NCBI GenBank assembly: GCA_028826165.1
Contig: JAPDFW010000060.1
Span: forward strand, 124,001-188,000
Direction of reading: 5' to 3'
DNA from: Anaeramoeba ignava BMAN
Taxonomy: Eukaryota; Protista; Anaeramoebae
DNA length: 64,000 nucleotides
Each line of letters opens with the position of its first letter. Positions within the stretch are counted from its first letter, which is position 1. The notes beneath the pieces were generated by a model that saw only the letters and a list, made by a program, of their open reading frames with translations, ran no database searches and was not told the origin of the DNA. The position numbers and the translations under genes are program-made. This document shows, in pieces, positions 1 through 64,000 of this stretch.

Positions 1-298
1 TCAATTTTAATTTCAATTTTAATTTTAATTTTAATTTTGATTTTAATTTTGATTTTAATTTTGATTTTAATTTTAATTTTTATTTCAATTTTGATTTTAA
101 TTTTAATTTTAATTTTAATTTTGATTTTCATTTAAATTTTGATTTTGATTTTAATTTTAATTTTGATTTTGATTTTAATTTTAATTTTAATTTTCTTTTT
201 CATTTTCATTTTGGTTTTAATTTTGATTTGAATTTTCATTTTCATTTTCTTTTTGATTTGTTTTGATCTTGATTTTCATTTTAATTTCAATTTTCAAT
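1..298. repeat. TTTTAA/TTTTGA/TTTTCA hexamer microsatellite, continuing out of the NQ/EN-encoding 3' end of the LRR-PP2C gene
   Basis: Direct reading of the hexamer periodicity; the ILIL/FDFD ORFs here are artefacts of it. Confidence 0.9.
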
Positions 299-3200
299 TT
301 AATCTCGGTTTTGATCTTGATTTTCATTTTCATTTTCATTTTCATTTTCATTTTCATTTTCTTTTTCTTTTTCTTTTTCTTTTTCTTTTTCTTTTTCGTT
401 TTGATTTTTGTTTTGATTTTGATTTTGATTTTGATTTTTATTAGTATCTTCTTGATTTGTTAATTGTTTATTTCTTTCTTCAGTAAGTTCATTAATAGTA
501 ACAGTAGCCAACTTTTCAAATTCATCATCAAAAACTTCATTAGAAACAAGATTAACAAAATTGTTTAGAGAAGAATGAGAATTTTGAGGAGAAATAAGAG
601 AAGATAAAGAAACAACAACAACAGAAATATTATCTAAAGATCCTCTATTCAAAGCGATATTTCTAAGTTTGACAGCAATAAGATTTGGATCCAAATGAGA
701 ATTATTATTAACAATATCAACAGCTTCTTGGTCAGAAATAACATCCCAAATACCATCACAACCCAAGATAATATGCTTTGTTTCTGGTGTGATTTCAAAT
801 GTTGTGATTTCGGGATCTGATGAAAAAAATGGTTGAAAAAGTATATCTCCAAGTCCTCTTGAAACTCCAAGAACTCCGTTAATTCTTCCATCTTCTGTTA
901 CTGAACCTCCTATTTCAAGTATTCTTTTTCTTTCTTCTACATCTGTTGGTTTATGATCTCGTGTTAATCTTATTCCAACTCCATTCTTGTTTAAAACTGC
1001 TCTGGAATCTCCACAATTAATTATATGACAAATTTTAGATGTTAGTAACGCAATAACAACTGTAGTTCCACTTTCTTCTCGTATGTTTTTGAATAGAATA
1101 TTGAATTTATTGAAAATTTGTGAAATTTTTTCTTTTAATTTTTCATCTTGATTAAAAATTTGATTTTCTAATTGATTTTCTAATTGATTTTCTAATTGAT
1201 TTTGATTTTCTAATTGATTTTCTAATTGATTTTCTAATTGATTTTGATTTTCTAAATGATTTTGATTTTCATTTTCATTTTCATTTTGATTTTGATTTTG
1301 ATTTTCATTTTGATTTTCATTTTCATTTTCATTTTCATTTTGATTTTCATTTTGATTTTCATTTTGATTTTCATTTTGATTTTCATTTTGATTTTCATTT
1401 TCATTTTCATTTTGATTTTGATTTTGATTTTGATTTTGATTTTTATTTTCATTTTGATTTTGATTTTCATTTTCATTTTGTGAAGGAAATATTTCATCAA
1501 CTATTTTGGATATTTCTTTGGAAATTAACAAAGATGCATAATTTGAACAATGTCTTCCACCATGACCATCATAAACACCAATAAAATCAATACTTAAATT
1601 CTTTCCAATATCACATTGAATATCAATTGCATCTTCCATTCCTGGTCTTCTTCCCCAAATTTCTGAATATCCAACTCCATGAAATTTACTTTTAAGATTA
1701 AATGCTTTTCCATTACATTTAGGAAATAAATTAGTATCATAATCAAAAATAAGTTCATTAAGATTTGGGAAGAAAGTTCTTGCTTTTAATAATTCACCAT
1801 TTTCCGAATATATTTGAAATTTTGTTAATTTATCTTGGAATTCATGTTCAATTGTATTTCCTTCAAGATGAACAATTTCTAATGTAGGATGATTTGAAAG
1901 TATTGAAAGATCTAAATTATTTGCATTATTATGAGAAATTTTCAAGCATTGGAATATTCTTAAATCTTTTAAATCTTTTAATTCTTCTGATGAAATTTTC
2001 GAAATTTTGTTGTGCGAAAGATCAAGTTCTTTTAATTTTTGTATTTGAGATAAGTTTTGTGGGAATTCTTGAATCAAATTAAATGAAAAATCAATTTTAA
2101 TATTCCATAAATTTGGAAAATAAGACATTTCAGCAAAATTGTTTGGAATTTTTTGGATGTTATTATTGCTTAGATTTAAAAACGAAATTTTTGGAAAGTG
2201 ACCAAAAGAATCAGGAATTTGAGGAATTGAATTTGAACTTGCATCAAATTCCCTTAAGTTACGAAGACATATTAAAGCAAATGGGAGTGAATTTAATTCA
2301 CAATTTGAAATGGATAATTGTTCAAGTGATTTACAACCAAGAATTTCTCGAGGAAAATTTACAAATCTAAATAAAAGCAAACAAATTTTGGTTTTAGGTT
2401 AAATTTCATTTTAAATTTAAATTTCATTTTTAATTTTATTTTCTTACTTGTTTTTTGATAAATTTAGTACAACTAAATTACTCAAATTTGAAAATGATTT
2501 TGGTAAAATTTCTAATTGATTATTTGCCAAAAGTAATTTAAATAATTTCATTTCCCCAAAATTTGATGGAAGTTGTGATATTTGATTTCCAGTTAAATCT
2601 AATTCGAAAAGATTTGGAAGATTAACAAGGCAATCTGGAAATTCTTGAAGATTGTTCTTTTCAATAGATAAAGATGCGAGTGTTGTTAAATTTGCAAATG
2701 AAGATGGAAGTTTTTCAAGTTTGTTAAAACGTAAAACAATTTGACTTAAAATCGGAAGATTATTGAAAAAGTTTTCAGGAAAAGAAGTGATATTATTTTC
2801 AGTTAAATCAAGTGAAACTAATTTTGGAAGATTAAGTTGTAAAGGAACAAGTTTTTTTGTTTTAATTTGATTTTCATTTTCAATTTCTTTTTTAATTTGA
2901 TTTTCATTTTCATTTTCTAATTGATTTTGATTTTCATTTTCATTTTGATTTTTTCATTTTGATTTTCTTTTTCATTTTCATTTTCTTTTTCATTTTCTTT
3001 TTCATTTTCCATTTTACTTTCGCTCGTTAAATTAATGTTGCAATTAGTCAAATATAAGGTTCGAAGTTCAGGTAAATTTATAATTGATATTGGAAATTCT
3101 TGTAAATTATTATAAGATAACCCAAGTTCACTAAGAGAAGTTAAGTATTGAAAAGAATCAGGAATATTTTGAATATTGTTATGTTGAAGATGAATAGTTT

Positions 3201-3924
3201 TAAGACTGGAAAGACCTTTGAAATCATCATGAATATATTGAATTCCATTCCATTTTAAAGAAAGTCTTTGTAATTTTGTTAATTGGTGAATTCCATTAGG
3301 AATTTCGATAATTTTATTTGAATTCATAATCAATGTTTCAAGATTTGGAAGATTGCAAATTGAAAGAGGAAAATGAACGAATTTATTATCAGTTAAAGTG
3401 ATTCTTTTTAAGGATTTTAAGTTTGCAAAAGAATCAGGAAGTTCATGTAAATTATTTGATTCCAAATCAAAAGATTCTAAAGAAACTAAGTCGCCAAAAG
3501 AAGAAGATATTTTGGATATTTTATTGTGAAAAAAAGTAACTGATGTCAATGCTGTCAGTGATTTATAATCAAGATCAGGTAAACTTTCAATTTTGTTTTT
3601 GAACATTTCTAGCGTTTGTAAATTAGTTAGTTTTACTAAATCAGGAGGAAATTTTTCAAAGTTATTGAAATTAAGAATCAAAAATTTAAGAGATTGAATT
3701 TTAGTTAAATTTTGTGGAAGAGAAGTTAATTCATTTGAACTGAGATTGATTAATGTCAATGTTTTCTTTTTTGTTAATGCTATTGGAAGTGTTGTTATTT
3801 GGTTTCCTTGTAAAATTAATATTTTTAAGTGAGGATATTTGCTTAAATCTTCTGGTATTTTTTTGAGGTTTTGGTTCACAAAAGTTAATCTTTCTACATC
3901 AAATTTTTTTGGTGTATTCCCCAT
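299..3924 (-). CDS. N-myristoylated leucine-rich-repeat + PP2C (PPM) protein phosphatase, PHLPP-like architecture; one intron (2367-2447) and an apparent 1-nt deletion near 2950
   Basis: ORF 2917-3924 starts MGNTPKK and carries many LxxLxLxxNxL repeats. LRRs resume in another frame after the homopolymer at ~2950 (LNLPKLVSLDLTENNITSFP...NLVVLNLSKN). A GTAAG...TTTAG intron then joins to ORF 299-2380, which has PP2C motifs GRRPGMED, GVYDGHGG, NCGDSRAV, DHKP, LGVSRGLGD, GCDGIWD and DNIS. Confidence 0.88.
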
Positions 3925-4267
3925 TATTATTTATTATTAAAAATTATTATTAAAAAATTATAAAAAAAAAATGAATTTAAAAATAAAAAAAATTATTTTT
4001 TTTTTCTCCTTTTATTATTTTTTTTTGGATTTTCTCCCTTTTTGTTATTTATTTATTTTTCTTTTTCTTTTATTTTTATTTTATTTAAAGAGAATTTTGT
4101 CAAATTTAAATTTCCAAATTTGTTTTTGTTTTTGTTTTTGTTTTTGTTTTTGTTTTTGTTTTTGTTTTTGTTTTTGTTTTTTTCGATCTTTTATTTAAGA
4201 TCATTTTTATTTCTTTTTTTTTTTTTATTCATTTTTTTTTGTTTTCTAAAATTAAAAATAATTAATA

Positions 4268-5647
4268 ATGATTAAGAATTCTTTTGCTTCAAATTGGAAA
4301 GAACAAAAAAAATTAATCCAAAATTCCAATTTCTTTTCACCAAATCAAATAGAAGAAAAAATAGATCAATTCAATCTTCTTTCAATTAGACCAATTAGTA
4401 TGCTTTCAAAAAATGAAAAAAAAAGAGATCAAAAACAAAAAAAACATCAATTTATTAGACCTCATACATCTTTTGGGAATCGACCTAAAAATCAATTCCA
4501 AAATTCAAAAACAAAATCCTTTTCAAAAGTGGAAAAAAAAATGACTGAATCTCAAGCTCTTCTTAATTGTGTTTTTGATCAAAATTACCGAATAATCCCT
4601 TTTAAATTTCAAATGTTTTATGCAAAAATTTCTCCTCATTCATTTTATCAACTCGATCCAGTTTCCAAAAGGGAAATCATTAATCAAAATAAATATGCAG
4701 TTATATCTCGAAAAGGAATCACAATTTATGAAAATAAAATGTCTGAATTTGTTCCCATTAAAATATGGATCAAAGAAAAATATAGTTTTAAATTAATATC
4801 CAAAATTCCAACTTTCAAAAATTTTTTTCTTCATCGATTTTTTGGGATTCTTCTTAAAAATTCAAGAAAGGAGAGATTTCAAAGAAAAAGGAACAAAATT
4901 TCCAAAAGTCCACTTTTCAGAAATTTTTTGTTTCGAGATTTTTTGGTTAGAATCAATTCAATTTGTATCAATAAGATTGTTCCAACTCCTCTTTTCACAA
5001 TTCAAAATCCACAAAATGCTTATTCAATTGAGAAAATATTGCAAACTCAAGAAACTCAAACAAAAATTGTGAAAAAAGAAATGAAGAATATACTGCAAGT
5101 AATCCATCAAATCATTTTGGAAACAATTAGAAAAATTAGTGATCCGAAAAGATCCAAAATTGATGAAAAAATGCTTGAAAAATTTGAGAAAAGAAATCCA
5201 AAAAAAGATCAAATTATCAAACAATTTGAAGAGAAAATTAAAATGGAAAGAGAATTAGCAAAACAAATTAATGAGGAAATTTATTATTTGTCAAAATTTA
5301 TTAGATTAGTTGATTTTTTAGTGTTTGATTCTTTGCAAAAAGCAATTGAAAATGGGATTAATCAAATTGATGAAATTTTGATCCAAAAATTACTTTCCAT
5401 TTTCAAAGTTGAAGTTGAAATTCCTTTTCAATTCCAAATTTCAGAAATTAAATCACAAGTTTTGGGAATGGTTTTAAACACTTCAAATGAAGTTCTTTCT
5501 TTACCAAGAATAAGAAAAAAAGAGGAATTCAAAGATTTTTTCTCAGTTAATCAAATTGAAAATGAAGAAATTGATTTTGGATTAAAAAACAAAATTGAAA
5601 AAATTTTGAAACGAATTGATTCAGAAAATTTCCAAAAGAAATTTTAA
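4268..5647 (+). CDS. Protein resembling only the N-terminal tail of inner-arm axonemal dynein heavy chain (DNAH6/DNAH14 type); truncated, possibly a pseudogene
   Basis: Intronless 459-aa ORF. Segments FYQLDPVS...YAVISRKGITIYENKMSEFVPIKIWIKEKYSFKLISKIPTFKNF and LSKFIRLVDFLVFDSL recall the DNAH6 tail (recognised from memory, not searched). A convergent gene ends at 5914, so no motor domain can follow. Confidence 0.6.
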   Translation: MIKNSFASNWKEQKKLIQNSNFFSPNQIEEKIDQFNLLSIRPISMLSKNEKKRDQKQKKHQFIRPHTSFGNRPKNQFQNSKTKSFSKVEKKMTESQALLNCVFDQNYRIIPFKFQMFYAKISPHSFYQLDPVSKREIINQNKYAVISRKGITIYENKMSEFVPIKIWIKEKYSFKLISKIPTFKNFFLHRFFGILLKNSRKERFQRKRNKISKSPLFRNFLFRDFLVRINSICINKIVPTPLFTIQNPQNAYSIEKILQTQETQTKIVKKEMKNILQVIHQIILETIRKISDPKRSKIDEKMLEKFEKRNPKKDQIIKQFEEKIKMERELAKQINEEIYYLSKFIRLVDFLVFDSLQKAIENGINQIDEILIQKLLSIFKVEVEIPFQFQISEIKSQVLGMVLNTSNEVLSLPRIRKKEEFKDFFSVNQIENEEIDFGLKNKIEKILKRIDSENFQKKF

Positions 5648-5913
5648 GAGAAATTGAGGAAAAAAAAAAGAGGATCAAAATTTGATAATTGAAAAGGTAA
5701 ACAAACTTCCAAATGAATTTGGGAAGATAATTTTTTTTAGTTTTGAGAAATTAAAGAATGAAATTAATCAATCAATCAATTTAAATAAGAATAAGAATAA
5801 GAATAAGAATAAGTTTTTTTTTTTTTGGAATTTCAAATTTAGAACAAAAAATGAAAAAAAAAAAAAACAAATAACAATCTGAATTAGAATTAAAATTAAA
5901 ATTAAAATTAGAA

Positions 5914-8900
5914 TTAGTTTTTCAATAAAGATTCAATAACAGATTCAGTGGCATTATTAGGAGCAGGATTTAAACCTAAAATGTTGCAAAGAAGAATATA
6001 TAAGTTCAAGTTATCAAAAACAGGTTGATTATATTTATCAACAAAAGCAGGACCATGAGCCATGAAAATACCAGTCATTTCTGGATAAAGAAATGGATTA
6101 AAGCCATGATTTCCACCTTGAAACCAATCAGGATGAGCTGAGAATTGGGGATGAGTTGTAACAGACCAACCCAAAGCAGCAATACCAATTATTGGAGTTA
6201 TTCTGACACTATCATTATAATGAAGATCAAGAGGTGTTTCCTCTTTACGATAAACAGTGTAATTTGGATGGACATTATGCAAAGCATTATAAACAAAATC
6301 CTCTTTGCCAACACTAGGTAAAATGGCTGTAATTGGAGACCAATCGATGATTGTTGCGTCGTATTCTGTATCTTGGAAATCTTCCAGATTGAGTGAGTTT
6401 TGGATTAAATTCAAGTTCAAGTCATGGAATTTATTATAACTGTATTCTTGCGGAATACTTTTTGTTGAAATGTTAAGATAATCATCCAAGAAAATTACTT
6501 GTGAAGTTGATATTGTTGCCATTCCGTGATCTGATACAACTATTAGATTAATTTTATCAAAAATATCACGTTCTTTTAATCCGTCTATTAATGTTCCTAT
6601 TATTGTATCATCGTATTCTACTGCTGATATTACTTCTGGAGAAAGAGGTCCATGAAGATGACCTTCTGTATCAACGTTTTCAAAGTAAAGTGTAATTAAA
6701 TTAGGTCTTTCTGATTCTTTTATATATTTTTTTACAAATTAATTAAAGATGAATTTATGTTGAAGTTATAGATGAAAAATTAAAATTATAGAAGATTTAT
6801 ACGAGGTAAATCAATCCAGTCTAAAACTTTTTGAACTCGATCTTGATAAGGAACGCTTTGGTTATAAATTTCATAATAAGTTGGGCGAAAATCCTGAATT
6901 TTAGCCTTTTTTTTTTTAAAAAAAACAATTTAAACACAATTTAAATATAATTTAAAATATAATTTAAATATAATTTAAATATAATTTAAATATAATTTAA
7001 ACAATTTAAACAATTTTAAATATAATTTAAAACATAATTTAAATATAATTTAAATATAATTTAAACATAATTTAAACATAATTTAAACAATTTAAATATA
7101 ATTTAAATATAAATTAAATATAATTTAAATATAATTTAAATACAATTTAAACAATTTAAACATAATTTAAATATAATTTAAACATAATTTAAACAATTTA
7201 AATATAATTTAAACAATTTAAATATAATTTAAAACAATTTAAATATAATTTAAAATAATTTTAAACATAATTTAAATATAATTTAAACATAATTTAAAAC
7301 AATAATTTAAATATAATTTAAATATAATTTAAATATAATTTAAATATAATTTAAATATAATTTAAATATAATTTAAATATAATTTAAATATAATTTAAAT
7401 ATAATTTAAATATAATTTAAACATAATTTAAATATAATTTAAAAACATAATTTAAATATAATTTAAACATAATTTAAATATAAACAATTTAAACAATTTA
7501 AAACACAATTTAAATATAATTTAAAACATAATTTAAACAATTTAATTTAAATATAATTTAAACATAATTTAAAACAATTTAAATATAATTTAAATATAAT
7601 TTAAACATAATTTAAATATAATTTAAATATAATTTAAATATAATTTAAACACAATTTAAAACAATTTAAAACAATTTTAAAACAATTTAAAAATAATTTA
7701 AACAATTTAAATATAATTTAAATATAATTTAAATACAATTTAAACAATTTAAACATAATTTAAACAATTTAAACAATTTAAAAACAATTTAAAAATAATT
7801 TAAACAATTTAAAAACAATTTAAACAATTTAAACACAATTTAAACAATTTAAACAATTTAAACAATTTAAACAATTTAAAAACAATTTAAACACAATTTA
7901 AATATAATTTAAACATAATTTAAACATAATTTAAATAATTTAAGCATAAATTCCAATAGTTACTTCAGATCCAGGCCAGAAATAGCAACCAGTTTTATAA
8001 CCTTGTAATTCATTAGTTACCCAAATTGGTTCTCCTAACCACCAATAGGATTCTAAAGATTCATTTGTACCCATTACGAAAGTTTTATTAATAATTGGAT
8101 CGAAAAAAGTATTTGCAACTATTCCATTGTATTCAGGATATAATCCAGTGACCATTGTATAATGTGAAACAAAACTAGGAATATTTGAAATAATAATTTT
8201 AATTTATATTTTAATTTTAATTTTCATTTGTATTTTAATTATAATTTTAATTTGTATTTGAATTCGTATTTAAATTTTAATTATAATTTTAATTTGTATT
8301 TGTATTTGTATTTAAATTTTAATTTGTATTTGTATTTGTATTTGTATTTGTATTTGTATTTGTATTTGTATTTGAATTTGTATTTGTATTTGTATTTGAA
8401 TTTTAATTTTAATTTGTATTTAAATTTGTATTTGTATTTGTATTTGAATTTGAATTTGAATTTGTATTTTAATTTGAATTTGTATTTGAATTTGAATTTG
8501 AATTTGAATTTGAATTTGTATTTGAATTTAAATTTGTATTTGTATTTGTATTTGAATTTGTATTTGTATTTGTATTTGAATTTGTATTTGTATTTGTATT
8601 TGAATTTAAATTTGTATTTGAATTTTAATTTTAATTTGTATTTAAATTTGTATTTGTATTTGTATTTTAATTTTAATTTTGAATTTGTATTTGTATTTGT
8701 ATTTGTATTTGTATTTGTATTTGTATTTGTATTTGTATTTGTATTTGTATTTGTATTTGTATTTGTATTTGTATTTGTATTTGTATTTGTATTTGTATTT
8801 GTATTTGAATTTTAATTTGTATTTGAATTCATAAAATTGAATATTTTAAAAGAATTATTAAAGAATTATTAAAGAATTATTGAAATTGTAATGTACGTTT

Positions 8901-9312
8901 TGCTTGGAAAAGGAGGCCTAAATCCATCAGAACTTATTTGACTTTTAATTAAATCAAGATTAGGAGTTTGACAATAATTAGCATAATCCCAACGAAAAGC
9001 ATCAATACTTATCAAAATAACAGATTTTTCAAAACTAGGAGGCATTGAAATTGTTGAAGTATCTTGAGAAATATGTTTATTTATAACCAAAGAAACAACA
9101 ATAACTGAAACAAAAAGAAAAGCCATTAAAATTGTTAATTTAACAACTAATGGAAATTTCCCCTTTTTTTTTGCTCGATCTTCTATTGTTATTGATTTCT
9201 CTTGATCCCTTCCAAGCAATTTTTCTTCTTGTTCGCTATTCGATGAAACTGCATTTGCAATTTGTTCAACTTCTTCATTTGAATTAATTTCTGGATAAAT
9301 TGGTTTTGACAT
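5914..9312 (-). CDS. Ectonucleotide pyrophosphatase/phosphodiesterase (ENPP4/5-like, alkaline phosphatase superfamily), type II membrane protein, 4 exons
   Basis: Spliced reading: MSKPIY...TM helix...LISIDAFRWDY...FPSKT|FVSHYTMVTGLYPEYNGIVAN...WWLGEPIW...FWPGSE|AKIQDFRP...LDWIDLP|QSERPNLITLYFENVDTEGHLHGP...VSDHGM...GNHGF...IFMAHGPAF...PNN. All three introns are GT-AG. Confidence 0.92.
6925..7940. repeat. ~11-nt AATTTAAATAT/AATTTAAAC minisatellite filling ENPP intron 2
   Basis: Direct reading. Confidence 0.9.
8195..8830. repeat. TTTGTA/TTTGAA hexamer microsatellite filling ENPP intron 1
   Basis: Direct reading. Confidence 0.9.
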
Positions 9313-9396
9313 TAAAGAAGGTAAGAAAAATAAAAAATAAAAAAATGAAAAAAAAATATTCAAAAAAAAAAATTATTTTTTCATTTTTTTTCTTTT
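9313..9396. promoter_or_regulatory. Compact divergent promoter between the ENPP and DSP genes, with a TTTTCATTTT initiator-like element on each strand
   Basis: 84 nt separate the two start codons. aaaatgaaaa at ~9341 serves the minus strand and ttttcatttt at ~9378 serves the plus strand. Confidence 0.55.
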
Positions 9397-11130
9397 ATGT
9401 CTTCTATTTCTCATCATAAACTTTATAATCTTCTTGTAGAGAATTATAACGCTAGACTCCTTATTCTTGATTTGAGAGATCCTATTAAATTTAAAGAGAA
9501 ATGTATTCCTTTTTCTTATAATGTTTTGAATGAAAAAAAAGGAACAATAACAGATTCAATTATAAATAGTTATCAAAAAAGACTTATTGAAATTGAAAAG
9601 ATAGAAAGGATTATTTTAGTAACAGATGAATTAGAAAATGAATTAGAAAATAAATTAGAAAATCAATTAGAAAATCAATTAGGAAATCAATTAGAAAATA
9701 AATTAGAAAATAAATTAGAAAATCAATTAGAAAATCAATTAGAAAATCAATTAGAAAATAAATTAGAAAATAAATTAGAAAATGAATTAGGAGATGAATT
9801 AGAAAATAAATTAGAAAATGAATTAGAAAATAAATTAGAAAATCAATTAGAAAATAAATTAGAAAATGAATTAGAAAATGAATTAGAAAATGAATTAGAA
9901 AATAAATTAGAAAATCAATTAGAAAATAAATTAGAAAATAAATTAGAAAATCAATTAGAAAATAAATTAGAAAATCAATTAGGAAATAAATTAGAAAATA
10001 AATTAGAAAATGAATTAGGAGATGGATTAGAAAATCAATTAGAAAATGAATTAGAAAATGAATTAGAAAATAAATTAGAAAATGAATTAGAAAATGAATT
10101 AGAAAATGAATTAGAAAATAAATTAGAAAATAAATTAGAAAATCAATTAGAAAATCAATTAGAAAATGAATTAGAAAATCAATTAGAAAATGAATTAGAA
10201 AATAAATTAGAAAATCAATTAGAAAATCAATTAGAAAATCAATTAGAAAATCAATTAGAAAATGAATTAGAAAATCAATTAGAAAATGAATTAGAAAATG
10301 AATTAGAAAATGAATTAGAAAATCAATTAGAAAATCAATTAGAAAATCAATTAGAAAATCAATTAGAAAATCAATTAGAAAATCAATTAGGAAATAAATT
10401 AGAAAATAAATTAGAAAATCAAAATATAAATGAAAAATATAATTTAATTATAACAAAATTCCTCAATAGATGGAAAAAAGAAATTTCAGAAAATCAACCT
10501 GAAAAAACAAATATAATTAAATATCTCAATGAATTAACTCCAAAAGTATTTATTCTTGAAGGAGGAGTTGAAAGTTTTGAGAAAAGTTTTAGTAAATTAT
10601 GCCGATTAGATAAAATGAAATTTTTTCATGGATGGACACTTGATTCAAAACCAGATTCAACAATTCCAATGAGTATGGATTTTCCCAATGAAATTATTCC
10701 AGATTTCTTGTTTTTAGGATGTTGGGAAGGAGCAAGAAACCCAGTAGTAATTGAAACATTACAAATCAATAAAATTGTTAATTGTTGTGCTGGATGTTCA
10801 AATAGTTTTGAAAAAGATCCAAAAATTCAAGTTAATTATTTGAATATTGATATTGAAGATGAAACAAGTGTTGATATCATTCAATACATTGAAACTGTTT
10901 TTGATTTTTTGGAATCCGCTCAAAATCAAAATCAAAGGGTTTTTGTTCATTGTCTTGCCGGAATTAGTCGTTCAAGTTCTTTTGTTATTGGTTACTTGAT
11001 GAGAAAATTCTCTTGGGATTTTGAAACAGCAAAAAAATTTGTTAAAGAAAAAAGACCTGAAATTCGTCCAAATCGTGGATTTGAAAATCAACTTAGAAGA
11101 TTTGAGAAAATTAATAAAAAAATCAATTAA
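9397..11130 (+). CDS. Dual-specificity (MAP kinase-type) phosphatase with an N-terminal rhodanese/CH2 domain split by a long LEN[E/Q/K] repeat
   Basis: The rhodanese halves LLILDLRD...CIPFSYNV and VFILEGGVESF flank the repeat. The DSP domain runs PNEIIPDFLFLG...VFVHCLAGISRS...RPEIRPNRGFENQL. Confidence 0.92.
   Translation: MSSISHHKLYNLLVENYNARLLILDLRDPIKFKEKCIPFSYNVLNEKKGTITDSIINSYQKRLIEIEKIERIILVTDELENELENKLENQLENQLGNQLENKLENKLENQLENQLENQLENKLENKLENELGDELENKLENELENKLENQLENKLENELENELENELENKLENQLENKLENKLENQLENKLENQLGNKLENKLENELGDGLENQLENELENELENKLENELENELENELENKLENKLENQLENQLENELENQLENELENKLENQLENQLENQLENQLENELENQLENELENELENELENQLENQLENQLENQLENQLENQLGNKLENKLENQNINEKYNLIITKFLNRWKKEISENQPEKTNIIKYLNELTPKVFILEGGVESFEKSFSKLCRLDKMKFFHGWTLDSKPDSTIPMSMDFPNEIIPDFLFLGCWEGARNPVVIETLQINKIVNCCAGCSNSFEKDPKIQVNYLNIDIEDETSVDIIQYIETVFDFLESAQNQNQRVFVHCLAGISRSSSFVIGYLMRKFSWDFETAKKFVKEKRPEIRPNRGFENQLRRFEKINKKIN
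9628..10419 (+). repeat. Coding 12-nt tandem repeat TTAGAAAAT[G/C/A]AA, about 66 units
   Basis: Direct reading; in frame within the DSP ORF. Confidence 0.95.
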
Positions 11131-11337
11131 AAAAAATTTTTTTTTTCATTTTTTTTTTTCATTTTTTTTCTTTACAAAAAATAATAAAATTAATTTAAAT
11201 TTAATGGAGGATGAAGAAAGAAAATTTAACGCAGAAATTTGAAACATGATTTTCAAATGATTAAAATTATTCTTGGCTGACTCCATTTAAATTAAAAATT
11301 TAAAAATTAAAAAAATTAAAAAAATTTTTTTTTCTTT

Positions 11338-12168
11338 TTATTTTTTTTCTTCAATTAAAGAAATTTGTAAAAGAAGTAAAGAATGATCAGTTGCATCATT
11401 TTCAATCATATCAAAAGAATCCAAAGTGAATTTTGAGTTAATTAAGGAATTCTGGATAAAAATATAGTCAATTCTTGTTCCAATCCAACAAGAAAAAGCA
11501 TCAAGTTGATTTGGATGAATAGCTTTCCAAGAATCAATATAATTGAGATTTGAAGTGATTTCCTGATAAATATCATAAACAGGAGATTCCCAAGAATTTT
11601 TAAGTCTTGTCTCAAAAATTTGGAGGTTTTTCTTTTTGGAATAATCTGATTTGGAACTAAGTGAGTTGAAGTCACCAATTAAAAAATGTGGAACAATTTT
11701 ATTTTCCGTTAAAAAATTGTTCATTATTTTCACCTGTTCAAGTCGAGTTTGTTCTGAAATATGATCGAGATGAAGAACGCAAAAGTTAAAGTTTTCATTT
11801 TCCAATTTAATTGAGACAATTCCAAAGCTTCTTTTTTGGAAATTTTTGACTTTTAATTTTTGGAAAGCAATTTTTTGTGATTGGAATTTTTTTTTGACTA
11901 AAATTGCGTTTCCGAATTTCTTGTGGTTTGCTGAGAAGAAAAAGTAGTTGCAATCGAGTTGTTCTGCGAGGTGTTGTAAGACCACAACTGGTTCTTTTTT
12001 GTTTTCTATTTTGTAGTGATCTGGATGATAAACTTCTTCTAAAGCGAGAATATCGATATCTAATGGTTTTAAAAGGTCTAAGAATTGTAGGAATGAGTAA
12101 TGATTTGATTTATCTCTCCAACCGTGAGCGTTTAGTGATGCTATTTTAAAGGATTTTTGTTTTTCCAT
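11338..12168 (-). CDS. Endonuclease/exonuclease/phosphatase (EEP) domain protein
   Basis: Motifs IASLN, DILALEEV, GNAIL, HLDH, LIGDFNS, RIDYIF and TDH; intronless. Confidence 0.9.
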   Translation of the reverse strand: MEKQKSFKIASLNAHGWRDKSNHYSFLQFLDLLKPLDIDILALEEVYHPDHYKIENKKEPVVVLQHLAEQLDCNYFFFSANHKKFGNAILVKKKFQSQKIAFQKLKVKNFQKRSFGIVSIKLENENFNFCVLHLDHISEQTRLEQVKIMNNFLTENKIVPHFLIGDFNSLSSKSDYSKKKNLQIFETRLKNSWESPVYDIYQEITSNLNYIDSWKAIHPNQLDAFSCWIGTRIDYIFIQNSLINSKFTLDSFDMIENDATDHSLLLLQISLIEEKK

Positions 12169-12204
12169 TTTAATAAAAGAAAAAAATGAAAAAATGAAAT
12201 TTAG

Positions 12205-13490
12205 AACTTTTGATTTTAATTTTGATTTTAATTTTTGATTTTGATTTATATTTAGATTTAGATTTAGATTTATATTTAGATTTAGATTTATATTTATATT
12301 TATATTTAGATTTATATTTAGATTTAGATTTAGATTTAGATTTATATTTTAATTTATATTTAGATTTATATTTATATTTATATTTAGATTTTGATTTTGA
12401 TTTTGATTTTGATTTTGATTTAGATTTTGATTTTGATTTTGATTTTTGATTTTGATTTTGATTTTGATTTATATTTAGATTTAGATTTATATTTATATTT
12501 AGATTTAGATTTATATTTAGATTTATATTTAGATTTATATTTAGATTTAGATTTAGATTTATATTTAGATTTAGATTTATATTTATATTTAGATTTAGAT
12601 TTAGATTTATATTTATATTTAGATTTATATTTAGATTTAGATTTAGATTTAGATTTAGATTTAGATTTATATTTAGATTTAGATTTAGATTTAGATTTAT
12701 ATTTAGATTTATATTTTGATTTTGATTTTGATTTATATTTATATTTATATTTATATTTAGATTTAGATTTAGATTTAGATTTTGATTTAGATTTAGAACT
12801 TTGATTTTGATTTTGATTTTGATTTTTGATTTATATTTATATTTATATTTATATTTAGATTTAGATTTATATTTATATTTATATTTATATTTAGATTTTG
12901 ATTTTGATTTTGATTTTGATTTTTGATTTTTGATTTAGATTTTGATTTTAATTTTTAATTTTAATTTTAAGTTTGATTTTTGATTTTGATTTTAATTTTA
13001 ATTTTAATTTTGATTTTGATTTAGATTTTAGATTTATATTTATATTTAGTTTAGATTTATATTTATATTTATATTTATATTTTGATTTAGATTTATATTT
13101 AGATTTAGATTTAGATTTAGATTTAGATTTAGATTTATATTTATATTTATATTTAGATTTATATTTATATTTATATTTAGATTTATATTTAGATTTATAT
13201 TTAGATTTAGATTTTGATTTATATTTATATTTAGATTTATATTTATATTTATATTTATATTTATATTTAAATAATTGATTTATATTTATATTTAGATTTA
13301 TATTTAGATTTAGATTTAGATTTTGATTTATATTTATATTTATATTTATATTTAGATTTAGATTTAGATTTAGATTTTGATTTAGATTTAGATTTAGATT
13401 TAGATTTAGATTTATATTTATATTTAGATTTAGATTTATATTTATATTTATATTTAGATTTTGATTTTGATTTAGATTTAGATTTGAAAT
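12205..13490. repeat. Intergenic TTAGAT/TTATAT/TTTGAT hexamer microsatellite (~1.3 kb)
   Basis: Direct reading; the DLDL/YLYL ORFs are artefacts. Confidence 0.92.
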
Positions 13491-13659
13491 TTAAAAAGAA
13501 TGTGAGATTTATTATGATTTTTTTGATTAAACAAGTAAAGATTATTTTTCTGTTAAGAAAAAATTTTTCAAAAAAAGACAAAAGAAAAGTATAAAGTAAG
13601 GAACATAAAAAGAAAAAAAGAAAAAAAGATAAAAAGATAAAAAGATAAAAAAGTAAACA

Positions 13660-14238
13660 TTAAATGATGAAGCAATTCTTTTTCTTTTTTTTTCTTTTAG
13701 GATGAGAATCATTATCAATAGAATTATTCAAAGCTTTAAATTTTCTAATTTCCCTAACACATTGAAAGAAAGCCATGTCAACATTTTCTCTAGTTTTAGC
13801 ACTAGTTTCGATAAAAGCGCATTGAAAAAGAGAAGCGAGGTCTTTAAGCTCATCAGAAGAGACTTTCCTTCTTTGAACGAGGTCCTTCTTATTGCCAACG
13901 ATAACAATAGGAGCGGTGTCACTTTGCTTAGTTTTCAAAATATGTTCTTTAAACGTTGTAACTTCATCAAAAGAGTCTCGAGTGTCAACGGAATACACAA
14001 CGAGAAATCCATCTCCTGAACGGTAATATGTGTCTCGCATAAGCGCAAATTCTTCCTGTCCTGCTGTGTCGATTATCTCAAGCATGCACGTTTCTTCGTC
14101 AATTTCTACTTGTTTTTGATAGAAGTTTTCGATCGTTGGCTCGTATTCTTCTACAAATTTAGAGTGCACGAATTGAAGTGTAAGTGCAGATTTGCCAACT
14201 CCTCCTCCTCCTACTACTACAAGTTTGTAGCTTGGCAT
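13660..14238 (-). CDS. ras: Ras-family small GTPase with polybasic tail and CaaX (CFII)
   Basis: YKLVVVGGGGVGKSALT, YEPTIE, DTAGQEEF, NKKD, ETSAK, KRKKKKKNCFII; intronless. Confidence 0.93.
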   Translation of the reverse strand: MPSYKLVVVGGGGVGKSALTLQFVHSKFVEEYEPTIENFYQKQVEIDEETCMLEIIDTAGQEEFALMRDTYYRSGDGFLVVYSVDTRDSFDEVTTFKEHILKTKQSDTAPIVIVGNKKDLVQRRKVSSDELKDLASLFQCAFIETSAKTRENVDMAFFQCVREIRKFKALNNSIDNDSHPKRKKKKKNCFII

Positions 14239-14449
14239 TTTTTTGATTTAAAAAATTTCAAAAAAAAAAAGCGAAAAATGAAAATTTTTTCTTTTTTTTT
14301 TTTTCTTTTTGTTTTTTGTAATTTTAATTTTGTTTTGTTTTATAAAAAAGAGATTTATTAAAATTTATTTTAAATAAAAAAAAAGGAGAAAAAAAATTAA
14401 TCAAAAAGGAGAAAAAATATAGATTAACATTTATTTAACAATTTAATTA

Positions 14450-15895
14450 ATTTTTATTAATAAATCAATATAAAATATAATATTCAATTCCGATATAAAA
14501 CAGATATAAAATCAATCTAAAATAAAATAAAAATAAAAAAGTGGAATAAAAAATATAATTTATTTCTAATTTGAATTTAAATTTATTTTTATTAATAAAT
14601 CAATATAAAATATAATATTCAATTCCGATATAAAATAGATATAAAATCAATCCAAAATAAAAATATAAAATAAATATAAAATAAAAATATAATTTATTTC
14701 TAATTTGAAATTAAATTTAATTTTTATTAATAAATCAATTCAAAATATAATATTCAATTCCGATATAAAATAGATATAAAATCAATTCAAAATCAAATTA
14801 AAAATAAAAAGTGGAATAAAAATATAATTTATTTCTGAATTAAATTTAATTTATTTTTATTAATAAATCAATTCAAAATAAATATAAAATAAAAATATAA
14901 ATTATTTCTAATTTTAAATTTATTTTATTTTTATTAATAAATCAATATAAAATATAATATTCAATTCCGATATAAAATAGATATAAAATCAATTCAAAAT
15001 AAAATAAAAATAAAAAGTGGAATAAAAATATAATTTATTTCTGAATTGAATTAAATTAATTTTTATTAATAAATCAATATAAAATAAATATAAAATAAAA
15101 ATATAATTTATTTAAATTTAATTTATTTTTATTAATAAATCAATATAAAATAAAAAGTGGAATAAAATATAATTTATTTCTAAATTAAATTAAATTAATT
15201 TTTATTAATAAATCAATATAAAATATAATATCTAATTCCGATATAAAATAGATATAAAATCAATTCAAAATAAAAATAAAAAGTGGAATAAAAATATAAT
15301 TTATTTCTAAATTAAATTTAATTAATTTTTATTAATAAATCAATATAAAATATAATATTCAATTCCGATATAAAATAGATATAAAATCAATCCAAAATAA
15401 ATTAAAAATAAAAAGTGGAATAAAAATATAATTTATTTCTAAATTAAATTAAATTAATTTTTATTAATAAATCAATTCAAAATATAATATTCAATTCCGA
15501 TATAAAATAGATATAAAATCAATTCTAAAATAAATTAAAAATAAAAAGTGGAATAAAAATATAATTTATTTCTAATTTAAATAAATTAAAATTAATCACA
15601 TAAAATATAATATTCAATTCCGATATAAAATAGATATAAAATCAATATAAAATAAAAATAAGGAATAAAAATATAATTTATTTCTAATTTAAATTTAATT
15701 AATTTTTATTAATAAATCAATATAAAATATAATATTCAATTCCAATATAAAATAGATATAAAATCAATTCAAAATAAAATAAAAATAAAAAAGTGGAATA
15801 AAAAATATAATTTATTTCTAATTTGAATTTAAATTTATTTTTATTAATAAATCTATTTCTGAATTTAATTAATTTTTATTAATAAATCTATTCAA
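14450..15895. repeat. Imperfect ~120-140-bp tandem minisatellite containing TATTCAATTCCGATATAAAATAGATATAAAATC and AAAAGTGGAATAAAA
   Basis: The core recurs at about 14481, 14617, 14751, 14958, 15230, 15355, 15488, 15611 and 15731, with truncated units in between. Confidence 0.88.
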
Positions 15896-15989
15896 AATAA
15901 TTCATTTTAATTCTGTATTTATTATTATTAAGAAAAAAGAAAATAGAAAATTGACTTGTTTTAAAAAAAAAAATTTTTTTTTTGTTCTT

Positions 15990-18900
15990 TCATTTCTTTG
16001 TGGAATCAGAATAAGCATCTAACAAAATTTGTAAAGAAGGAGGAATATTAGAAGAATTCTGAATAGAATTAGAATTATGTGAATTGGATTTCGAATTCAA
16101 ATTGCGAAATTGTGAATCATTCAAAGAAAGTAAATTATTAGAATTTTGGTTCTGATTTGAAATATTATTGATTCCAAGAGTTTCAAGCAAAGAAGGCAAC
16201 AAAGTACGGTTTGCAATTGAAAAATTACTGGTATTTAAAGAAGAAAAAGAGGGATTATTTAGATCGGCTTTCTCGTTTTTATTGAAAAAGGGAGAAAGTG
16301 ATTGAAGAACCAAATTTTTGGGATTTTTTGGATCATTTTTTGGATCGTTTTTTGGATTATTTGGATCCAAATTATTTGGGTCAAAATTTTGGGGGTTAAA
16401 TGTATCATCAACGGATTTTGAGTCGATGTTCAGCATATAAGGATTGAGAGGAGATTGTGTTGAATTTTGTGTTTTTGTGTTAAATTGCGATGAAGTCTGC
16501 GAGGTGTTGCCGTACAGATCAAGTAAAACTTGCTGGATTTTTTGAGATGAAAGATCCGAAGGAGTGTTTGAGGATTTCTTGAGCTGGTGGAGAAGCGAGC
16601 CGATCTGGGACTGCTGGTCGCTGGGGTTTTTGTTCAGTATCGATGTCAACTGGTTGTTCAGATCGCTTAATTTATTTGTTATTTCGTCTTTGGAGTTTTG
16701 CGCGCTCGTTGTTGATTGCGCAATTGGATTCAATAAAAGAGAGTTTGCTGTTGTTGATGTTGTTTGTTGGGTGTTGAGCGCTTGTTGCAATGCGCGTAAT
16801 GTGTTTATTTCAGGATTAGTTTGAGTTGTTATTTGTTGCTGAGGAAAAATCCCGCTCAGAAGCGGATAATTCAGGGTGTTTTGTGTGAGTAAGTTTTGTG
16901 TGGGATTCAGCAACGTCTGTGAGTTCATGAGCATCGGGCTCAATAAAGCCGCTGTGGTTTGGGTCGGGTTTTTCAGAAGCAATTGCAGGAAGTCTTGTTG
17001 GATCATTTTGATCCCATTTTCTAGCGTGATTTTGTCCAATCTGTCCATAGGCTTCTCTGTCCCGTTTATATACAAAGAAATCGTCTCTGTCGCGTTGTTC
17101 ATTCGCCCTGCAATTATTATATATCTAAATCCCTTGTCGAGCGCATGCTCAATTGCTCTTTTCACTGTGTTTCTCTCGTCGGAAATGTAAAGTTCAAGAG
17201 GAACGTTTGACAAAATTTGGTTTGCTCGTATTTGCTGCGCGATTTTGTCTCCATATCTGCGCAGAGTAGGACTGGATACAATTACATAAATAGCATTCTG
17301 TCGATTTTCCCTATTTTCCGTTAAATTATTGCTTTGTTCGTTTTTATCGTAAATTAAACGGTCGCCATAAAAAGTTGTTTTTCTTTGTCTTCCATCAAAA
17401 TCATCAGCATCATCATAATATCCGAACCCACGATCACGATCACGATCACGATCACGATCACGATCTCTATTTCGATCACGGTCGGATTCGTATTCAGCAG
17501 ATCGCCACTCATCGCGGCGGTAATGCCGTCTGTAATCTCGGTCTTCTTTATAGTCGTGGTAGCTTGACCTTCTGTGGTCTTTATTCTGATACTCTCTTCT
17601 TCGATGGTTTGATCGAGAATCTCTTCGATTGCTCAGTTCAACGTGAACATGCTTTCCTGCAACAGAAAGACTATGCTCGCCATCAACCGCATCTCGTGCG
17701 GATTCCGGTTTTTTAAATTGCAAAAACCCATAGCTTTCTTTGAAAACAATTTCTTCCACTTCTCCATATTTCGAGAATATTTCCTCAATCTCTGTCTTGT
17801 TTGTTTTTTCTGTTGCTAAATTTCCAAGGAAAATCCTGGCATCATCGCGACTGTAATCACGGCTTTCTGCTTCTCTGTGTGATTCATATGTTCGGTGTCT
17901 CCCGTGTTTCTCGTGATTGTCGTCATAATCATGGTGCGTTTTTTTCTCTGTTTTGTAATCTTTACTCTCACTTCGGTGGCTTTCGTGCCGCGATTCATAT
18001 GATTTCTCGTGACTGTGCCGGTGTCGATGTTCTCGTGAATGCGATCTTGTCGTATTTTTATTGCTCTCGTTGTTATTTCCTTCTTTATATGTAGTTTCTT
18101 TTTCTTTTTCTTTTTCTTTTTCTTTTTCTTTTTCTGTTTCTTTTTCTTTTTCTTTTTCTTGATTATTTTTGTCATGATTATCCTCAGATATTTCGTTTTT
18201 GAGTTCTTTTTTTTTATATTCTGGATATTTTTTATATTTATAATTTAAATATTCGAGATCATGATTTTGATCTTTAATTTGATTTAAATTTTCATTTTGA
18301 TTTAAATTTTTATTTTGATTTAAATTTAAATTTTGATTTTGATTTAAATTTTCTTGATTTTGATTTAAATTTTCTTGATTTTCTTGCTTTTTATATTCTT
18401 TTTCCCATTGTTCATGCTCTTGAAGTTGTCTTTCTAGCTTTTCCTCAAGTTGTTCTATTTCTTTCTGTCGTTCTCTTTCTTCATTTAAACTTTTTTCCTT
18501 TTCAAATTGCAAGCTTGATTCAGATTCAGATTTTGATTTATATTCATAATCAGAATCCAGCCCCGCTTCATTTGTTGATCCAAAAACAAAATCTTCATCC
18601 TCTTCACTATGATTTTTAACGCTCTTAAGATTCTTGTTTGTTTTTTGCTTTGTCCGTTTATTTTTATTCTCATTTTCATTTGTTTTTCTTTTTTTGTTTT
18701 TTTTGCCTTTTTTGTTTCCGTTTTTTTCTTCTAAAGCCATTTGCCATTCTTTTCTTGAATTATTTTCATCAATTGATAAGAATTCCTGATTTGTATCTTG
18801 TGTTGTTTCCATGTGTTCAGGCGACTCATAACTTTCTGCTTCATAATTAAGTTCTATTTCTTCCTCAATTTTTTTTATATTTTCTTTTTGTTTGTTCATT

Positions 18901-18998
18901 TTTTTTTCATTTGTTTCATTTTCTTTTTTTTGCTTTTCTTTTTCTTTCTCTTTCTCTTCAGTTTCTTTTTCCGTTTCTTGTTTTTTATTTGTTGACAT
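15990..18998 (-). CDS. NCOA5/Nab3-like RNA-binding protein: RRM, RD/RS-rich region, anticodon-binding-like domain and low-complexity tails
   Basis: RRM RIFLGNLATEKTNKTEIEEIFSKYGEV...YGFLQF; (DR)n tract; IYVIVSSPTLRRYGDKIA...FRYIIIAG segment of the NCOA5 type; intronless 1002 aa. Confidence 0.75.
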   Translation of the reverse strand: MSTNKKQETEKETEEKEKEKEKQKKENETNEKKMNKQKENIKKIEEEIELNYEAESYESPEHMETTQDTNQEFLSIDENNSRKEWQMALEEKNGNKKGKKNKKRKTNENENKNKRTKQKTNKNLKSVKNHSEEDEDFVFGSTNEAGLDSDYEYKSKSESESSLQFEKEKSLNEERERQKEIEQLEEKLERQLQEHEQWEKEYKKQENQENLNQNQENLNQNQNLNLNQNKNLNQNENLNQIKDQNHDLEYLNYKYKKYPEYKKKELKNEISEDNHDKNNQEKEKEKETEKEKEKEKEKEKETTYKEGNNNESNKNTTRSHSREHRHRHSHEKSYESRHESHRSESKDYKTEKKTHHDYDDNHEKHGRHRTYESHREAESRDYSRDDARIFLGNLATEKTNKTEIEEIFSKYGEVEEIVFKESYGFLQFKKPESARDAVDGEHSLSVAGKHVHVELSNRRDSRSNHRRREYQNKDHRRSSYHDYKEDRDYRRHYRRDEWRSAEYESDRDRNRDRDRDRDRDRDRGFGYYDDADDFDGRQRKTTFYGDRLIYDKNEQSNNLTENRENRQNAIYVIVSSPTLRRYGDKIAQQIRANQILSNVPLELYISDERNTVKRAIEHALDKGFRYIIIAGRMNNATETISLYINGTEKPMDRLDKITLENGIKMIQQDFLQLLLKNPTQTTAALLSPMLMNSQTLLNPTQNLLTQNTLNYPLLSGIFPQQQITTQTNPEINTLRALQQALNTQQTTSTTANSLLLNPIAQSTTSAQNSKDEITNKLSDLNNQLTSILNKNPSDQQSQIGSLLHQLKKSSNTPSDLSSQKIQQVLLDLYGNTSQTSSQFNTKTQNSTQSPLNPYMLNIDSKSVDDTFNPQNFDPNNLDPNNPKNDPKNDPKNPKNLVLQSLSPFFNKNEKADLNNPSFSSLNTSNFSIANRTLLPSLLETLGINNISNQNQNSNNLLSLNDSQFRNLNSKSNSHNSNSIQNSSNIPPSLQILLDAYSDSTKK

Positions 18999-19197
18999 TT
19001 TATTTGAAAAAAAGAAAAATGAAAAATGAAATTTTTATTTTTAAAAAATTTTTTTTTATTTAAAAAAAAAAAACAAACTTGACTTTTAAATTTTTATCAA
19101 ATCTTTTTTAAAAAAAAATTTTGTTTTTGAAATTTCAAATTAGATTATGTTTTTTTATTATTATTATTAATAATAATATTTTAATGATTAAATTTCT

Positions 19198-21611
19198 TCA
19201 ACAACATGTTTTTTTCGTTTTTTTATTTTGTTTAGAATTATCATTTGAAAGAACTACAGAATTATTTGTTTCATTTCCACTTTCATTTTCACTTTCATTT
19301 TCATTTGTATTTTGATTTGGATTTTGATTATTTTTATTTTTATTTTTATTTTTATTTTTATTTTTTTGCAATTTTCTTTCTTTCAATTTTTCTGCAATCA
19401 TTTCAAAAATATTTTTAACATTTGTTCCATCTTTTGCGCTTGTTTTTGAAAAATTTTGAACTTGTTCTTTAAAAATGGACTTTTTATATTATAATTAAAT
19501 ATTTATAAATCAAATATTTATAAATTAAATATTTATAAATTAAATATTAATAAATTAAATATTATAAATTAATTATTTCTAAATTAAATATTTCTAAATT
19601 AAATATTTATAAATTAAATATTATAAATCAAATATTATAAATTAAATATTTCTAAATTAAATATTAATAAATTAAATATTAATAAATTAAATATTATAAA
19701 TCAAATATTATAAATTAAATATTTCTAAATTAAATATTAATAAATTAAATATTAATAAATTAAATATTTCTAAATTAAATATTATAAATTAAATATTTTT
19801 AAATTAAATATTTATAAATTAAATATTTATAAATTAATTATTTCTAAATTAAATATTAATAAATTAAATATTAATAAATTAAATATTTATAAATTAAATA
19901 TTTATAAATTAAATATTTATAAATTAAATATTAATAAATCATTTATAAATTAAATATTTTATAAATTAAATATTTATAAATTAAATATTTATAAATTAAT
20001 TATTTCTAAATTAAATATTTCTAAATTAAATATTTCTAAATTAAATATTAATAAAAATTAAATATTTATAAATTAAATATTATAAATTAAATATTTATAA
20101 ATTAAATATTATAAATTAAATATTTATAAATCAAATATTTATAAATTAATTATTTATAAATTATTTCTAAATTATTTATAAATTAAATATTTATAAATTA
20201 AATATTTATAAATTAAATATTAATAAATCAAATATTTATAAATTAATTATTTATAAATTATTTTAAATTATTTATAAATTAAATATTTATAAATTAAATA
20301 TTTATAAATTAAATATTAATAAATTAAATATTTATAATTAAATATTTATAAATTAAATATTTATAAACTAAATATTTATAAACTAAATATTTATAAATTA
20401 AATATTTATAAATTAAATATTTATAATTAAATATTTATAAATTAAATATTATAAATTAAATATTTATAATTTAAATATTATAAATCAAATATTTATAAAT
20501 TAAATATTTCTAAATTAAATATTATAAATTAAATATTTATAAATTAAATATTTATAAATTAAATATTATAAATTAAATATTTATAAATTAAATATTTATA
20601 AATTAATTATTTATAAATTAAATATTTCTAAATTAAATATTTATAAATTAAATATTTATAAATTAAATATTTTAAATTAATTATTTCTAAATTAAATATT
20701 TCTAAATTAAATATTTATAAATTAAATATTTATAAATTAAATATTAATAAATTATTAATAAATCATTTCTAAATTATCTATAAATATCATTTAATTTCTT
20801 GATGCTTTTTACATCAATTTCTTCTTGAACATTTTCAACTTGATCTGGAAGATCACATTTATTTCCTACAACAATAATTAATGAATCTTCATCACAATTA
20901 TTTTGAATTTCTCCAAAATAATATTCAAGTTCTTTAATTGATTTTTTTGAAGTTAAATCAAAAACAAGAATAAAAGCATTTGCATTTCTTTTTTTTTTTT
21001 AATATCAAAAAGTGGAACAAAATTTAATTTAATATTGAACTTAATATCGAACTTAAAATTGAACTTAAAATCTAAAAATTAATTCGAAAATCAAATCAAA
21101 TAAAATTACTTATAAATTGAAGAAGAAAGTTGCATTCTATATCTTTCTTGACCAGCTGTATCCCACTAAAAATCAATATAAATTTAACAAAAAATTTAAT
21201 TTAAATCCATTATTTATAAAAGAAAGCAAAAAAATTTTTTTTTTATACAATTTGAAGTCTAACTATTTTATCATCAATCATAACATCTTTTAGTTTCTAT
21301 TTTTGAATTTTAAATTTCAAAGAGAAAATTTTTTTTTGTTTGTTTTAAATTTTAATCAAAAAATAATTTCCAAAAAAAATAATTACAAAATCAACTCCAA
21401 TTGTTGGAATAGCTTTTGGAACAAAAGTGTCATCCTTAAATTAAAATTCCAATTAAATTTTCAAATAAAAAAAGGTTTATAAAAAAAGAATAAAAAAAAA
21501 AATTCAATAAATAAATCAATCAATAAATACAACATATCTAGTTATTAAACTTGTTTTCCCAACTCCAGAATCTCCAATAGCAACAACTTTAAATAAATAA
21601 TTATAACTCAT
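19198..21611 (-). CDS. Rab1-derived GTPase, array copy 1 (most canonical), 6 exons
   Basis: MSYNYLFKVVAIGDSGVGKTSLITRYV|DDTFVPKAIPTIGVDF|KLKDVMIDDKIVRLQI|WDTAGQERYRMQLSSSIYK|NANAFILVFD...GNKCD...|...KTSAK...KKTCC*; all introns GT-AG. Confidence 0.92.
19490..20785. repeat. ~15-nt AAATTAAATATTTAT minisatellite filling intron 5 (19480-20812) of Rab copy 1
   Basis: Direct reading. Confidence 0.9.
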
Positions 21612-21742
21612 TAAATTAAAAAAAAAGGGAAAAAAAATGAAAAAAGTTTTTGTTAAAAAAAAAATTATTTTTCATTAAAATTAAAATTAAAATAAAAATA
21701 AAAATTAAAATAAAAATTTTAAATTAATTTTAAATTTTCATT

Positions 21743-22792
21743 TTAACAACATTTTTGTTTCGTTCGGTTTTCTTGTTCGTTTTCTAAAGAAATTATTTTT
21801 GATTGTTGATTTCTTTCATTTTGTAAATCAAATGAATTAATATTTTTATTTAAATGATGTTTTGGTTGATTTTGTTTAAATTCTTTTGCAGTTTCATAAA
21901 ACAATTCATCAACATTTTTTCCATTTTTTGCACTTGTTTTAAAAAATCTAAACGGTTCATTTTTGAGAATATTCTAATCAAAATAAAAAATAAAAAATAA
22001 AATAAAATAAATTCCCTAAAAAAAAAATTTTTTTTGTTCCACTTTTTATTTTGAAACAAAAAATTTTTTACTTCCAATTTTTCTTTCAAATTTTCAATTT
22101 TGTTTTCAATAAGATCACTTTTATTCCCAACAATAACAATTAAAGGATCTTGAATATGACTATTTTCAATTTCTTTTAAATAATCACCAATTTCTTTCAA
22201 ACTATTTTCATTTGTTATATCAAAAACAATCAAAACAATATCTGCATTTCTTTATATTTTTTAATTTATAATTTATAAATTTTTTTGTTCCACTTTTTGG
22301 ATTAAAAATTTTTGATTTCAAATTAAATTTACTTATAAATTGAAGGAAGAAATGAATTCCTAAATCTTTCTTGACCTGCAGTATCCCACTTTTTTTAATT
22401 GAAAATAAATGAAAATAAATTAGAGATATTTTCAATTTTTTTCGGAAATAAATTTTTACAATTTGAAGTCGGATTGTTTGATTATCTATTTCAATATCTT
22501 TTGTTTTCTATTTTTTTATTTTAAAATTTTTTTTTTTTCATATTTTTTTTTTTGTAAAAATATTATTTACAAAATCAACTCCAATTGTTGGTTCTTTTTC
22601 GAAATTAAAAGTGTTATCCTTTTATTAAAGAATTTTAAATTGAAAAAGTGTTTAATTTTCTGATTTTTTTTTCTTTAAAAAAGAAATTTAAATAAATTAA
22701 TTAATAAATACAACATATCTATTAATTAAACTTGTTTTTCCAACATTTGCACTTCCAATAATTATAACTTTAAATAAATAATCAAAACTCAT
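21743..22792 (-). CDS. Rab1-derived GTPase, copy 2, 6 exons
   Basis: GSANVGKT|DNTFNFEKEPTIGVDF|KTKDIEIDNQTIRLQI|WDTAGQERFRNSFLPSIYK|...GNKSD|...TSAK...KQKCC*. Confidence 0.92.
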
Positions 22793-22980
22793 TTTTTTAA
22801 AAAAAAAGGAAAAAAAAATGAAAAAAATGAAAAATTATTTTTTAATTTTTATTAATAAATTTTTCATTCCACTTTTTTATTTATATTTGATTTATTTTGA
22901 AATTAATAAATTAAATTATTTTCAATAAAAAAAAAGAATAAATTTTTATTTGATTGTTTTTTTTCTTAAAGGAAATAATT

Positions 22981-24127
22981 TTAACAACACTTTTTTTGAG
23001 ATTGAGGTTTATTTGTAAATTTTGGATTTTCTGCATTTTGTAAAATAATATTATCCGAATTTTCTTCTTCTTTTTTTGGATTGTTTGGTTGATTTTCTTT
23101 AAATTTTTTTGCAATTTCATAAAATAATTCATTAACATTTGTTCCATCTTTTGCACTTGTTTTAAAAAATATAAATTTATCACCATTTAAAATTTTCTTT
23201 ATTTAATTTTTAAAATTAAAATGAAAGAAGAAAATTTTTAATTTTTTTTTGTTCCACTTTTTTTTTTTAAAATTAAAATTAAAATTAAAATTAAATTTAA
23301 AATTTTTTTACTTTTATTTTTTCTTCAACATTTTCAAGTTGTTCTTCAATAAGATCACTTTTATTTCCAACAATAACAATTAAAGGATTTGTTCTACAAT
23401 TATTTTCAATTTCATTTAAAAAATCACCAATTTTATATAAACTTTCTTCTTTTGTTAAATCAAAAACAATCAAAATAATATCAGCATTTCTTTATAATTT
23501 TTCAATTTATAAATTTATAAATTTTTTTTTAATAAAATGAATTATTTTGATTTAAATTTATAATTTACTTGTAAACTGAAGATGAAAATGAAATTGAATT
23601 TCTGTATATTTCTTGGCCTGCAGTATCCCACTTTGTTTTAAAAAATTAAATAATTAAATTTAAAATTTAATAAAAAATAATTTAATTTTAATTTAAATTT
23701 AAATTTATTTACAATTTGAAGTCTAACTATTTTTCTATCAATTTCAATATCTTTTGTTTTCTTTTTATTTTCAATTTTAATTATTTTATTTTTTAATTTT
23801 TTAAATTTAATTTTAAAAAAATTTTCATTTTAAAAATTTAAATTTGTTTTTGATAATAAAATATTATTTACAAAATCAATTCCAATTGTGGTTTGGTTGC
23901 GAGGAGTAAAATTATCATCCTTTTTTTTTAATGATTTTGTTATTAAATTTTGATTTTTTAAATGGAAAAAAAAACAGGAAAAAAATGTTTAATTTTCTGA
24001 TTTTCCTTTTTAAAAAAGAAATTTAAATAAATTAATTAATAAATACAACATATCTTATTATTAAACTTGTTTTTCCAACATTTGCACTTCCAATAATTAT
24101 AACTTTAAATAAATAATCAAAACTCAT
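22981..24127 (-). CDS. Rab1-derived GTPase, copy 3, 6 exons
   Basis: GSANVGKT|DDNFTPRNQTTIGIDF|...|WDTAGQEIYRNSISFSSSVYK|...GNKSD|...TSAK...QKKCC*. Confidence 0.9.
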
Positions 24128-24322
24128 TTTTTTAAAAAAAAAGGAAAAAAAAATGAAAAAAATGAAAAAATTATTTTTTAATTTTTATTAATAAATTTTT
24201 TATTCCACTTTTTTATTTATATTTGATTTATTTTGAAATTAAATTCTTTTCAATAAAAAAAATTCAATAAAAAAATTCAATAAATTTTTATTTGATTGTT
24301 TGTTTTTTTAAAGGAAATAATT

Positions 24323-25488
24323 TCAACAACATTTTTTTTGAGATTTAGATTTATTTTTATCATTTGGATCTTTTTCATTTTGTAAAATAATATTATTATT
24401 TGAATTTTCTTCTTCTTTTTTTAAATAATGTTTTGGTTGATTTTCTGTAAATCTTTTTGCAATTTCATAAAATAATTCATTAACATTTGTTCCATCTTTT
24501 GCACTTGTTTTAAAAAATATAAATTTATCACCATTTAAAATTTCCTTTTATATTTAATTTTTAAAATTAAAATGAAAGAAGAAAATTTTTAATTTTTTTT
24601 TGTTCCACTTTTTTTTTTTAAAATTAAAATTAAAATTAAAATTAAATTTAAAATTTTTTTACTTTTATTTTTTCTTCAACATTTTCAAGTTGTTCTTCAA
24701 TAAGATCACTTTTATTTCCAACAATAACAATTAAAGGATTTGTTCTACAATTATTTTCAATTTCATTTAAAAAATCATCAATTTTATTTAAACTTTCTTC
24801 TTTTGTTAAATCAAAAACAATCAAAATAATATCAGCATTTCTTTATAATTTTTCAATTTATAAATTTATAAATTTTTTTTTAATAAAATGAATTATTTTG
24901 ATTTAAATTTAGAATTTACTTGTAAACTGAAGATGAAAATGAAATTGAATTTCTGTATATTTCTTGGCCTGCAGTATCCCACTTTGTTTTAAAAATTAAA
25001 TAATTAAAAATTTAAAATTCAAAATTTAATAAAAAATAATTTAATTTTAATTTAAATTTAAATTTATTTACAATTTGAAGTCTAACTATTTTTCCATCAA
25101 TTTCAATATCTTTTGTTTTCTTTTAATTTTAATTATTTTATTTTAATTATTTTATTTTTTAAATTTAATTTTAAAAAAATTTTCATTTTAAAAATTTAAA
25201 TTTGTTTTTGATAATAAAATATTATTTACAAAATCAATTCCAATTGTGGTTTGCTTGCTAACAGTAAAATTATCATCCTTTTTTTTTAATGATTTTGTTA
25301 TTAAATTTTGATTTTTTAAATGGAAAAAAAAACAGGAAAAAAAATGTTTAATTTTCTGATTTTTTTTTCTTTAAAAAAGAAATTTAAATAAATTAATTAA
25401 TAAATACAACATATCTTATCATTAAACTTGTTTTTCCAACATTTGCACTTCCAATGATTACAATTTTAAATAAATAATCAAAACTCAT
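24323..25488 (-). CDS. Rab1-derived GTPase, copy 4, 6 exons
   Basis: GSANVGKT|DDNFTVSKQTTIGIDF|...|WDTAGQEIYRNSISFSSSVYK|...|...QKKCC*. Confidence 0.9.
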
Positions 25489-25681
25489 TTTTTTAAAAAA
25501 AAAGGAAAAAAAATGAAAAAAATGAAAAATTATTTTTTAATTTTTATTAATAAATTTTTTATTCCACTTTTTTATTTATATTTGATTTATTTTGAAATTA
25601 AATTCTTTTCAATAAAAAAAATTCAATAAAAAAATTCAATAAATTTTTATTTGATTGTTTGTTTTTTTAAAGGAAATAATT

Positions 25682-26834
25682 TCAACAACATTTTTTTTGA
25701 GATTTAGATTTATTTTTATCATTTGAATCTTTTGCATCTTGTAAAATAATATTATTTGAATTTTCTTCTTCTTTTTTTAAATAATGTTTTGGTTGATTTT
25801 CTTTAAATTTTTTTGCAATTTCATAAAATAATTCATTAACATTTGTTCCATCTTTTGCACTTGTTTTAAAAAATATAAATTTATCACCATTTAAAATTTC
25901 CTTTTATATTTAATTTTTAAAATTAAAATGAAAGAAGAAAATTTTTAATTTTTTTTTGTTCCACTTTTTTTTTTTAAAATTAAAATTAAAATTAAATTTA
26001 AAATTTTTTTACTTTTATTTTTTCTTCAACATTTTCAAGTTGTTCTTCAATAAGATCACTTTTATTTCCAACAATAACAATTAAAGGATTTGTTCTACAA
26101 TTATTTTCAATTTCATTTAAAAAATATTCAATTTTATATAAACTTTCTTCTTTTGTTAAATCAAAAACAACCAAAATAATATCAGCATTTCTTTATAATT
26201 TTTCAATTTATAAATTTATAAATTTTTTTTAATAAAATGAATTATTTTGATTTAAATTTATAATTTACTTGTAAACTGAAGATGAAAATGAAATTGAATT
26301 TCTGTATATTTCTTGACCTGCAGTATCCCACTTTTTTTTAAAAATTAAATAATTAAAAATTTAAAATTTAATAAAAAATATTTTAATTTTAATTTAAATT
26401 TAAATTTATTTACAATTTGAAGTCTAACTATTTTTCCATCAATTTCAGTATCTTTTGTTCTCTTTTTATTTTCAATTTTAATTATTTTATTTTTTAATTT
26501 TTTAAATTTAATTTTAAAAAAATTTTCATTTTAAAAATTTAAATTTGTTTTTGATAATAAAATATTATTTACAAAATCAATTCCAATTGTGGTTTCTTTG
26601 ATAAAAATAAAATTATTATCCTTTTTTTTAATGATTTTGTTATTAAATTTTGATTTTTTAAATGGAAAAAAAACATAAAAAAAAAGGAAAAAAATGTTTA
26701 ATTTTCTGATTTTTCTTTAAAAAAGAAATTTAAATAAATTAATTAATAAATACAACATATCTTATTATTAAACTTGTTTTTCCAACATTTGAATTTCCAA
26801 TAAGTATAATTTTAAACATATAATCAAAACTCAT
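25682..26834 (-). CDS. Rab1-derived GTPase, copy 5, 6 exons
   Basis: GNSNVGKT|DNNFIFIKETTIGIDF|...|WDTAGQEIYRNSISFSSSVYK|...|...QKKCC*. Confidence 0.9.
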
Positions 26835-27027
26835 TCTTTTAAAAAAAAAGGAAAAAAAAATGAAAAAAATGAAAAATTATTTTTTAATTTTTTTTAATAA
26901 ATTTTTCATTCCACTTTTTTATTTATATTTGATTTATTTTGAAATTAAATTCTTTTCAATAAAAAAAATTCAATAAAAAAATTCAATAAATTTTTATTTG
27001 ATTGTTTTTTTTTTAAAGGAAATAATT

Positions 27028-28076
27028 TTAACAACATTTGATTTGAGGTTGAGGTTTATTTGTATCATTTGGATTTTCTGCATTTTGTAAAGTAATAATA
27101 TTTGAATTTTCTTCTTCTTTTTTTGGATTGTTTGGTTGACTTTCTTCTGTAAGTTTTTTTGCAATTTCATAAAATAATTCATTAACATTTGTTCCATCTT
27201 TTGCACTTGTTTTTACAAATTTGAATTCTCTTCCTTTTAAAATTTCCTTTTAAAATTTTGTATTTGAATAAAAAATAAAATTGAATAAATTGAATAATAA
27301 ATTAAATAGTTTTTTATCTCTTTTTTTTTAAATTGATTTTTTTTGTTCCACTTTTTTTTTAAATTTAAAATTAAAATTTTTTTTACATTTATTCTTTCTT
27401 CAACATTTCCATTTTCTTTTTCAATAAGATCACTTTTATTTCCAACAATAACAATTAAAGGATTTGTTCTACAATTATTTTCAATTTCATTTAAATAAGA
27501 ACCAATTTTATTTAAACTTTTTTCTTCTGTTAAATCAAAAACAATCATAAAAATATCAGCATTTCTTTATAATTTTTAAATTTATAAATTTATAAATTTT
27601 TTTTAATAAAATGAATTATTTTGATTTAAATTTATAATTTACTTGTAAATTGAAGATGAGAATGAAATTGAATTTCTGTATATTTCTTGACCTGCAGTAT
27701 CCCACTTTTTTAAAAAAATTAATTAAAAATTTTTCACTTTTTTTAATTTAAATTTTTTAATTTTATTTACAATTTGAAGTCTAACTATTTTTCCTTCAAT
27801 TTCAACATCTTTTGTTTTCTTTTAATTTTAAATTTTAATTAATTTTAATTTTAATTTTATATAATAAAGAATTGTTTACAAAATCAATTCCAATTGTGGT
27901 TTTTTTGCTAAAAATAAAATCGTCATCCTTTTTTTTTAATGATTTTGTTAATAAATTTGATTTTTTAATTAATAAATAAATTAATAAATAAATACAATAT
28001 ATCTTTTAATTAAACTCGTTTTTCCAACGTTTGCACTCCCAATAATTACAACTTTAAATAAATGATCAAAACTCAT
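27028..28076 (-). CDS. Rab1-derived GTPase, copy 6, 6 exons
   Basis: GSANVGKT|DDDFIFSKKTTIGIDF|...|WDTAGQEIYRNSISFSSSIYK|...|...PQIKCC*. Confidence 0.9.
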
Positions 28077-28151
28077 TCTTTTAAAAAAAAAGGAAAAAAA
28101 AGGAAAAAAATGAAAAAATTATTTTAATTTTTATTTATTAATTCTTAAATT

Positions 28152-29188
28152 TCAACAACATTGATTTTGAGGTTTAGATTCATTTGTATTTTTTAAATTT
28201 TCTATATTTTTTAAACCAAAATTTTCTTTTTCTTTTTTTAAATGATGTTTTGGTTGAGTTTCTTTAAATGTTTTTGCAATTTCATAAAATAATTCATTAA
28301 CATTTGTTCCATCTTTTGCACTTGTTTTAAATAATTTCAATTCTCTTCCTTTTAAAATTTCCTTTTAAAATTTTGTATTTGAATAAAAAATAAAATTGAA
28401 TAAATTGAATAATAAATTAAATAGTTTTTTTATCTCTTTTTTTTTAAATTGATTTTTTTTGTTCCACTTTTTTTTTAAATTTAAAATTAAAATTTTTTTT
28501 ACATTTATTCTTTCTTCAACATTTCCATTTTCTTTTTCAATAAGATCACTTTTATTTCCAACAATAACAATTAAAGGATCTATTCTGCAATTATTTTCAA
28601 TTTCATTTAAATTAGAACCAATTTTATTTAAACTTTCTTCATTCATTAAATCAAAAACAACTATAAAAATATCTGCATTTCTTTTTGATTTTTCAATTTG
28701 ATTTTTTAAATATAATTTTTTTCAATTTAAATTATTTTGATTTAAATTTGAAATTTACTTATAAATTGAAGATGAGAATGAAATTTGAAATTTTTCTTGA
28801 CCTGCAGTATCCCACTTTTTTAAAAAAATTGATTAAAAATTTTTCACTTTTTTTTTTTAATTTTAATTTTTTTAATTTCATTTACAATTTGAAGTCTAAC
28901 TATTTTTCCTTCAATTTCAACATCTTTTGTTTTCTTTTAATTTTAAATTTTAATTAATTTTAATTTTAATTTTTATATAATAAAGAATTGTTTACAAAAT
29001 CAACTCCAATTGTTGATTTTTGGAAAGGAGTAAAAGTATCATCCTTTTTTTAATAATTATTTTATTAATAAATTTATTAATTAATTAATAAATTAAAAAT
29101 TAAATACAATATATTTTTTAATTAAACTTGTTTTTCCAACTCCTGCTGCTCCAATAAGTATAACTTTAAACATATAATCAAAACTCAT
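28152..29188 (-). CDS. Rab1-derived GTPase, copy 7, 6 exons
   Basis: GAAGVGKT|DDTFTPFQKSTIGVDF|...|WDTAGQEKFQISFSSSIYK|...|...PQNQCC*. Confidence 0.9.
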
Positions 29189-29344
29189 TTTTTTAAAAAA
29201 AAGGAAAAAAATGAAAAATTAAAAATTCAAAATTCAAAATTTTTTATTCCATTTTTTTTGATTATTTATTTTTCAATTTAATAAATTAAATCCTTTTAAA
29301 AAAAAAAACCTCTTTTTTACTTTGTTTTTAAATATTATTTTTTT

Positions 29345-30443
29345 TTAACAACATTTTTTAGATTTAGAATTTTGTCTTTCAGGATTTTCAAAAACAATAT
29401 CTTCCAAAACAATGTTTTCTGAATCATTATTTTCGAAATCATTATTTTCGAAATCAATATTTGCAATTAAATGATGTTTTGGTTGATTTTCTTTAAATGT
29501 TTTTGCAATTTCATAAAATAATTCATTAACATTTGTTCCATCTTTTGCACTTGTTTTAAATAATTTCAATTCTCTTCCTTTTAAAATTTCCTTTTAAAGT
29601 TTTGTATTTGAATAAAAAATAAAATTGAATAAATTGAATAATAAATTAAATAGTTTTTTATCTCTTTTTTTTTAATTTGATTTTTTTTGTTCCACTTTTT
29701 TTTTAAATTTAAAATTAAAATTTTTTTTACATTTATTCTTTCTTCAACATTTTCAATTTGTTCTTCAATAAGATCACTTTTATTTCCAACAATAGCAATT
29801 AAAGGATTTGCTCTAGTATTATTTTCAATTTCTTTTAAATAAGAACCAATTTTATTTAAACTTTCTTCATTCGTTAAATCAAAAACAACAATATCAATAT
29901 CTGCATTTCTTTTTATTTTTTAAATATAATTTTTTTCAATTTAAATTATTTTGATTTAAATTTGAAATTTACTTATAAATTGAAGATGAGAATGAAATTT
30001 GAAATCTTTCTTGACCTGCAGTATCCCACTTTTTTAAAAAAATTGATTAAAAATTTTTCACTTTTTTTTTTTAATTTAAATTTTCATTTACAATTTGAAG
30101 TCTAACTATTTTTCCTTCAATTTCAACATCTTTTGTTTTCTTTTAATTTTAAATTTTAAATTTTAAATTTAAATTAACAAAAAAAAAAAGCAAAAATATT
30201 TTCCGTTTTTTAATTTTTATATAATAAAGAATTGTTTACAAAATCAACTCCAATTGTTGATTGGCAATTAAAATTAAAAGTATTATCCTTTTTTTTATAA
30301 TTAATTAATAACAAAAATAAAAGAAATTAAACTTTAATAAATAAATTAAAATAAATAAATACAACATATCGATCAATTAAACTTGTTTTTCCAACTCCTG
30401 CTGCTCCAATAATTACAATTTTAAACATAAAATGAAAACTCAT
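29345..30443 (-). CDS. Rab1-derived GTPase, copy 8, 6 exons
   Basis: GAAGVGKT|DNTFNFNCQSTIGVDF|...|WDTAGQERFQISFSSSIYK|...|...SKKCC*. Confidence 0.9.
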
Positions 30444-30553
30444 TTTTTTAAAAAGAAAAGAAAAAATGAAAAATAAATTTTCGAAATTTTTTTTATTCCA
30501 ATTTTTTATTTTAATAAAATAATAATAATAATAATAAATTTCTTTTTTTTTTT

Positions 30554-32280
30554 TCAACAACATTTTTTTTTAGATTTAGAATTTTGATTATCAGAATCTT
30601 TTAAAACAATAGTTTTAGATTGTTGATTTTGTGGTTGATTTTCTTTAAGTTCTTTTGCAATATCAAAAAATAATTCATTAACATTTGTTCCTTCTTTTGC
30701 ACTTGTTTTAACAAATTTGAATTCTCTTTCTTTTAAAAGATCCTTTTATAAATATAAATATAAAAATAAATTTAAATTTAAATATAAATATTTTATATAA
30801 ATATAAATTTAAATATTTTTTCTACTTCAATTTTTTGTTCAACATCTTCAATTTGATTTTCAAGATCACTTTTATTTCCAACAATAGCAAATAAAGGATC
30901 TTTTTTAGAATTATTTTCAATTCCTTTTATAAAATCATCAACTTTGCTTAAAGAATCTTCATATGTTAAATCAAAAACAATTATAACAACATCTGCATTT
31001 CTTTTTGATTTTTAATTTTTAAATATAATTTATTTCAATTTAAATTTGAAATTTACTTATAAATTGAAGATGAGAATGAAATTTGATATTTTTCTTGACC
31101 TGCAGTATCCCACTATTAAATTAATTTTAATTTTAATTTTGATTTTGATTTTGATTTTGATTTTGATTTTAATTTTGATTTTGAATTTAATTTTGATTTT
31201 GATTTTAATTTTGATTTTAATTTTGATATTAATTTTAATTTTTGATTTTGATTTTAATTTTAATTTTAATTTTCATTTTAATTTTAATTTTAATTTTAAA
31301 TTAATTTTGATTTTAATTTGAATTTTAATTTTAATTTTAATTTTGATTTTGATTTTGATTTAAATTTTAATTCTAATTTTAATTCTAATTTTAATTTTAA
31401 TTTTGATTTTAATTTTAATTTTAATTTTAATTTTGATTTAAATTTTAATTTTGATTTTAATTTTAATTTTAATTTTGATTTTTAATTTTAATTTTGATTT
31501 TGATTTTGATTTTGATTTTAATTTTAATTTTAATTTTAATTTTAATTTTGATTTTGATTTAATTTTGATTTTGATTTAAATTTTAAATTTAAATTTAATT
31601 TTAATTTTGATTTTAATTTTAATTTTGATTTTAATTTTTGATTTTGATTTTGATTTTAATTTTAATTTTAATTTTGATTTTTAATTTTAATTTTGATTTA
31701 AATTTTAATTTTGATTTTAATTTTGATTTTAATTTTGATTTTAATTTTAATTTTGATTTTAATTTTGATTTTAATTTTAATTTTAATTTTAATTTAATTT
31801 TAATTTAAATTTTAATTAAATTTTGATTTTGATTTTAATTTTTGAGAAATAGTTTGTTTTTTCTTTTACAATTTGAAGCCTAGTTTTTTTATCATCCATT
31901 TGAATATCTTTTGTTTTCTAATTAATTTTTTTGTTATTTCATTTTTAAAAAGAAAAAATTAATAAAAAAAAAAGCAAAAAAAATTTAGTTTATTTTTTAA
32001 TAATAAAAATAATTTACAAAATCAAGTCCAATAGTTGTAGTGCTATCATGAACAAAAACATTATCCTTTTTTATTATTATTTTTATATTTTTACATTTTT
32101 AACGAAAAAAGAAGAAAATATTATTTTAATTTGATTGTAAAATTTCGAAAAAGAAAATTTGAATTAAATTTGAATTAAAATTAATTAATAAATAAATACA
32201 ACATATCGATTAATTAAACTTGTTTTTCCAACTCCTGCTGCTCCAACAAGAACAACTTTAAAAAGAAAATCAAAACTCAT
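30554..32280 (-). CDS. Rab1-derived GTPase, copy 9, 6 exons (intron 3 expanded by TTTTRA repeat, ~31120-31845)
   Basis: GAAGVGKT|DNVFVHDSTTTIGLDF|...|WDTAGQEKYQISFSSSIYK|...|...KKKCC*. Confidence 0.9.
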
Positions 32281-32481
32281 TTTTGAAAAATTAAATGAAA
32301 AAAAAAGAAATGAAAAAAAAATGAAAAAACTTTTTTTTGATTTCAAAAATATTTTTTCCTTTTCAAAAAAAAAAAAAAAAGTGGAATAAAAAATAATTTG
32401 ATTTTTCTTTAATTTTTTCAATATAAATTGTCTTCAATTTCTTTAAATTTTTTTTTCACAAATTCCAATTCCTTTTTTTTT

Positions 32482-34186
32482 CTATTTGTTTTTATAAAGA
32501 CTGAAAACTGGAGGTTTGAATTTGAATGTTAAATTGTGAGAATTTGAAGATGTTGTTATTTTTAAATCTCCATTTTCTAAAATAGTTATATTTGTTTCTT
32601 TTTCTTTTAATTTTTCTTTTAATTTTTCTTTTTCTTTTTCTTTTTCTTTTTCTTTTTCTTTTTCTTTTTCTTTTTCTTTTTCTTTTTTTTTTGAACGAAA
32701 AGGATTTCTAAATTGGAATCCTCTTCTTGGTTTAGATTTATTTGTATCATTTGAATCTTCTGCATCTTCCAAAATAATGATTTGTGAATTATCTTGTTCA
32801 ATTTTTGGTTGATTTTCTTTAAGTTTTTTTGCAATAAATTCAAATAATTCATTAACATTTGTTCCATCTTTTGCACTTGTTTTTACAAATTTGAATTCTT
32901 TTCCTTTTAAAATTTCCTTTTAAAATTTTGTATTTGAATAAAAAATAAATTGAGTAAATTGAATAATAAATTAAATAGTTTTTTATCTCTTTTTTTTTAA
33001 ATTGATTTTTTTTGTTCCACTTTTTTTTTAAATTAAATTTTTATAAATAAATTTTTAATTAAATTTACTTTGATTTTTTCTTCAATATTTTCAATTTGAT
33101 CTTCAATAAGATCACATTTATTTCCAACAATAACAATTAAAGGTTCTGTTCTGAAGTTATATTCAATTTCTTCTATAAAATCATCAACTTCTTTAAGAGT
33201 ACCTTCAACTGTTAAATCAAAAACAATTATAAAACAACCTGTATTTCTTTTTAATTTTGATTTTAATTTTAATTTTGATTTTGATTTTGATTTTGATTTT
33301 TAATTTGAATTTGAATTTGATTTTGAATTTGATTTTAATTTTGATTTTGATTTTAATTTTGATTTTGATTTTGATTTTAATTTTAATTTATATTTTGATT
33401 TTGATTTTAAATTTGATTTTGATTTTGATTTTAATTTTAATTTTGATTTTAATTTTGATTTTTATTTTGATTTTGATTTTAATTTTGATTTTAATTTTGA
33501 TTTTAATTTTAATTTTGATTTTTATTTTGATTTTTATTTTGATTTTGATTTTGATTTTGATTTTGATTTTGATTTTTATTTTGATTTTGATTTTGATTTT
33601 AAATTTGAATTTGAAATAGATTTACTTATAAATTGAAGAAGTAAACGGAATTCTATAAGCTTTTGAACCTGAAGTATCCCACTTTAAATTAAAATTAAAA
33701 TTCATTTATAAAATTAAAATTAAAATTAAAATAAATTAATTTATAAAATTTAATTAGAAAGAAAAATATAAATTTATTTACAATTTGAAGTCGAACTTTT
33801 TTATTATCAATTTCTAAATCTTTGGATATCTATTTATTTTTGTATTTAAATTGGAAAAAAATTTTTTGTTATAAATTTTGGAATTAATTTATAAATTTAT
33901 TTTCAAAATTATTTCAGAATTTAATTAATTAATTTTAAATTATTTATTTACAAAATCAACTCCAATATTTCTAGGTCTAAAAGCTTCAAACATTCCATCC
34001 TATTTTTTAAATTAATTTTATTAATTAAAAATTGAATAAATTATTTTTTAAATTTGTAAATTAATTAATTAATAAAATAATAAAAGAAATAAAATAAATA
34101 TTTACAACATAGCGATCAATTAAATTTGTTTTTCCAACTCCTGCTGCTCCAACAAGAACAACTTTAAAAAGAAAATCAAAAGTCAT
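32482..34186 (-). CDS. Rab1-derived GTPase, copy 10: atypical (G2 T>N, G3 DTSGSK, no C-terminal Cys)
   Basis: GAAGVGKTN|DGMFEAFRPRNIGVDF|...|WDTSGSKAYRIPFTSSIYK|...GNKCD|...TSAK...(KE)n...FKFKPPVFSLYKNK*. Confidence 0.88.
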
Positions 34187-34305
34187 AATAGAAAACAAAA
34201 TGAAAGAAAAATAAAATGAAAAAAAAAATGAAAAAAGTTTTTTTTCCGATTTTGATTTTATTTTTTGGTTTTAAAAATAAAAATAAAAGAAAAATAAACC
34301 AATTT

Positions 34306-35998
34306 TTAACAACATCCTTGTTTTTTTTGTTTTATTTGTATTAAATCTGAATTTTTAATAACTTTTGATTGACTTAAATTATTTTCATTTTGATCTAAAC
34401 CAGTATTAATTTTTTTATGATGAAGATGTTTATTAACTTCATTTTTTTCTTTAAGTTCTTTTGCAATTCCATAAAATAATTCATTAACATTTGTTCCATC
34501 TTTTGCACTTGTTTTAAAAAATCTCAATTCTTTTCCTTTTAAAATTTCCTTTTGAAATTTTGTATTTGAATAAAAAATAAAATTAAATAAATTGAATATT
34601 AAATTAAATATTTTTTTATATTTTTGTTTTTAAATTGATTTTTTTTGTTCCACTTTTTTTTTAAATTAAATTTTTATAAATAAATTTTTAATTAAATTTA
34701 CTTTGATTTTTTCTTCAATATTTTCAATTTGATCTTCAATAAGATCACATTTATTTCCAGCAATAACAATTAAAGGTTCTGTTCTGCATTTATTTTCAAT
34801 TTCTTTTATATAATAATCAACTTCTTTAAGAGTACCTTCAACTGTTAAATCAAAAACAATTATTGCTATATCTGTATTTCTTTTTGATTTTGATTATGAT
34901 TTTGATTTTGATTTTGATTTTTGATTTTTGATTTTGATTTTAATTTTGATTTTGATTATGATTTTGATTTTAATTTTAATTTTGATTTTAATTTTAATTT
35001 TGATTTTGATTTTAATTTTAATTTTAATTTTAATTTTGATTTTGATTTTAATTTATTTTGATTTTAATTTTGATTTTTATTTTGATTTTAATTTTAATTT
35101 TAATTTTAATTTTGATTTTGATTTTAATTTATTTTGATTTTAATTTTGATTTTGATTTTGATTTTGATTTTGATTTTGATTTTGATTTTGATTTTGATTT
35201 TTATTTTGATTTTGATTTTGATTTTGATTTTAATTTTGATTTTGATTTTATTTTGATTTTGATTTTGAATTTGAATTTTAATTTTAATTTTGATTTTAAT
35301 TTTGATTTTGATTTTGATTTTAATTTTGATTTTGATTTTGATATTTTGATTTTGATTTTGATTTTGATTTTGATTTTAATTTTGATTTTGATTTTAATTT
35401 TGATTTTGATTTTAATTTTGATTTTGATTTTAATTTTAATTTTGATTTTGATTTTGATTTTAAATTTGAATTTGAAATAGATTTACTTATAAATTGAAGA
35501 AGTAAGTGGATTCCGATATTGTTCTTCACCTGCAGTATCCCACTTTAAATTAAAATTAAAATTAATTTATAAAATTAAAATTAATTTATAAAATTAAAAT
35601 TTAATTAGAAAGAAAAATATAAATTTATTTACAATTTCAAGTCGAACTTTTTTATTATCAATTTTTAAATCTTTGTATTTCTATTTATTTTTGTATTTAA
35701 ATTGGAAAAAAATTTTTTGTTATAAATTTCAGAATTTAATTAATTAATTTTAAATTATTTATTTACAAAATCAACTCCAACAGTTGTAGGTCTAAAAGCT
35801 TCATAGATTCCATCCTATTTTTTAAATTAATTTTATTAATTAAAAATTGAATAAATTATTTTTTAAATTTGTAAATTAATTAATTAATAAAATAAAAGAA
35901 ATAAAATAAATATTTACAATATATTTAATAATTAAACTTGTTTTTCCAACTCTTGGGCTTCCAATAAGAACAACTTTAAAATTAAAATCAAAACTCAT
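34306..35998 (-). CDS. Rab1-derived GTPase, copy 11 (catalytic Q>E)
   Basis: GSPRVGKT|DGIYEAFRPTTVGVDF|...|WDTAGEEQYRNPLTSSIYK|...|...KQGCC*. Confidence 0.9.
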
Positions 35999-36117
35999 AA
36001 TAGAAAACAAAATGAAAGAAAAATAAAATGAAAAAAAAAATGAAAAAAGTTTTTTTTCCGATTTTGATTTTATTTTTTGGTTTTAAAAATAAAAATAAAA
36101 GAAAAATAAACCAATTT

Positions 36118-37492
36118 TTAACAACATCCTTGTTTTTTTTGTTTTTTTTGTGTTAAATCAGAATTTTTAATAACTTTTGATTGATTTAAATTATTTTCAT
36201 TTTGATCTAAACCAGTATTAATTTTTTTATGATGAAGATTTTTATTAAATTCTTTTTTTTCTTTAAGTTCTTTTGCAATAAATTCAAATAATTCATTAAC
36301 ATTTATTCCATCTTTTGCACTTGTTTTAAAAAATCTCAATTCTTTTCCTTTTAAAATTTCCTTTTGAAATTTTATATTTGAATAAAAAATAAAATTGAAT
36401 AAATTAAATAATAAATTAAATACTTTTTTATCTTTTTGTTTTTAAATTGATTTTTTTTGTTCCACTTTTTTTTTAAATTAAATTTTTATAAATAAATTTT
36501 AATTAAATTTACTTTGATTTTTTCTTCAATATTTTCAATTTGATCTTGAATAAGATCACATTTATTTCCAACAATAACAATTAAAGGTTCTATTCTGCAA
36601 TTATCATCAATTTCTTTTATATAATAATCAACTTCTTTAAGAGTACCTTCAACTGTTAAATCAAAAACAATTATTGCTGTATCTGCATTTCTTTTTGATT
36701 TTGATTTTGATTTTGATTTTGATTTTGATTTTGATTTTGATTTTGATTTTGATTTTAATTTTGATTTTGATTTTGATTTTGATTTTGATTTTAATTTTGA
36801 TTTTGAATTTGATTTTGATTTTGATTTTAAATTTGATTTTGATTTTGATTTTGATTTTGATTTTGATTTTGATTTTAATTTTGATTTTGATTTTGATTTT
36901 AATTTTGATTTATATTTTGATTTTGATTTTGATTTTGATTTAGATTTTAAATTTGAATTTGAAATAGATTGCTTATAAATTTAAAGAAATTTGGATTCCG
37001 ATATTTGTTCTTCATTCAGTATCCCACTTTAAATTAAAATTAAAATTAAAATTCATTTATAAAATTAAAATTCATTTATAAAATTAAAATTTAATTAGAA
37101 AGAAAAATATAAATTTATTTACAATTTCAAGTCGAACACTTTTATTATCAATTTCTAAATCTTTGAATTTCTATTTATTTTTGTATTTAAATTGGAAAAA
37201 AATTTTTTGTTATAAATTTCAGAATTTAATTAATTAATTAATTTTAAATTATTTATTTACAAAATCAACTCCAACAGTTGTAGGTCTAAAAGGTTTAAAC
37301 ATTTCATCCTATTTTTTAAATTAATTTTATTAATTAAAAATTGAATAAATTATTTTTTAAATTTGTAAATTAATTAATTAATAAAATAAAAGAAATAAAA
37401 TAAATATTTACAATATATCTAATAATTAAACTTGTTTTTCCAACTCTTGGAGTACCAATAAGAACAACTTTAAAATTAAAATCAAAACTCAT
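36118..37492 (-). pseudogene. Rab1-derived GTPase, copy 12; exon 4 disrupted (stop codon, frameshift, GT>GC donor)
   Basis: Exons 1-3, 5 and 6 are intact (GTPRVGKT|DEMFKPFRPTTVGVDF...QGCC*). Exon 4 reads tgg gat act gaa TGA (stop at 37012-37014), is 54 nt versus 56 in copies 11 and 13, and its donor is gcaatc. It could be a local assembly error. Confidence 0.7.
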
Positions 37493-37603
37493 AATAGAAA
37501 ATAAAATGAAAGAAAAATAAAATGAAAAAAAAAATGAAAAAGTTTTTTTCCGATTTTGATTTTATTTTTTATTAAAAAAAACAGAAAGAAAGAAAAGCAA
37601 TTT

Positions 37604-37640
37604 TCAACAACATTTGTTAATTTTTTTTTATTCGTACGTT
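37604..37640 (-). pseudogene. Orphan Rab 3' end (...KINKCC*) left from a deleted array copy
   Basis: Minus strand reads att aac aaa tgt tgt tga, followed by 3' flank similar to that of copy 14 (...VNKCC*). No upstream exons are present. Confidence 0.55.
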
Positions 37641-37682
37641 TTTTCAATTAATTTGAAAAATAAAAGAAAAATAAACCAATTT

Positions 37683-38972
37683 TTAACAACATCCTTGTTT
37701 TTTTTGTTTTATTTGTATTAAATCTGAATTTTTAATAACTTTTGATTGATTTAAATTATTTTCATTTTGATCTAAACCAGTATTAATTTTTTTATGATGA
37801 AGATGTTTATTAAGTTCTTTTTTTTCTTTAAGTTCTTTTGCAATAAATTCAAATAATTCATTAACATTTATTCCATCTTTTGCACTTACTTTAAATAATT
37901 TGAATTCTTTTCCTTGCGAAATTTCCTTTTGAAATTTTATATTTGAATAAAAAATAAAATTAAATAAATTAAATAATAAATTAAATACTTTTTTATCTTT
38001 TTTTTTTTAAATTGATTTTTTTTGTTCCACTTTTTTTTAAATTAAATTTTTATAAATAAATTTTTAATTAAATTTACTTTGATTTTTTCTTCAATATTTT
38101 CAATTTCTTTTTCAATAAGATCACATTTATTTCCAACAATAACAATTAAAGGATCTATTCTGCAATTATCATCAATTTCTTTTATATAATAATCAACTTC
38201 TTTAAGAGTACCTTCAACTGTTAAATCAAAAACAATTATTGCTGTATCTGCATTTCTTTTTGATTTTGATTTTGATTTTAATTTTGATTTTGATTTTGAA
38301 TTTGATTTTGATTTTAATTTTGATTTTGATTTTGAATTTGATTTCGATTTTAAATTTGATTTTGATTTTAATTTTTATTTTAATTTTGATTTTGATTTTG
38401 ATTTTGATTTTGATTTTGATTTTGATTTTGATTTTAAATTTGAATTTGAAATAGATTTACTTATAAATTGAAGAAGTAAGTGGATTCCGATATTGTTCTT
38501 CGCCTGCAGTATCCCACTTTAAATTAAAATTAAAATTCATTTATAAAATTAAAATTAAAATTAATTTATAAAATTAAATTAGAAAGAAAAATATAAATTT
38601 ATTTACAATTTCAAGTCGAACACCTTTATTATCAATTTCTAAATCTTTGAATTTCTATTTATTTTTGTATTTAAATTGGAAAAAAATTTTTTGTTATAAA
38701 TTTCAGAATTTATTTAATTAATTTTAAATTATTTATTTACAAAATCAACTCCAACAGTTGTAGTTCTAAAAGGTTTAAATATTGCATCCTATTTTTTAAA
38801 TTAATTTTATTAATTAAAAATTGAATAAATTATTTTTTAAATTTGTAAATTAATTAATTAATAAAATAAAAGAAATAAAATAAATATTTACAATATATTT
38901 AATAATTAAACTTGTTTTTCCAACTCTTGGGCTTCCGATAAGAACAACTTTAAAATTAAAATCAAAACTCAT
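37683..38972 (-). CDS. Rab1-derived GTPase, copy 13 (catalytic Q>E)
   Basis: GSPRVGKT|DAIFKPFRTTTVGVDF|...|WDTAGEEQYRNPLTSSIYK|...|...KVSAK...KQGCC*. Confidence 0.9.
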
Positions 38973-39072
38973 AATAGAAAACAAAATGAAAGAAATGAAA
39001 AAGTTTTTTTTCCGATTTTGATTTTTATTATTTTTTATTATTTTTTATTAAAAAAAAACAAAAAAGCAATTT

Positions 39073-40356
39073 TTAACAACATTTATTGACTTTTTTTGGT
39101 GTTTGAGATTCTGTTAATTTTATAGTTTGGGGATTATTTGTTGGATTTGTATTTGAATTGTCAACTGATTGGTCTTGTTTTGGTTGATTTTCTTTAAGTG
39201 TTTTTGCAATATAATAAAATAATTCATTAACATTTGTTCCTTCTTTTGCACTTGTTTTAAATAATTTAAATTCTTTTCCTTTAGCAATTTCCTATTTATT
39301 TGAATTTAAAAAAACAGTATGAAAAAAATTTTTTTGTTCCACTTTTTTATTAAATTAAAATAATTTACTTCCAATTTTTCTTCTACATTTTCTATTTGAT
39401 TTTCAATAAGATCACATTTATTTCCAACAAGAATAATTAATGGATTTTTATAAGAAATCTTGTCAATCTCAGAAAAATAGTAATCAACTGATTCTAAACT
39501 TTCTTCAACTGTTAAATCAAAAACAATTATAAAAGCTTCTGCATTTCTAAATTTAATTTTTATTTTAATTTTGAATTAAATTTTGATTTTAATTTTGATT
39601 TTAATTTTGATTTTAATTTTGATTTTAATTTTGATTTTAATTTTGATTTTAATTTTGATTTTAATTTTAATTTTGAATTAAATTTTGATTTAATTTTAAT
39701 TTTAATTTTGATTTTAATTTTGATTTTAATTTTGATTTTGAATTTAATTTTAATTTTAATTTTGATTTTGATTTTGATTTTGATTTTAATTTTAATTTTG
39801 ATTTTGATTTTAATTTTGATTTTCATTTTGAATTTAATTTTGATTTTAATTTTGATTTTGATTTTGATTTAAATTTTGATTTTAATTTTAATTTTAATTT
39901 TAATTTTGATTTACTTATAAATTGAAGAAGAAAGTGGAATTCGAAATTTTTCTTGACCTGCAGTATCCCACTATTAATTATTTAATTTAAATAAAATATT
40001 TTATAAATTAAATAAATATTCTTCAATAATTAAATAATTCATTACAATTTGAAGTCTAAAAGTTGAATCTTCAATTTCAACATCTTTTGTTTTCTAAAAA
40101 ATTAAAAGGAAAAAAAATTTTTAATCAAAAACAAAAATTAAAATTAAAATAAATTACATAATCAATACCAACAGTAGTAGTTGTTCTAGGAATAAAAATA
40201 TTATCCTTTTTCGATTTTTATTTTTTTAAATTATTTTTTTAAATTATTTTTTTTTTGTGAATTTTGTTTATTTACAACATATCGATTAATTAAACTTGTT
40301 TTTCCTGCTCCTGAAGCTCCAACTAAAGCAACACGAAAAAAAACATCAAAAGTCAT
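39073..40356 (-). CDS. Rab1-derived GTPase, copy 14
   Basis: GASGAGKT|DNIFIPRTTTTVGIDY|...|WDTAGQEKFRIPLSSSIYK|...|...VNKCC*. Confidence 0.9.
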
Positions 40357-40504
40357 AATTTTTAAATTTAAATTTATATTAAAAAAAATGATAAAATTTT
40401 TAAAAGCAAAAAATTCTTTTGTTTATTTTAATTTTAATTAAGGAAAAAAAATAAAAGAAAAATGAAAAAAAAGAAATTCAAAAAGAAAATTTTGTTTTTT
40501 TTTT

Positions 40505-42373
40505 TTAACAACATTTATTTCGTTTTTTATTATTAAAATTATTATTATCATCATTATTTAAATCAACTTCTTTTAAATTTTCTTCTTTTAAATTTTCATT
40601 TTTATTTAATTTATTTTGTTTTATTACTCCATATTTTTTAGGATTTTCTTTAATCGTTTTTGCAATATAATAAAATAATTCATTAACATTTGTTCTTTCT
40701 TTTGCACTTGTTTTAAATAATTTAAATTCTTTTTCATTTGAAATTTGCTATTAAATATTATTTTTAAAAAGAATAAATTTTTTAAAATTAAATAATTTTT
40801 TTGTTCCACTTTTTTATTAATTAATATTTTTAAATTAATTTTGATTTTGATTTTAATTTACTTTCACTTTTTCTTCTACATTTTCTATTTGATTTTCAAT
40901 AAGATCACATTTATTTCCAACAAGAACAATTAATGGATTTTTTCTACAATTATTTTCAATTTCTGTAAAATAATACTCAAGTGAATTCACTGTTTCTTTA
41001 TTTGTTAAATCAAAAACAACTATTAAAACATTTGTGTTTCTATTTAAAAAAATTTAATCATTTAATTTAAATTTTAATTTTGATTTTGATTTTAATTTTA
41101 ATTTTGAATTTGAATTTGAATTTGATTTTGATTTTAATTTTAATTTTGATTTTGATTTTGATTTTGATTTTGATTTTGATTTTGATTTTGATTTTGATTT
41201 TGATTTTGATTTTGATTTTGATTTTGATTTTAATTTTAATTTTAATTTTAATTTTGATTTTGATTTTGATTTTGATTTTGATTTTGATTTTAATTTTGAT
41301 TTTGATTATTTTGATTTTTGATTTTGATTTTGATTTTAATTTTGATTTATATTTTGATTTTGATTTTAATTTTGATTTTGATTTTAATTTTGATTTTGAT
41401 TATTTTAATTTTGATTTTGATTTTGATTTTGATTTTAATTTTAATTTAAATTTTAATTCTGATTTTGATTCTGATTTTTGATTTTGATTTTTGATTTTGA
41501 TTTTAATTTTAATTTTAATTTTAATTTTAATTTTAATTTTAATTTTGATTTTAATTTTAATTTTAATTTTGATTTTAATTTTGAATTTAATTTTAATTTT
41601 AATTTTGATTTTAATTTTGATTTTGATTTTAATTTTGATTTTGATTTTGATTTTGATTTTAATTTTGATTTTGATTTTGATTTTAATTTTGATTTTAATT
41701 TTGATTTTGATTTTGATTTTGATTTTAATTTTGATTTTAATTTTGATTTTAATTTTGATTTTTATTTTGATTTTGATTTTGATTTTGATTTTAATTTAGA
41801 TTTTGATTTTAATTTTGATTTTGATTTTGATTTTAATTTTGATTTAAATTTTGATTTTAATTTTAATTTAAATTTTAATTCTGATTTTGATTCTGATTTT
41901 GATTTTGATTTACTTATAAATTGAAGAAGAAAGCGAAATATGAAATTTTTCTTGACCTGCAGTATCCCACTATTAATTATTTAATTTAAATAAAATATTT
42001 TATAAATTAAATAAATATTCTTCAATAATTAAATAATTCATTACAATTTGAAGTCTAAAAGTTGAATCTTCAATTTCAACATCTTTTGTTTTCTAAAAAA
42101 TTAAAAGGAAAAAAAATTCCAAAAAAAAATTGGAAAAAAACTGAAAATATCAAGAAATAAAATTACATAATCAATTCCAATAGTTGAATCTTTTTCTGGA
42201 ATAAAAATATCATCCTTTTCAAATAAATTAAAAAATTAAAATAAAAAAATTAAATTTTTTTCTTTCTTTCTTTTCTTTCTTTCTAAATTTACAATATATC
42301 GTTGAATTAAACTTGTTTTTCCAACTCCTGAAGCTCCAACTAAAATTGTTTTACATAAAAAATCAAAACTCAT
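40505..42373 (-). CDS. Rab1-derived GTPase, copy 15 (intron 4 expanded by TTTTGA repeat)
   Basis: GASGVGKT|DDIFIPEKDSTIGIDY|...|WDTAGQEKFHISLSSSIYK|...|...RNKCC*. Confidence 0.9.
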
Positions 42374-42650
42374 TTTTTAAAAAAAAAGAAAAAAATGGAA
42401 AAAATAAAAAATGAAAAAATTGAAAAAATGAAAAAATTTTTTTTTTGGAAATAAATGTCAATCCACTTTTTGTTTTTAATTTCATTTAAATTTTATCATT
42501 TTTGTTTTTGTTTTTAATTTCATTTAAATTTTATCATTTTTGTTTTTGTTTTTATTTTTATTTTTGTTTTTATTTTTGTTTTTGTTTTGATAAAATTTAA
42601 ATAATAAAAAAAAAATAAAAAAAGTCAATGTTTGCAATTCCAAATTGACT

Positions 42651-44876
42651 TTAACAACAATTTTTTTTCTTTTCTTTTTTTTCTTGTTCAAATATAATTT
42701 TTCTTGAATGTCTTTTTGGTTTATCTTTATTTGAATTTTCATTTTGAGGAAATTTTTCTTTAAGTGTTTTTGCAATATAATAAAATAATTCATTAACATT
42801 TATTTTTTCTTTTGCACTTGTTTTAAATAATTTAAATTCTTTTTCATTTGAAATTTCCTATTAAATATTATTTTTAAAAAAGAATAAATTTTTTAAATTT
42901 AAATAAATTTTTTTGTTCCACTTTTTTATTAATTAATATTTTTCAATTAATTTAAATCTAAATTTAAATCTAAAATTTTTAATTAAATTTAAAATTTAAA
43001 TTTAATATTTTTCAATTAATTTAAATCTAAATTTAAATTTAATATTTTTCAATTAATTTAAATCTAATATTTAAATTTAATATTTTTCAATTAATTTAAA
43101 TTTAGATTTAAATTTAATATTTTTCAATTAATTTAAATTTAAATTTAAATTTAATATTTTTTAATTAATTTAAATTTAAATTTAATATTTTTTAATTATT
43201 TTAATTTTAAATTTAAAAATTTACTTTGATTTTTTCTTCTAAATTTTCAAATTGATTTTCAAGATCACACTTATTTCCAACAAGAACAATTAAAATATCT
43301 GATTTATAACTGTTGTTAATCTCTAAGAGATAATTATAAACTTCTTGTAAACTATCTTCATTTGTTAAATCAAAAACAATAATAAATGCTTTTGCATTTC
43401 TTTTGTGTTTTTTTTTTAAGAATAATTTAATTAAAAAATTAAAAATAAAAAAGTGGAACAAAAAAATATTCATTTTTAATTTACTTATAAATTGAAAAAG
43501 AAGAAATTGAAATTTGAAATTTTTCTTGGCCTGCAGTATCCCACTATTAAATTGAAATTAAATAATTTAATTATTTTATAATTTAAATATTTTATAAATT
43601 AAATATTTTATAATTTAAATATTTTATAAATTAAATACTTTATAATTTAAATATTTTATAATTTAATTATTTAGTAATTTAAATATTTTATAATTTAAAT
43701 ATTTTATAATTTAAATATTTTTATAATTTAAAATATTTTATAATTTAAATATTTTATTTTAATTTAAATATTTTGTAATTTAAATATTTTATAATTTAAA
43801 TATTTCATAATTTAATTATTTTATAATTTAAATATTTTTATAATTTAATTATTTTATAAATTAAATATTTTATAATTTAAATATTTTATTTTATAATTTA
43901 AATATTTTATAATTTAAATATTTTATAATTTAAATATTTTTATTTTTATAATTTAAATATTTTTATAATTTAAATATTTTTATTTTATAATTTAAATATT
44001 TTATAATTTAAATATTTTTATTTTATAATTTTAAATATTTTTTATAATTTAATTATTTTATAATTTAAATATTTTATAATTTAATTATTTAATAATTCAA
44101 ATATTTTTATAATTCAAATATTTTGTAATTCAAATATTTTGTAATTTAAATATTTTATAATTTAAATATTTCATAATTTAATTATTTTTATAATTCAAAT
44201 ATTTTTTATAATTTAAATATTTCATAATTTTAAATATTTTATAATTTAAATATTTTATAATTTAATTATTTTATAAATTAAATATTTTATAATTTAATTA
44301 TTTAATAATTTAAATATTTTATAATTTAAATATTTTATAATTTAAATATTTCATAATTTAAATACTTTATAAATTAAGTATTTCATAATTTAAATATTTT
44401 ATAAATTAAATATTTTATAAATTAAATATTTACAATTTGAAGTCGAATCTCTTCTTCTTCAACTGAAACATCTTTTGTTATCTAAAATCATTTAATTTTT
44501 TTTTGGCAAAAGTATTTTAAATCCATTAAAAAAAAAAAGAAAATCAATATTCAAGTTGATTTTAATTTGAGAAAAATTTTTCCAAAAAAAATATTTTTTA
44601 ATTAGATAAAAATTGAATAAAAGAATTAAAAAATAAAACTACATAATCAATTCCAACATTTGATTTTAAATCCAAATTAAAAACATCATCCTTATTAATT
44701 ATAAAAAAATAAAGTAGAAAATTTAATAAAAAAAAAAGGAAAAAAAATTTTTTTTTAAATTGAAATTTTTTTTAAATTTGATTATTAAAATTTACAACAT
44801 ATTTAATAATTAAACTTGTTTTTCCAACTCCTGAAGCTCCAACAAGAAAAATTGGATATAAAGCATCAAAACTCAT
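42651..44876 (-). CDS. Rab1-derived GTPase, copy 16 (G2 T>N; intron 3 expanded by a ~15-nt AATTTAAATATTTTAT repeat, 43545-44430)
   Basis: GASGVGKT|DDVFNLDLKSNVGIDY|ITKDVSVEEEEIRLQI|WDTAGQEKFQISISSFSIYK|...|...KNCC*. Confidence 0.88.
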
Positions 44877-44993
44877 TTTTAAAATTAAAATGAAAAATAA
44901 AAAAATGGAAAATTTTTTCAACTTTTTTTTTTATTCAAAATAAAACAATCAAAAAAAAAAAATAAAAAGTTAATTTTTAATTTGAAAATGAAA

Positions 44994-46301
44994 TCAACAA
45001 CAATTTTTTTTCCCTTGTTTGTTTCCCTTATTTTCAAGTTTAATTTCTTGTTTATTTTTTGGTTTTGGTTTTTGTTGATTTGTATTAAATTTTCCATTTT
45101 GATTTTTTTCTTTAAGTGTTTTTGCAATATAATAAAATAATTCATTAACATTTGTTCCATCTTTTGCACTTGTTTTAAATAATTTAAATTCTTTTTCATT
45201 TGAAATTTCCTATTAAATATTATTTTTAAAAAGAATAAATTTTTTAAAATTAAATAATTTTTTGTTCCACTTTTTTATTAATTAATATTTTTAAATTAAT
45301 TTAAATCTAAATTTAAATTTAAATTTAAAAATTTGTTTCACTTTTTTTTTATTAAATAATATTTTTCAATTATTTTAATTTTAAATTTAAAAAATTACTT
45401 TGATTTTTTCTTCTAAATTTTCAAATTGATTTTCAAGATCACATTTATTTCCAGCAAGAACAATTAAAACATCTGGTGGACAATTTTGATTAATCTCTAC
45501 AAGATAATTATTAACTTCTTTTAAAGTATTTTCTTTTGTTAAATCAAAAACAATAATAAATGCTTCTACTTTTCTTTTGTGTTTTTTTTTAAGAATAATT
45601 TAATTAAAAAATTAAAAATAAAAAAGTGGAACAAAAAAATATTCATTTTTAATTTACTTATAAATTGAAAAAGAAGAAATTGAAATTCTGTATCTTTCTT
45701 GGCCTGCAGTATCCCACTATTAATATTAATTTTAATATTAATTTAAATTTTAATTTTAATTTTAATTTTAATTATAATTTTAATTTTGATTTTGATTTTG
45801 ATTTTGATTTTAATTTTAATTTTTAATTTCAATTTTAATTTTAATTTTAATTATAATTTTAATTTTAATTTTAATTTTAATTTTAATTTTAAATTTTTAA
45901 TTTTTAATTTTTACAATTTGAAGTCTAATCGATTTACCATTAATTTCAATATCTTTCGTTTTCTAAATTTATTCAAAAAAAAAGTATTTTTTTTAAAATA
46001 AAAAAACAGGAAAAAAAAATTAATTAAAATTTAATCACAAAAATTAATAAGAAAAAACAAAAATAAATTACAAAATCAACTCCAATAGTTGTTCTATAGT
46101 TGAGATTAAAAACATCATCCTTATTAATTATAAAAAAATAAAGTAGAAAATTTAATAAAAAAAAAAGGAAAAAATTTTGTTTTTGAATTTAAAATTTAAA
46201 TTTTAAATTTTTAAATTTACAACATATCGATTAATTAAACTTGTTTTTCCAACTCCTGAAGCTCCAACAAGTGCAATTTGACATAAAAAATCAAAACTCA
46301 T
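44994..46301 (-). CDS. Rab1-derived GTPase, copy 17
   Basis: GASGVGKT|DDVFNLNYRTTIGVDF|...|WDTAGQERYRISISSFSIYK|...|...KNCC*. Confidence 0.9.
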
Positions 46302-46360
46302 TTTTAAAATAAAATGGAAAATAAAAAAATGAAAAATAAAAAAATGAAAACTTTTTTTTT

Positions 46361-48259
46361 TTAACAACAATTTGTTTTTTTATTAATTGTTTGAGATTTT
46401 TTAATAAAATCATTTTGATTATCGCTATCAAGAATATCATCACTATTTTCAAAATCTATTTCAACAATATTTGATTTATTTTTTAATTTAGGGTTTGTTT
46501 TTAATGTTTTTGCAGTAAAATGAAATAATTCATTAACATTTGTTCCATCTTTTGCACTTGTTTTAAATAATTCAAATTCATGATCTTTTGAAATGTTCTA
46601 TTTTTTTAATTTTGAATTTAATTTTGGATTTAATTTTAATTTAATTTTAAATTTAATTTTAAATTGGATTTAATTTAATTTTGAATTTAATTTTGGATTG
46701 ATTTTAATTTTGAATTTAATTTTGGATTTAATTTTGAATTCATTCTAATTTTGGATTGATTTTAATTTTGAATTTAATTTTGAATTTAATTTTAAATTTA
46801 ATTTTGAATTTAATTTTGAATTTAATTTTGAATTTAATTTTAAATTTAATTTTGAATTGATTTTAATTTTAAATTGGATTTAATTTAATTTTGAATTCAT
46901 TCTAATTTTGGATTGAATTTAATTTTGAATTTAATTTTGAATTTAATTTTGAATTGAATTTAATTTATTTTAAATTTAATTTGATTTTGAATTTATTTTG
47001 AATTTAATTTTGGATTGAATTTCATTTTGAATTTAATTTAATTTTGGATTGAATTTAATTTTAAATTTAATTTAATTTTGAATTTAATTTTAAATTTAAT
47101 TTTGGATTGAATTTAATTTTAAATTTAATTTTTGTTCCACTTTTTTAAACTAATTTAATTTTGAATGGAAAAAATTTACTTTAATTTTTTCTTCTAAATT
47201 TTCAATTTCTTTTTTAAGATCACATTTATTTCCAGCAAGAACAATTAAAACATCTGGTTCACAATTTTGTCCAATTTCATAAATAAAATCATTAATTTGA
47301 TCAAGTGACATTTCACTTGTTAAATCAAAAACAATAACAAAACCATCTGCATTTCTTTTTTTTTTTCAATTAAAATTTAGGTTTTTTTTTTTATTTTGAT
47401 TTTTTTGATTGGGAAAAAAATTGAAAAATTTACTTAAAAATTGAAGAAGAAAGTGTCATTCTATATCTTTCTTGACCTGCAGTATCCCACTATAAAATTA
47501 TAATTAAAATTAAAATTAAAATTAAAATTTAAATTCATTTTGAAATTATAATTAAAATTTAAAATTAAAATTATAATTAAAATTAAAATTACAATTTATA
47601 ATTAAAATTAAAATTCATTTTGAAATTATAATTTAAAATTATAATTAAAATTATAATTAAAATTAAAATTAAAATTAAAATTAAAATCAAAATTAAAATT
47701 AAAATTAAAATTAAAATTAAAATTAAAATTATAATTAAAATTAAAATTAAAATTAAAATTAAAATTATAATTAAAATTATAATTCATTTTGAAATTATAA
47801 TTAAAATAAAAATTAAAATTAAAATTAAAATTAAAATTCATTTTGAAATTAAAATCAAAATTAATATTATAATTAAAATTTAAATTAAAATTACAATTTG
47901 GAGTCTAATTGTTTTATCATCAACTACAATATCTTTTGTTCTCTTTTAAAGAAAAAAAAAATTTTAAATAAAAAAAAGGGAAATAATTTTAATAAAAAAG
48001 AAAATAAATACAAAATCAACACCAATTGTAGGTTCTTGTTCAAAAAAAGTTGCATCCTTTTAATTTTTTTAATTCAAATTTTTTTAATTTTTTTAATTCA
48101 AATTTTTTTAATTTTTTTAATTCAAATTTTTTTAATTTTTTTAATTTTGAATAAAAAAGAAGGAAAAAAATAATTTACAACAAATCTAACAAGTAAACTA
48201 GTTTTTCCAGCTCCAGATGCTCCAACAATTACTATTTTAAAAAGATTATCAAAACTCAT
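46361..48259 (-). CDS. Rab1-derived GTPase, copy 18 (exon 2 one codon shorter)
   Basis: GASGAGKT|DATFFEQEPTIGVDF|...|WDTAGQERYRMTLSSSIFK|...|...TNCC*. Confidence 0.9.
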
Positions 48260-48391
48260 TTAAAAATAATAAAATAAAAAAATAATAAAAAATGAAAGAA
48301 AAAAATGAAAAATAAAATTTGGTTTTTATTCCACTTTTTGTTTTTAAAAAATAAGAATTAATCAAATTTGAAATTATTCAAAAAGAGAATT

Positions 48392-50114
48392 TCAACAACA
48401 TTTTGATTTTTTTATTTTTGGAACTGGTTCTAAAATATTAACAAAACCGTTTCGAGCTAAATTTTTTTCATTTTTTAGAAGATATTCATTTTTTGATTTT
48501 GGTTGATTTTCTTTAAGTGTTTTTGCAATATATTCAAATAATTCATTAACATTTGTTCCATCTTTTGCACTTGTTTTAAATAATTTAAATTCATTATTTG
48601 GTAAAATTTCCTTGTTTTTTTTTGTTTTAATTATTGAGATTCAAAATTAATCAATTTTTTATTGATAATTTTTGTTCCACTTTTTGATTTATTTTAAAAA
48701 ATTTACTTTGATTTTTTCTTCTAAATTTTCAAATTGATTTTCAAGATCACATTTATTTCCAACAAGAACAATTAAAACATTTGGTGGACAATTTTGATTA
48801 ATTAATACAAGAAAATTATTAATTTCTTTTAAAGTATCTTCTTCTGTTAAATCAAAAACAAGGATAAAACCTTCTTTTTCACTTTTTTTTTAAATTATTT
48901 AAATTATTTAAATCAAATATTTAAATTAAATCAAATTAAATCAAATAATTAAATTAAATTAAATAAAATCAAATAAAATCAAATATTTAAATTAAATTAA
49001 ATCAAATCAAATCAAAATATTTAAATTAAATTAAATCAAATCAAATCAAATTAAATCAAATCAAATCAAATCAAATTAAATCAAATCAAATCAAATTAAA
49101 TCAAAATCAAATTAAATCTAAAATTTAAATCAAATATTTAAAATTAAATTAAATCAAATCAAATTAAATTATTTAAATTAAATCAAATATTTAAATTAAA
49201 TCAAATCAAATCAAATTAAATCAAATCAAATCAAATCAAATTAAATCAAATCAAATCAAATATTTAAATTAAATTAAATTAAATTTAAATTAAATCAAAT
49301 TAAATCAAATATTTAAATTAAATTAAATATTTAAATTATTTAAATTAAATCAAATATTTAAATTAAATTAAATCAAAATATTTAAATTAAATCAATTATT
49401 TAAATTAAATTAAATCAAATCAAATCAAATCAAATCAAATCAAATCAAATCAAAATATTTAAATTAAATCAAATCAAATCAAATATTTAAATTGAATTAA
49501 ATCAAATCAAATATTTAAATTGAATTAAATCAAATTAAATCAAATTAAATGAAATAATTAAATTAAATCAAATATTTAAATTAAATTAAATTAAATTAAT
49601 TACTGAAAAATAGCGTTTCCTAATCCAGATCGAAAAGTTTCTTGACCTGCAGTATCCCACTAAAATAAAATTTTTGATAAAAAAATTACAAAAAAAATTT
49701 AAACTAAAATTTCCTAAAAGAAAAAAGGATTTGAATTGAAATACAATCTCCAATCTAATTATTTTTCCATCAACATCAACATCTTTTGCTCTCTAAAAAA
49801 AAAAAAACAAAAAAAACAATTTAAAAGAAAATGATTTTTTTTTTTGGAATAAAAAAATTTAAGGTATAAATTTATTAAGAATAAGAAAGATTTAAATACA
49901 AAATCGACTCCAATTGTTGTTGTTGTTGACATTATAAAAGTATTATCCTTATAAATTTTTTAAATTTGAATTAAATTTTTTTGAATTAAATTTTTTTGAA
50001 TTAAATTTTTTTGAATTAAATTAAATTTTTTACAACAAATTTAGTAATTAAACTTGATTTGCCAACAAATGCAGAACCAAGAAGTGATAGTTTTATTAAA
50101 CGATCAAAACTCAT
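48392..50114 (-). CDS. Rab1-derived GTPase, copy 19 (intron 4 filled with AAATC/AAATT pentamer, ~48890-49600)
   Basis: GSAFVGKS|DNTFIMSTTTTIGVDF|...|WDTAGQETFRSGLGNAIFH|EKEGFILVFD...|...SKCC*. Confidence 0.9.
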
Positions 50115-50217
50115 AAAAATAAAAATAAAAATGGAAAAAATAAAAAAATGGAAAAAATAAAAATGGAAAAAATAAAAATGGAAAAAATAATCAACAAAAT
50201 AAAAAAAGTCACATTTT

Positions 50218-51715
50218 TTAACAACATTTCTTTTTTTTTGGAACTGATGATTCTATTGTAATAATATTTTGTGGAATTTCTTCTTTTTTTTCTTTTTTTG
50301 GTTGTTTTTTTGGTTTTCTTTCTATAATTGTTTTGGCAACAAATTCAAATACTTTATCTACATTTGTTCCATCTTTTGCACTTGTTTTATCAAAACTGAA
50401 ATTGTTTTGAATAAGTTTCTGTTTAAAATTTTAAATATAATTTTTTTTCCGATTTTAATTTTAATTTTTAATTTTTAATTTTAAATATAATTTTTTTTCC
50501 GATTTTAATTTTAATTTTAATTTTTAATTTTAAATATAATTTTTTTTCCGATTTTAATTTTAATTATATTTTTATTTTTAATTTTAATATTTTTACTCTT
50601 AATTGTTCTTCTGGATTTTCTATTTCAATTTCATCAACAAGATCACTTTTATTTCCAATAAAAGAAAGTAAAATATCTGGTGAACAATTTTGATTAATTT
50701 CAACTAAAAAACGACTTAGATCTTCTAAACTTTTTTTATCTGTTAAATCAAAAACAAGAATAAAAGCATCTACACTTCTATTTTTTTCATTAAATCCACA
50801 AATAATAAATATTTTGGAAATATGTATTAATTAAAATTTTTTGTTACTTATAAACCGAGAAATTGAGTGCATTTGTATATCTTTCTTGACCTGCAGTATC
50901 CCACTATTAAATCAATTATTTAAATCAATTAAATTAAATTAAATCAAATTAAATTAAATTAAATCAAATCAAATTAAATCAATTATTTAAATTAAATCAA
51001 ATCAAATCAAATTAAATTAAATCAATTAAATCAATCAATTATTTAAATCAAATCAAATCAAATCAAATTAAATTAAATCAAATTATTTAAATTCAAATTA
51101 AATTAAATCAATTATTTAAATTAAATCAAATCAAATTAAATTAAATTAAATCAAATCAAATTAAATTAAATTAAATCAAATTAAATCAATTTAAATCAAA
51201 TTAAATCCAAATTAAATCCAAATTAAATCCAAATTATTTAAATTATTTAAATCAATCAAATTAAATCAAATTAAATTAAATCAAATCAAATCAAATCCAA
51301 ATTATTTAAATTATTTAAATCAAATAAATTATTTAAATCAATTAAATTAAATCAAATTTAAAAATTCTTCAAAAACTTACAATTTGTAATTGAACTTGCT
51401 TATCAAATAAAATTAGATTTTTTGTTCTCTTAAATTTAAATTTAAATCCAAAAATTAAAAAAAAAATTTAAATTGAATTAAAAATTTAAAAATTAAAAAT
51501 TGAATTTACAAAATCAAGTCCTAACGTTGTTGGTTGATTATATTCAAAAGTTTCATCCTTTTATTTTTTAATTAATTTATAAAAAATTTTTCCAAATTAA
51601 AAAATTTAATAATTTTAAAAAAAATTTTATTTACAACATATCGTAAAATTAAACTTGATTTCCCAACACAAGGAGGTCCAATCAGTGCAATTTTAATAAG
51701 ATAATCAAAACTCAT
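50218..51715 (-). CDS. Rab1-derived GTPase, copy 20 (intron 3 filled with pentamer repeat)
   Basis: GPPCVGKS|DETFEYNQPTTLGLDF|...|WDTAGQERYTNALNFSVYK|...GNKSD|...KKCC*. Confidence 0.9.
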
Positions 51716-51833
51716 TGAAAGAAAAATGAAAAATGAAAAATGAAAAATGAAAAATGAAAAATGAAAAATGAAAAATGAAAAATGAAATTTTTTTGGATCA
51801 TTTTTTTCATTTTTCTCTTTTTTTAAAATAAAT
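51716..51833. promoter_or_regulatory. 118-nt divergent promoter shared by Rab copy 20 and the ankyrin-BTB gene; (GAAAAAT)x9, i.e. tandem TCATTTT initiator-like units on the minus strand
   Basis: Heptamer repeat at 51721-51786; plus-strand ttttcatttt at ~51804 ahead of ATG 51834. Confidence 0.55.
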
Positions 51834-53990
51834 ATGAATTTTTGGAAAGCAATTAAAAAAAATGATTTTCAAACTTTAAAATTATTGATTGAAAAAGGAA
51901 TTGATATTAATTCAAAAAAAACTTATAATAAAACAGCTTTACATTATGCTTGTCAATATAATTCAATTGAAATTATCAAATATTTAATTGAAAAAGGTAT
52001 TGAAATCAATGCAAAAACTTATCACAATGAAACAGCTTTGCATTATGCTTTTAAATATAATTCATCACTAGAAATAATTGAGTATTTGATTTCAAAAGGA
52101 CTTGATCCAAATGCAAAAAATTATCACAATGAAACAGCTTTGCATTTTGCTTGTAAATATAATTCATCACTAGAAATAATTGAGTATTTGATTTCAAAAG
52201 GACTTGATCCAAATGCAAAAACATTCATAAATGAAACAAATATCCATTTAGTTTGTGAAAATGAAAATACAAAATCATCAATTGAAATTATCAAATATTT
52301 GATTTCAAAAGGAATTGATATCAACGCAAAAACAAATCAAAATAAAACAGCTTTACATTATATTTTCCAAAAAAATCCATCATTTGAAATTATTCAGTGT
52401 TTAATTGAAAATGGAATTGAAATCAATGCAAAAACTCATGAAAATGAAACAGCTTTACATTTTGTTTGTAAATATAATTCCTTCGAAATGATCAGATATT
52501 TAATCGAAAAAGGAGCAGATATCAATGCAAAAACAAATAGAAACCAAACAGCTTTACATTTTTGCTGTCAATACGAACTAAAATCAGAAATAATTGAGTA
52601 TTTGATTTCAAAAGGAGCTGATCCAAATGCAAAAACAGATGAGGATGAAACACCTCTTCATATTTGTTGCCAAAATGAATCACTTAGAACTATTCAAATA
52701 CTAATTGAAAAGGGAGCTGATCCAAATTCAACAGCAAAATACAAAGAAACTCCTATTCATATTGCTTGTCAAAAAAATTATTTTGAGATTATCAAATATT
52801 TGATTGAAAAGGGAGCAAATGTCAAAGCAAAAGCAAATGGAAACCAAACAACTTTGCATTATGCTTGCCAAAATAAAAACGCATCAACTCAAGTTATCAA
52901 ATATTTACTCCAGAAAGGAATTGATATCAACTCAAAAACTTATGGAAGTAAAACTGCTCTTCATGTTGCATGTCAAAGTTCATCAAATAAAATTATTAAG
53001 TTGTTAATAGAAAATGGAGCTGATATTAATTGCCAGGATTTCGATGGAATTACTCCTCTTTCCTTATCAATCCAAAATTCAAATCTAAAACTAACAAAGT
53101 TGTTATTGATGAATGATGCAAATATTCTGAAACTACGGAAACAAGAAATCACAAATCAAATTATTCTTCTATTTTCTCAAATTTATTCTTTTAATGAGGA
53201 TTTACATAATTTGTTGTACTCAAACGACAATTTCGCAGATTTGCAAATCAAATCAAAAGATTATTCCAAATTTCAAGTTCATAAATTGATTCTTTTGGCA
53301 AGATTTGATAATAATGAAACAAATTTACAAAAATTTATCAATATTTGCAATCAAAAACCAAAAAAAGAAATTGAGATTGCTTTGAATTTTCTTTATACAG
53401 GTTTTCCAAATTTTTCCCAATTCCAAAAGAAAATTGACAAAAAAAATCAAAATCAAAATCAAAATCAAAATCAAAATCCAAAAAAAACAAAAACAAAAAG
53501 AAAATCATTTAATCAGAAAATTTTAAAACAAAAACAAAAAGAAGAATTAATCAAAGAAAATGAAATGGAAATGGAAAATTTTTTCAAAGAAATTGGATTT
53601 GATTCAAAATGGATTGAATTAAAAAAAGGAAGAAAAGGAATAATAAAAGATTTTGATAAATTATATCAAGATGATTCAAAAAAAGATTTTAGAATAATTA
53701 TTGATGAAAAAGAAATCAAGGCTCATAAATTGATTTTGATATTAAGAAGTGATTTATTTAAAGGAATGTTTCAATTAAATGTGAACGATTCATCAAATCA
53801 AGTTCATGATTATTCAAGAAAATCATTTGAAACAATTAATCAATTGATTTATTTTCTTTATCATGATAAATTTAATAATGAAAAAGAAATTTTAAAAAAA
53901 ATCAAAAAAGAAGAATTTGAAGAATTAAAAGATTATTATCAATTAAATCCAAATTCAATAATTGATTTATTTTTAATGAAAGAAAATTGA
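51834..53990 (+). CDS. Ankyrin-repeat (~12-13 repeats) + two BTB/POZ-like domain protein, intronless
   Basis: Repeated TALHYAC...IIKYLIEKG.DINAK units; BTB-like ADLQIKSKDYSKFQVHKLILLARF and KDFRIIIDEKEIKAHKLILILRSDLFKGMF...LIYFLY. Confidence 0.92.
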   Translation: MNFWKAIKKNDFQTLKLLIEKGIDINSKKTYNKTALHYACQYNSIEIIKYLIEKGIEINAKTYHNETALHYAFKYNSSLEIIEYLISKGLDPNAKNYHNETALHFACKYNSSLEIIEYLISKGLDPNAKTFINETNIHLVCENENTKSSIEIIKYLISKGIDINAKTNQNKTALHYIFQKNPSFEIIQCLIENGIEINAKTHENETALHFVCKYNSFEMIRYLIEKGADINAKTNRNQTALHFCCQYELKSEIIEYLISKGADPNAKTDEDETPLHICCQNESLRTIQILIEKGADPNSTAKYKETPIHIACQKNYFEIIKYLIEKGANVKAKANGNQTTLHYACQNKNASTQVIKYLLQKGIDINSKTYGSKTALHVACQSSSNKIIKLLIENGADINCQDFDGITPLSLSIQNSNLKLTKLLLMNDANILKLRKQEITNQIILLFSQIYSFNEDLHNLLYSNDNFADLQIKSKDYSKFQVHKLILLARFDNNETNLQKFINICNQKPKKEIEIALNFLYTGFPNFSQFQKKIDKKNQNQNQNQNQNPKKTKTKRKSFNQKILKQKQKEELIKENEMEMENFFKEIGFDSKWIELKKGRKGIIKDFDKLYQDDSKKDFRIIIDEKEIKAHKLILILRSDLFKGMFQLNVNDSSNQVHDYSRKSFETINQLIYFLYHDKFNNEKEILKKIKKEEFEELKDYYQLNPNSIIDLFLMKEN

Positions 53991-54113
53991 AAAATTGATA
54001 TTTTTGTTGTTTTTTGAAAAAAATGAAAATATTTTTATTAAAGAGAAAAAAGAAAAAAAAAGAACAAAAAAAATATTTATCATTTTTTTTTTACTGAAAG
54101 AAAATTAAAATAA

Positions 54114-56081
54114 TCAAAAAATTTGGCAGCAATCTTTCTTTTTTCCTTTTTGTTTCTGATTTTTATTATTAAGAGAATTATTTTCTGTTTCATTTTTTTC
54201 ATTATCAAAAACAACGATTGGTTTATCTAATTGATCATTATTTTGTGATTGAGATTTTTTAAAAAGAGATTCAGCAATGAAATGAAATAATTCATTTACA
54301 TTACTTCCATTTTTTGCGCTTGTTTTAAAATGTTGAAGTTCTTGACCTTTTGTATATTTCTATTTTTTTTCCGATTTTAATTTTCAAAACGAATTTTAAT
54401 TTTAATTTTAATTTTAATTTTGATTTTAATTTTAATTTTAATTTTAATTTTAATTTTAATTTTAATTTTAATTTTAATTTTAATTTTAATTTTAATTTTA
54501 ATTTTCATTTTAATTTTCATTTTAATTATTTTAAATATTAATTTTATACCATTAATTCTTCTTCAGGATTTTTAATTTTTGAATCAAGATCTGATTTATT
54601 TCCTGCAACAATAATTAATATATTTTCAGAACAATTTTGTTCAATTTCTCTAAAAAAATATTCTAATTCTTGTATACTGTCTTCACTTGTTAAATCATAA
54701 ACAAGAATAAAAGCTTCTGCATTTCTTTTATTTTTCAAATTAAATTTGAAATTGAAATTGATTTAGAAATTGATTTAGAAATTGATTTAGAAATTGATTT
54801 AGAAATTGATTTAGAAATTGATTTAGAAATTGAAATTGAATTAGAAATTGATTTAGAAATTGAAATTGATTTAGAAATTGATTTAGAAATTGATTTAGAA
54901 ATTGAAATTGATTTAGAAATTGAAATTGAAATTGATTTAGAAATTGATTTTGAAATTGAAATTGATTTAAAAATTGAAATTGATTTAAAAATTGATTTAG
55001 AAATTGAAATTGAAATTGAAATTGAAATTGATTTAGAAATTGAAATTGATTTAGAAATTGAAATTGATTTAAAAATTGATTTAGAAATTGATTTAGAAAT
55101 TGATTTAGAAATTGATTTAGAAATTGATTTAGAAATTGATTTAGAAATTGATTTAGAAATTGAAATTGATTTAGAAATTGATTTAGAAATTGATTTAGAA
55201 ATTGATTTTGAAATAGAAATTGATTTAGAAATTGAAATTGAAATTGAAATTGAAATTGAAATTGATTTAGAAATTGAAATTGATTTAAAAATTGAAATTT
55301 ATTTAGAAATTGATTTAGAAATTGATTTAGAAATTGAAATTGATTTTGAAATTGATTTAGAAATTGATTTAGAAATTGATTTAGAAATTGATTTAGAAAT
55401 TGAAATTGATTTAGAAATTGATTTAGAAATTGATTTAGAAATTGAAATTGATTTAGAAATTGATTTAGAAATTGAAATTGATTTAGAAATTGATTTAAAA
55501 ATTAAAATTGATTTTGAAATTGAAATTGATTTAGAAATTGATTTTGGAATTGATTTAGAAATTGATTTTTAAATGGTAATTGATTTCAACTACCGATAAA
55601 TAGAAGAAGTAAAAGGAACTCTATAAACTTCTTGACCAGCAGTATCCCACTAATTAAATGTAAAATAAATAAAAATTAAGAAACTAAAAAGAAAAAAAAA
55701 GTAATTAATTAATTCATTCAAATTACAAGTTGAAGTCTAATTGTTTTTTCATCAACAAGAACATCTTTTGTTCTCTAAATTAAATTTCATTTAATTTTTT
55801 AATTTAATTTTTTCATTTAATTTAATTTAAATTAAATTGAATTGAATTTTTTAATCCAAATTTACAAAATCAACTCCAATTGTTGAAACATCTTGATTTT
55901 GAAAAGTATTATCCTTTTAAATTATTAAAAAAAATGATTAAAAAAAATTAAAATAGAAATTTAAATTTAAATTTACAACAAATTTTCTAATTAAACTTAC
56001 AACAAATTTTCTAATTAAACTTGTTTTGCCAACTTGTGAAGCTCCAAAAATAACAACTTTAAATAATGAATGGAAAGTCAT
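54114..56081 (-). CDS. Rab1-derived GTPase, copy 21 (CCQIF tail; duplicated exon-1 donor)
   Basis: GASQVGKT|DNTFQNQDVSTIGVDF|...|WDTAGQEVYRVPFTSSIYR|NAEAFILVYD...GNKSD|...TSAK...KDCCQIF*. Confidence 0.9.
54745..55570. repeat. 12-nt GAAATTGATTTA minisatellite filling intron 4 of Rab copy 21
   Basis: Direct reading. Confidence 0.92.
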
Positions 56082-56241
56082 TTAAATAATAATAATAAAA
56101 AGAAAAGGAAAAAAATGAAAAAAAAAAATTGAAAACTTTTCTTTTTATTCTTTTATCTTTATTTTAAAAAAAAAATATTTATTTATAAAAAAAAAACTGA
56201 AAAGTAAAAAAAAATTTTTTTTTTGATTAATCCAAAAAAAT

Positions 56242-58702
56242 TTAAAAAACGGAACAACATTTTTTGAATTTGGATTTGATTTTTTTTTTTGGTTCATTAT
56301 TATGATCTTGTTCAATAAAATCAGGTGGAAGATCTTTAAGAGGATCAAATGGAATAAATTCACTTGGATCAATTTCTCTTATTGGATAAGGTGTGAATGT
56401 TGATTTTGGTGTTGGATTTGTTACCATTTTCAAATAAACTGATGATGCAATGTAATTGAATAGTTCATTTATATTATCTCCATTTTTTGCACTTGTTTTA
56501 AAATGTTTGAAAAAAAATTCTTTGCAGCATGTCTAAATAAAAATAATTAAATCAAAAATATTTAAATCAAAATATTTAAATAAAAATATATTTAAATCAA
56601 TATATTTAAATTCAATATATTTAAATCAATATATTTAATTAAATATTATTTAAATCAAATATATAAATCAATATATTTAAATCCAAATTATTTAAATTAA
56701 TATATTTAAATCAAATATTTAAATTAATATATTTAAATCAATATATTTAAATTAATATATCTAAATCAAATATATTTATAAATCAAATATATTTAAATCA
56801 ATATATTTAAATCAACATATTTAAATCAAAATATTTAAATAAAAATATATTTAAATCAATATATTTAAATCAATATTTAAACTCAAATATTTAAATCAAA
56901 ATATTTAAATCAATATATTTAAATCAATATATTTAAATCAAATATATAAATCAATATATTTAAATCAATATTTAAATTAATATATTTATAAATCAAATAT
57001 AATTAAATCAAATATATTTAAATCAAATATTTAAATTCAAAATATTTAAATCAAATATATTTAAATCAATATTTAAATCAATATATTTAAATCAAAAATA
57101 TTTAAATCAAAAATATTTAAATCAAAATATTTAATCCAAAATAATTAAATCAAAATAATTAAATCAATATATTTAATTAAATATTATTTAAATTAATATA
57201 TTTAAATCAAATTAAATCAAATATTTAAATCAATATATTTAAATCCAAAATATTTAAATCAAATATATTTGGAAATACTTGAAGTTCTTCTTCTGGATTA
57301 TCAATTTTTGAATCAAGATCTGATTTATTTCCAGCAACAACAATAACAACATCTTTAGGACAATTTTCTTGAATTTCTTTAAAATAATATTTTAATTCTT
57401 CAATACTATCTTTGTTTGTTAAGTCATAAACAAGAATAAAAGCTTCTGCTTTTCTAATTTTTATAAGAAATAAATAAAAAATCAATTATTTTTGGAATTT
57501 TTATAAAAATTTTCTAAAAAAATCAACCTATAAATGGAAGAAGTAAATCGTTCTCTAAAAACTTCTTGACCTGAAGTATCCCACTATTTATTTCAATTTT
57601 TCATATGAATTTTTGATTAAATTATTGATTAAATTATTTGAAAATTGATAAAAATTTTTTACAAGTTGAAGTCTAACAGTTTTTGTTTTTATTTGAAGAT
57701 CTTTTGTTCTCTAAAAATTAAATCAAATTAAATCAAAATATTTAAATCAATATATTTAAATTAAATTAAATCAAATATTTAAATCTAAAATATTTAAATC
57801 AAAAATATTTAAATCAAATATATTTAAATCAAATTAAATTAAATTAAATCAAATATTTAAATCTAAAATATTTAAATCAAAAATATTTAAATCCAAAATA
57901 TTTAAATCCAAAATATTTAAATCCAAAATATTTAAATCCAAAATATTTAAATCCAAAATATTTAGATCCAAAATATTTAAATCCATATTTAAATCAACAT
58001 ATTTAAATCAAAATATTTAAATCAATTTGAAAATTAAATATTTTTAAATCAATTTGAATTAATATATTTAAATCCAAAATATTTAAATCCAAAATATTTA
58101 AATCAAAATATTTAAATCCAAAATATTTAAATCAAAAATATTTAAATCCAATATATTTAGATCCAAAATATTTAAATCCATATTTAAATCAACATATTTA
58201 AATCAATATATTTAAATCAATTTGAAAATTAAATATTTTTAAATCAAAATCAAATTGAAAATTAAATTAGAAATGTCAAGTCATGCCAAAATTAAATTGT
58301 GATCTATTTCTAAAATTAAATCAATTTTAAATTTATCAAAGAATCCAAATCAGCTTTAAATGATCAAAAGGAGGTAATTTGGATTAAAAAAAATCAAAAA
58401 GAAATATTTTTTTTATCGAGAGATTAAAAAAATAAAATTTACAAAATCAACACCAATTGTTGGAACACCTTTGTTTTTAAAAATATCATCCTTTTTAAGA
58501 AAATTTAGATCAATTAACCAAAAATTAAAATTAAAATTTAAATTTAAATAGATTTTACAATGATTTTTTTAATTGAAAAATTCTTTTTTTATTTTTATTT
58601 AATTTGTTTAATTAAATTTACAACAAATTTTATAATTAAACTTGTTTTTCCAACTTGTGAAGCTCCAAAAATAACAACTTTTGAAATTAAATCAAATGAC
58701 AT
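56242..58702 (-). CDS. Rab1-derived GTPase, copy 22 (Pro-rich hypervariable tail, CCSVF; introns 2 and 5 filled with AAATATTTAAATC-type repeats)
   Basis: GASQVGKT|DDIFKNKGVPTIGVDF|RTKDLQIKTKTVRLQL|WDTSGQEVFRERFTSSIYR|KAEAFILVYD...GNKSD|...TSAK...KKCCSVF*. Confidence 0.9.
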
Positions 58703-58784
58703 AAAAAAAAGTAAATCAACTAAAGCGTAAAGAAAAATAATCAAAAAAGAAGAAAAGAAAAAAATGAAAAAAAAAATTTCAATT

Positions 58785-60105
58785 AATTTAAATTAAAATT
58801 ATTAAAAATTATTAATAAAATTTAATTAAAATAATTTAAAAATATTATTTTGAATAAATTTATTTAAAAATATTTAATTAAAATTAATAAGAATTAATAA
58901 TAAAATTTAATTAAAATTGTTTAAAAATATTATTTTGGATAAATTTATTTAAAAATATTAAATTAAAATTAATAAGAATTATTAATAAAATTTAATTAAA
59001 ATTATTTAAAAATATTATTTTGAATAAATTTATTTAAAAATATTTAATTAAAATTATTAAGAATTATTAATAAAATTTAATTAAAATTATTTAAAAATAT
59101 TATTTTGGATAAATTTATTTCAATTAATTTAATTAAAATTAATAAGAATTATTAATAAAATTTAATTAAAATTGTTTAAAAATAATATTTTGAATAAATT
59201 TAATTAAAAATATTTAATTAAAATTATTAAAAATTATTAATAAAATTTAATTAAAATTATTTAAAAATATTATTTTGAATAAATTTATTTAAAAATATTT
59301 AATTAAAATTAATAATAATTATTAATAAAATTTAAATAAAATTATTTAAAAATAATATTTTGAATAAATTTATTTAAAAATATTTAATTAAAATTAATAA
59401 GAATTATTAATAAAATTTAATTAAAATTGTTTTAAAAATAATATTTTGAATAAATTTATTTAAAAATATTTAATTAAAATTAATAAGAATTATTAATAAA
59501 ATTTAATTAAAATTGTTTAAAAATAATATTTTGAATAAATTTATTTAAAAATATTTAATTAAAACTAATAATAATTATTAATAAAATTTAATTAAAATTA
59601 TTTAAAAATATTATTTTGAATAAATTTAATTAAAAATATTAAATTAAAATTAATAAGAATTAATAATAAAATTTAATTAAAATTATTTAAAAATATTATT
59701 TTGAATAAATTTATTTAAAAATATTAAATTAAAATTAATAAGAATTAATAATAAAATTTAATTAAAATTATTTAAAAATATTATTTTGAATAAATTTATT
59801 TAAAAATATTTAATTAAAATTAATAAAAATTATTAATAAAATTTAAATAAAATTACTTAAAAATATTATTTTGAATAAATTTAATTAAAAATATTAAATT
59901 AAAATTAATAAAAATTATTAATAAAATTTAATTAAAATAATTTAAAAATATTATTTTGAATAAATTTATTTAAAAATATTTAATTAAAATTAATAAGAAT
60001 TATTAATAAAATTTAATTAAAATTGTTTAAAAATAATATTTTGAATAAATTTATTTAAAAATATTAAATTAAAATTAATAAGAATTATTAATAAAATTTA
60101 ATCAA
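58785..60105. repeat. 85-bp tandem repeat, about 15.5 near-identical units, almost pure A/T
   Basis: TGAATAAATT (or TGGATAAATT) recurs at 58851, 58936, 59021, 59106, 59191, 59276, 59361, 59447 ... 60042. Confidence 0.92.
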
Positions 60106-60344
60106 GAAATTGTTCCAAATCCAAAAAAAAAATATTAAATTTTTTTTGATTTTTTTTTGATTTAATCTTTAAAGTTTTTCAATTTAAAAAAGTATTAATT
60201 CTTTTAATAAAAATAAAAAGGAAATAAAAAATAAAGGAATAATAAAAGAGATCCAAATTAAAAAAATTTTTTTTCCTTTTATATTTTTCCTTATTTTTTT
60301 AATTTTATTTTTTTTCATTTTTTTTTTTGGATTTGGAATTAAAA

Positions 60345-62451
60345 ATGAATTGGTTTATTTACAAAATTTTGGTTTTGTTTTTTATTTCATTAAGTTTAGC
60401 ATCAGTTGAATGGGATAATTGTGGAGTAAGTTTACCAATTACAATTCAAAATATTGATTATTCACCAAGTAATGCAGTTGAAATTGATTCGTTATTAAAT
60501 GTTACAGTTACTATTGATATTCAAACAGGTTATTCAATCCCAACTGGAAGTCAATTAAAACTTCAAGTAAAAATTTTTTAATTTATTTATTTTTGTTTTT
60601 TTTAATTTTAAAAAAAAATTTTTTTTTATTTTAAATTTTAATTAATTAAATTATTATTTGTTTGAATATTTAATTTAATGAGAAGATCTATTTTGGAAAA
60701 TTTTTTTTTCTTTTTGTTTTTTAAAAATTGTTTTATTTCAACTAGCAAAAAATTTTTTTAAATTAAAATTCATTTATTAAATTCAAATTAAAATTAAAAT
60801 TAAAATTAAAATTAAAATTAAAATTCAAATTCATTTATAAAATTCATTTATAAAATTCAAATTCATTTATAAAATTCATTTATAAAATTCATTTATTAAA
60901 TTAAAATTGAAATTAAAATTAAAAAGGTTTGGGTTGAAAATTTTAATGGAGATCCAATTATTAGTGATTATTTCCCTATTTGTTCAATTTCAGATCAAAT
61001 TCATTGTCCAGTTTCTGCAGGACAATTATTATTTAAAGAAGTTAATTTACAGTAAAAAAAATAAACAAATTTAAAAAGAAAAAAGAAAAAAGAAAAAAGA
61101 AAAAAGAAAATTAAAACGGAAAAAAATTTTCTATTTAAATTTGACAGAGTTCCTGAATTTCCAGTTGGACATTATAAAGCAAAACTTGAATTTTTTAACG
61201 GAACAACTGAACTTGGATGTTCTGATATTTACTGGACAATTTGGGCACCAGAACCACCTCCAACATGCTATTTTCAATCTTCAACTGTAGCTTCTGGACT
61301 TAATTCTGATTTTCATTATGAACATCTTCTTCCAAAAGATCGTTTAGTTAATGATTGGGTTCAAGTTGGTTCATTAGGACCAGAAGGTCCTTTTGTTAAT
61401 GGCAATTTAACAGGATTTACTGCAACAAATGATAGTAAATTGGCAAAAAACAACAATTTTAATTTTAATTTAAATTAATTTTAATTTTGATTTATTTTTA
61501 TTCCACTTTTTTTATTTTAATTATTTTTATTCCACTTTTTTTATTTTAATTATTTTTAATTATTTTAATTATTTTTATTCCACTTTTTTATTTATATTTA
61601 ATTATTTTAATTTTAATTTTATTTTAATTTTAATTAATTTTAATTTTAATTAATTTTAATTTTAATTATTTTTATTTTAATTTTAATTTTAATTAATTTT
61701 ATATTTAGATACTTTTGGAATGAATATTAGTTCAATGTCTTTTGAATATGCTCTAAATGCAACTCTTACTCAAATAGTTAACGGAAATACTTTTTCATAT
61801 TCAGGATTGTTTTGGGTTGGAAGTGCAGAAATGGATATGAACACTTGGAGTAAGTGTTTCTGGAAAGGTGAAATTACATTTAATGCTTCATATTCAACAA
61901 CAACAGGAGAAGTATTAAGTATGACAGGAGAAATTACTGTTGATCCAGGTTCAAGTTATCCACCAGCTTGGCCTGGACCTCAAACTTTTGGGAAATTAAA
62001 TCCGATAAAGATTTCTTATGTGAATTCAGATCAATGGGGATTTCATGCACAAAGAGAAATTTGTCAATGCACTATTGATAATTGTGGGGTTTGTGGAGGA
62101 GGTAATTAAATTAACAAGAAATTTATTTGCTTTTTTTTAATTTTATTTGCTTTTTTTTATTTTTATTTGCTTTTTCTTATTTATTTGCTTTTTTTTATTT
62201 ATTTGCTTTTATTTATTTGCTTTTTTTTTATTTGCTTTTTTTTAGATGGTTCTTCTTGTGCTACAAGTACTTCAAAAAGTTCTAATGCTGGTGCTATTGC
62301 TGCTGGTGTTATTGTTCCTGTTGTTGTTATTGTTGGTGTTGTTTTTGGTGTTATTTATTACAAAAAAAAGAAAAGAGAACATCATATTCGTGAAACTGTT
62401 ATGTCTTCAGAAATTGGTGATACAGAAAATTGGACAAAAATCACTAATTAA
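60345..62451 (+). CDS. Type I membrane protein: signal peptide, ML (MD-2/NPC2-like lipid-recognition) domain, beta-rich region, DxCGVCGGDGSSC motif, TM helix, short tail; 5 exons
   Basis: MNWFIYKILVLFFISLSLA-SVEWDNCG...LKLQ|VWVE...PIC...IHCPVSAG...NLQ|VPEFPVGHYKAKLEFFNGTTELGC...|...IDNCGVCGG|DGSSC...AIAAGVIVPVVVIVGVVFGVIYYKKKK. All introns are GT-AG. Confidence 0.8.
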
Positions 62452-62908
62452 AAAAAAAAAAATTTCTCCATTTTAATAACAAAAAAAAAAAAAAAAAGAG
62501 GAACTTTTTGAATATCTTTCCTCTTTTTATTTGGATCTTTTACTTTTTTTTTTTTCATTCATTTTTTTCTTTTCTTTTCATTTTTTTTTTTGGATTGAAA
62601 TTGAATGAAAAATTCCAAAAAAAAAAAATATTTTTCATTTTGTTTTTGTTTGTTTTTCATTTTTTGAACCAAATTAAAATTGAAAAAAAAGAAATTTCAA
62701 AAAAAATTTGGATTAAAATTTGGATTAAAATTTCAAAAAAAATTTGGATTAAAATTTGAATTAAAATTTGAATTGATAATTGTTTTTTAATTGAAAATTG
62801 AATTGATAAATTGTCTTTTAATTGGAAATTGTTTTTTAATTGAAAATTGTCTTTTAATTGGAAATTGTTTTTTAATTGATAGTTGTTTTTTAATTGAAAA
62901 ATTGTTTT

Positions 62909-63419
62909 TTAATTGATAGTGCAAGGATCAGCCTAAAAAATTTAATAGAAAATAAAACAATTAAATTATATAAATATTTAATCAATAAATTTTAAAATTA
63001 AATAAAATGAATAAATTTAATTACATGTCCACAAGCAGAACATCCTCCACTACTAAATTCTCCCCAAGGGAAATACTAAATAAAAGAAAATAAAAGAAAA
63101 AAAAATTTTGAATTAAAAAATTTTTAGTTGTCAAAAATCGGAAAAAAAATTTTAATTAAAAAATTTTGAATTAAAATATAAATTAATTACAGTAATTTGT
63201 TCAACTCCATTCAAAAATCGAGAAGCTTGACTGTTAGCCCATGAAACACATTCATCATAAGTTCCTGTGTATCCCCAATCACATTCTTGTGGGCAATAAC
63301 AAACATAAAGTGGGAAAGGAACACTTCCTCTGAGATTGTTTTGTTTGGTAATTCCAGTTACTTTCACTCCACTCTTTGAATCAACTTGTGAAACTTCATC
63401 AAAAGTGGAATCTGGTCCA
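62909..63419 (-). CDS. Last three exons of a Cys-rich protein of unknown function; the 5' part lies beyond an intron that runs off the window
   Basis: GPDSTFDEVSQVDSKSGVKVTG...YVCYCPQECDWGYTGTYDECVSWANSQASRFLNGVEQIT|YFPWGEFSSGGCSACGH|ADPCTIN* with GT-AG introns. Confidence 0.75.
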
Positions 63420-63420
63420 C

Positions 63421-64000
63421 TAATTTATTATTAAAATTATTATTTAAATTATTGTTAAAATTATTATTAAATTTATTATTAAAATTATTATTAAAATTAT
63501 TATTAAATTTATTATAAAAATTTATTATTAAAATTATTATTAAAATTATTATTAAAATTATTATTAAAATTATTATTAAATTTATTATTAAATTTATTAT
63601 TAAAATTATTATTAAAATTATTATTAAATTTATTATTAAATTTATTATTAAAATTATTATTAAAATTATTATTAAAATTATTATTATAATTATTATTATT
63701 AAATTGATGATTAAATCTATTATTAAATTTATTATTAAATTTATTATAAAAATTTATTATTAAAATTATTATTAAAATTATTATTAAAATTATTATTAAA
63801 AATTATTATTATATTTATTATTAAAATTATTATTAAATTGATGATTAAATTTATTATAAAAATTTATTATTAAATTTATTATATAAAATTTATTATTAAA
63901 ATTATTATTAAATTTATTATTAAAATTATTATTAAAATTATTATTAAATTTATTATTAAATTTATTAATAAAATTATTATTAAAATTATTATTAAAATTA
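63421..64000. repeat. 12-nt TTATTATTAAAA minisatellite (intronic)
   Basis: Direct reading. Confidence 0.9.

Follow-up and report, generated by a model that had tools for sequence, protein, structure and literature searches.

A tandem array of 22 Rab GTPase genes, all on the minus strand and arranged head-to-tail over about 40 kb (positions 19198-58702), was found in the window, the 64,000-nt stretch of Anaeramoeba ignava contig JAPDFW010000060.1 analysed here. These genes are probably tandem paralogues exclusive to A. ignava, which descend from a Rab1-type gene, spread through local duplication and gene conversion, and differ in their partners from copy to copy. The array would have grown by repeated local duplication, and neighbouring copies are the most alike in both the identity matrix and the tree.

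Architecture of the array

The gene models were obtained by spliced protein-to-DNA alignment and extend from R01, with its ATG at 58702, to R22, with its stop codon at 19198 (Table 1). A motif scan of the minus strand (19198-58744) detected 22 TSAK, 22 GNKxD and 21 DTAGQ/E motifs, and 22 first exons with a P-loop are present. The single six-exon layout that the initial annotation had described was recovered: in 21 of the 22 genes the exons measure 81, 48, 48, 56/59/62, 175/178/181 and 189-435 nt, the intron phases are 0, 0, 0, 2 and 0, and all introns are of the GT..AG type, while R11 has the same exon set with exon 4 broken. The spacing between the stop codon of one gene and the ATG of the following one (59-277 nt, with one exception of 2398 nt spanning an ankyrin-BTB gene) exactly matches the figures given there. 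Because 16 of the 22 models are residue-identical to public A. ignava proteins, the exon boundaries are independently validated. Spliced transcripts were recognized for two to three copies, in the form of two chimeric Trinity ORFs whose overlap with the array is limited to R19 and R18/R20; residues 1-66 of R19 are exactly present in the transcript-derived EukProt protein P0285. Arrays of degenerate Rho-like GTPases neighbour the Rab array.

Judging from their sequences, 20 copies appear functional, with an open frame, every splice site, the G1 and G3-G5 motifs and the terminal cysteines all retained; the exceptions are R11, a pseudogene, and R13, which has lost its prenylation cysteines and would not be prenylatable. 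The terminal CC reported earlier is found in 19 copies; in R01 and R02 the ending is CCxxx, and R13 lacks terminal cysteines altogether. Copy 1 of the initial annotation, described there as having a GDSGVGK P-loop, is R22, the only copy with GDSGVGKT.

Table 1. Genes of the Rab array and the gene that interrupts it (positions in the window)
Feature	Position	Strand	Basis
R01, Rab gene, 232 aa, ends CCSVF	56242..58702	-	spliced model; = public protein P0388
R02, Rab gene, 217 aa, ends CCQIF	54114..56081	-	model = P0127 = KAJ5076558.1
Ankyrin-repeat + BTB gene, 718 aa, interrupts array	51834..53990	+	open reading frame; Pfam Ank, BTB
R03, Rab gene, 204 aa, P-loop GPPCVGKS	50218..51715	-	model = P0132 = KAJ5076556.1
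R04, Rab gene, 208 aa	48392..50114	-	model = P0389
R05, Rab gene, 213 aa, exon 2 shorter by one codon (45 nt vs 48 nt in other array genes)	46361..48259	-	model = P0279
R06, Rab gene, 208 aa	44994..46301	-	model = P0280
R07, Rab gene, 205 aa	42651..44876	-	model = P0284
R08, Rab gene, 217 aa	40505..42373	-	spliced model
R09, Rab gene, 209 aa	39073..40356	-	model = P0278
R10, Rab gene, 217 aa, P-loop GSPRVGKT, DTAGEE (catalytic Gln replaced)	37683..38972	-	spliced model + alignment
R11, pseudogene; exon 4 with in-frame TGA, several indels, GT-to-GC donor	36118..37492	-	alignment to R10, R12
R12, Rab gene, 217 aa, DTAGEE	34306..35998	-	spliced model
R13, 281 aa, C-terminal cysteines absent, DTSGSK for DTAGQE, tail extending into Glu-Lys repeat	32482..34186	-	spliced model + alignment
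R14, Rab gene, 198 aa	30554..32280	-	model = P0276
R15, Rab gene, 218 aa	29345..30443	-	model = P0271
R16, Rab gene, 206 aa, hand-read reference copy	28152..29188	-	exon cut; model = P0275
R17, Rab gene, 211 aa, R16-like/R18-like mosaic	27028..28076	-	= P0277; per-segment nearest neighbour
R18, Rab gene, 211 aa	25682..26834	-	model = P0274
R19, Rab gene, 212 aa	24323..25488	-	model = P0272
R20, Rab gene, 210 aa	22981..24127	-	model = P0273
R21, Rab gene, 213 aa, copy chosen for folding	21743..22792	-	= P0126 = KAJ5076538.1; AlphaFold2
R22, Rab gene, 229 aa, canonical GDSGVGKT, last intron 1333 nt	19198..21611	-	spliced model

Collapsed or duplicated haplotypes, a possibility raised in the initial annotation, have a practically negligible chance of accounting for the array: the closest copies are still 7% apart in protein, intron lengths and repeats are particular to each copy, and the array lies in the interior of a 569,623-nt contig. 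The copies are real, diverged paralogues, with a G-domain identity of 44-93%.

Rab identity and origin of the family

PF00071 matched the array copies over its full length (143-168 bits), and all five G-motif classes, including G1 GxxxxGK[ST], G3 DxxG, G4 NKxD and G5 SAK, were recognized in 21 copies. The AlphaFold2 model of R21 (mean pLDDT 78.8) has the small-GTPase topology, with six strands and five helices; in a Foldseek search with this model, all of the 50 best matches were Rabs and the eight best were all Rab1 (target TM-scores 0.85-0.90). The double-cysteine geranylgeranylation motif (CC, CxC or CCxxx) is present except in R13. Among the RabF motifs, reportedly defined by Pereira-Leal and Seabra in 2000, RabF1 (IGVDF), RabF2 (KLQIWDTAGQE) and RabF5 (LVYDIT-like) are conserved across the array copies as TIGVDF, RLQIWDTAGQE and IVFDLT, respectively. 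RabF3 (RFRSIT-like) and RabF4 (YYRGA), in contrast, were not matched in the array copies, where variable stretches (KFQISFSS and SIYKNA, for example) that are longer by one to three residues take their place; because these two motifs are replaced, standard use of the general Rab regulators can be assumed with lower confidence. The alignment and the model agree with the earlier description, in which the core fold and prenylation are kept while other surfaces differ: the fold, the nucleotide-binding motifs and the prenylation cysteines are conserved, and variation is found in the P-loop, in both switch regions and in the tail. Each intact copy should be a geranylgeranylated protein that binds GTP and would work as an ordinary GTP/GDP switch on membranes. 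Different copies are likely to be read by different regulators and effectors, whether on separate membranes or at separate times, possibly in connection with phagosomes or symbiosomes.

In the phylogeny that had been called for, the 21 array copies analysed form one clade with seven scattered A. ignava genes (support 100/99 in the protein tree). Bit scores are at least 186 inside this family and at most 140 elsewhere, and among the matches listed no close relative was found in other organisms, A. flamelloides included. The array and the seven scattered genes are one A. ignava-specific family of single origin. The 2024 genome paper (PMC11550330) counted 231 Rabs in strain BMAN and left 187 of them unassigned, and since it recognized only seven Rab1 genes, the array family lies outside its Rab1 set. 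OrthoFinder left the array genes unclassified in that study, and a run of 22 unclassified Rabs in its Supplementary Data 6C (M0811_06117-06136, 06138 and 06139) fits the array. The initial annotation was thus wrong in calling the array hidden, as GenBank contains every one of the 22 genes and Supplementary Data 6 of PMC11550330 lists them too; they are already part of the public annotation, and it is the rapid change of the partner-binding loop that was previously undescribed.

The exons of the canonical A. ignava Rab1 gene P0078 measure 52/35/48/48/228/192 nt, and those of the Rab1 paralogues P0061 and L051 58/35/48/48/13+40/175/192 nt. Jointly, these three genes carry all five of the array introns, identical in position and phase, so that not only the introns before DD, after IGVDF and before WDTAG, for which a match to Rab1 had been proposed, but also the other two correspond to Rab1 genes of the same genome. 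Two of the array introns (before DD and before WDTAG) are also present in Rab8-like genes, and one in Rab18-like genes. The remaining three introns were seen solely in genes of the Rab1 clade when four groups were examined (Rab1 and three other Rab groups only): the one after IGVDF, the phase-2 intron in YYR|GA and the one 12 codons before TSAK. In searches against solved structures, the best match of R21 was Rab1B (136.3 bits, versus 132.3 for Rab8A), that of R02 was Rab1a in a near tie with Rab35 (131.7 versus 131.1 bits), and that of R03 was Rab10 (119.1 bits, versus 118.1 for Ypt1); the lead is just 1-4 bits and goes to Rab1, Rab35 or Rab10 depending on the copy. In the protein tree the array family was not grouped with Rab1 and formed a separate clade on an unresolved backbone, and constraining it to Rab1 cost 26.6 log-likelihood units (AU p = 0.055). 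The Rab1 derivation asserted at the outset is supported by the five shared introns and the narrow best matches, but not by the grouping in the protein tree.

A different ancestor, either a non-Rab1 member of the Rab1/8/10/13/35 group or an old Rab specific to Anaeramoeba, is rather unlikely; the shared introns would then be ancestral to that group as a whole. The unresolved backbone and borderline AU test, the Rab10 match of R03 and the Rab1/Rab35 tie of R02, the two introns common to Rab8-like genes and the absence of an OrthoFinder classification (PMC11550330) would all be compatible with such an origin, whereas within the four groups three of the five introns were confined to genes of the Rab1 clade, and Rab1 was the top match of R21 by sequence as well as by fold. 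Descent from a Rab1-type gene, plausible rather than proven on the basis of gene structure and narrow best matches, is the most likely origin.

Divergence of switch I and gene conversion

Differences between the copies concentrate in switch I, at positions 2-4 of the P-loop, in the first half of switch II and in the tail at the C terminus. When 21 array copies were compared with 16 Rab1 orthologues, switch columns that are invariant or nearly so in the latter had up to nine or more amino acids in the array; the Rab1-conserved switch I and switch II sequences are not retained in the array copies, and residues 32-36 of switch I form a unique sequence in nearly every one. With site models that do not include recombination, M2a was favored over M1a (LRT 46.2, p = 9e-11), with an omega of 5.9 at codons 33-35. 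The signal was recovered on a tree from that segment alone (LRT 28.4, p = 7e-7) and in the 13 youngest copies (LRT 15.0, p = 5e-4), and sites 33-36 recurred in three codon-model designs. Positive selection is limited to three or four switch I residues in the codon models, which detected none in exons 4-6, and the overall omega of the array is 0.23. With A or T at 94% of third codon positions, synonymous rates are hard to estimate. Gene conversion, which inflates site-model tests, is clearly active: the nearest neighbours of individual segments reveal the copies to be mosaics, among which conversion would swap patches. Exon 2 frequently shows more divergence than the almost identical introns on either side of it, as in R18-R20 (8/48 versus 2/235 differences, p = 1.4e-5).

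Could the copies simply be redundant, with relaxed constraint, in an array that arose incidentally because an AT-rich region duplicates readily? We regard this as unlikely. The apparent selection would then stem from gene conversion, from biased composition and from a loop that is difficult to align, and such a reading would suit the 46% of codons at omega = 1 under M1a, the pseudogene and the copy without a prenylation site, the loss of the catalytic Gln in three copies, the evident mosaicism, and a region that seems duplication-prone from its adjoining Rho-like arrays. However, the same model assigns an omega of about 0.13 to over half of the codons, 20 copies have kept their frames, splice sites, motifs and terminal cysteines, the signal stays fixed on the same three or four codons in all trees and subsets, and neutral change cannot leave exon 2 several-fold more diverged than both flanking introns. 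The proposal that the array is a birth-and-death family diversifying like an immune locus is supported in part: the R11 pseudogene, the mosaics and the site-limited positive selection fit such a diversifying family, and the roles suggested for it are hypothetical.

An arms race with bacteria, in which the copies evade or absorb Rab1-modifying bacterial effectors or distinguish symbiont from prey compartments, seems improbable, and several observations provide no more than leads towards it. Positive selection falls on switch I, a surface that regulators and effectors use. The first Tyr of Rab1 YYRGA, which from the numbering we take to be the AMP-modified residue of PDB entry 3nkv, is Ile or Val in every array copy. 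The related A. pumila hosts a Legionellales symbiont with effector-like adenylyltransferase proteins, and passages of PMC11550330 place sulfate reducers in the Anaeramoeba symbiosome. Legionellales, however, are not reported from A. ignava, and co-evolution with the host's own expanded regulators predicts the same pattern. Should the array after all be a host-side recognition or escape repertoire, with positive selection continually remodelling switch I of a Rab1-derived switch in a conflict or dialogue with bacteria (which we doubt), the bacteria involved could be effector-secreting intracellular residents such as Legionellales, or residents of the symbiosome, and separate copies would mark, protect or decoy separate bacteria-containing compartments.

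Comparison with known gene families

The array copies have the fold, the G1-G5 motifs, IGVDF and the C-terminal CC in common with Rab1/Ypt1, including A. ignava P0078, P0061 and P0001, and they keep the core LQIWDTAGQE of the Rab1 motif KLQIWDTAGQE, with Lys replaced mostly by Arg. However, they are no more than about 40% identical to Rab1. Where Rab1 has TESYI in switch I, nearly every copy has a pentapeptide of its own, and in place of the Rab1 switch II sequence RFRTITSSYYRGA the array has forms such as KFQISFSSSIYKNAD, longer by one to three residues. The P-loop varies in the array, and the intron within the P-loop of Rab1 is absent from the array genes.

The Rab expansion of PMC11550330 concerns the same genome and the same genes; the word 'tandem' is absent from its main text, and its passages on Rab report no test for selection. 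In the literature, no report was found that combines a compact Rab array, a six-exon plan, gene conversion and positive selection limited to switch I.

The clusters of MHC class I and plant resistance genes are birth-and-death multigene families under diversifying selection. Like the array, they consist of tandem copies that exchange patches with one another, include pseudogenes, have a few sites with omega above 1, and have introns less diverged than the exon of the recognition surface. Unlike them, the array encodes cytosolic GTPase switches rather than receptors, and its selected patch comprises three or four residues. Large lineage-specific Rab families exist in Trichomonas, Entamoeba and the ciliates, and Rab1 variants in Naegleria. 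These resemble the array in having many paralogues outside the ancestral subfamilies, in phagocytic hosts with elaborate endomembranes, whereas in A. ignava 22 members are gathered in one compact, head-to-tail block of 40 kb.

Gene models and public record of the array

The window is extremely AT-rich, and its G+C content, taken in 2-kb steps, ranges from 8 to 39% and is mostly below 20%. A scan of the minus strand from 19198 to 58744 found the motifs TSAK and GNKxD 22 times each, DTAGQ/E 21 times and T[IV]G[VIL]DF 18 times, together with 22 first exons having an MSFD-like start and a P-loop. One reference copy was read by hand, and its protein was aligned to every unit by a purpose-written spliced dynamic-programming aligner. 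Six exons (81, 48, 48, 56/59/62, 175/178/181 and 189-435 nt; the second is 45 nt in R05) were found in 21 of the 22 genes, named R01 to R22, with intron phases of 0, 0, 0, 2 and 0 and GT..AG borders at every intron. The distance from stop to ATG is 59-277 nt, with the single exception of the 2398 nt that span an ankyrin-BTB gene. These spliced models thus gave the same copy number, exon plan, spacing and ankyrin exception as the initial annotation. Because the 20 short gaps are so small, either the 3' end signals and the next promoter fit inside them or neighboring genes are co-transcribed. Most of the sequence in the long introns (up to 1333 nt) is AT-rich microsatellite, for instance (AAAATC)n, and the variation in intron length among copies is mostly a change in repeat number. 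A search for contigs encoding the ankyrin-BTB protein gave no match.

Features of the window and GTPase loci elsewhere in the assembly
Feature	Position	Strand	Remark
LRR and PP2C phosphatase gene	299-2380	minus	
Dual-specificity phosphatase gene	9397-11130	plus	long (ENxL)n repeat
Ras-type GTPase gene	13660-14238	minus	intronless; 192 aa; CFII end; PF00071 193.6 bits
RRM protein gene	15990-18998	minus	
Rab array	19198-58702	minus	R22 stop at 19198; R01 ATG at 58702
R22 intron 5	19480-20812	minus	microsatellite
Reference copy	28152-29188	minus	
Array intron	33247-33625	minus	microsatellite
Array intron	41040-41913	minus	microsatellite
Ankyrin-BTB gene	51834-53990	plus	splits the array
GTPase array L052	G000:C61:108500-114500		same contig as the window
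GTPase array L053/L054	G000:C61:203800-231000		same contig as the window
L006	G000:C68:1-4920		contig end; decayed partial copy of scattered member L003

Based on a search of 1.8 billion proteins with an exon 5 profile and two follow-up searches, full-length public proteins were retrieved, and 16 of the 22 models were identical to them. The numbering of the GenBank entries for R21 (KAJ5076538.1), R03 (KAJ5076556.1) and R02 (KAJ5076558.1) fits a row of 20 genes, then a single other gene, then a further two. The tags M0811_06117 to 06136, plus 06138 and 06139, are listed among the 'UNCLASSIFIED' BMAN Rabs in Supplementary Data 6C (PMC11550330), where this layout of 20, a gap and two matches that of the array; M0811_03399, a related scattered gene (L004), is in the same list. 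The supposition that the array is hidden is therefore wrong, since its genes already stand in the public annotation and in a catalogue, where automatic naming has given them a mixture of names (ypt1, rab-30, rab-35, rab-13 and rab-3a). The BMAN total is 231 Rabs, of which seven are Rab1 and 187 are unassigned (PMC11550330), and the word 'tandem' is absent from the main text of that paper. In short, the Rab expansion and the individual array genes are already published. In the literature consulted, we located no prior account of the arrangement of the copies in a compact tandem block, the link to Rab1 through introns, the mosaics from gene conversion or positive selection restricted to switch I, and a search for tandem Rab arrays under positive selection gave nothing relevant.

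The transcript data are two EukProt Trinity open-reading frames of A. ignava. The first 66 residues of one (P0285) equal R19 exactly and span the predicted exon 1-4 junctions, and the last 145 residues of the other (P0281) are an R18-like and R20-like mixture spanning the exon 4-6 junctions. Both change to another Rab at WDTAGQE and are thus assembly chimeras. Spliced transcripts are thereby demonstrated for only two or three array copies. Since de novo assemblies fuse Rab paralogues at this motif, transcriptome-based Rab counts call for caution; inventories of this kind for A. ignava will include such chimeras.

Extent of the family and its relationship to Rab1

When the whole assembly was searched with the exon 5 profile, the 22 array copies scored 90-109 bits and eight scattered loci 67-85 bits. 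The six-exon plan was recovered at seven of these eight, in some with exon 4 divided into 13 and 43 nt. A maximum-likelihood tree placed the array copies in one clade with the scattered genes (support, 100/99); R01 and R02 group with the latter, and the remaining copies branch mostly in array order. Searches with R21 and R02 gave at least 186 bits inside A. ignava versus at most 140 bits elsewhere, with no A. flamelloides protein among the matches listed. The best matches from other organisms (P0287, P0291 and P0348) were rejected as orthologues, as they have no family switch II signature. The decayed locus L006 corresponds to a 106-aa public protein (P0159).

Whether the family came from Rab1, as had been claimed, or from a different Rab of the same broad group, which is one of the main rival explanations, was judged on similarity, trees and gene structure. 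By sequence similarity, Rab1 is narrowly ahead, and not in all copies; an exon 5 profile run against solved structures did not separate the Rab subfamilies. In a protein tree with Ras, Rap and Rac genes as the outgroup, the family lies on a backbone without resolution, and constraining it to group with Rab1 gives a borderline AU test (p = 0.055). The genome's top PF00071 matches, tried as Rabs, proved to be Ras, Rap and Rac and served only as this outgroup. Gene structure is more telling than similarity or the tree. In the canonical A. ignava Rab1 gene (P0078), one intron interrupts the P-loop, and four others precede DD, follow IGVDF, precede WDTAG and lie 12 codons ahead of TSAK. Its paralogues (P0061, L051 and P0001) have an additional phase-2 intron at YYR|GA, so that jointly these genes contain all five array introns with equal position and phase. 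Two Rab8-like genes have two of the five, and a Rab18-like group has one. The DD, IGVDF and WDTAG introns cited in favor of Rab1 thus match, although the tree yields no Rab1 grouping. Taking the five common introns with the narrow similarity and the borderline tree, we regard the family as probably Rab1-derived, though it is not classed as a member of Rab1. Intron positions, used where protein trees are of no help, thereby give about 29 of the 187 Rabs left unclassified by the genome paper a probable origin from Rab1. In the Rab genes L003, L004, L050 and L051 (contigs C68, C137, C2 and C71, respectively), the WDTAG codons stand apart on a micro-exon of 13 nt (TGGGATACTGC.G), and the next exon is 40 or 43 nt long.

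Protein variation, gene conversion and selection on switch I

The array proteins match PF00071 from end to end, and the AlphaFold2 model of R21 (mean pLDDT, 78.8) has small-GTPase topology with a disordered tail (176-206) before the terminal CC; Rab1 structures were the top eight Foldseek hits. G1, G3-G5, TIGVDF and RLQIWDTAGQE are conserved in the copies, and the C-termini are CC in 19 copies and CCxxx in two, with R13 having no prenylation cysteines. P-loop residues 2-4 are variable (DSG, SAN, NSN, AAG, ASG, SPR, TPR, PPC, SAF and ASQ), switch II is one to three residues longer and reads, for example, KFQISFSSSIYKNAD in place of RFRTITSSYYRGA, and the catalytic Gln is replaced by Glu in R10 and R12 and by Ser in R13. 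This variable P-loop, altered switch II and loss of the catalytic Gln are atypical of Rabs. Most likely, the intact copies act as prenylated GTP switches, each of which would be matched to a separate set of regulators, effectors and membrane by its differing switch I loop, P-loop, switch II and C-terminal tail.

Another main rival is that redundant duplicates are drifting. Identity in the G domain is 44%-93% and is highest between neighbors, and R11 is a pseudogene (an in-frame TGA in exon 4, several indels and a donor GT changed to GC). Segment-wise nearest-neighbor analysis detected mosaics: introns 2 and 5 of R17 are 98-99% R16-like and its intron 4 is 99% R18-like, and exon 1 of R13 is 95% R14-like with flanks 97-100% like R10 and R12. 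These mosaics are products of gene conversion or unequal exchange. A comparison of dN with whole-gene intron divergence was confounded by such histories and was replaced by that of each exon with its own flanking introns. In six out of eight pairs of closely related copies, exon 2 has diverged further than the two introns beside it, e.g., R18-R20 (8/48 differences versus 2/235, p = 1.4e-5) and R10-R13 (8/48 versus 1/189, p = 1.3e-5).

Separately from this, Nei-Gojobori pairwise dN/dS values of 2-3 were rejected, as they were inflated by third codon positions that are 94% A or T, and F3x4 likelihood puts most pairs below 1. For this reason, GY94-F3x4 site models were written (M0 likelihood, -5713.77, versus -5713.76 by IQ-TREE). 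M0 gave an omega of 0.23, M1a gave 0.13 at 54% of codons and 1 at the remainder, and M2a added 2.6% of codons at 5.9 (LRT = 46.2, p = 9e-11, in models without recombination), with a posterior probability of 1.00 at codons 33-35. The signal was retained with a tree from exons 1-3 only (LRT = 28.4, sites 33-36) and in the 13 youngest copies (LRT = 15.0, p = 5e-4), and site models gave none in exons 4-5 or exon 6. On the R21 model, the selected codons map to the switch I loop, which links helix 1 to strand 2, and nearly every copy has its own pentapeptide there. The pseudogene, the likeness of neighbors, the mosaics and the site-limited positive selection all agree with the birth-and-death evolution initially suggested.

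The initial annotation also raised a role against bacterial effectors, and an arms race with bacteria is kept here as a lead only. The selected surface is one used by regulators and effectors, all array copies carry Ile or Val in place of the first Tyr of YYRGA, and A. pumila hosts a Legionellales symbiont with effector-like proteins.

Genomic setting and comparison with other Rabs

Two more tandem GTPase arrays (L052 and L053/L054), one with six copies and the other with at least 17, flank the window, so that the Rab array is part of a super-cluster of small GTPases spanning about 130 kb. Their genes are intronless, divergent and Rho-like, with CAAX ends (CITN and CILN) and degenerate G3 motifs (WDPTGGE, WDSGHTSD and FDTARN). 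The Ras-type gene in the window has no relation to the Rab array; the two phosphatase genes and the RRM gene, all with long low-complexity Asn/Gln/Glu repeats, are ordinary neighbors.

Rab GTPases are commonly cited as markers of organelle identity that are slow to evolve. In contrast to this, 22 copies are packed into 40 kb in the array, stretches of sequence are swapped among them, and the partner-reading loop outpaces the adjacent introns; if this pattern holds, it offers a concrete, testable case for the origin of new membrane identities or regulator pairs, in an organism whose cell biology centers on phagocytosis and a symbiosome full of bacteria. In 16 orthologues of Rab1 (plants, kinetoplastids, euglenids and a nematode), the P-loop and switch II regions are invariant or nearly so, whereas in the same regions a single column holds up to nine or more amino acids across the 21 array copies compared.
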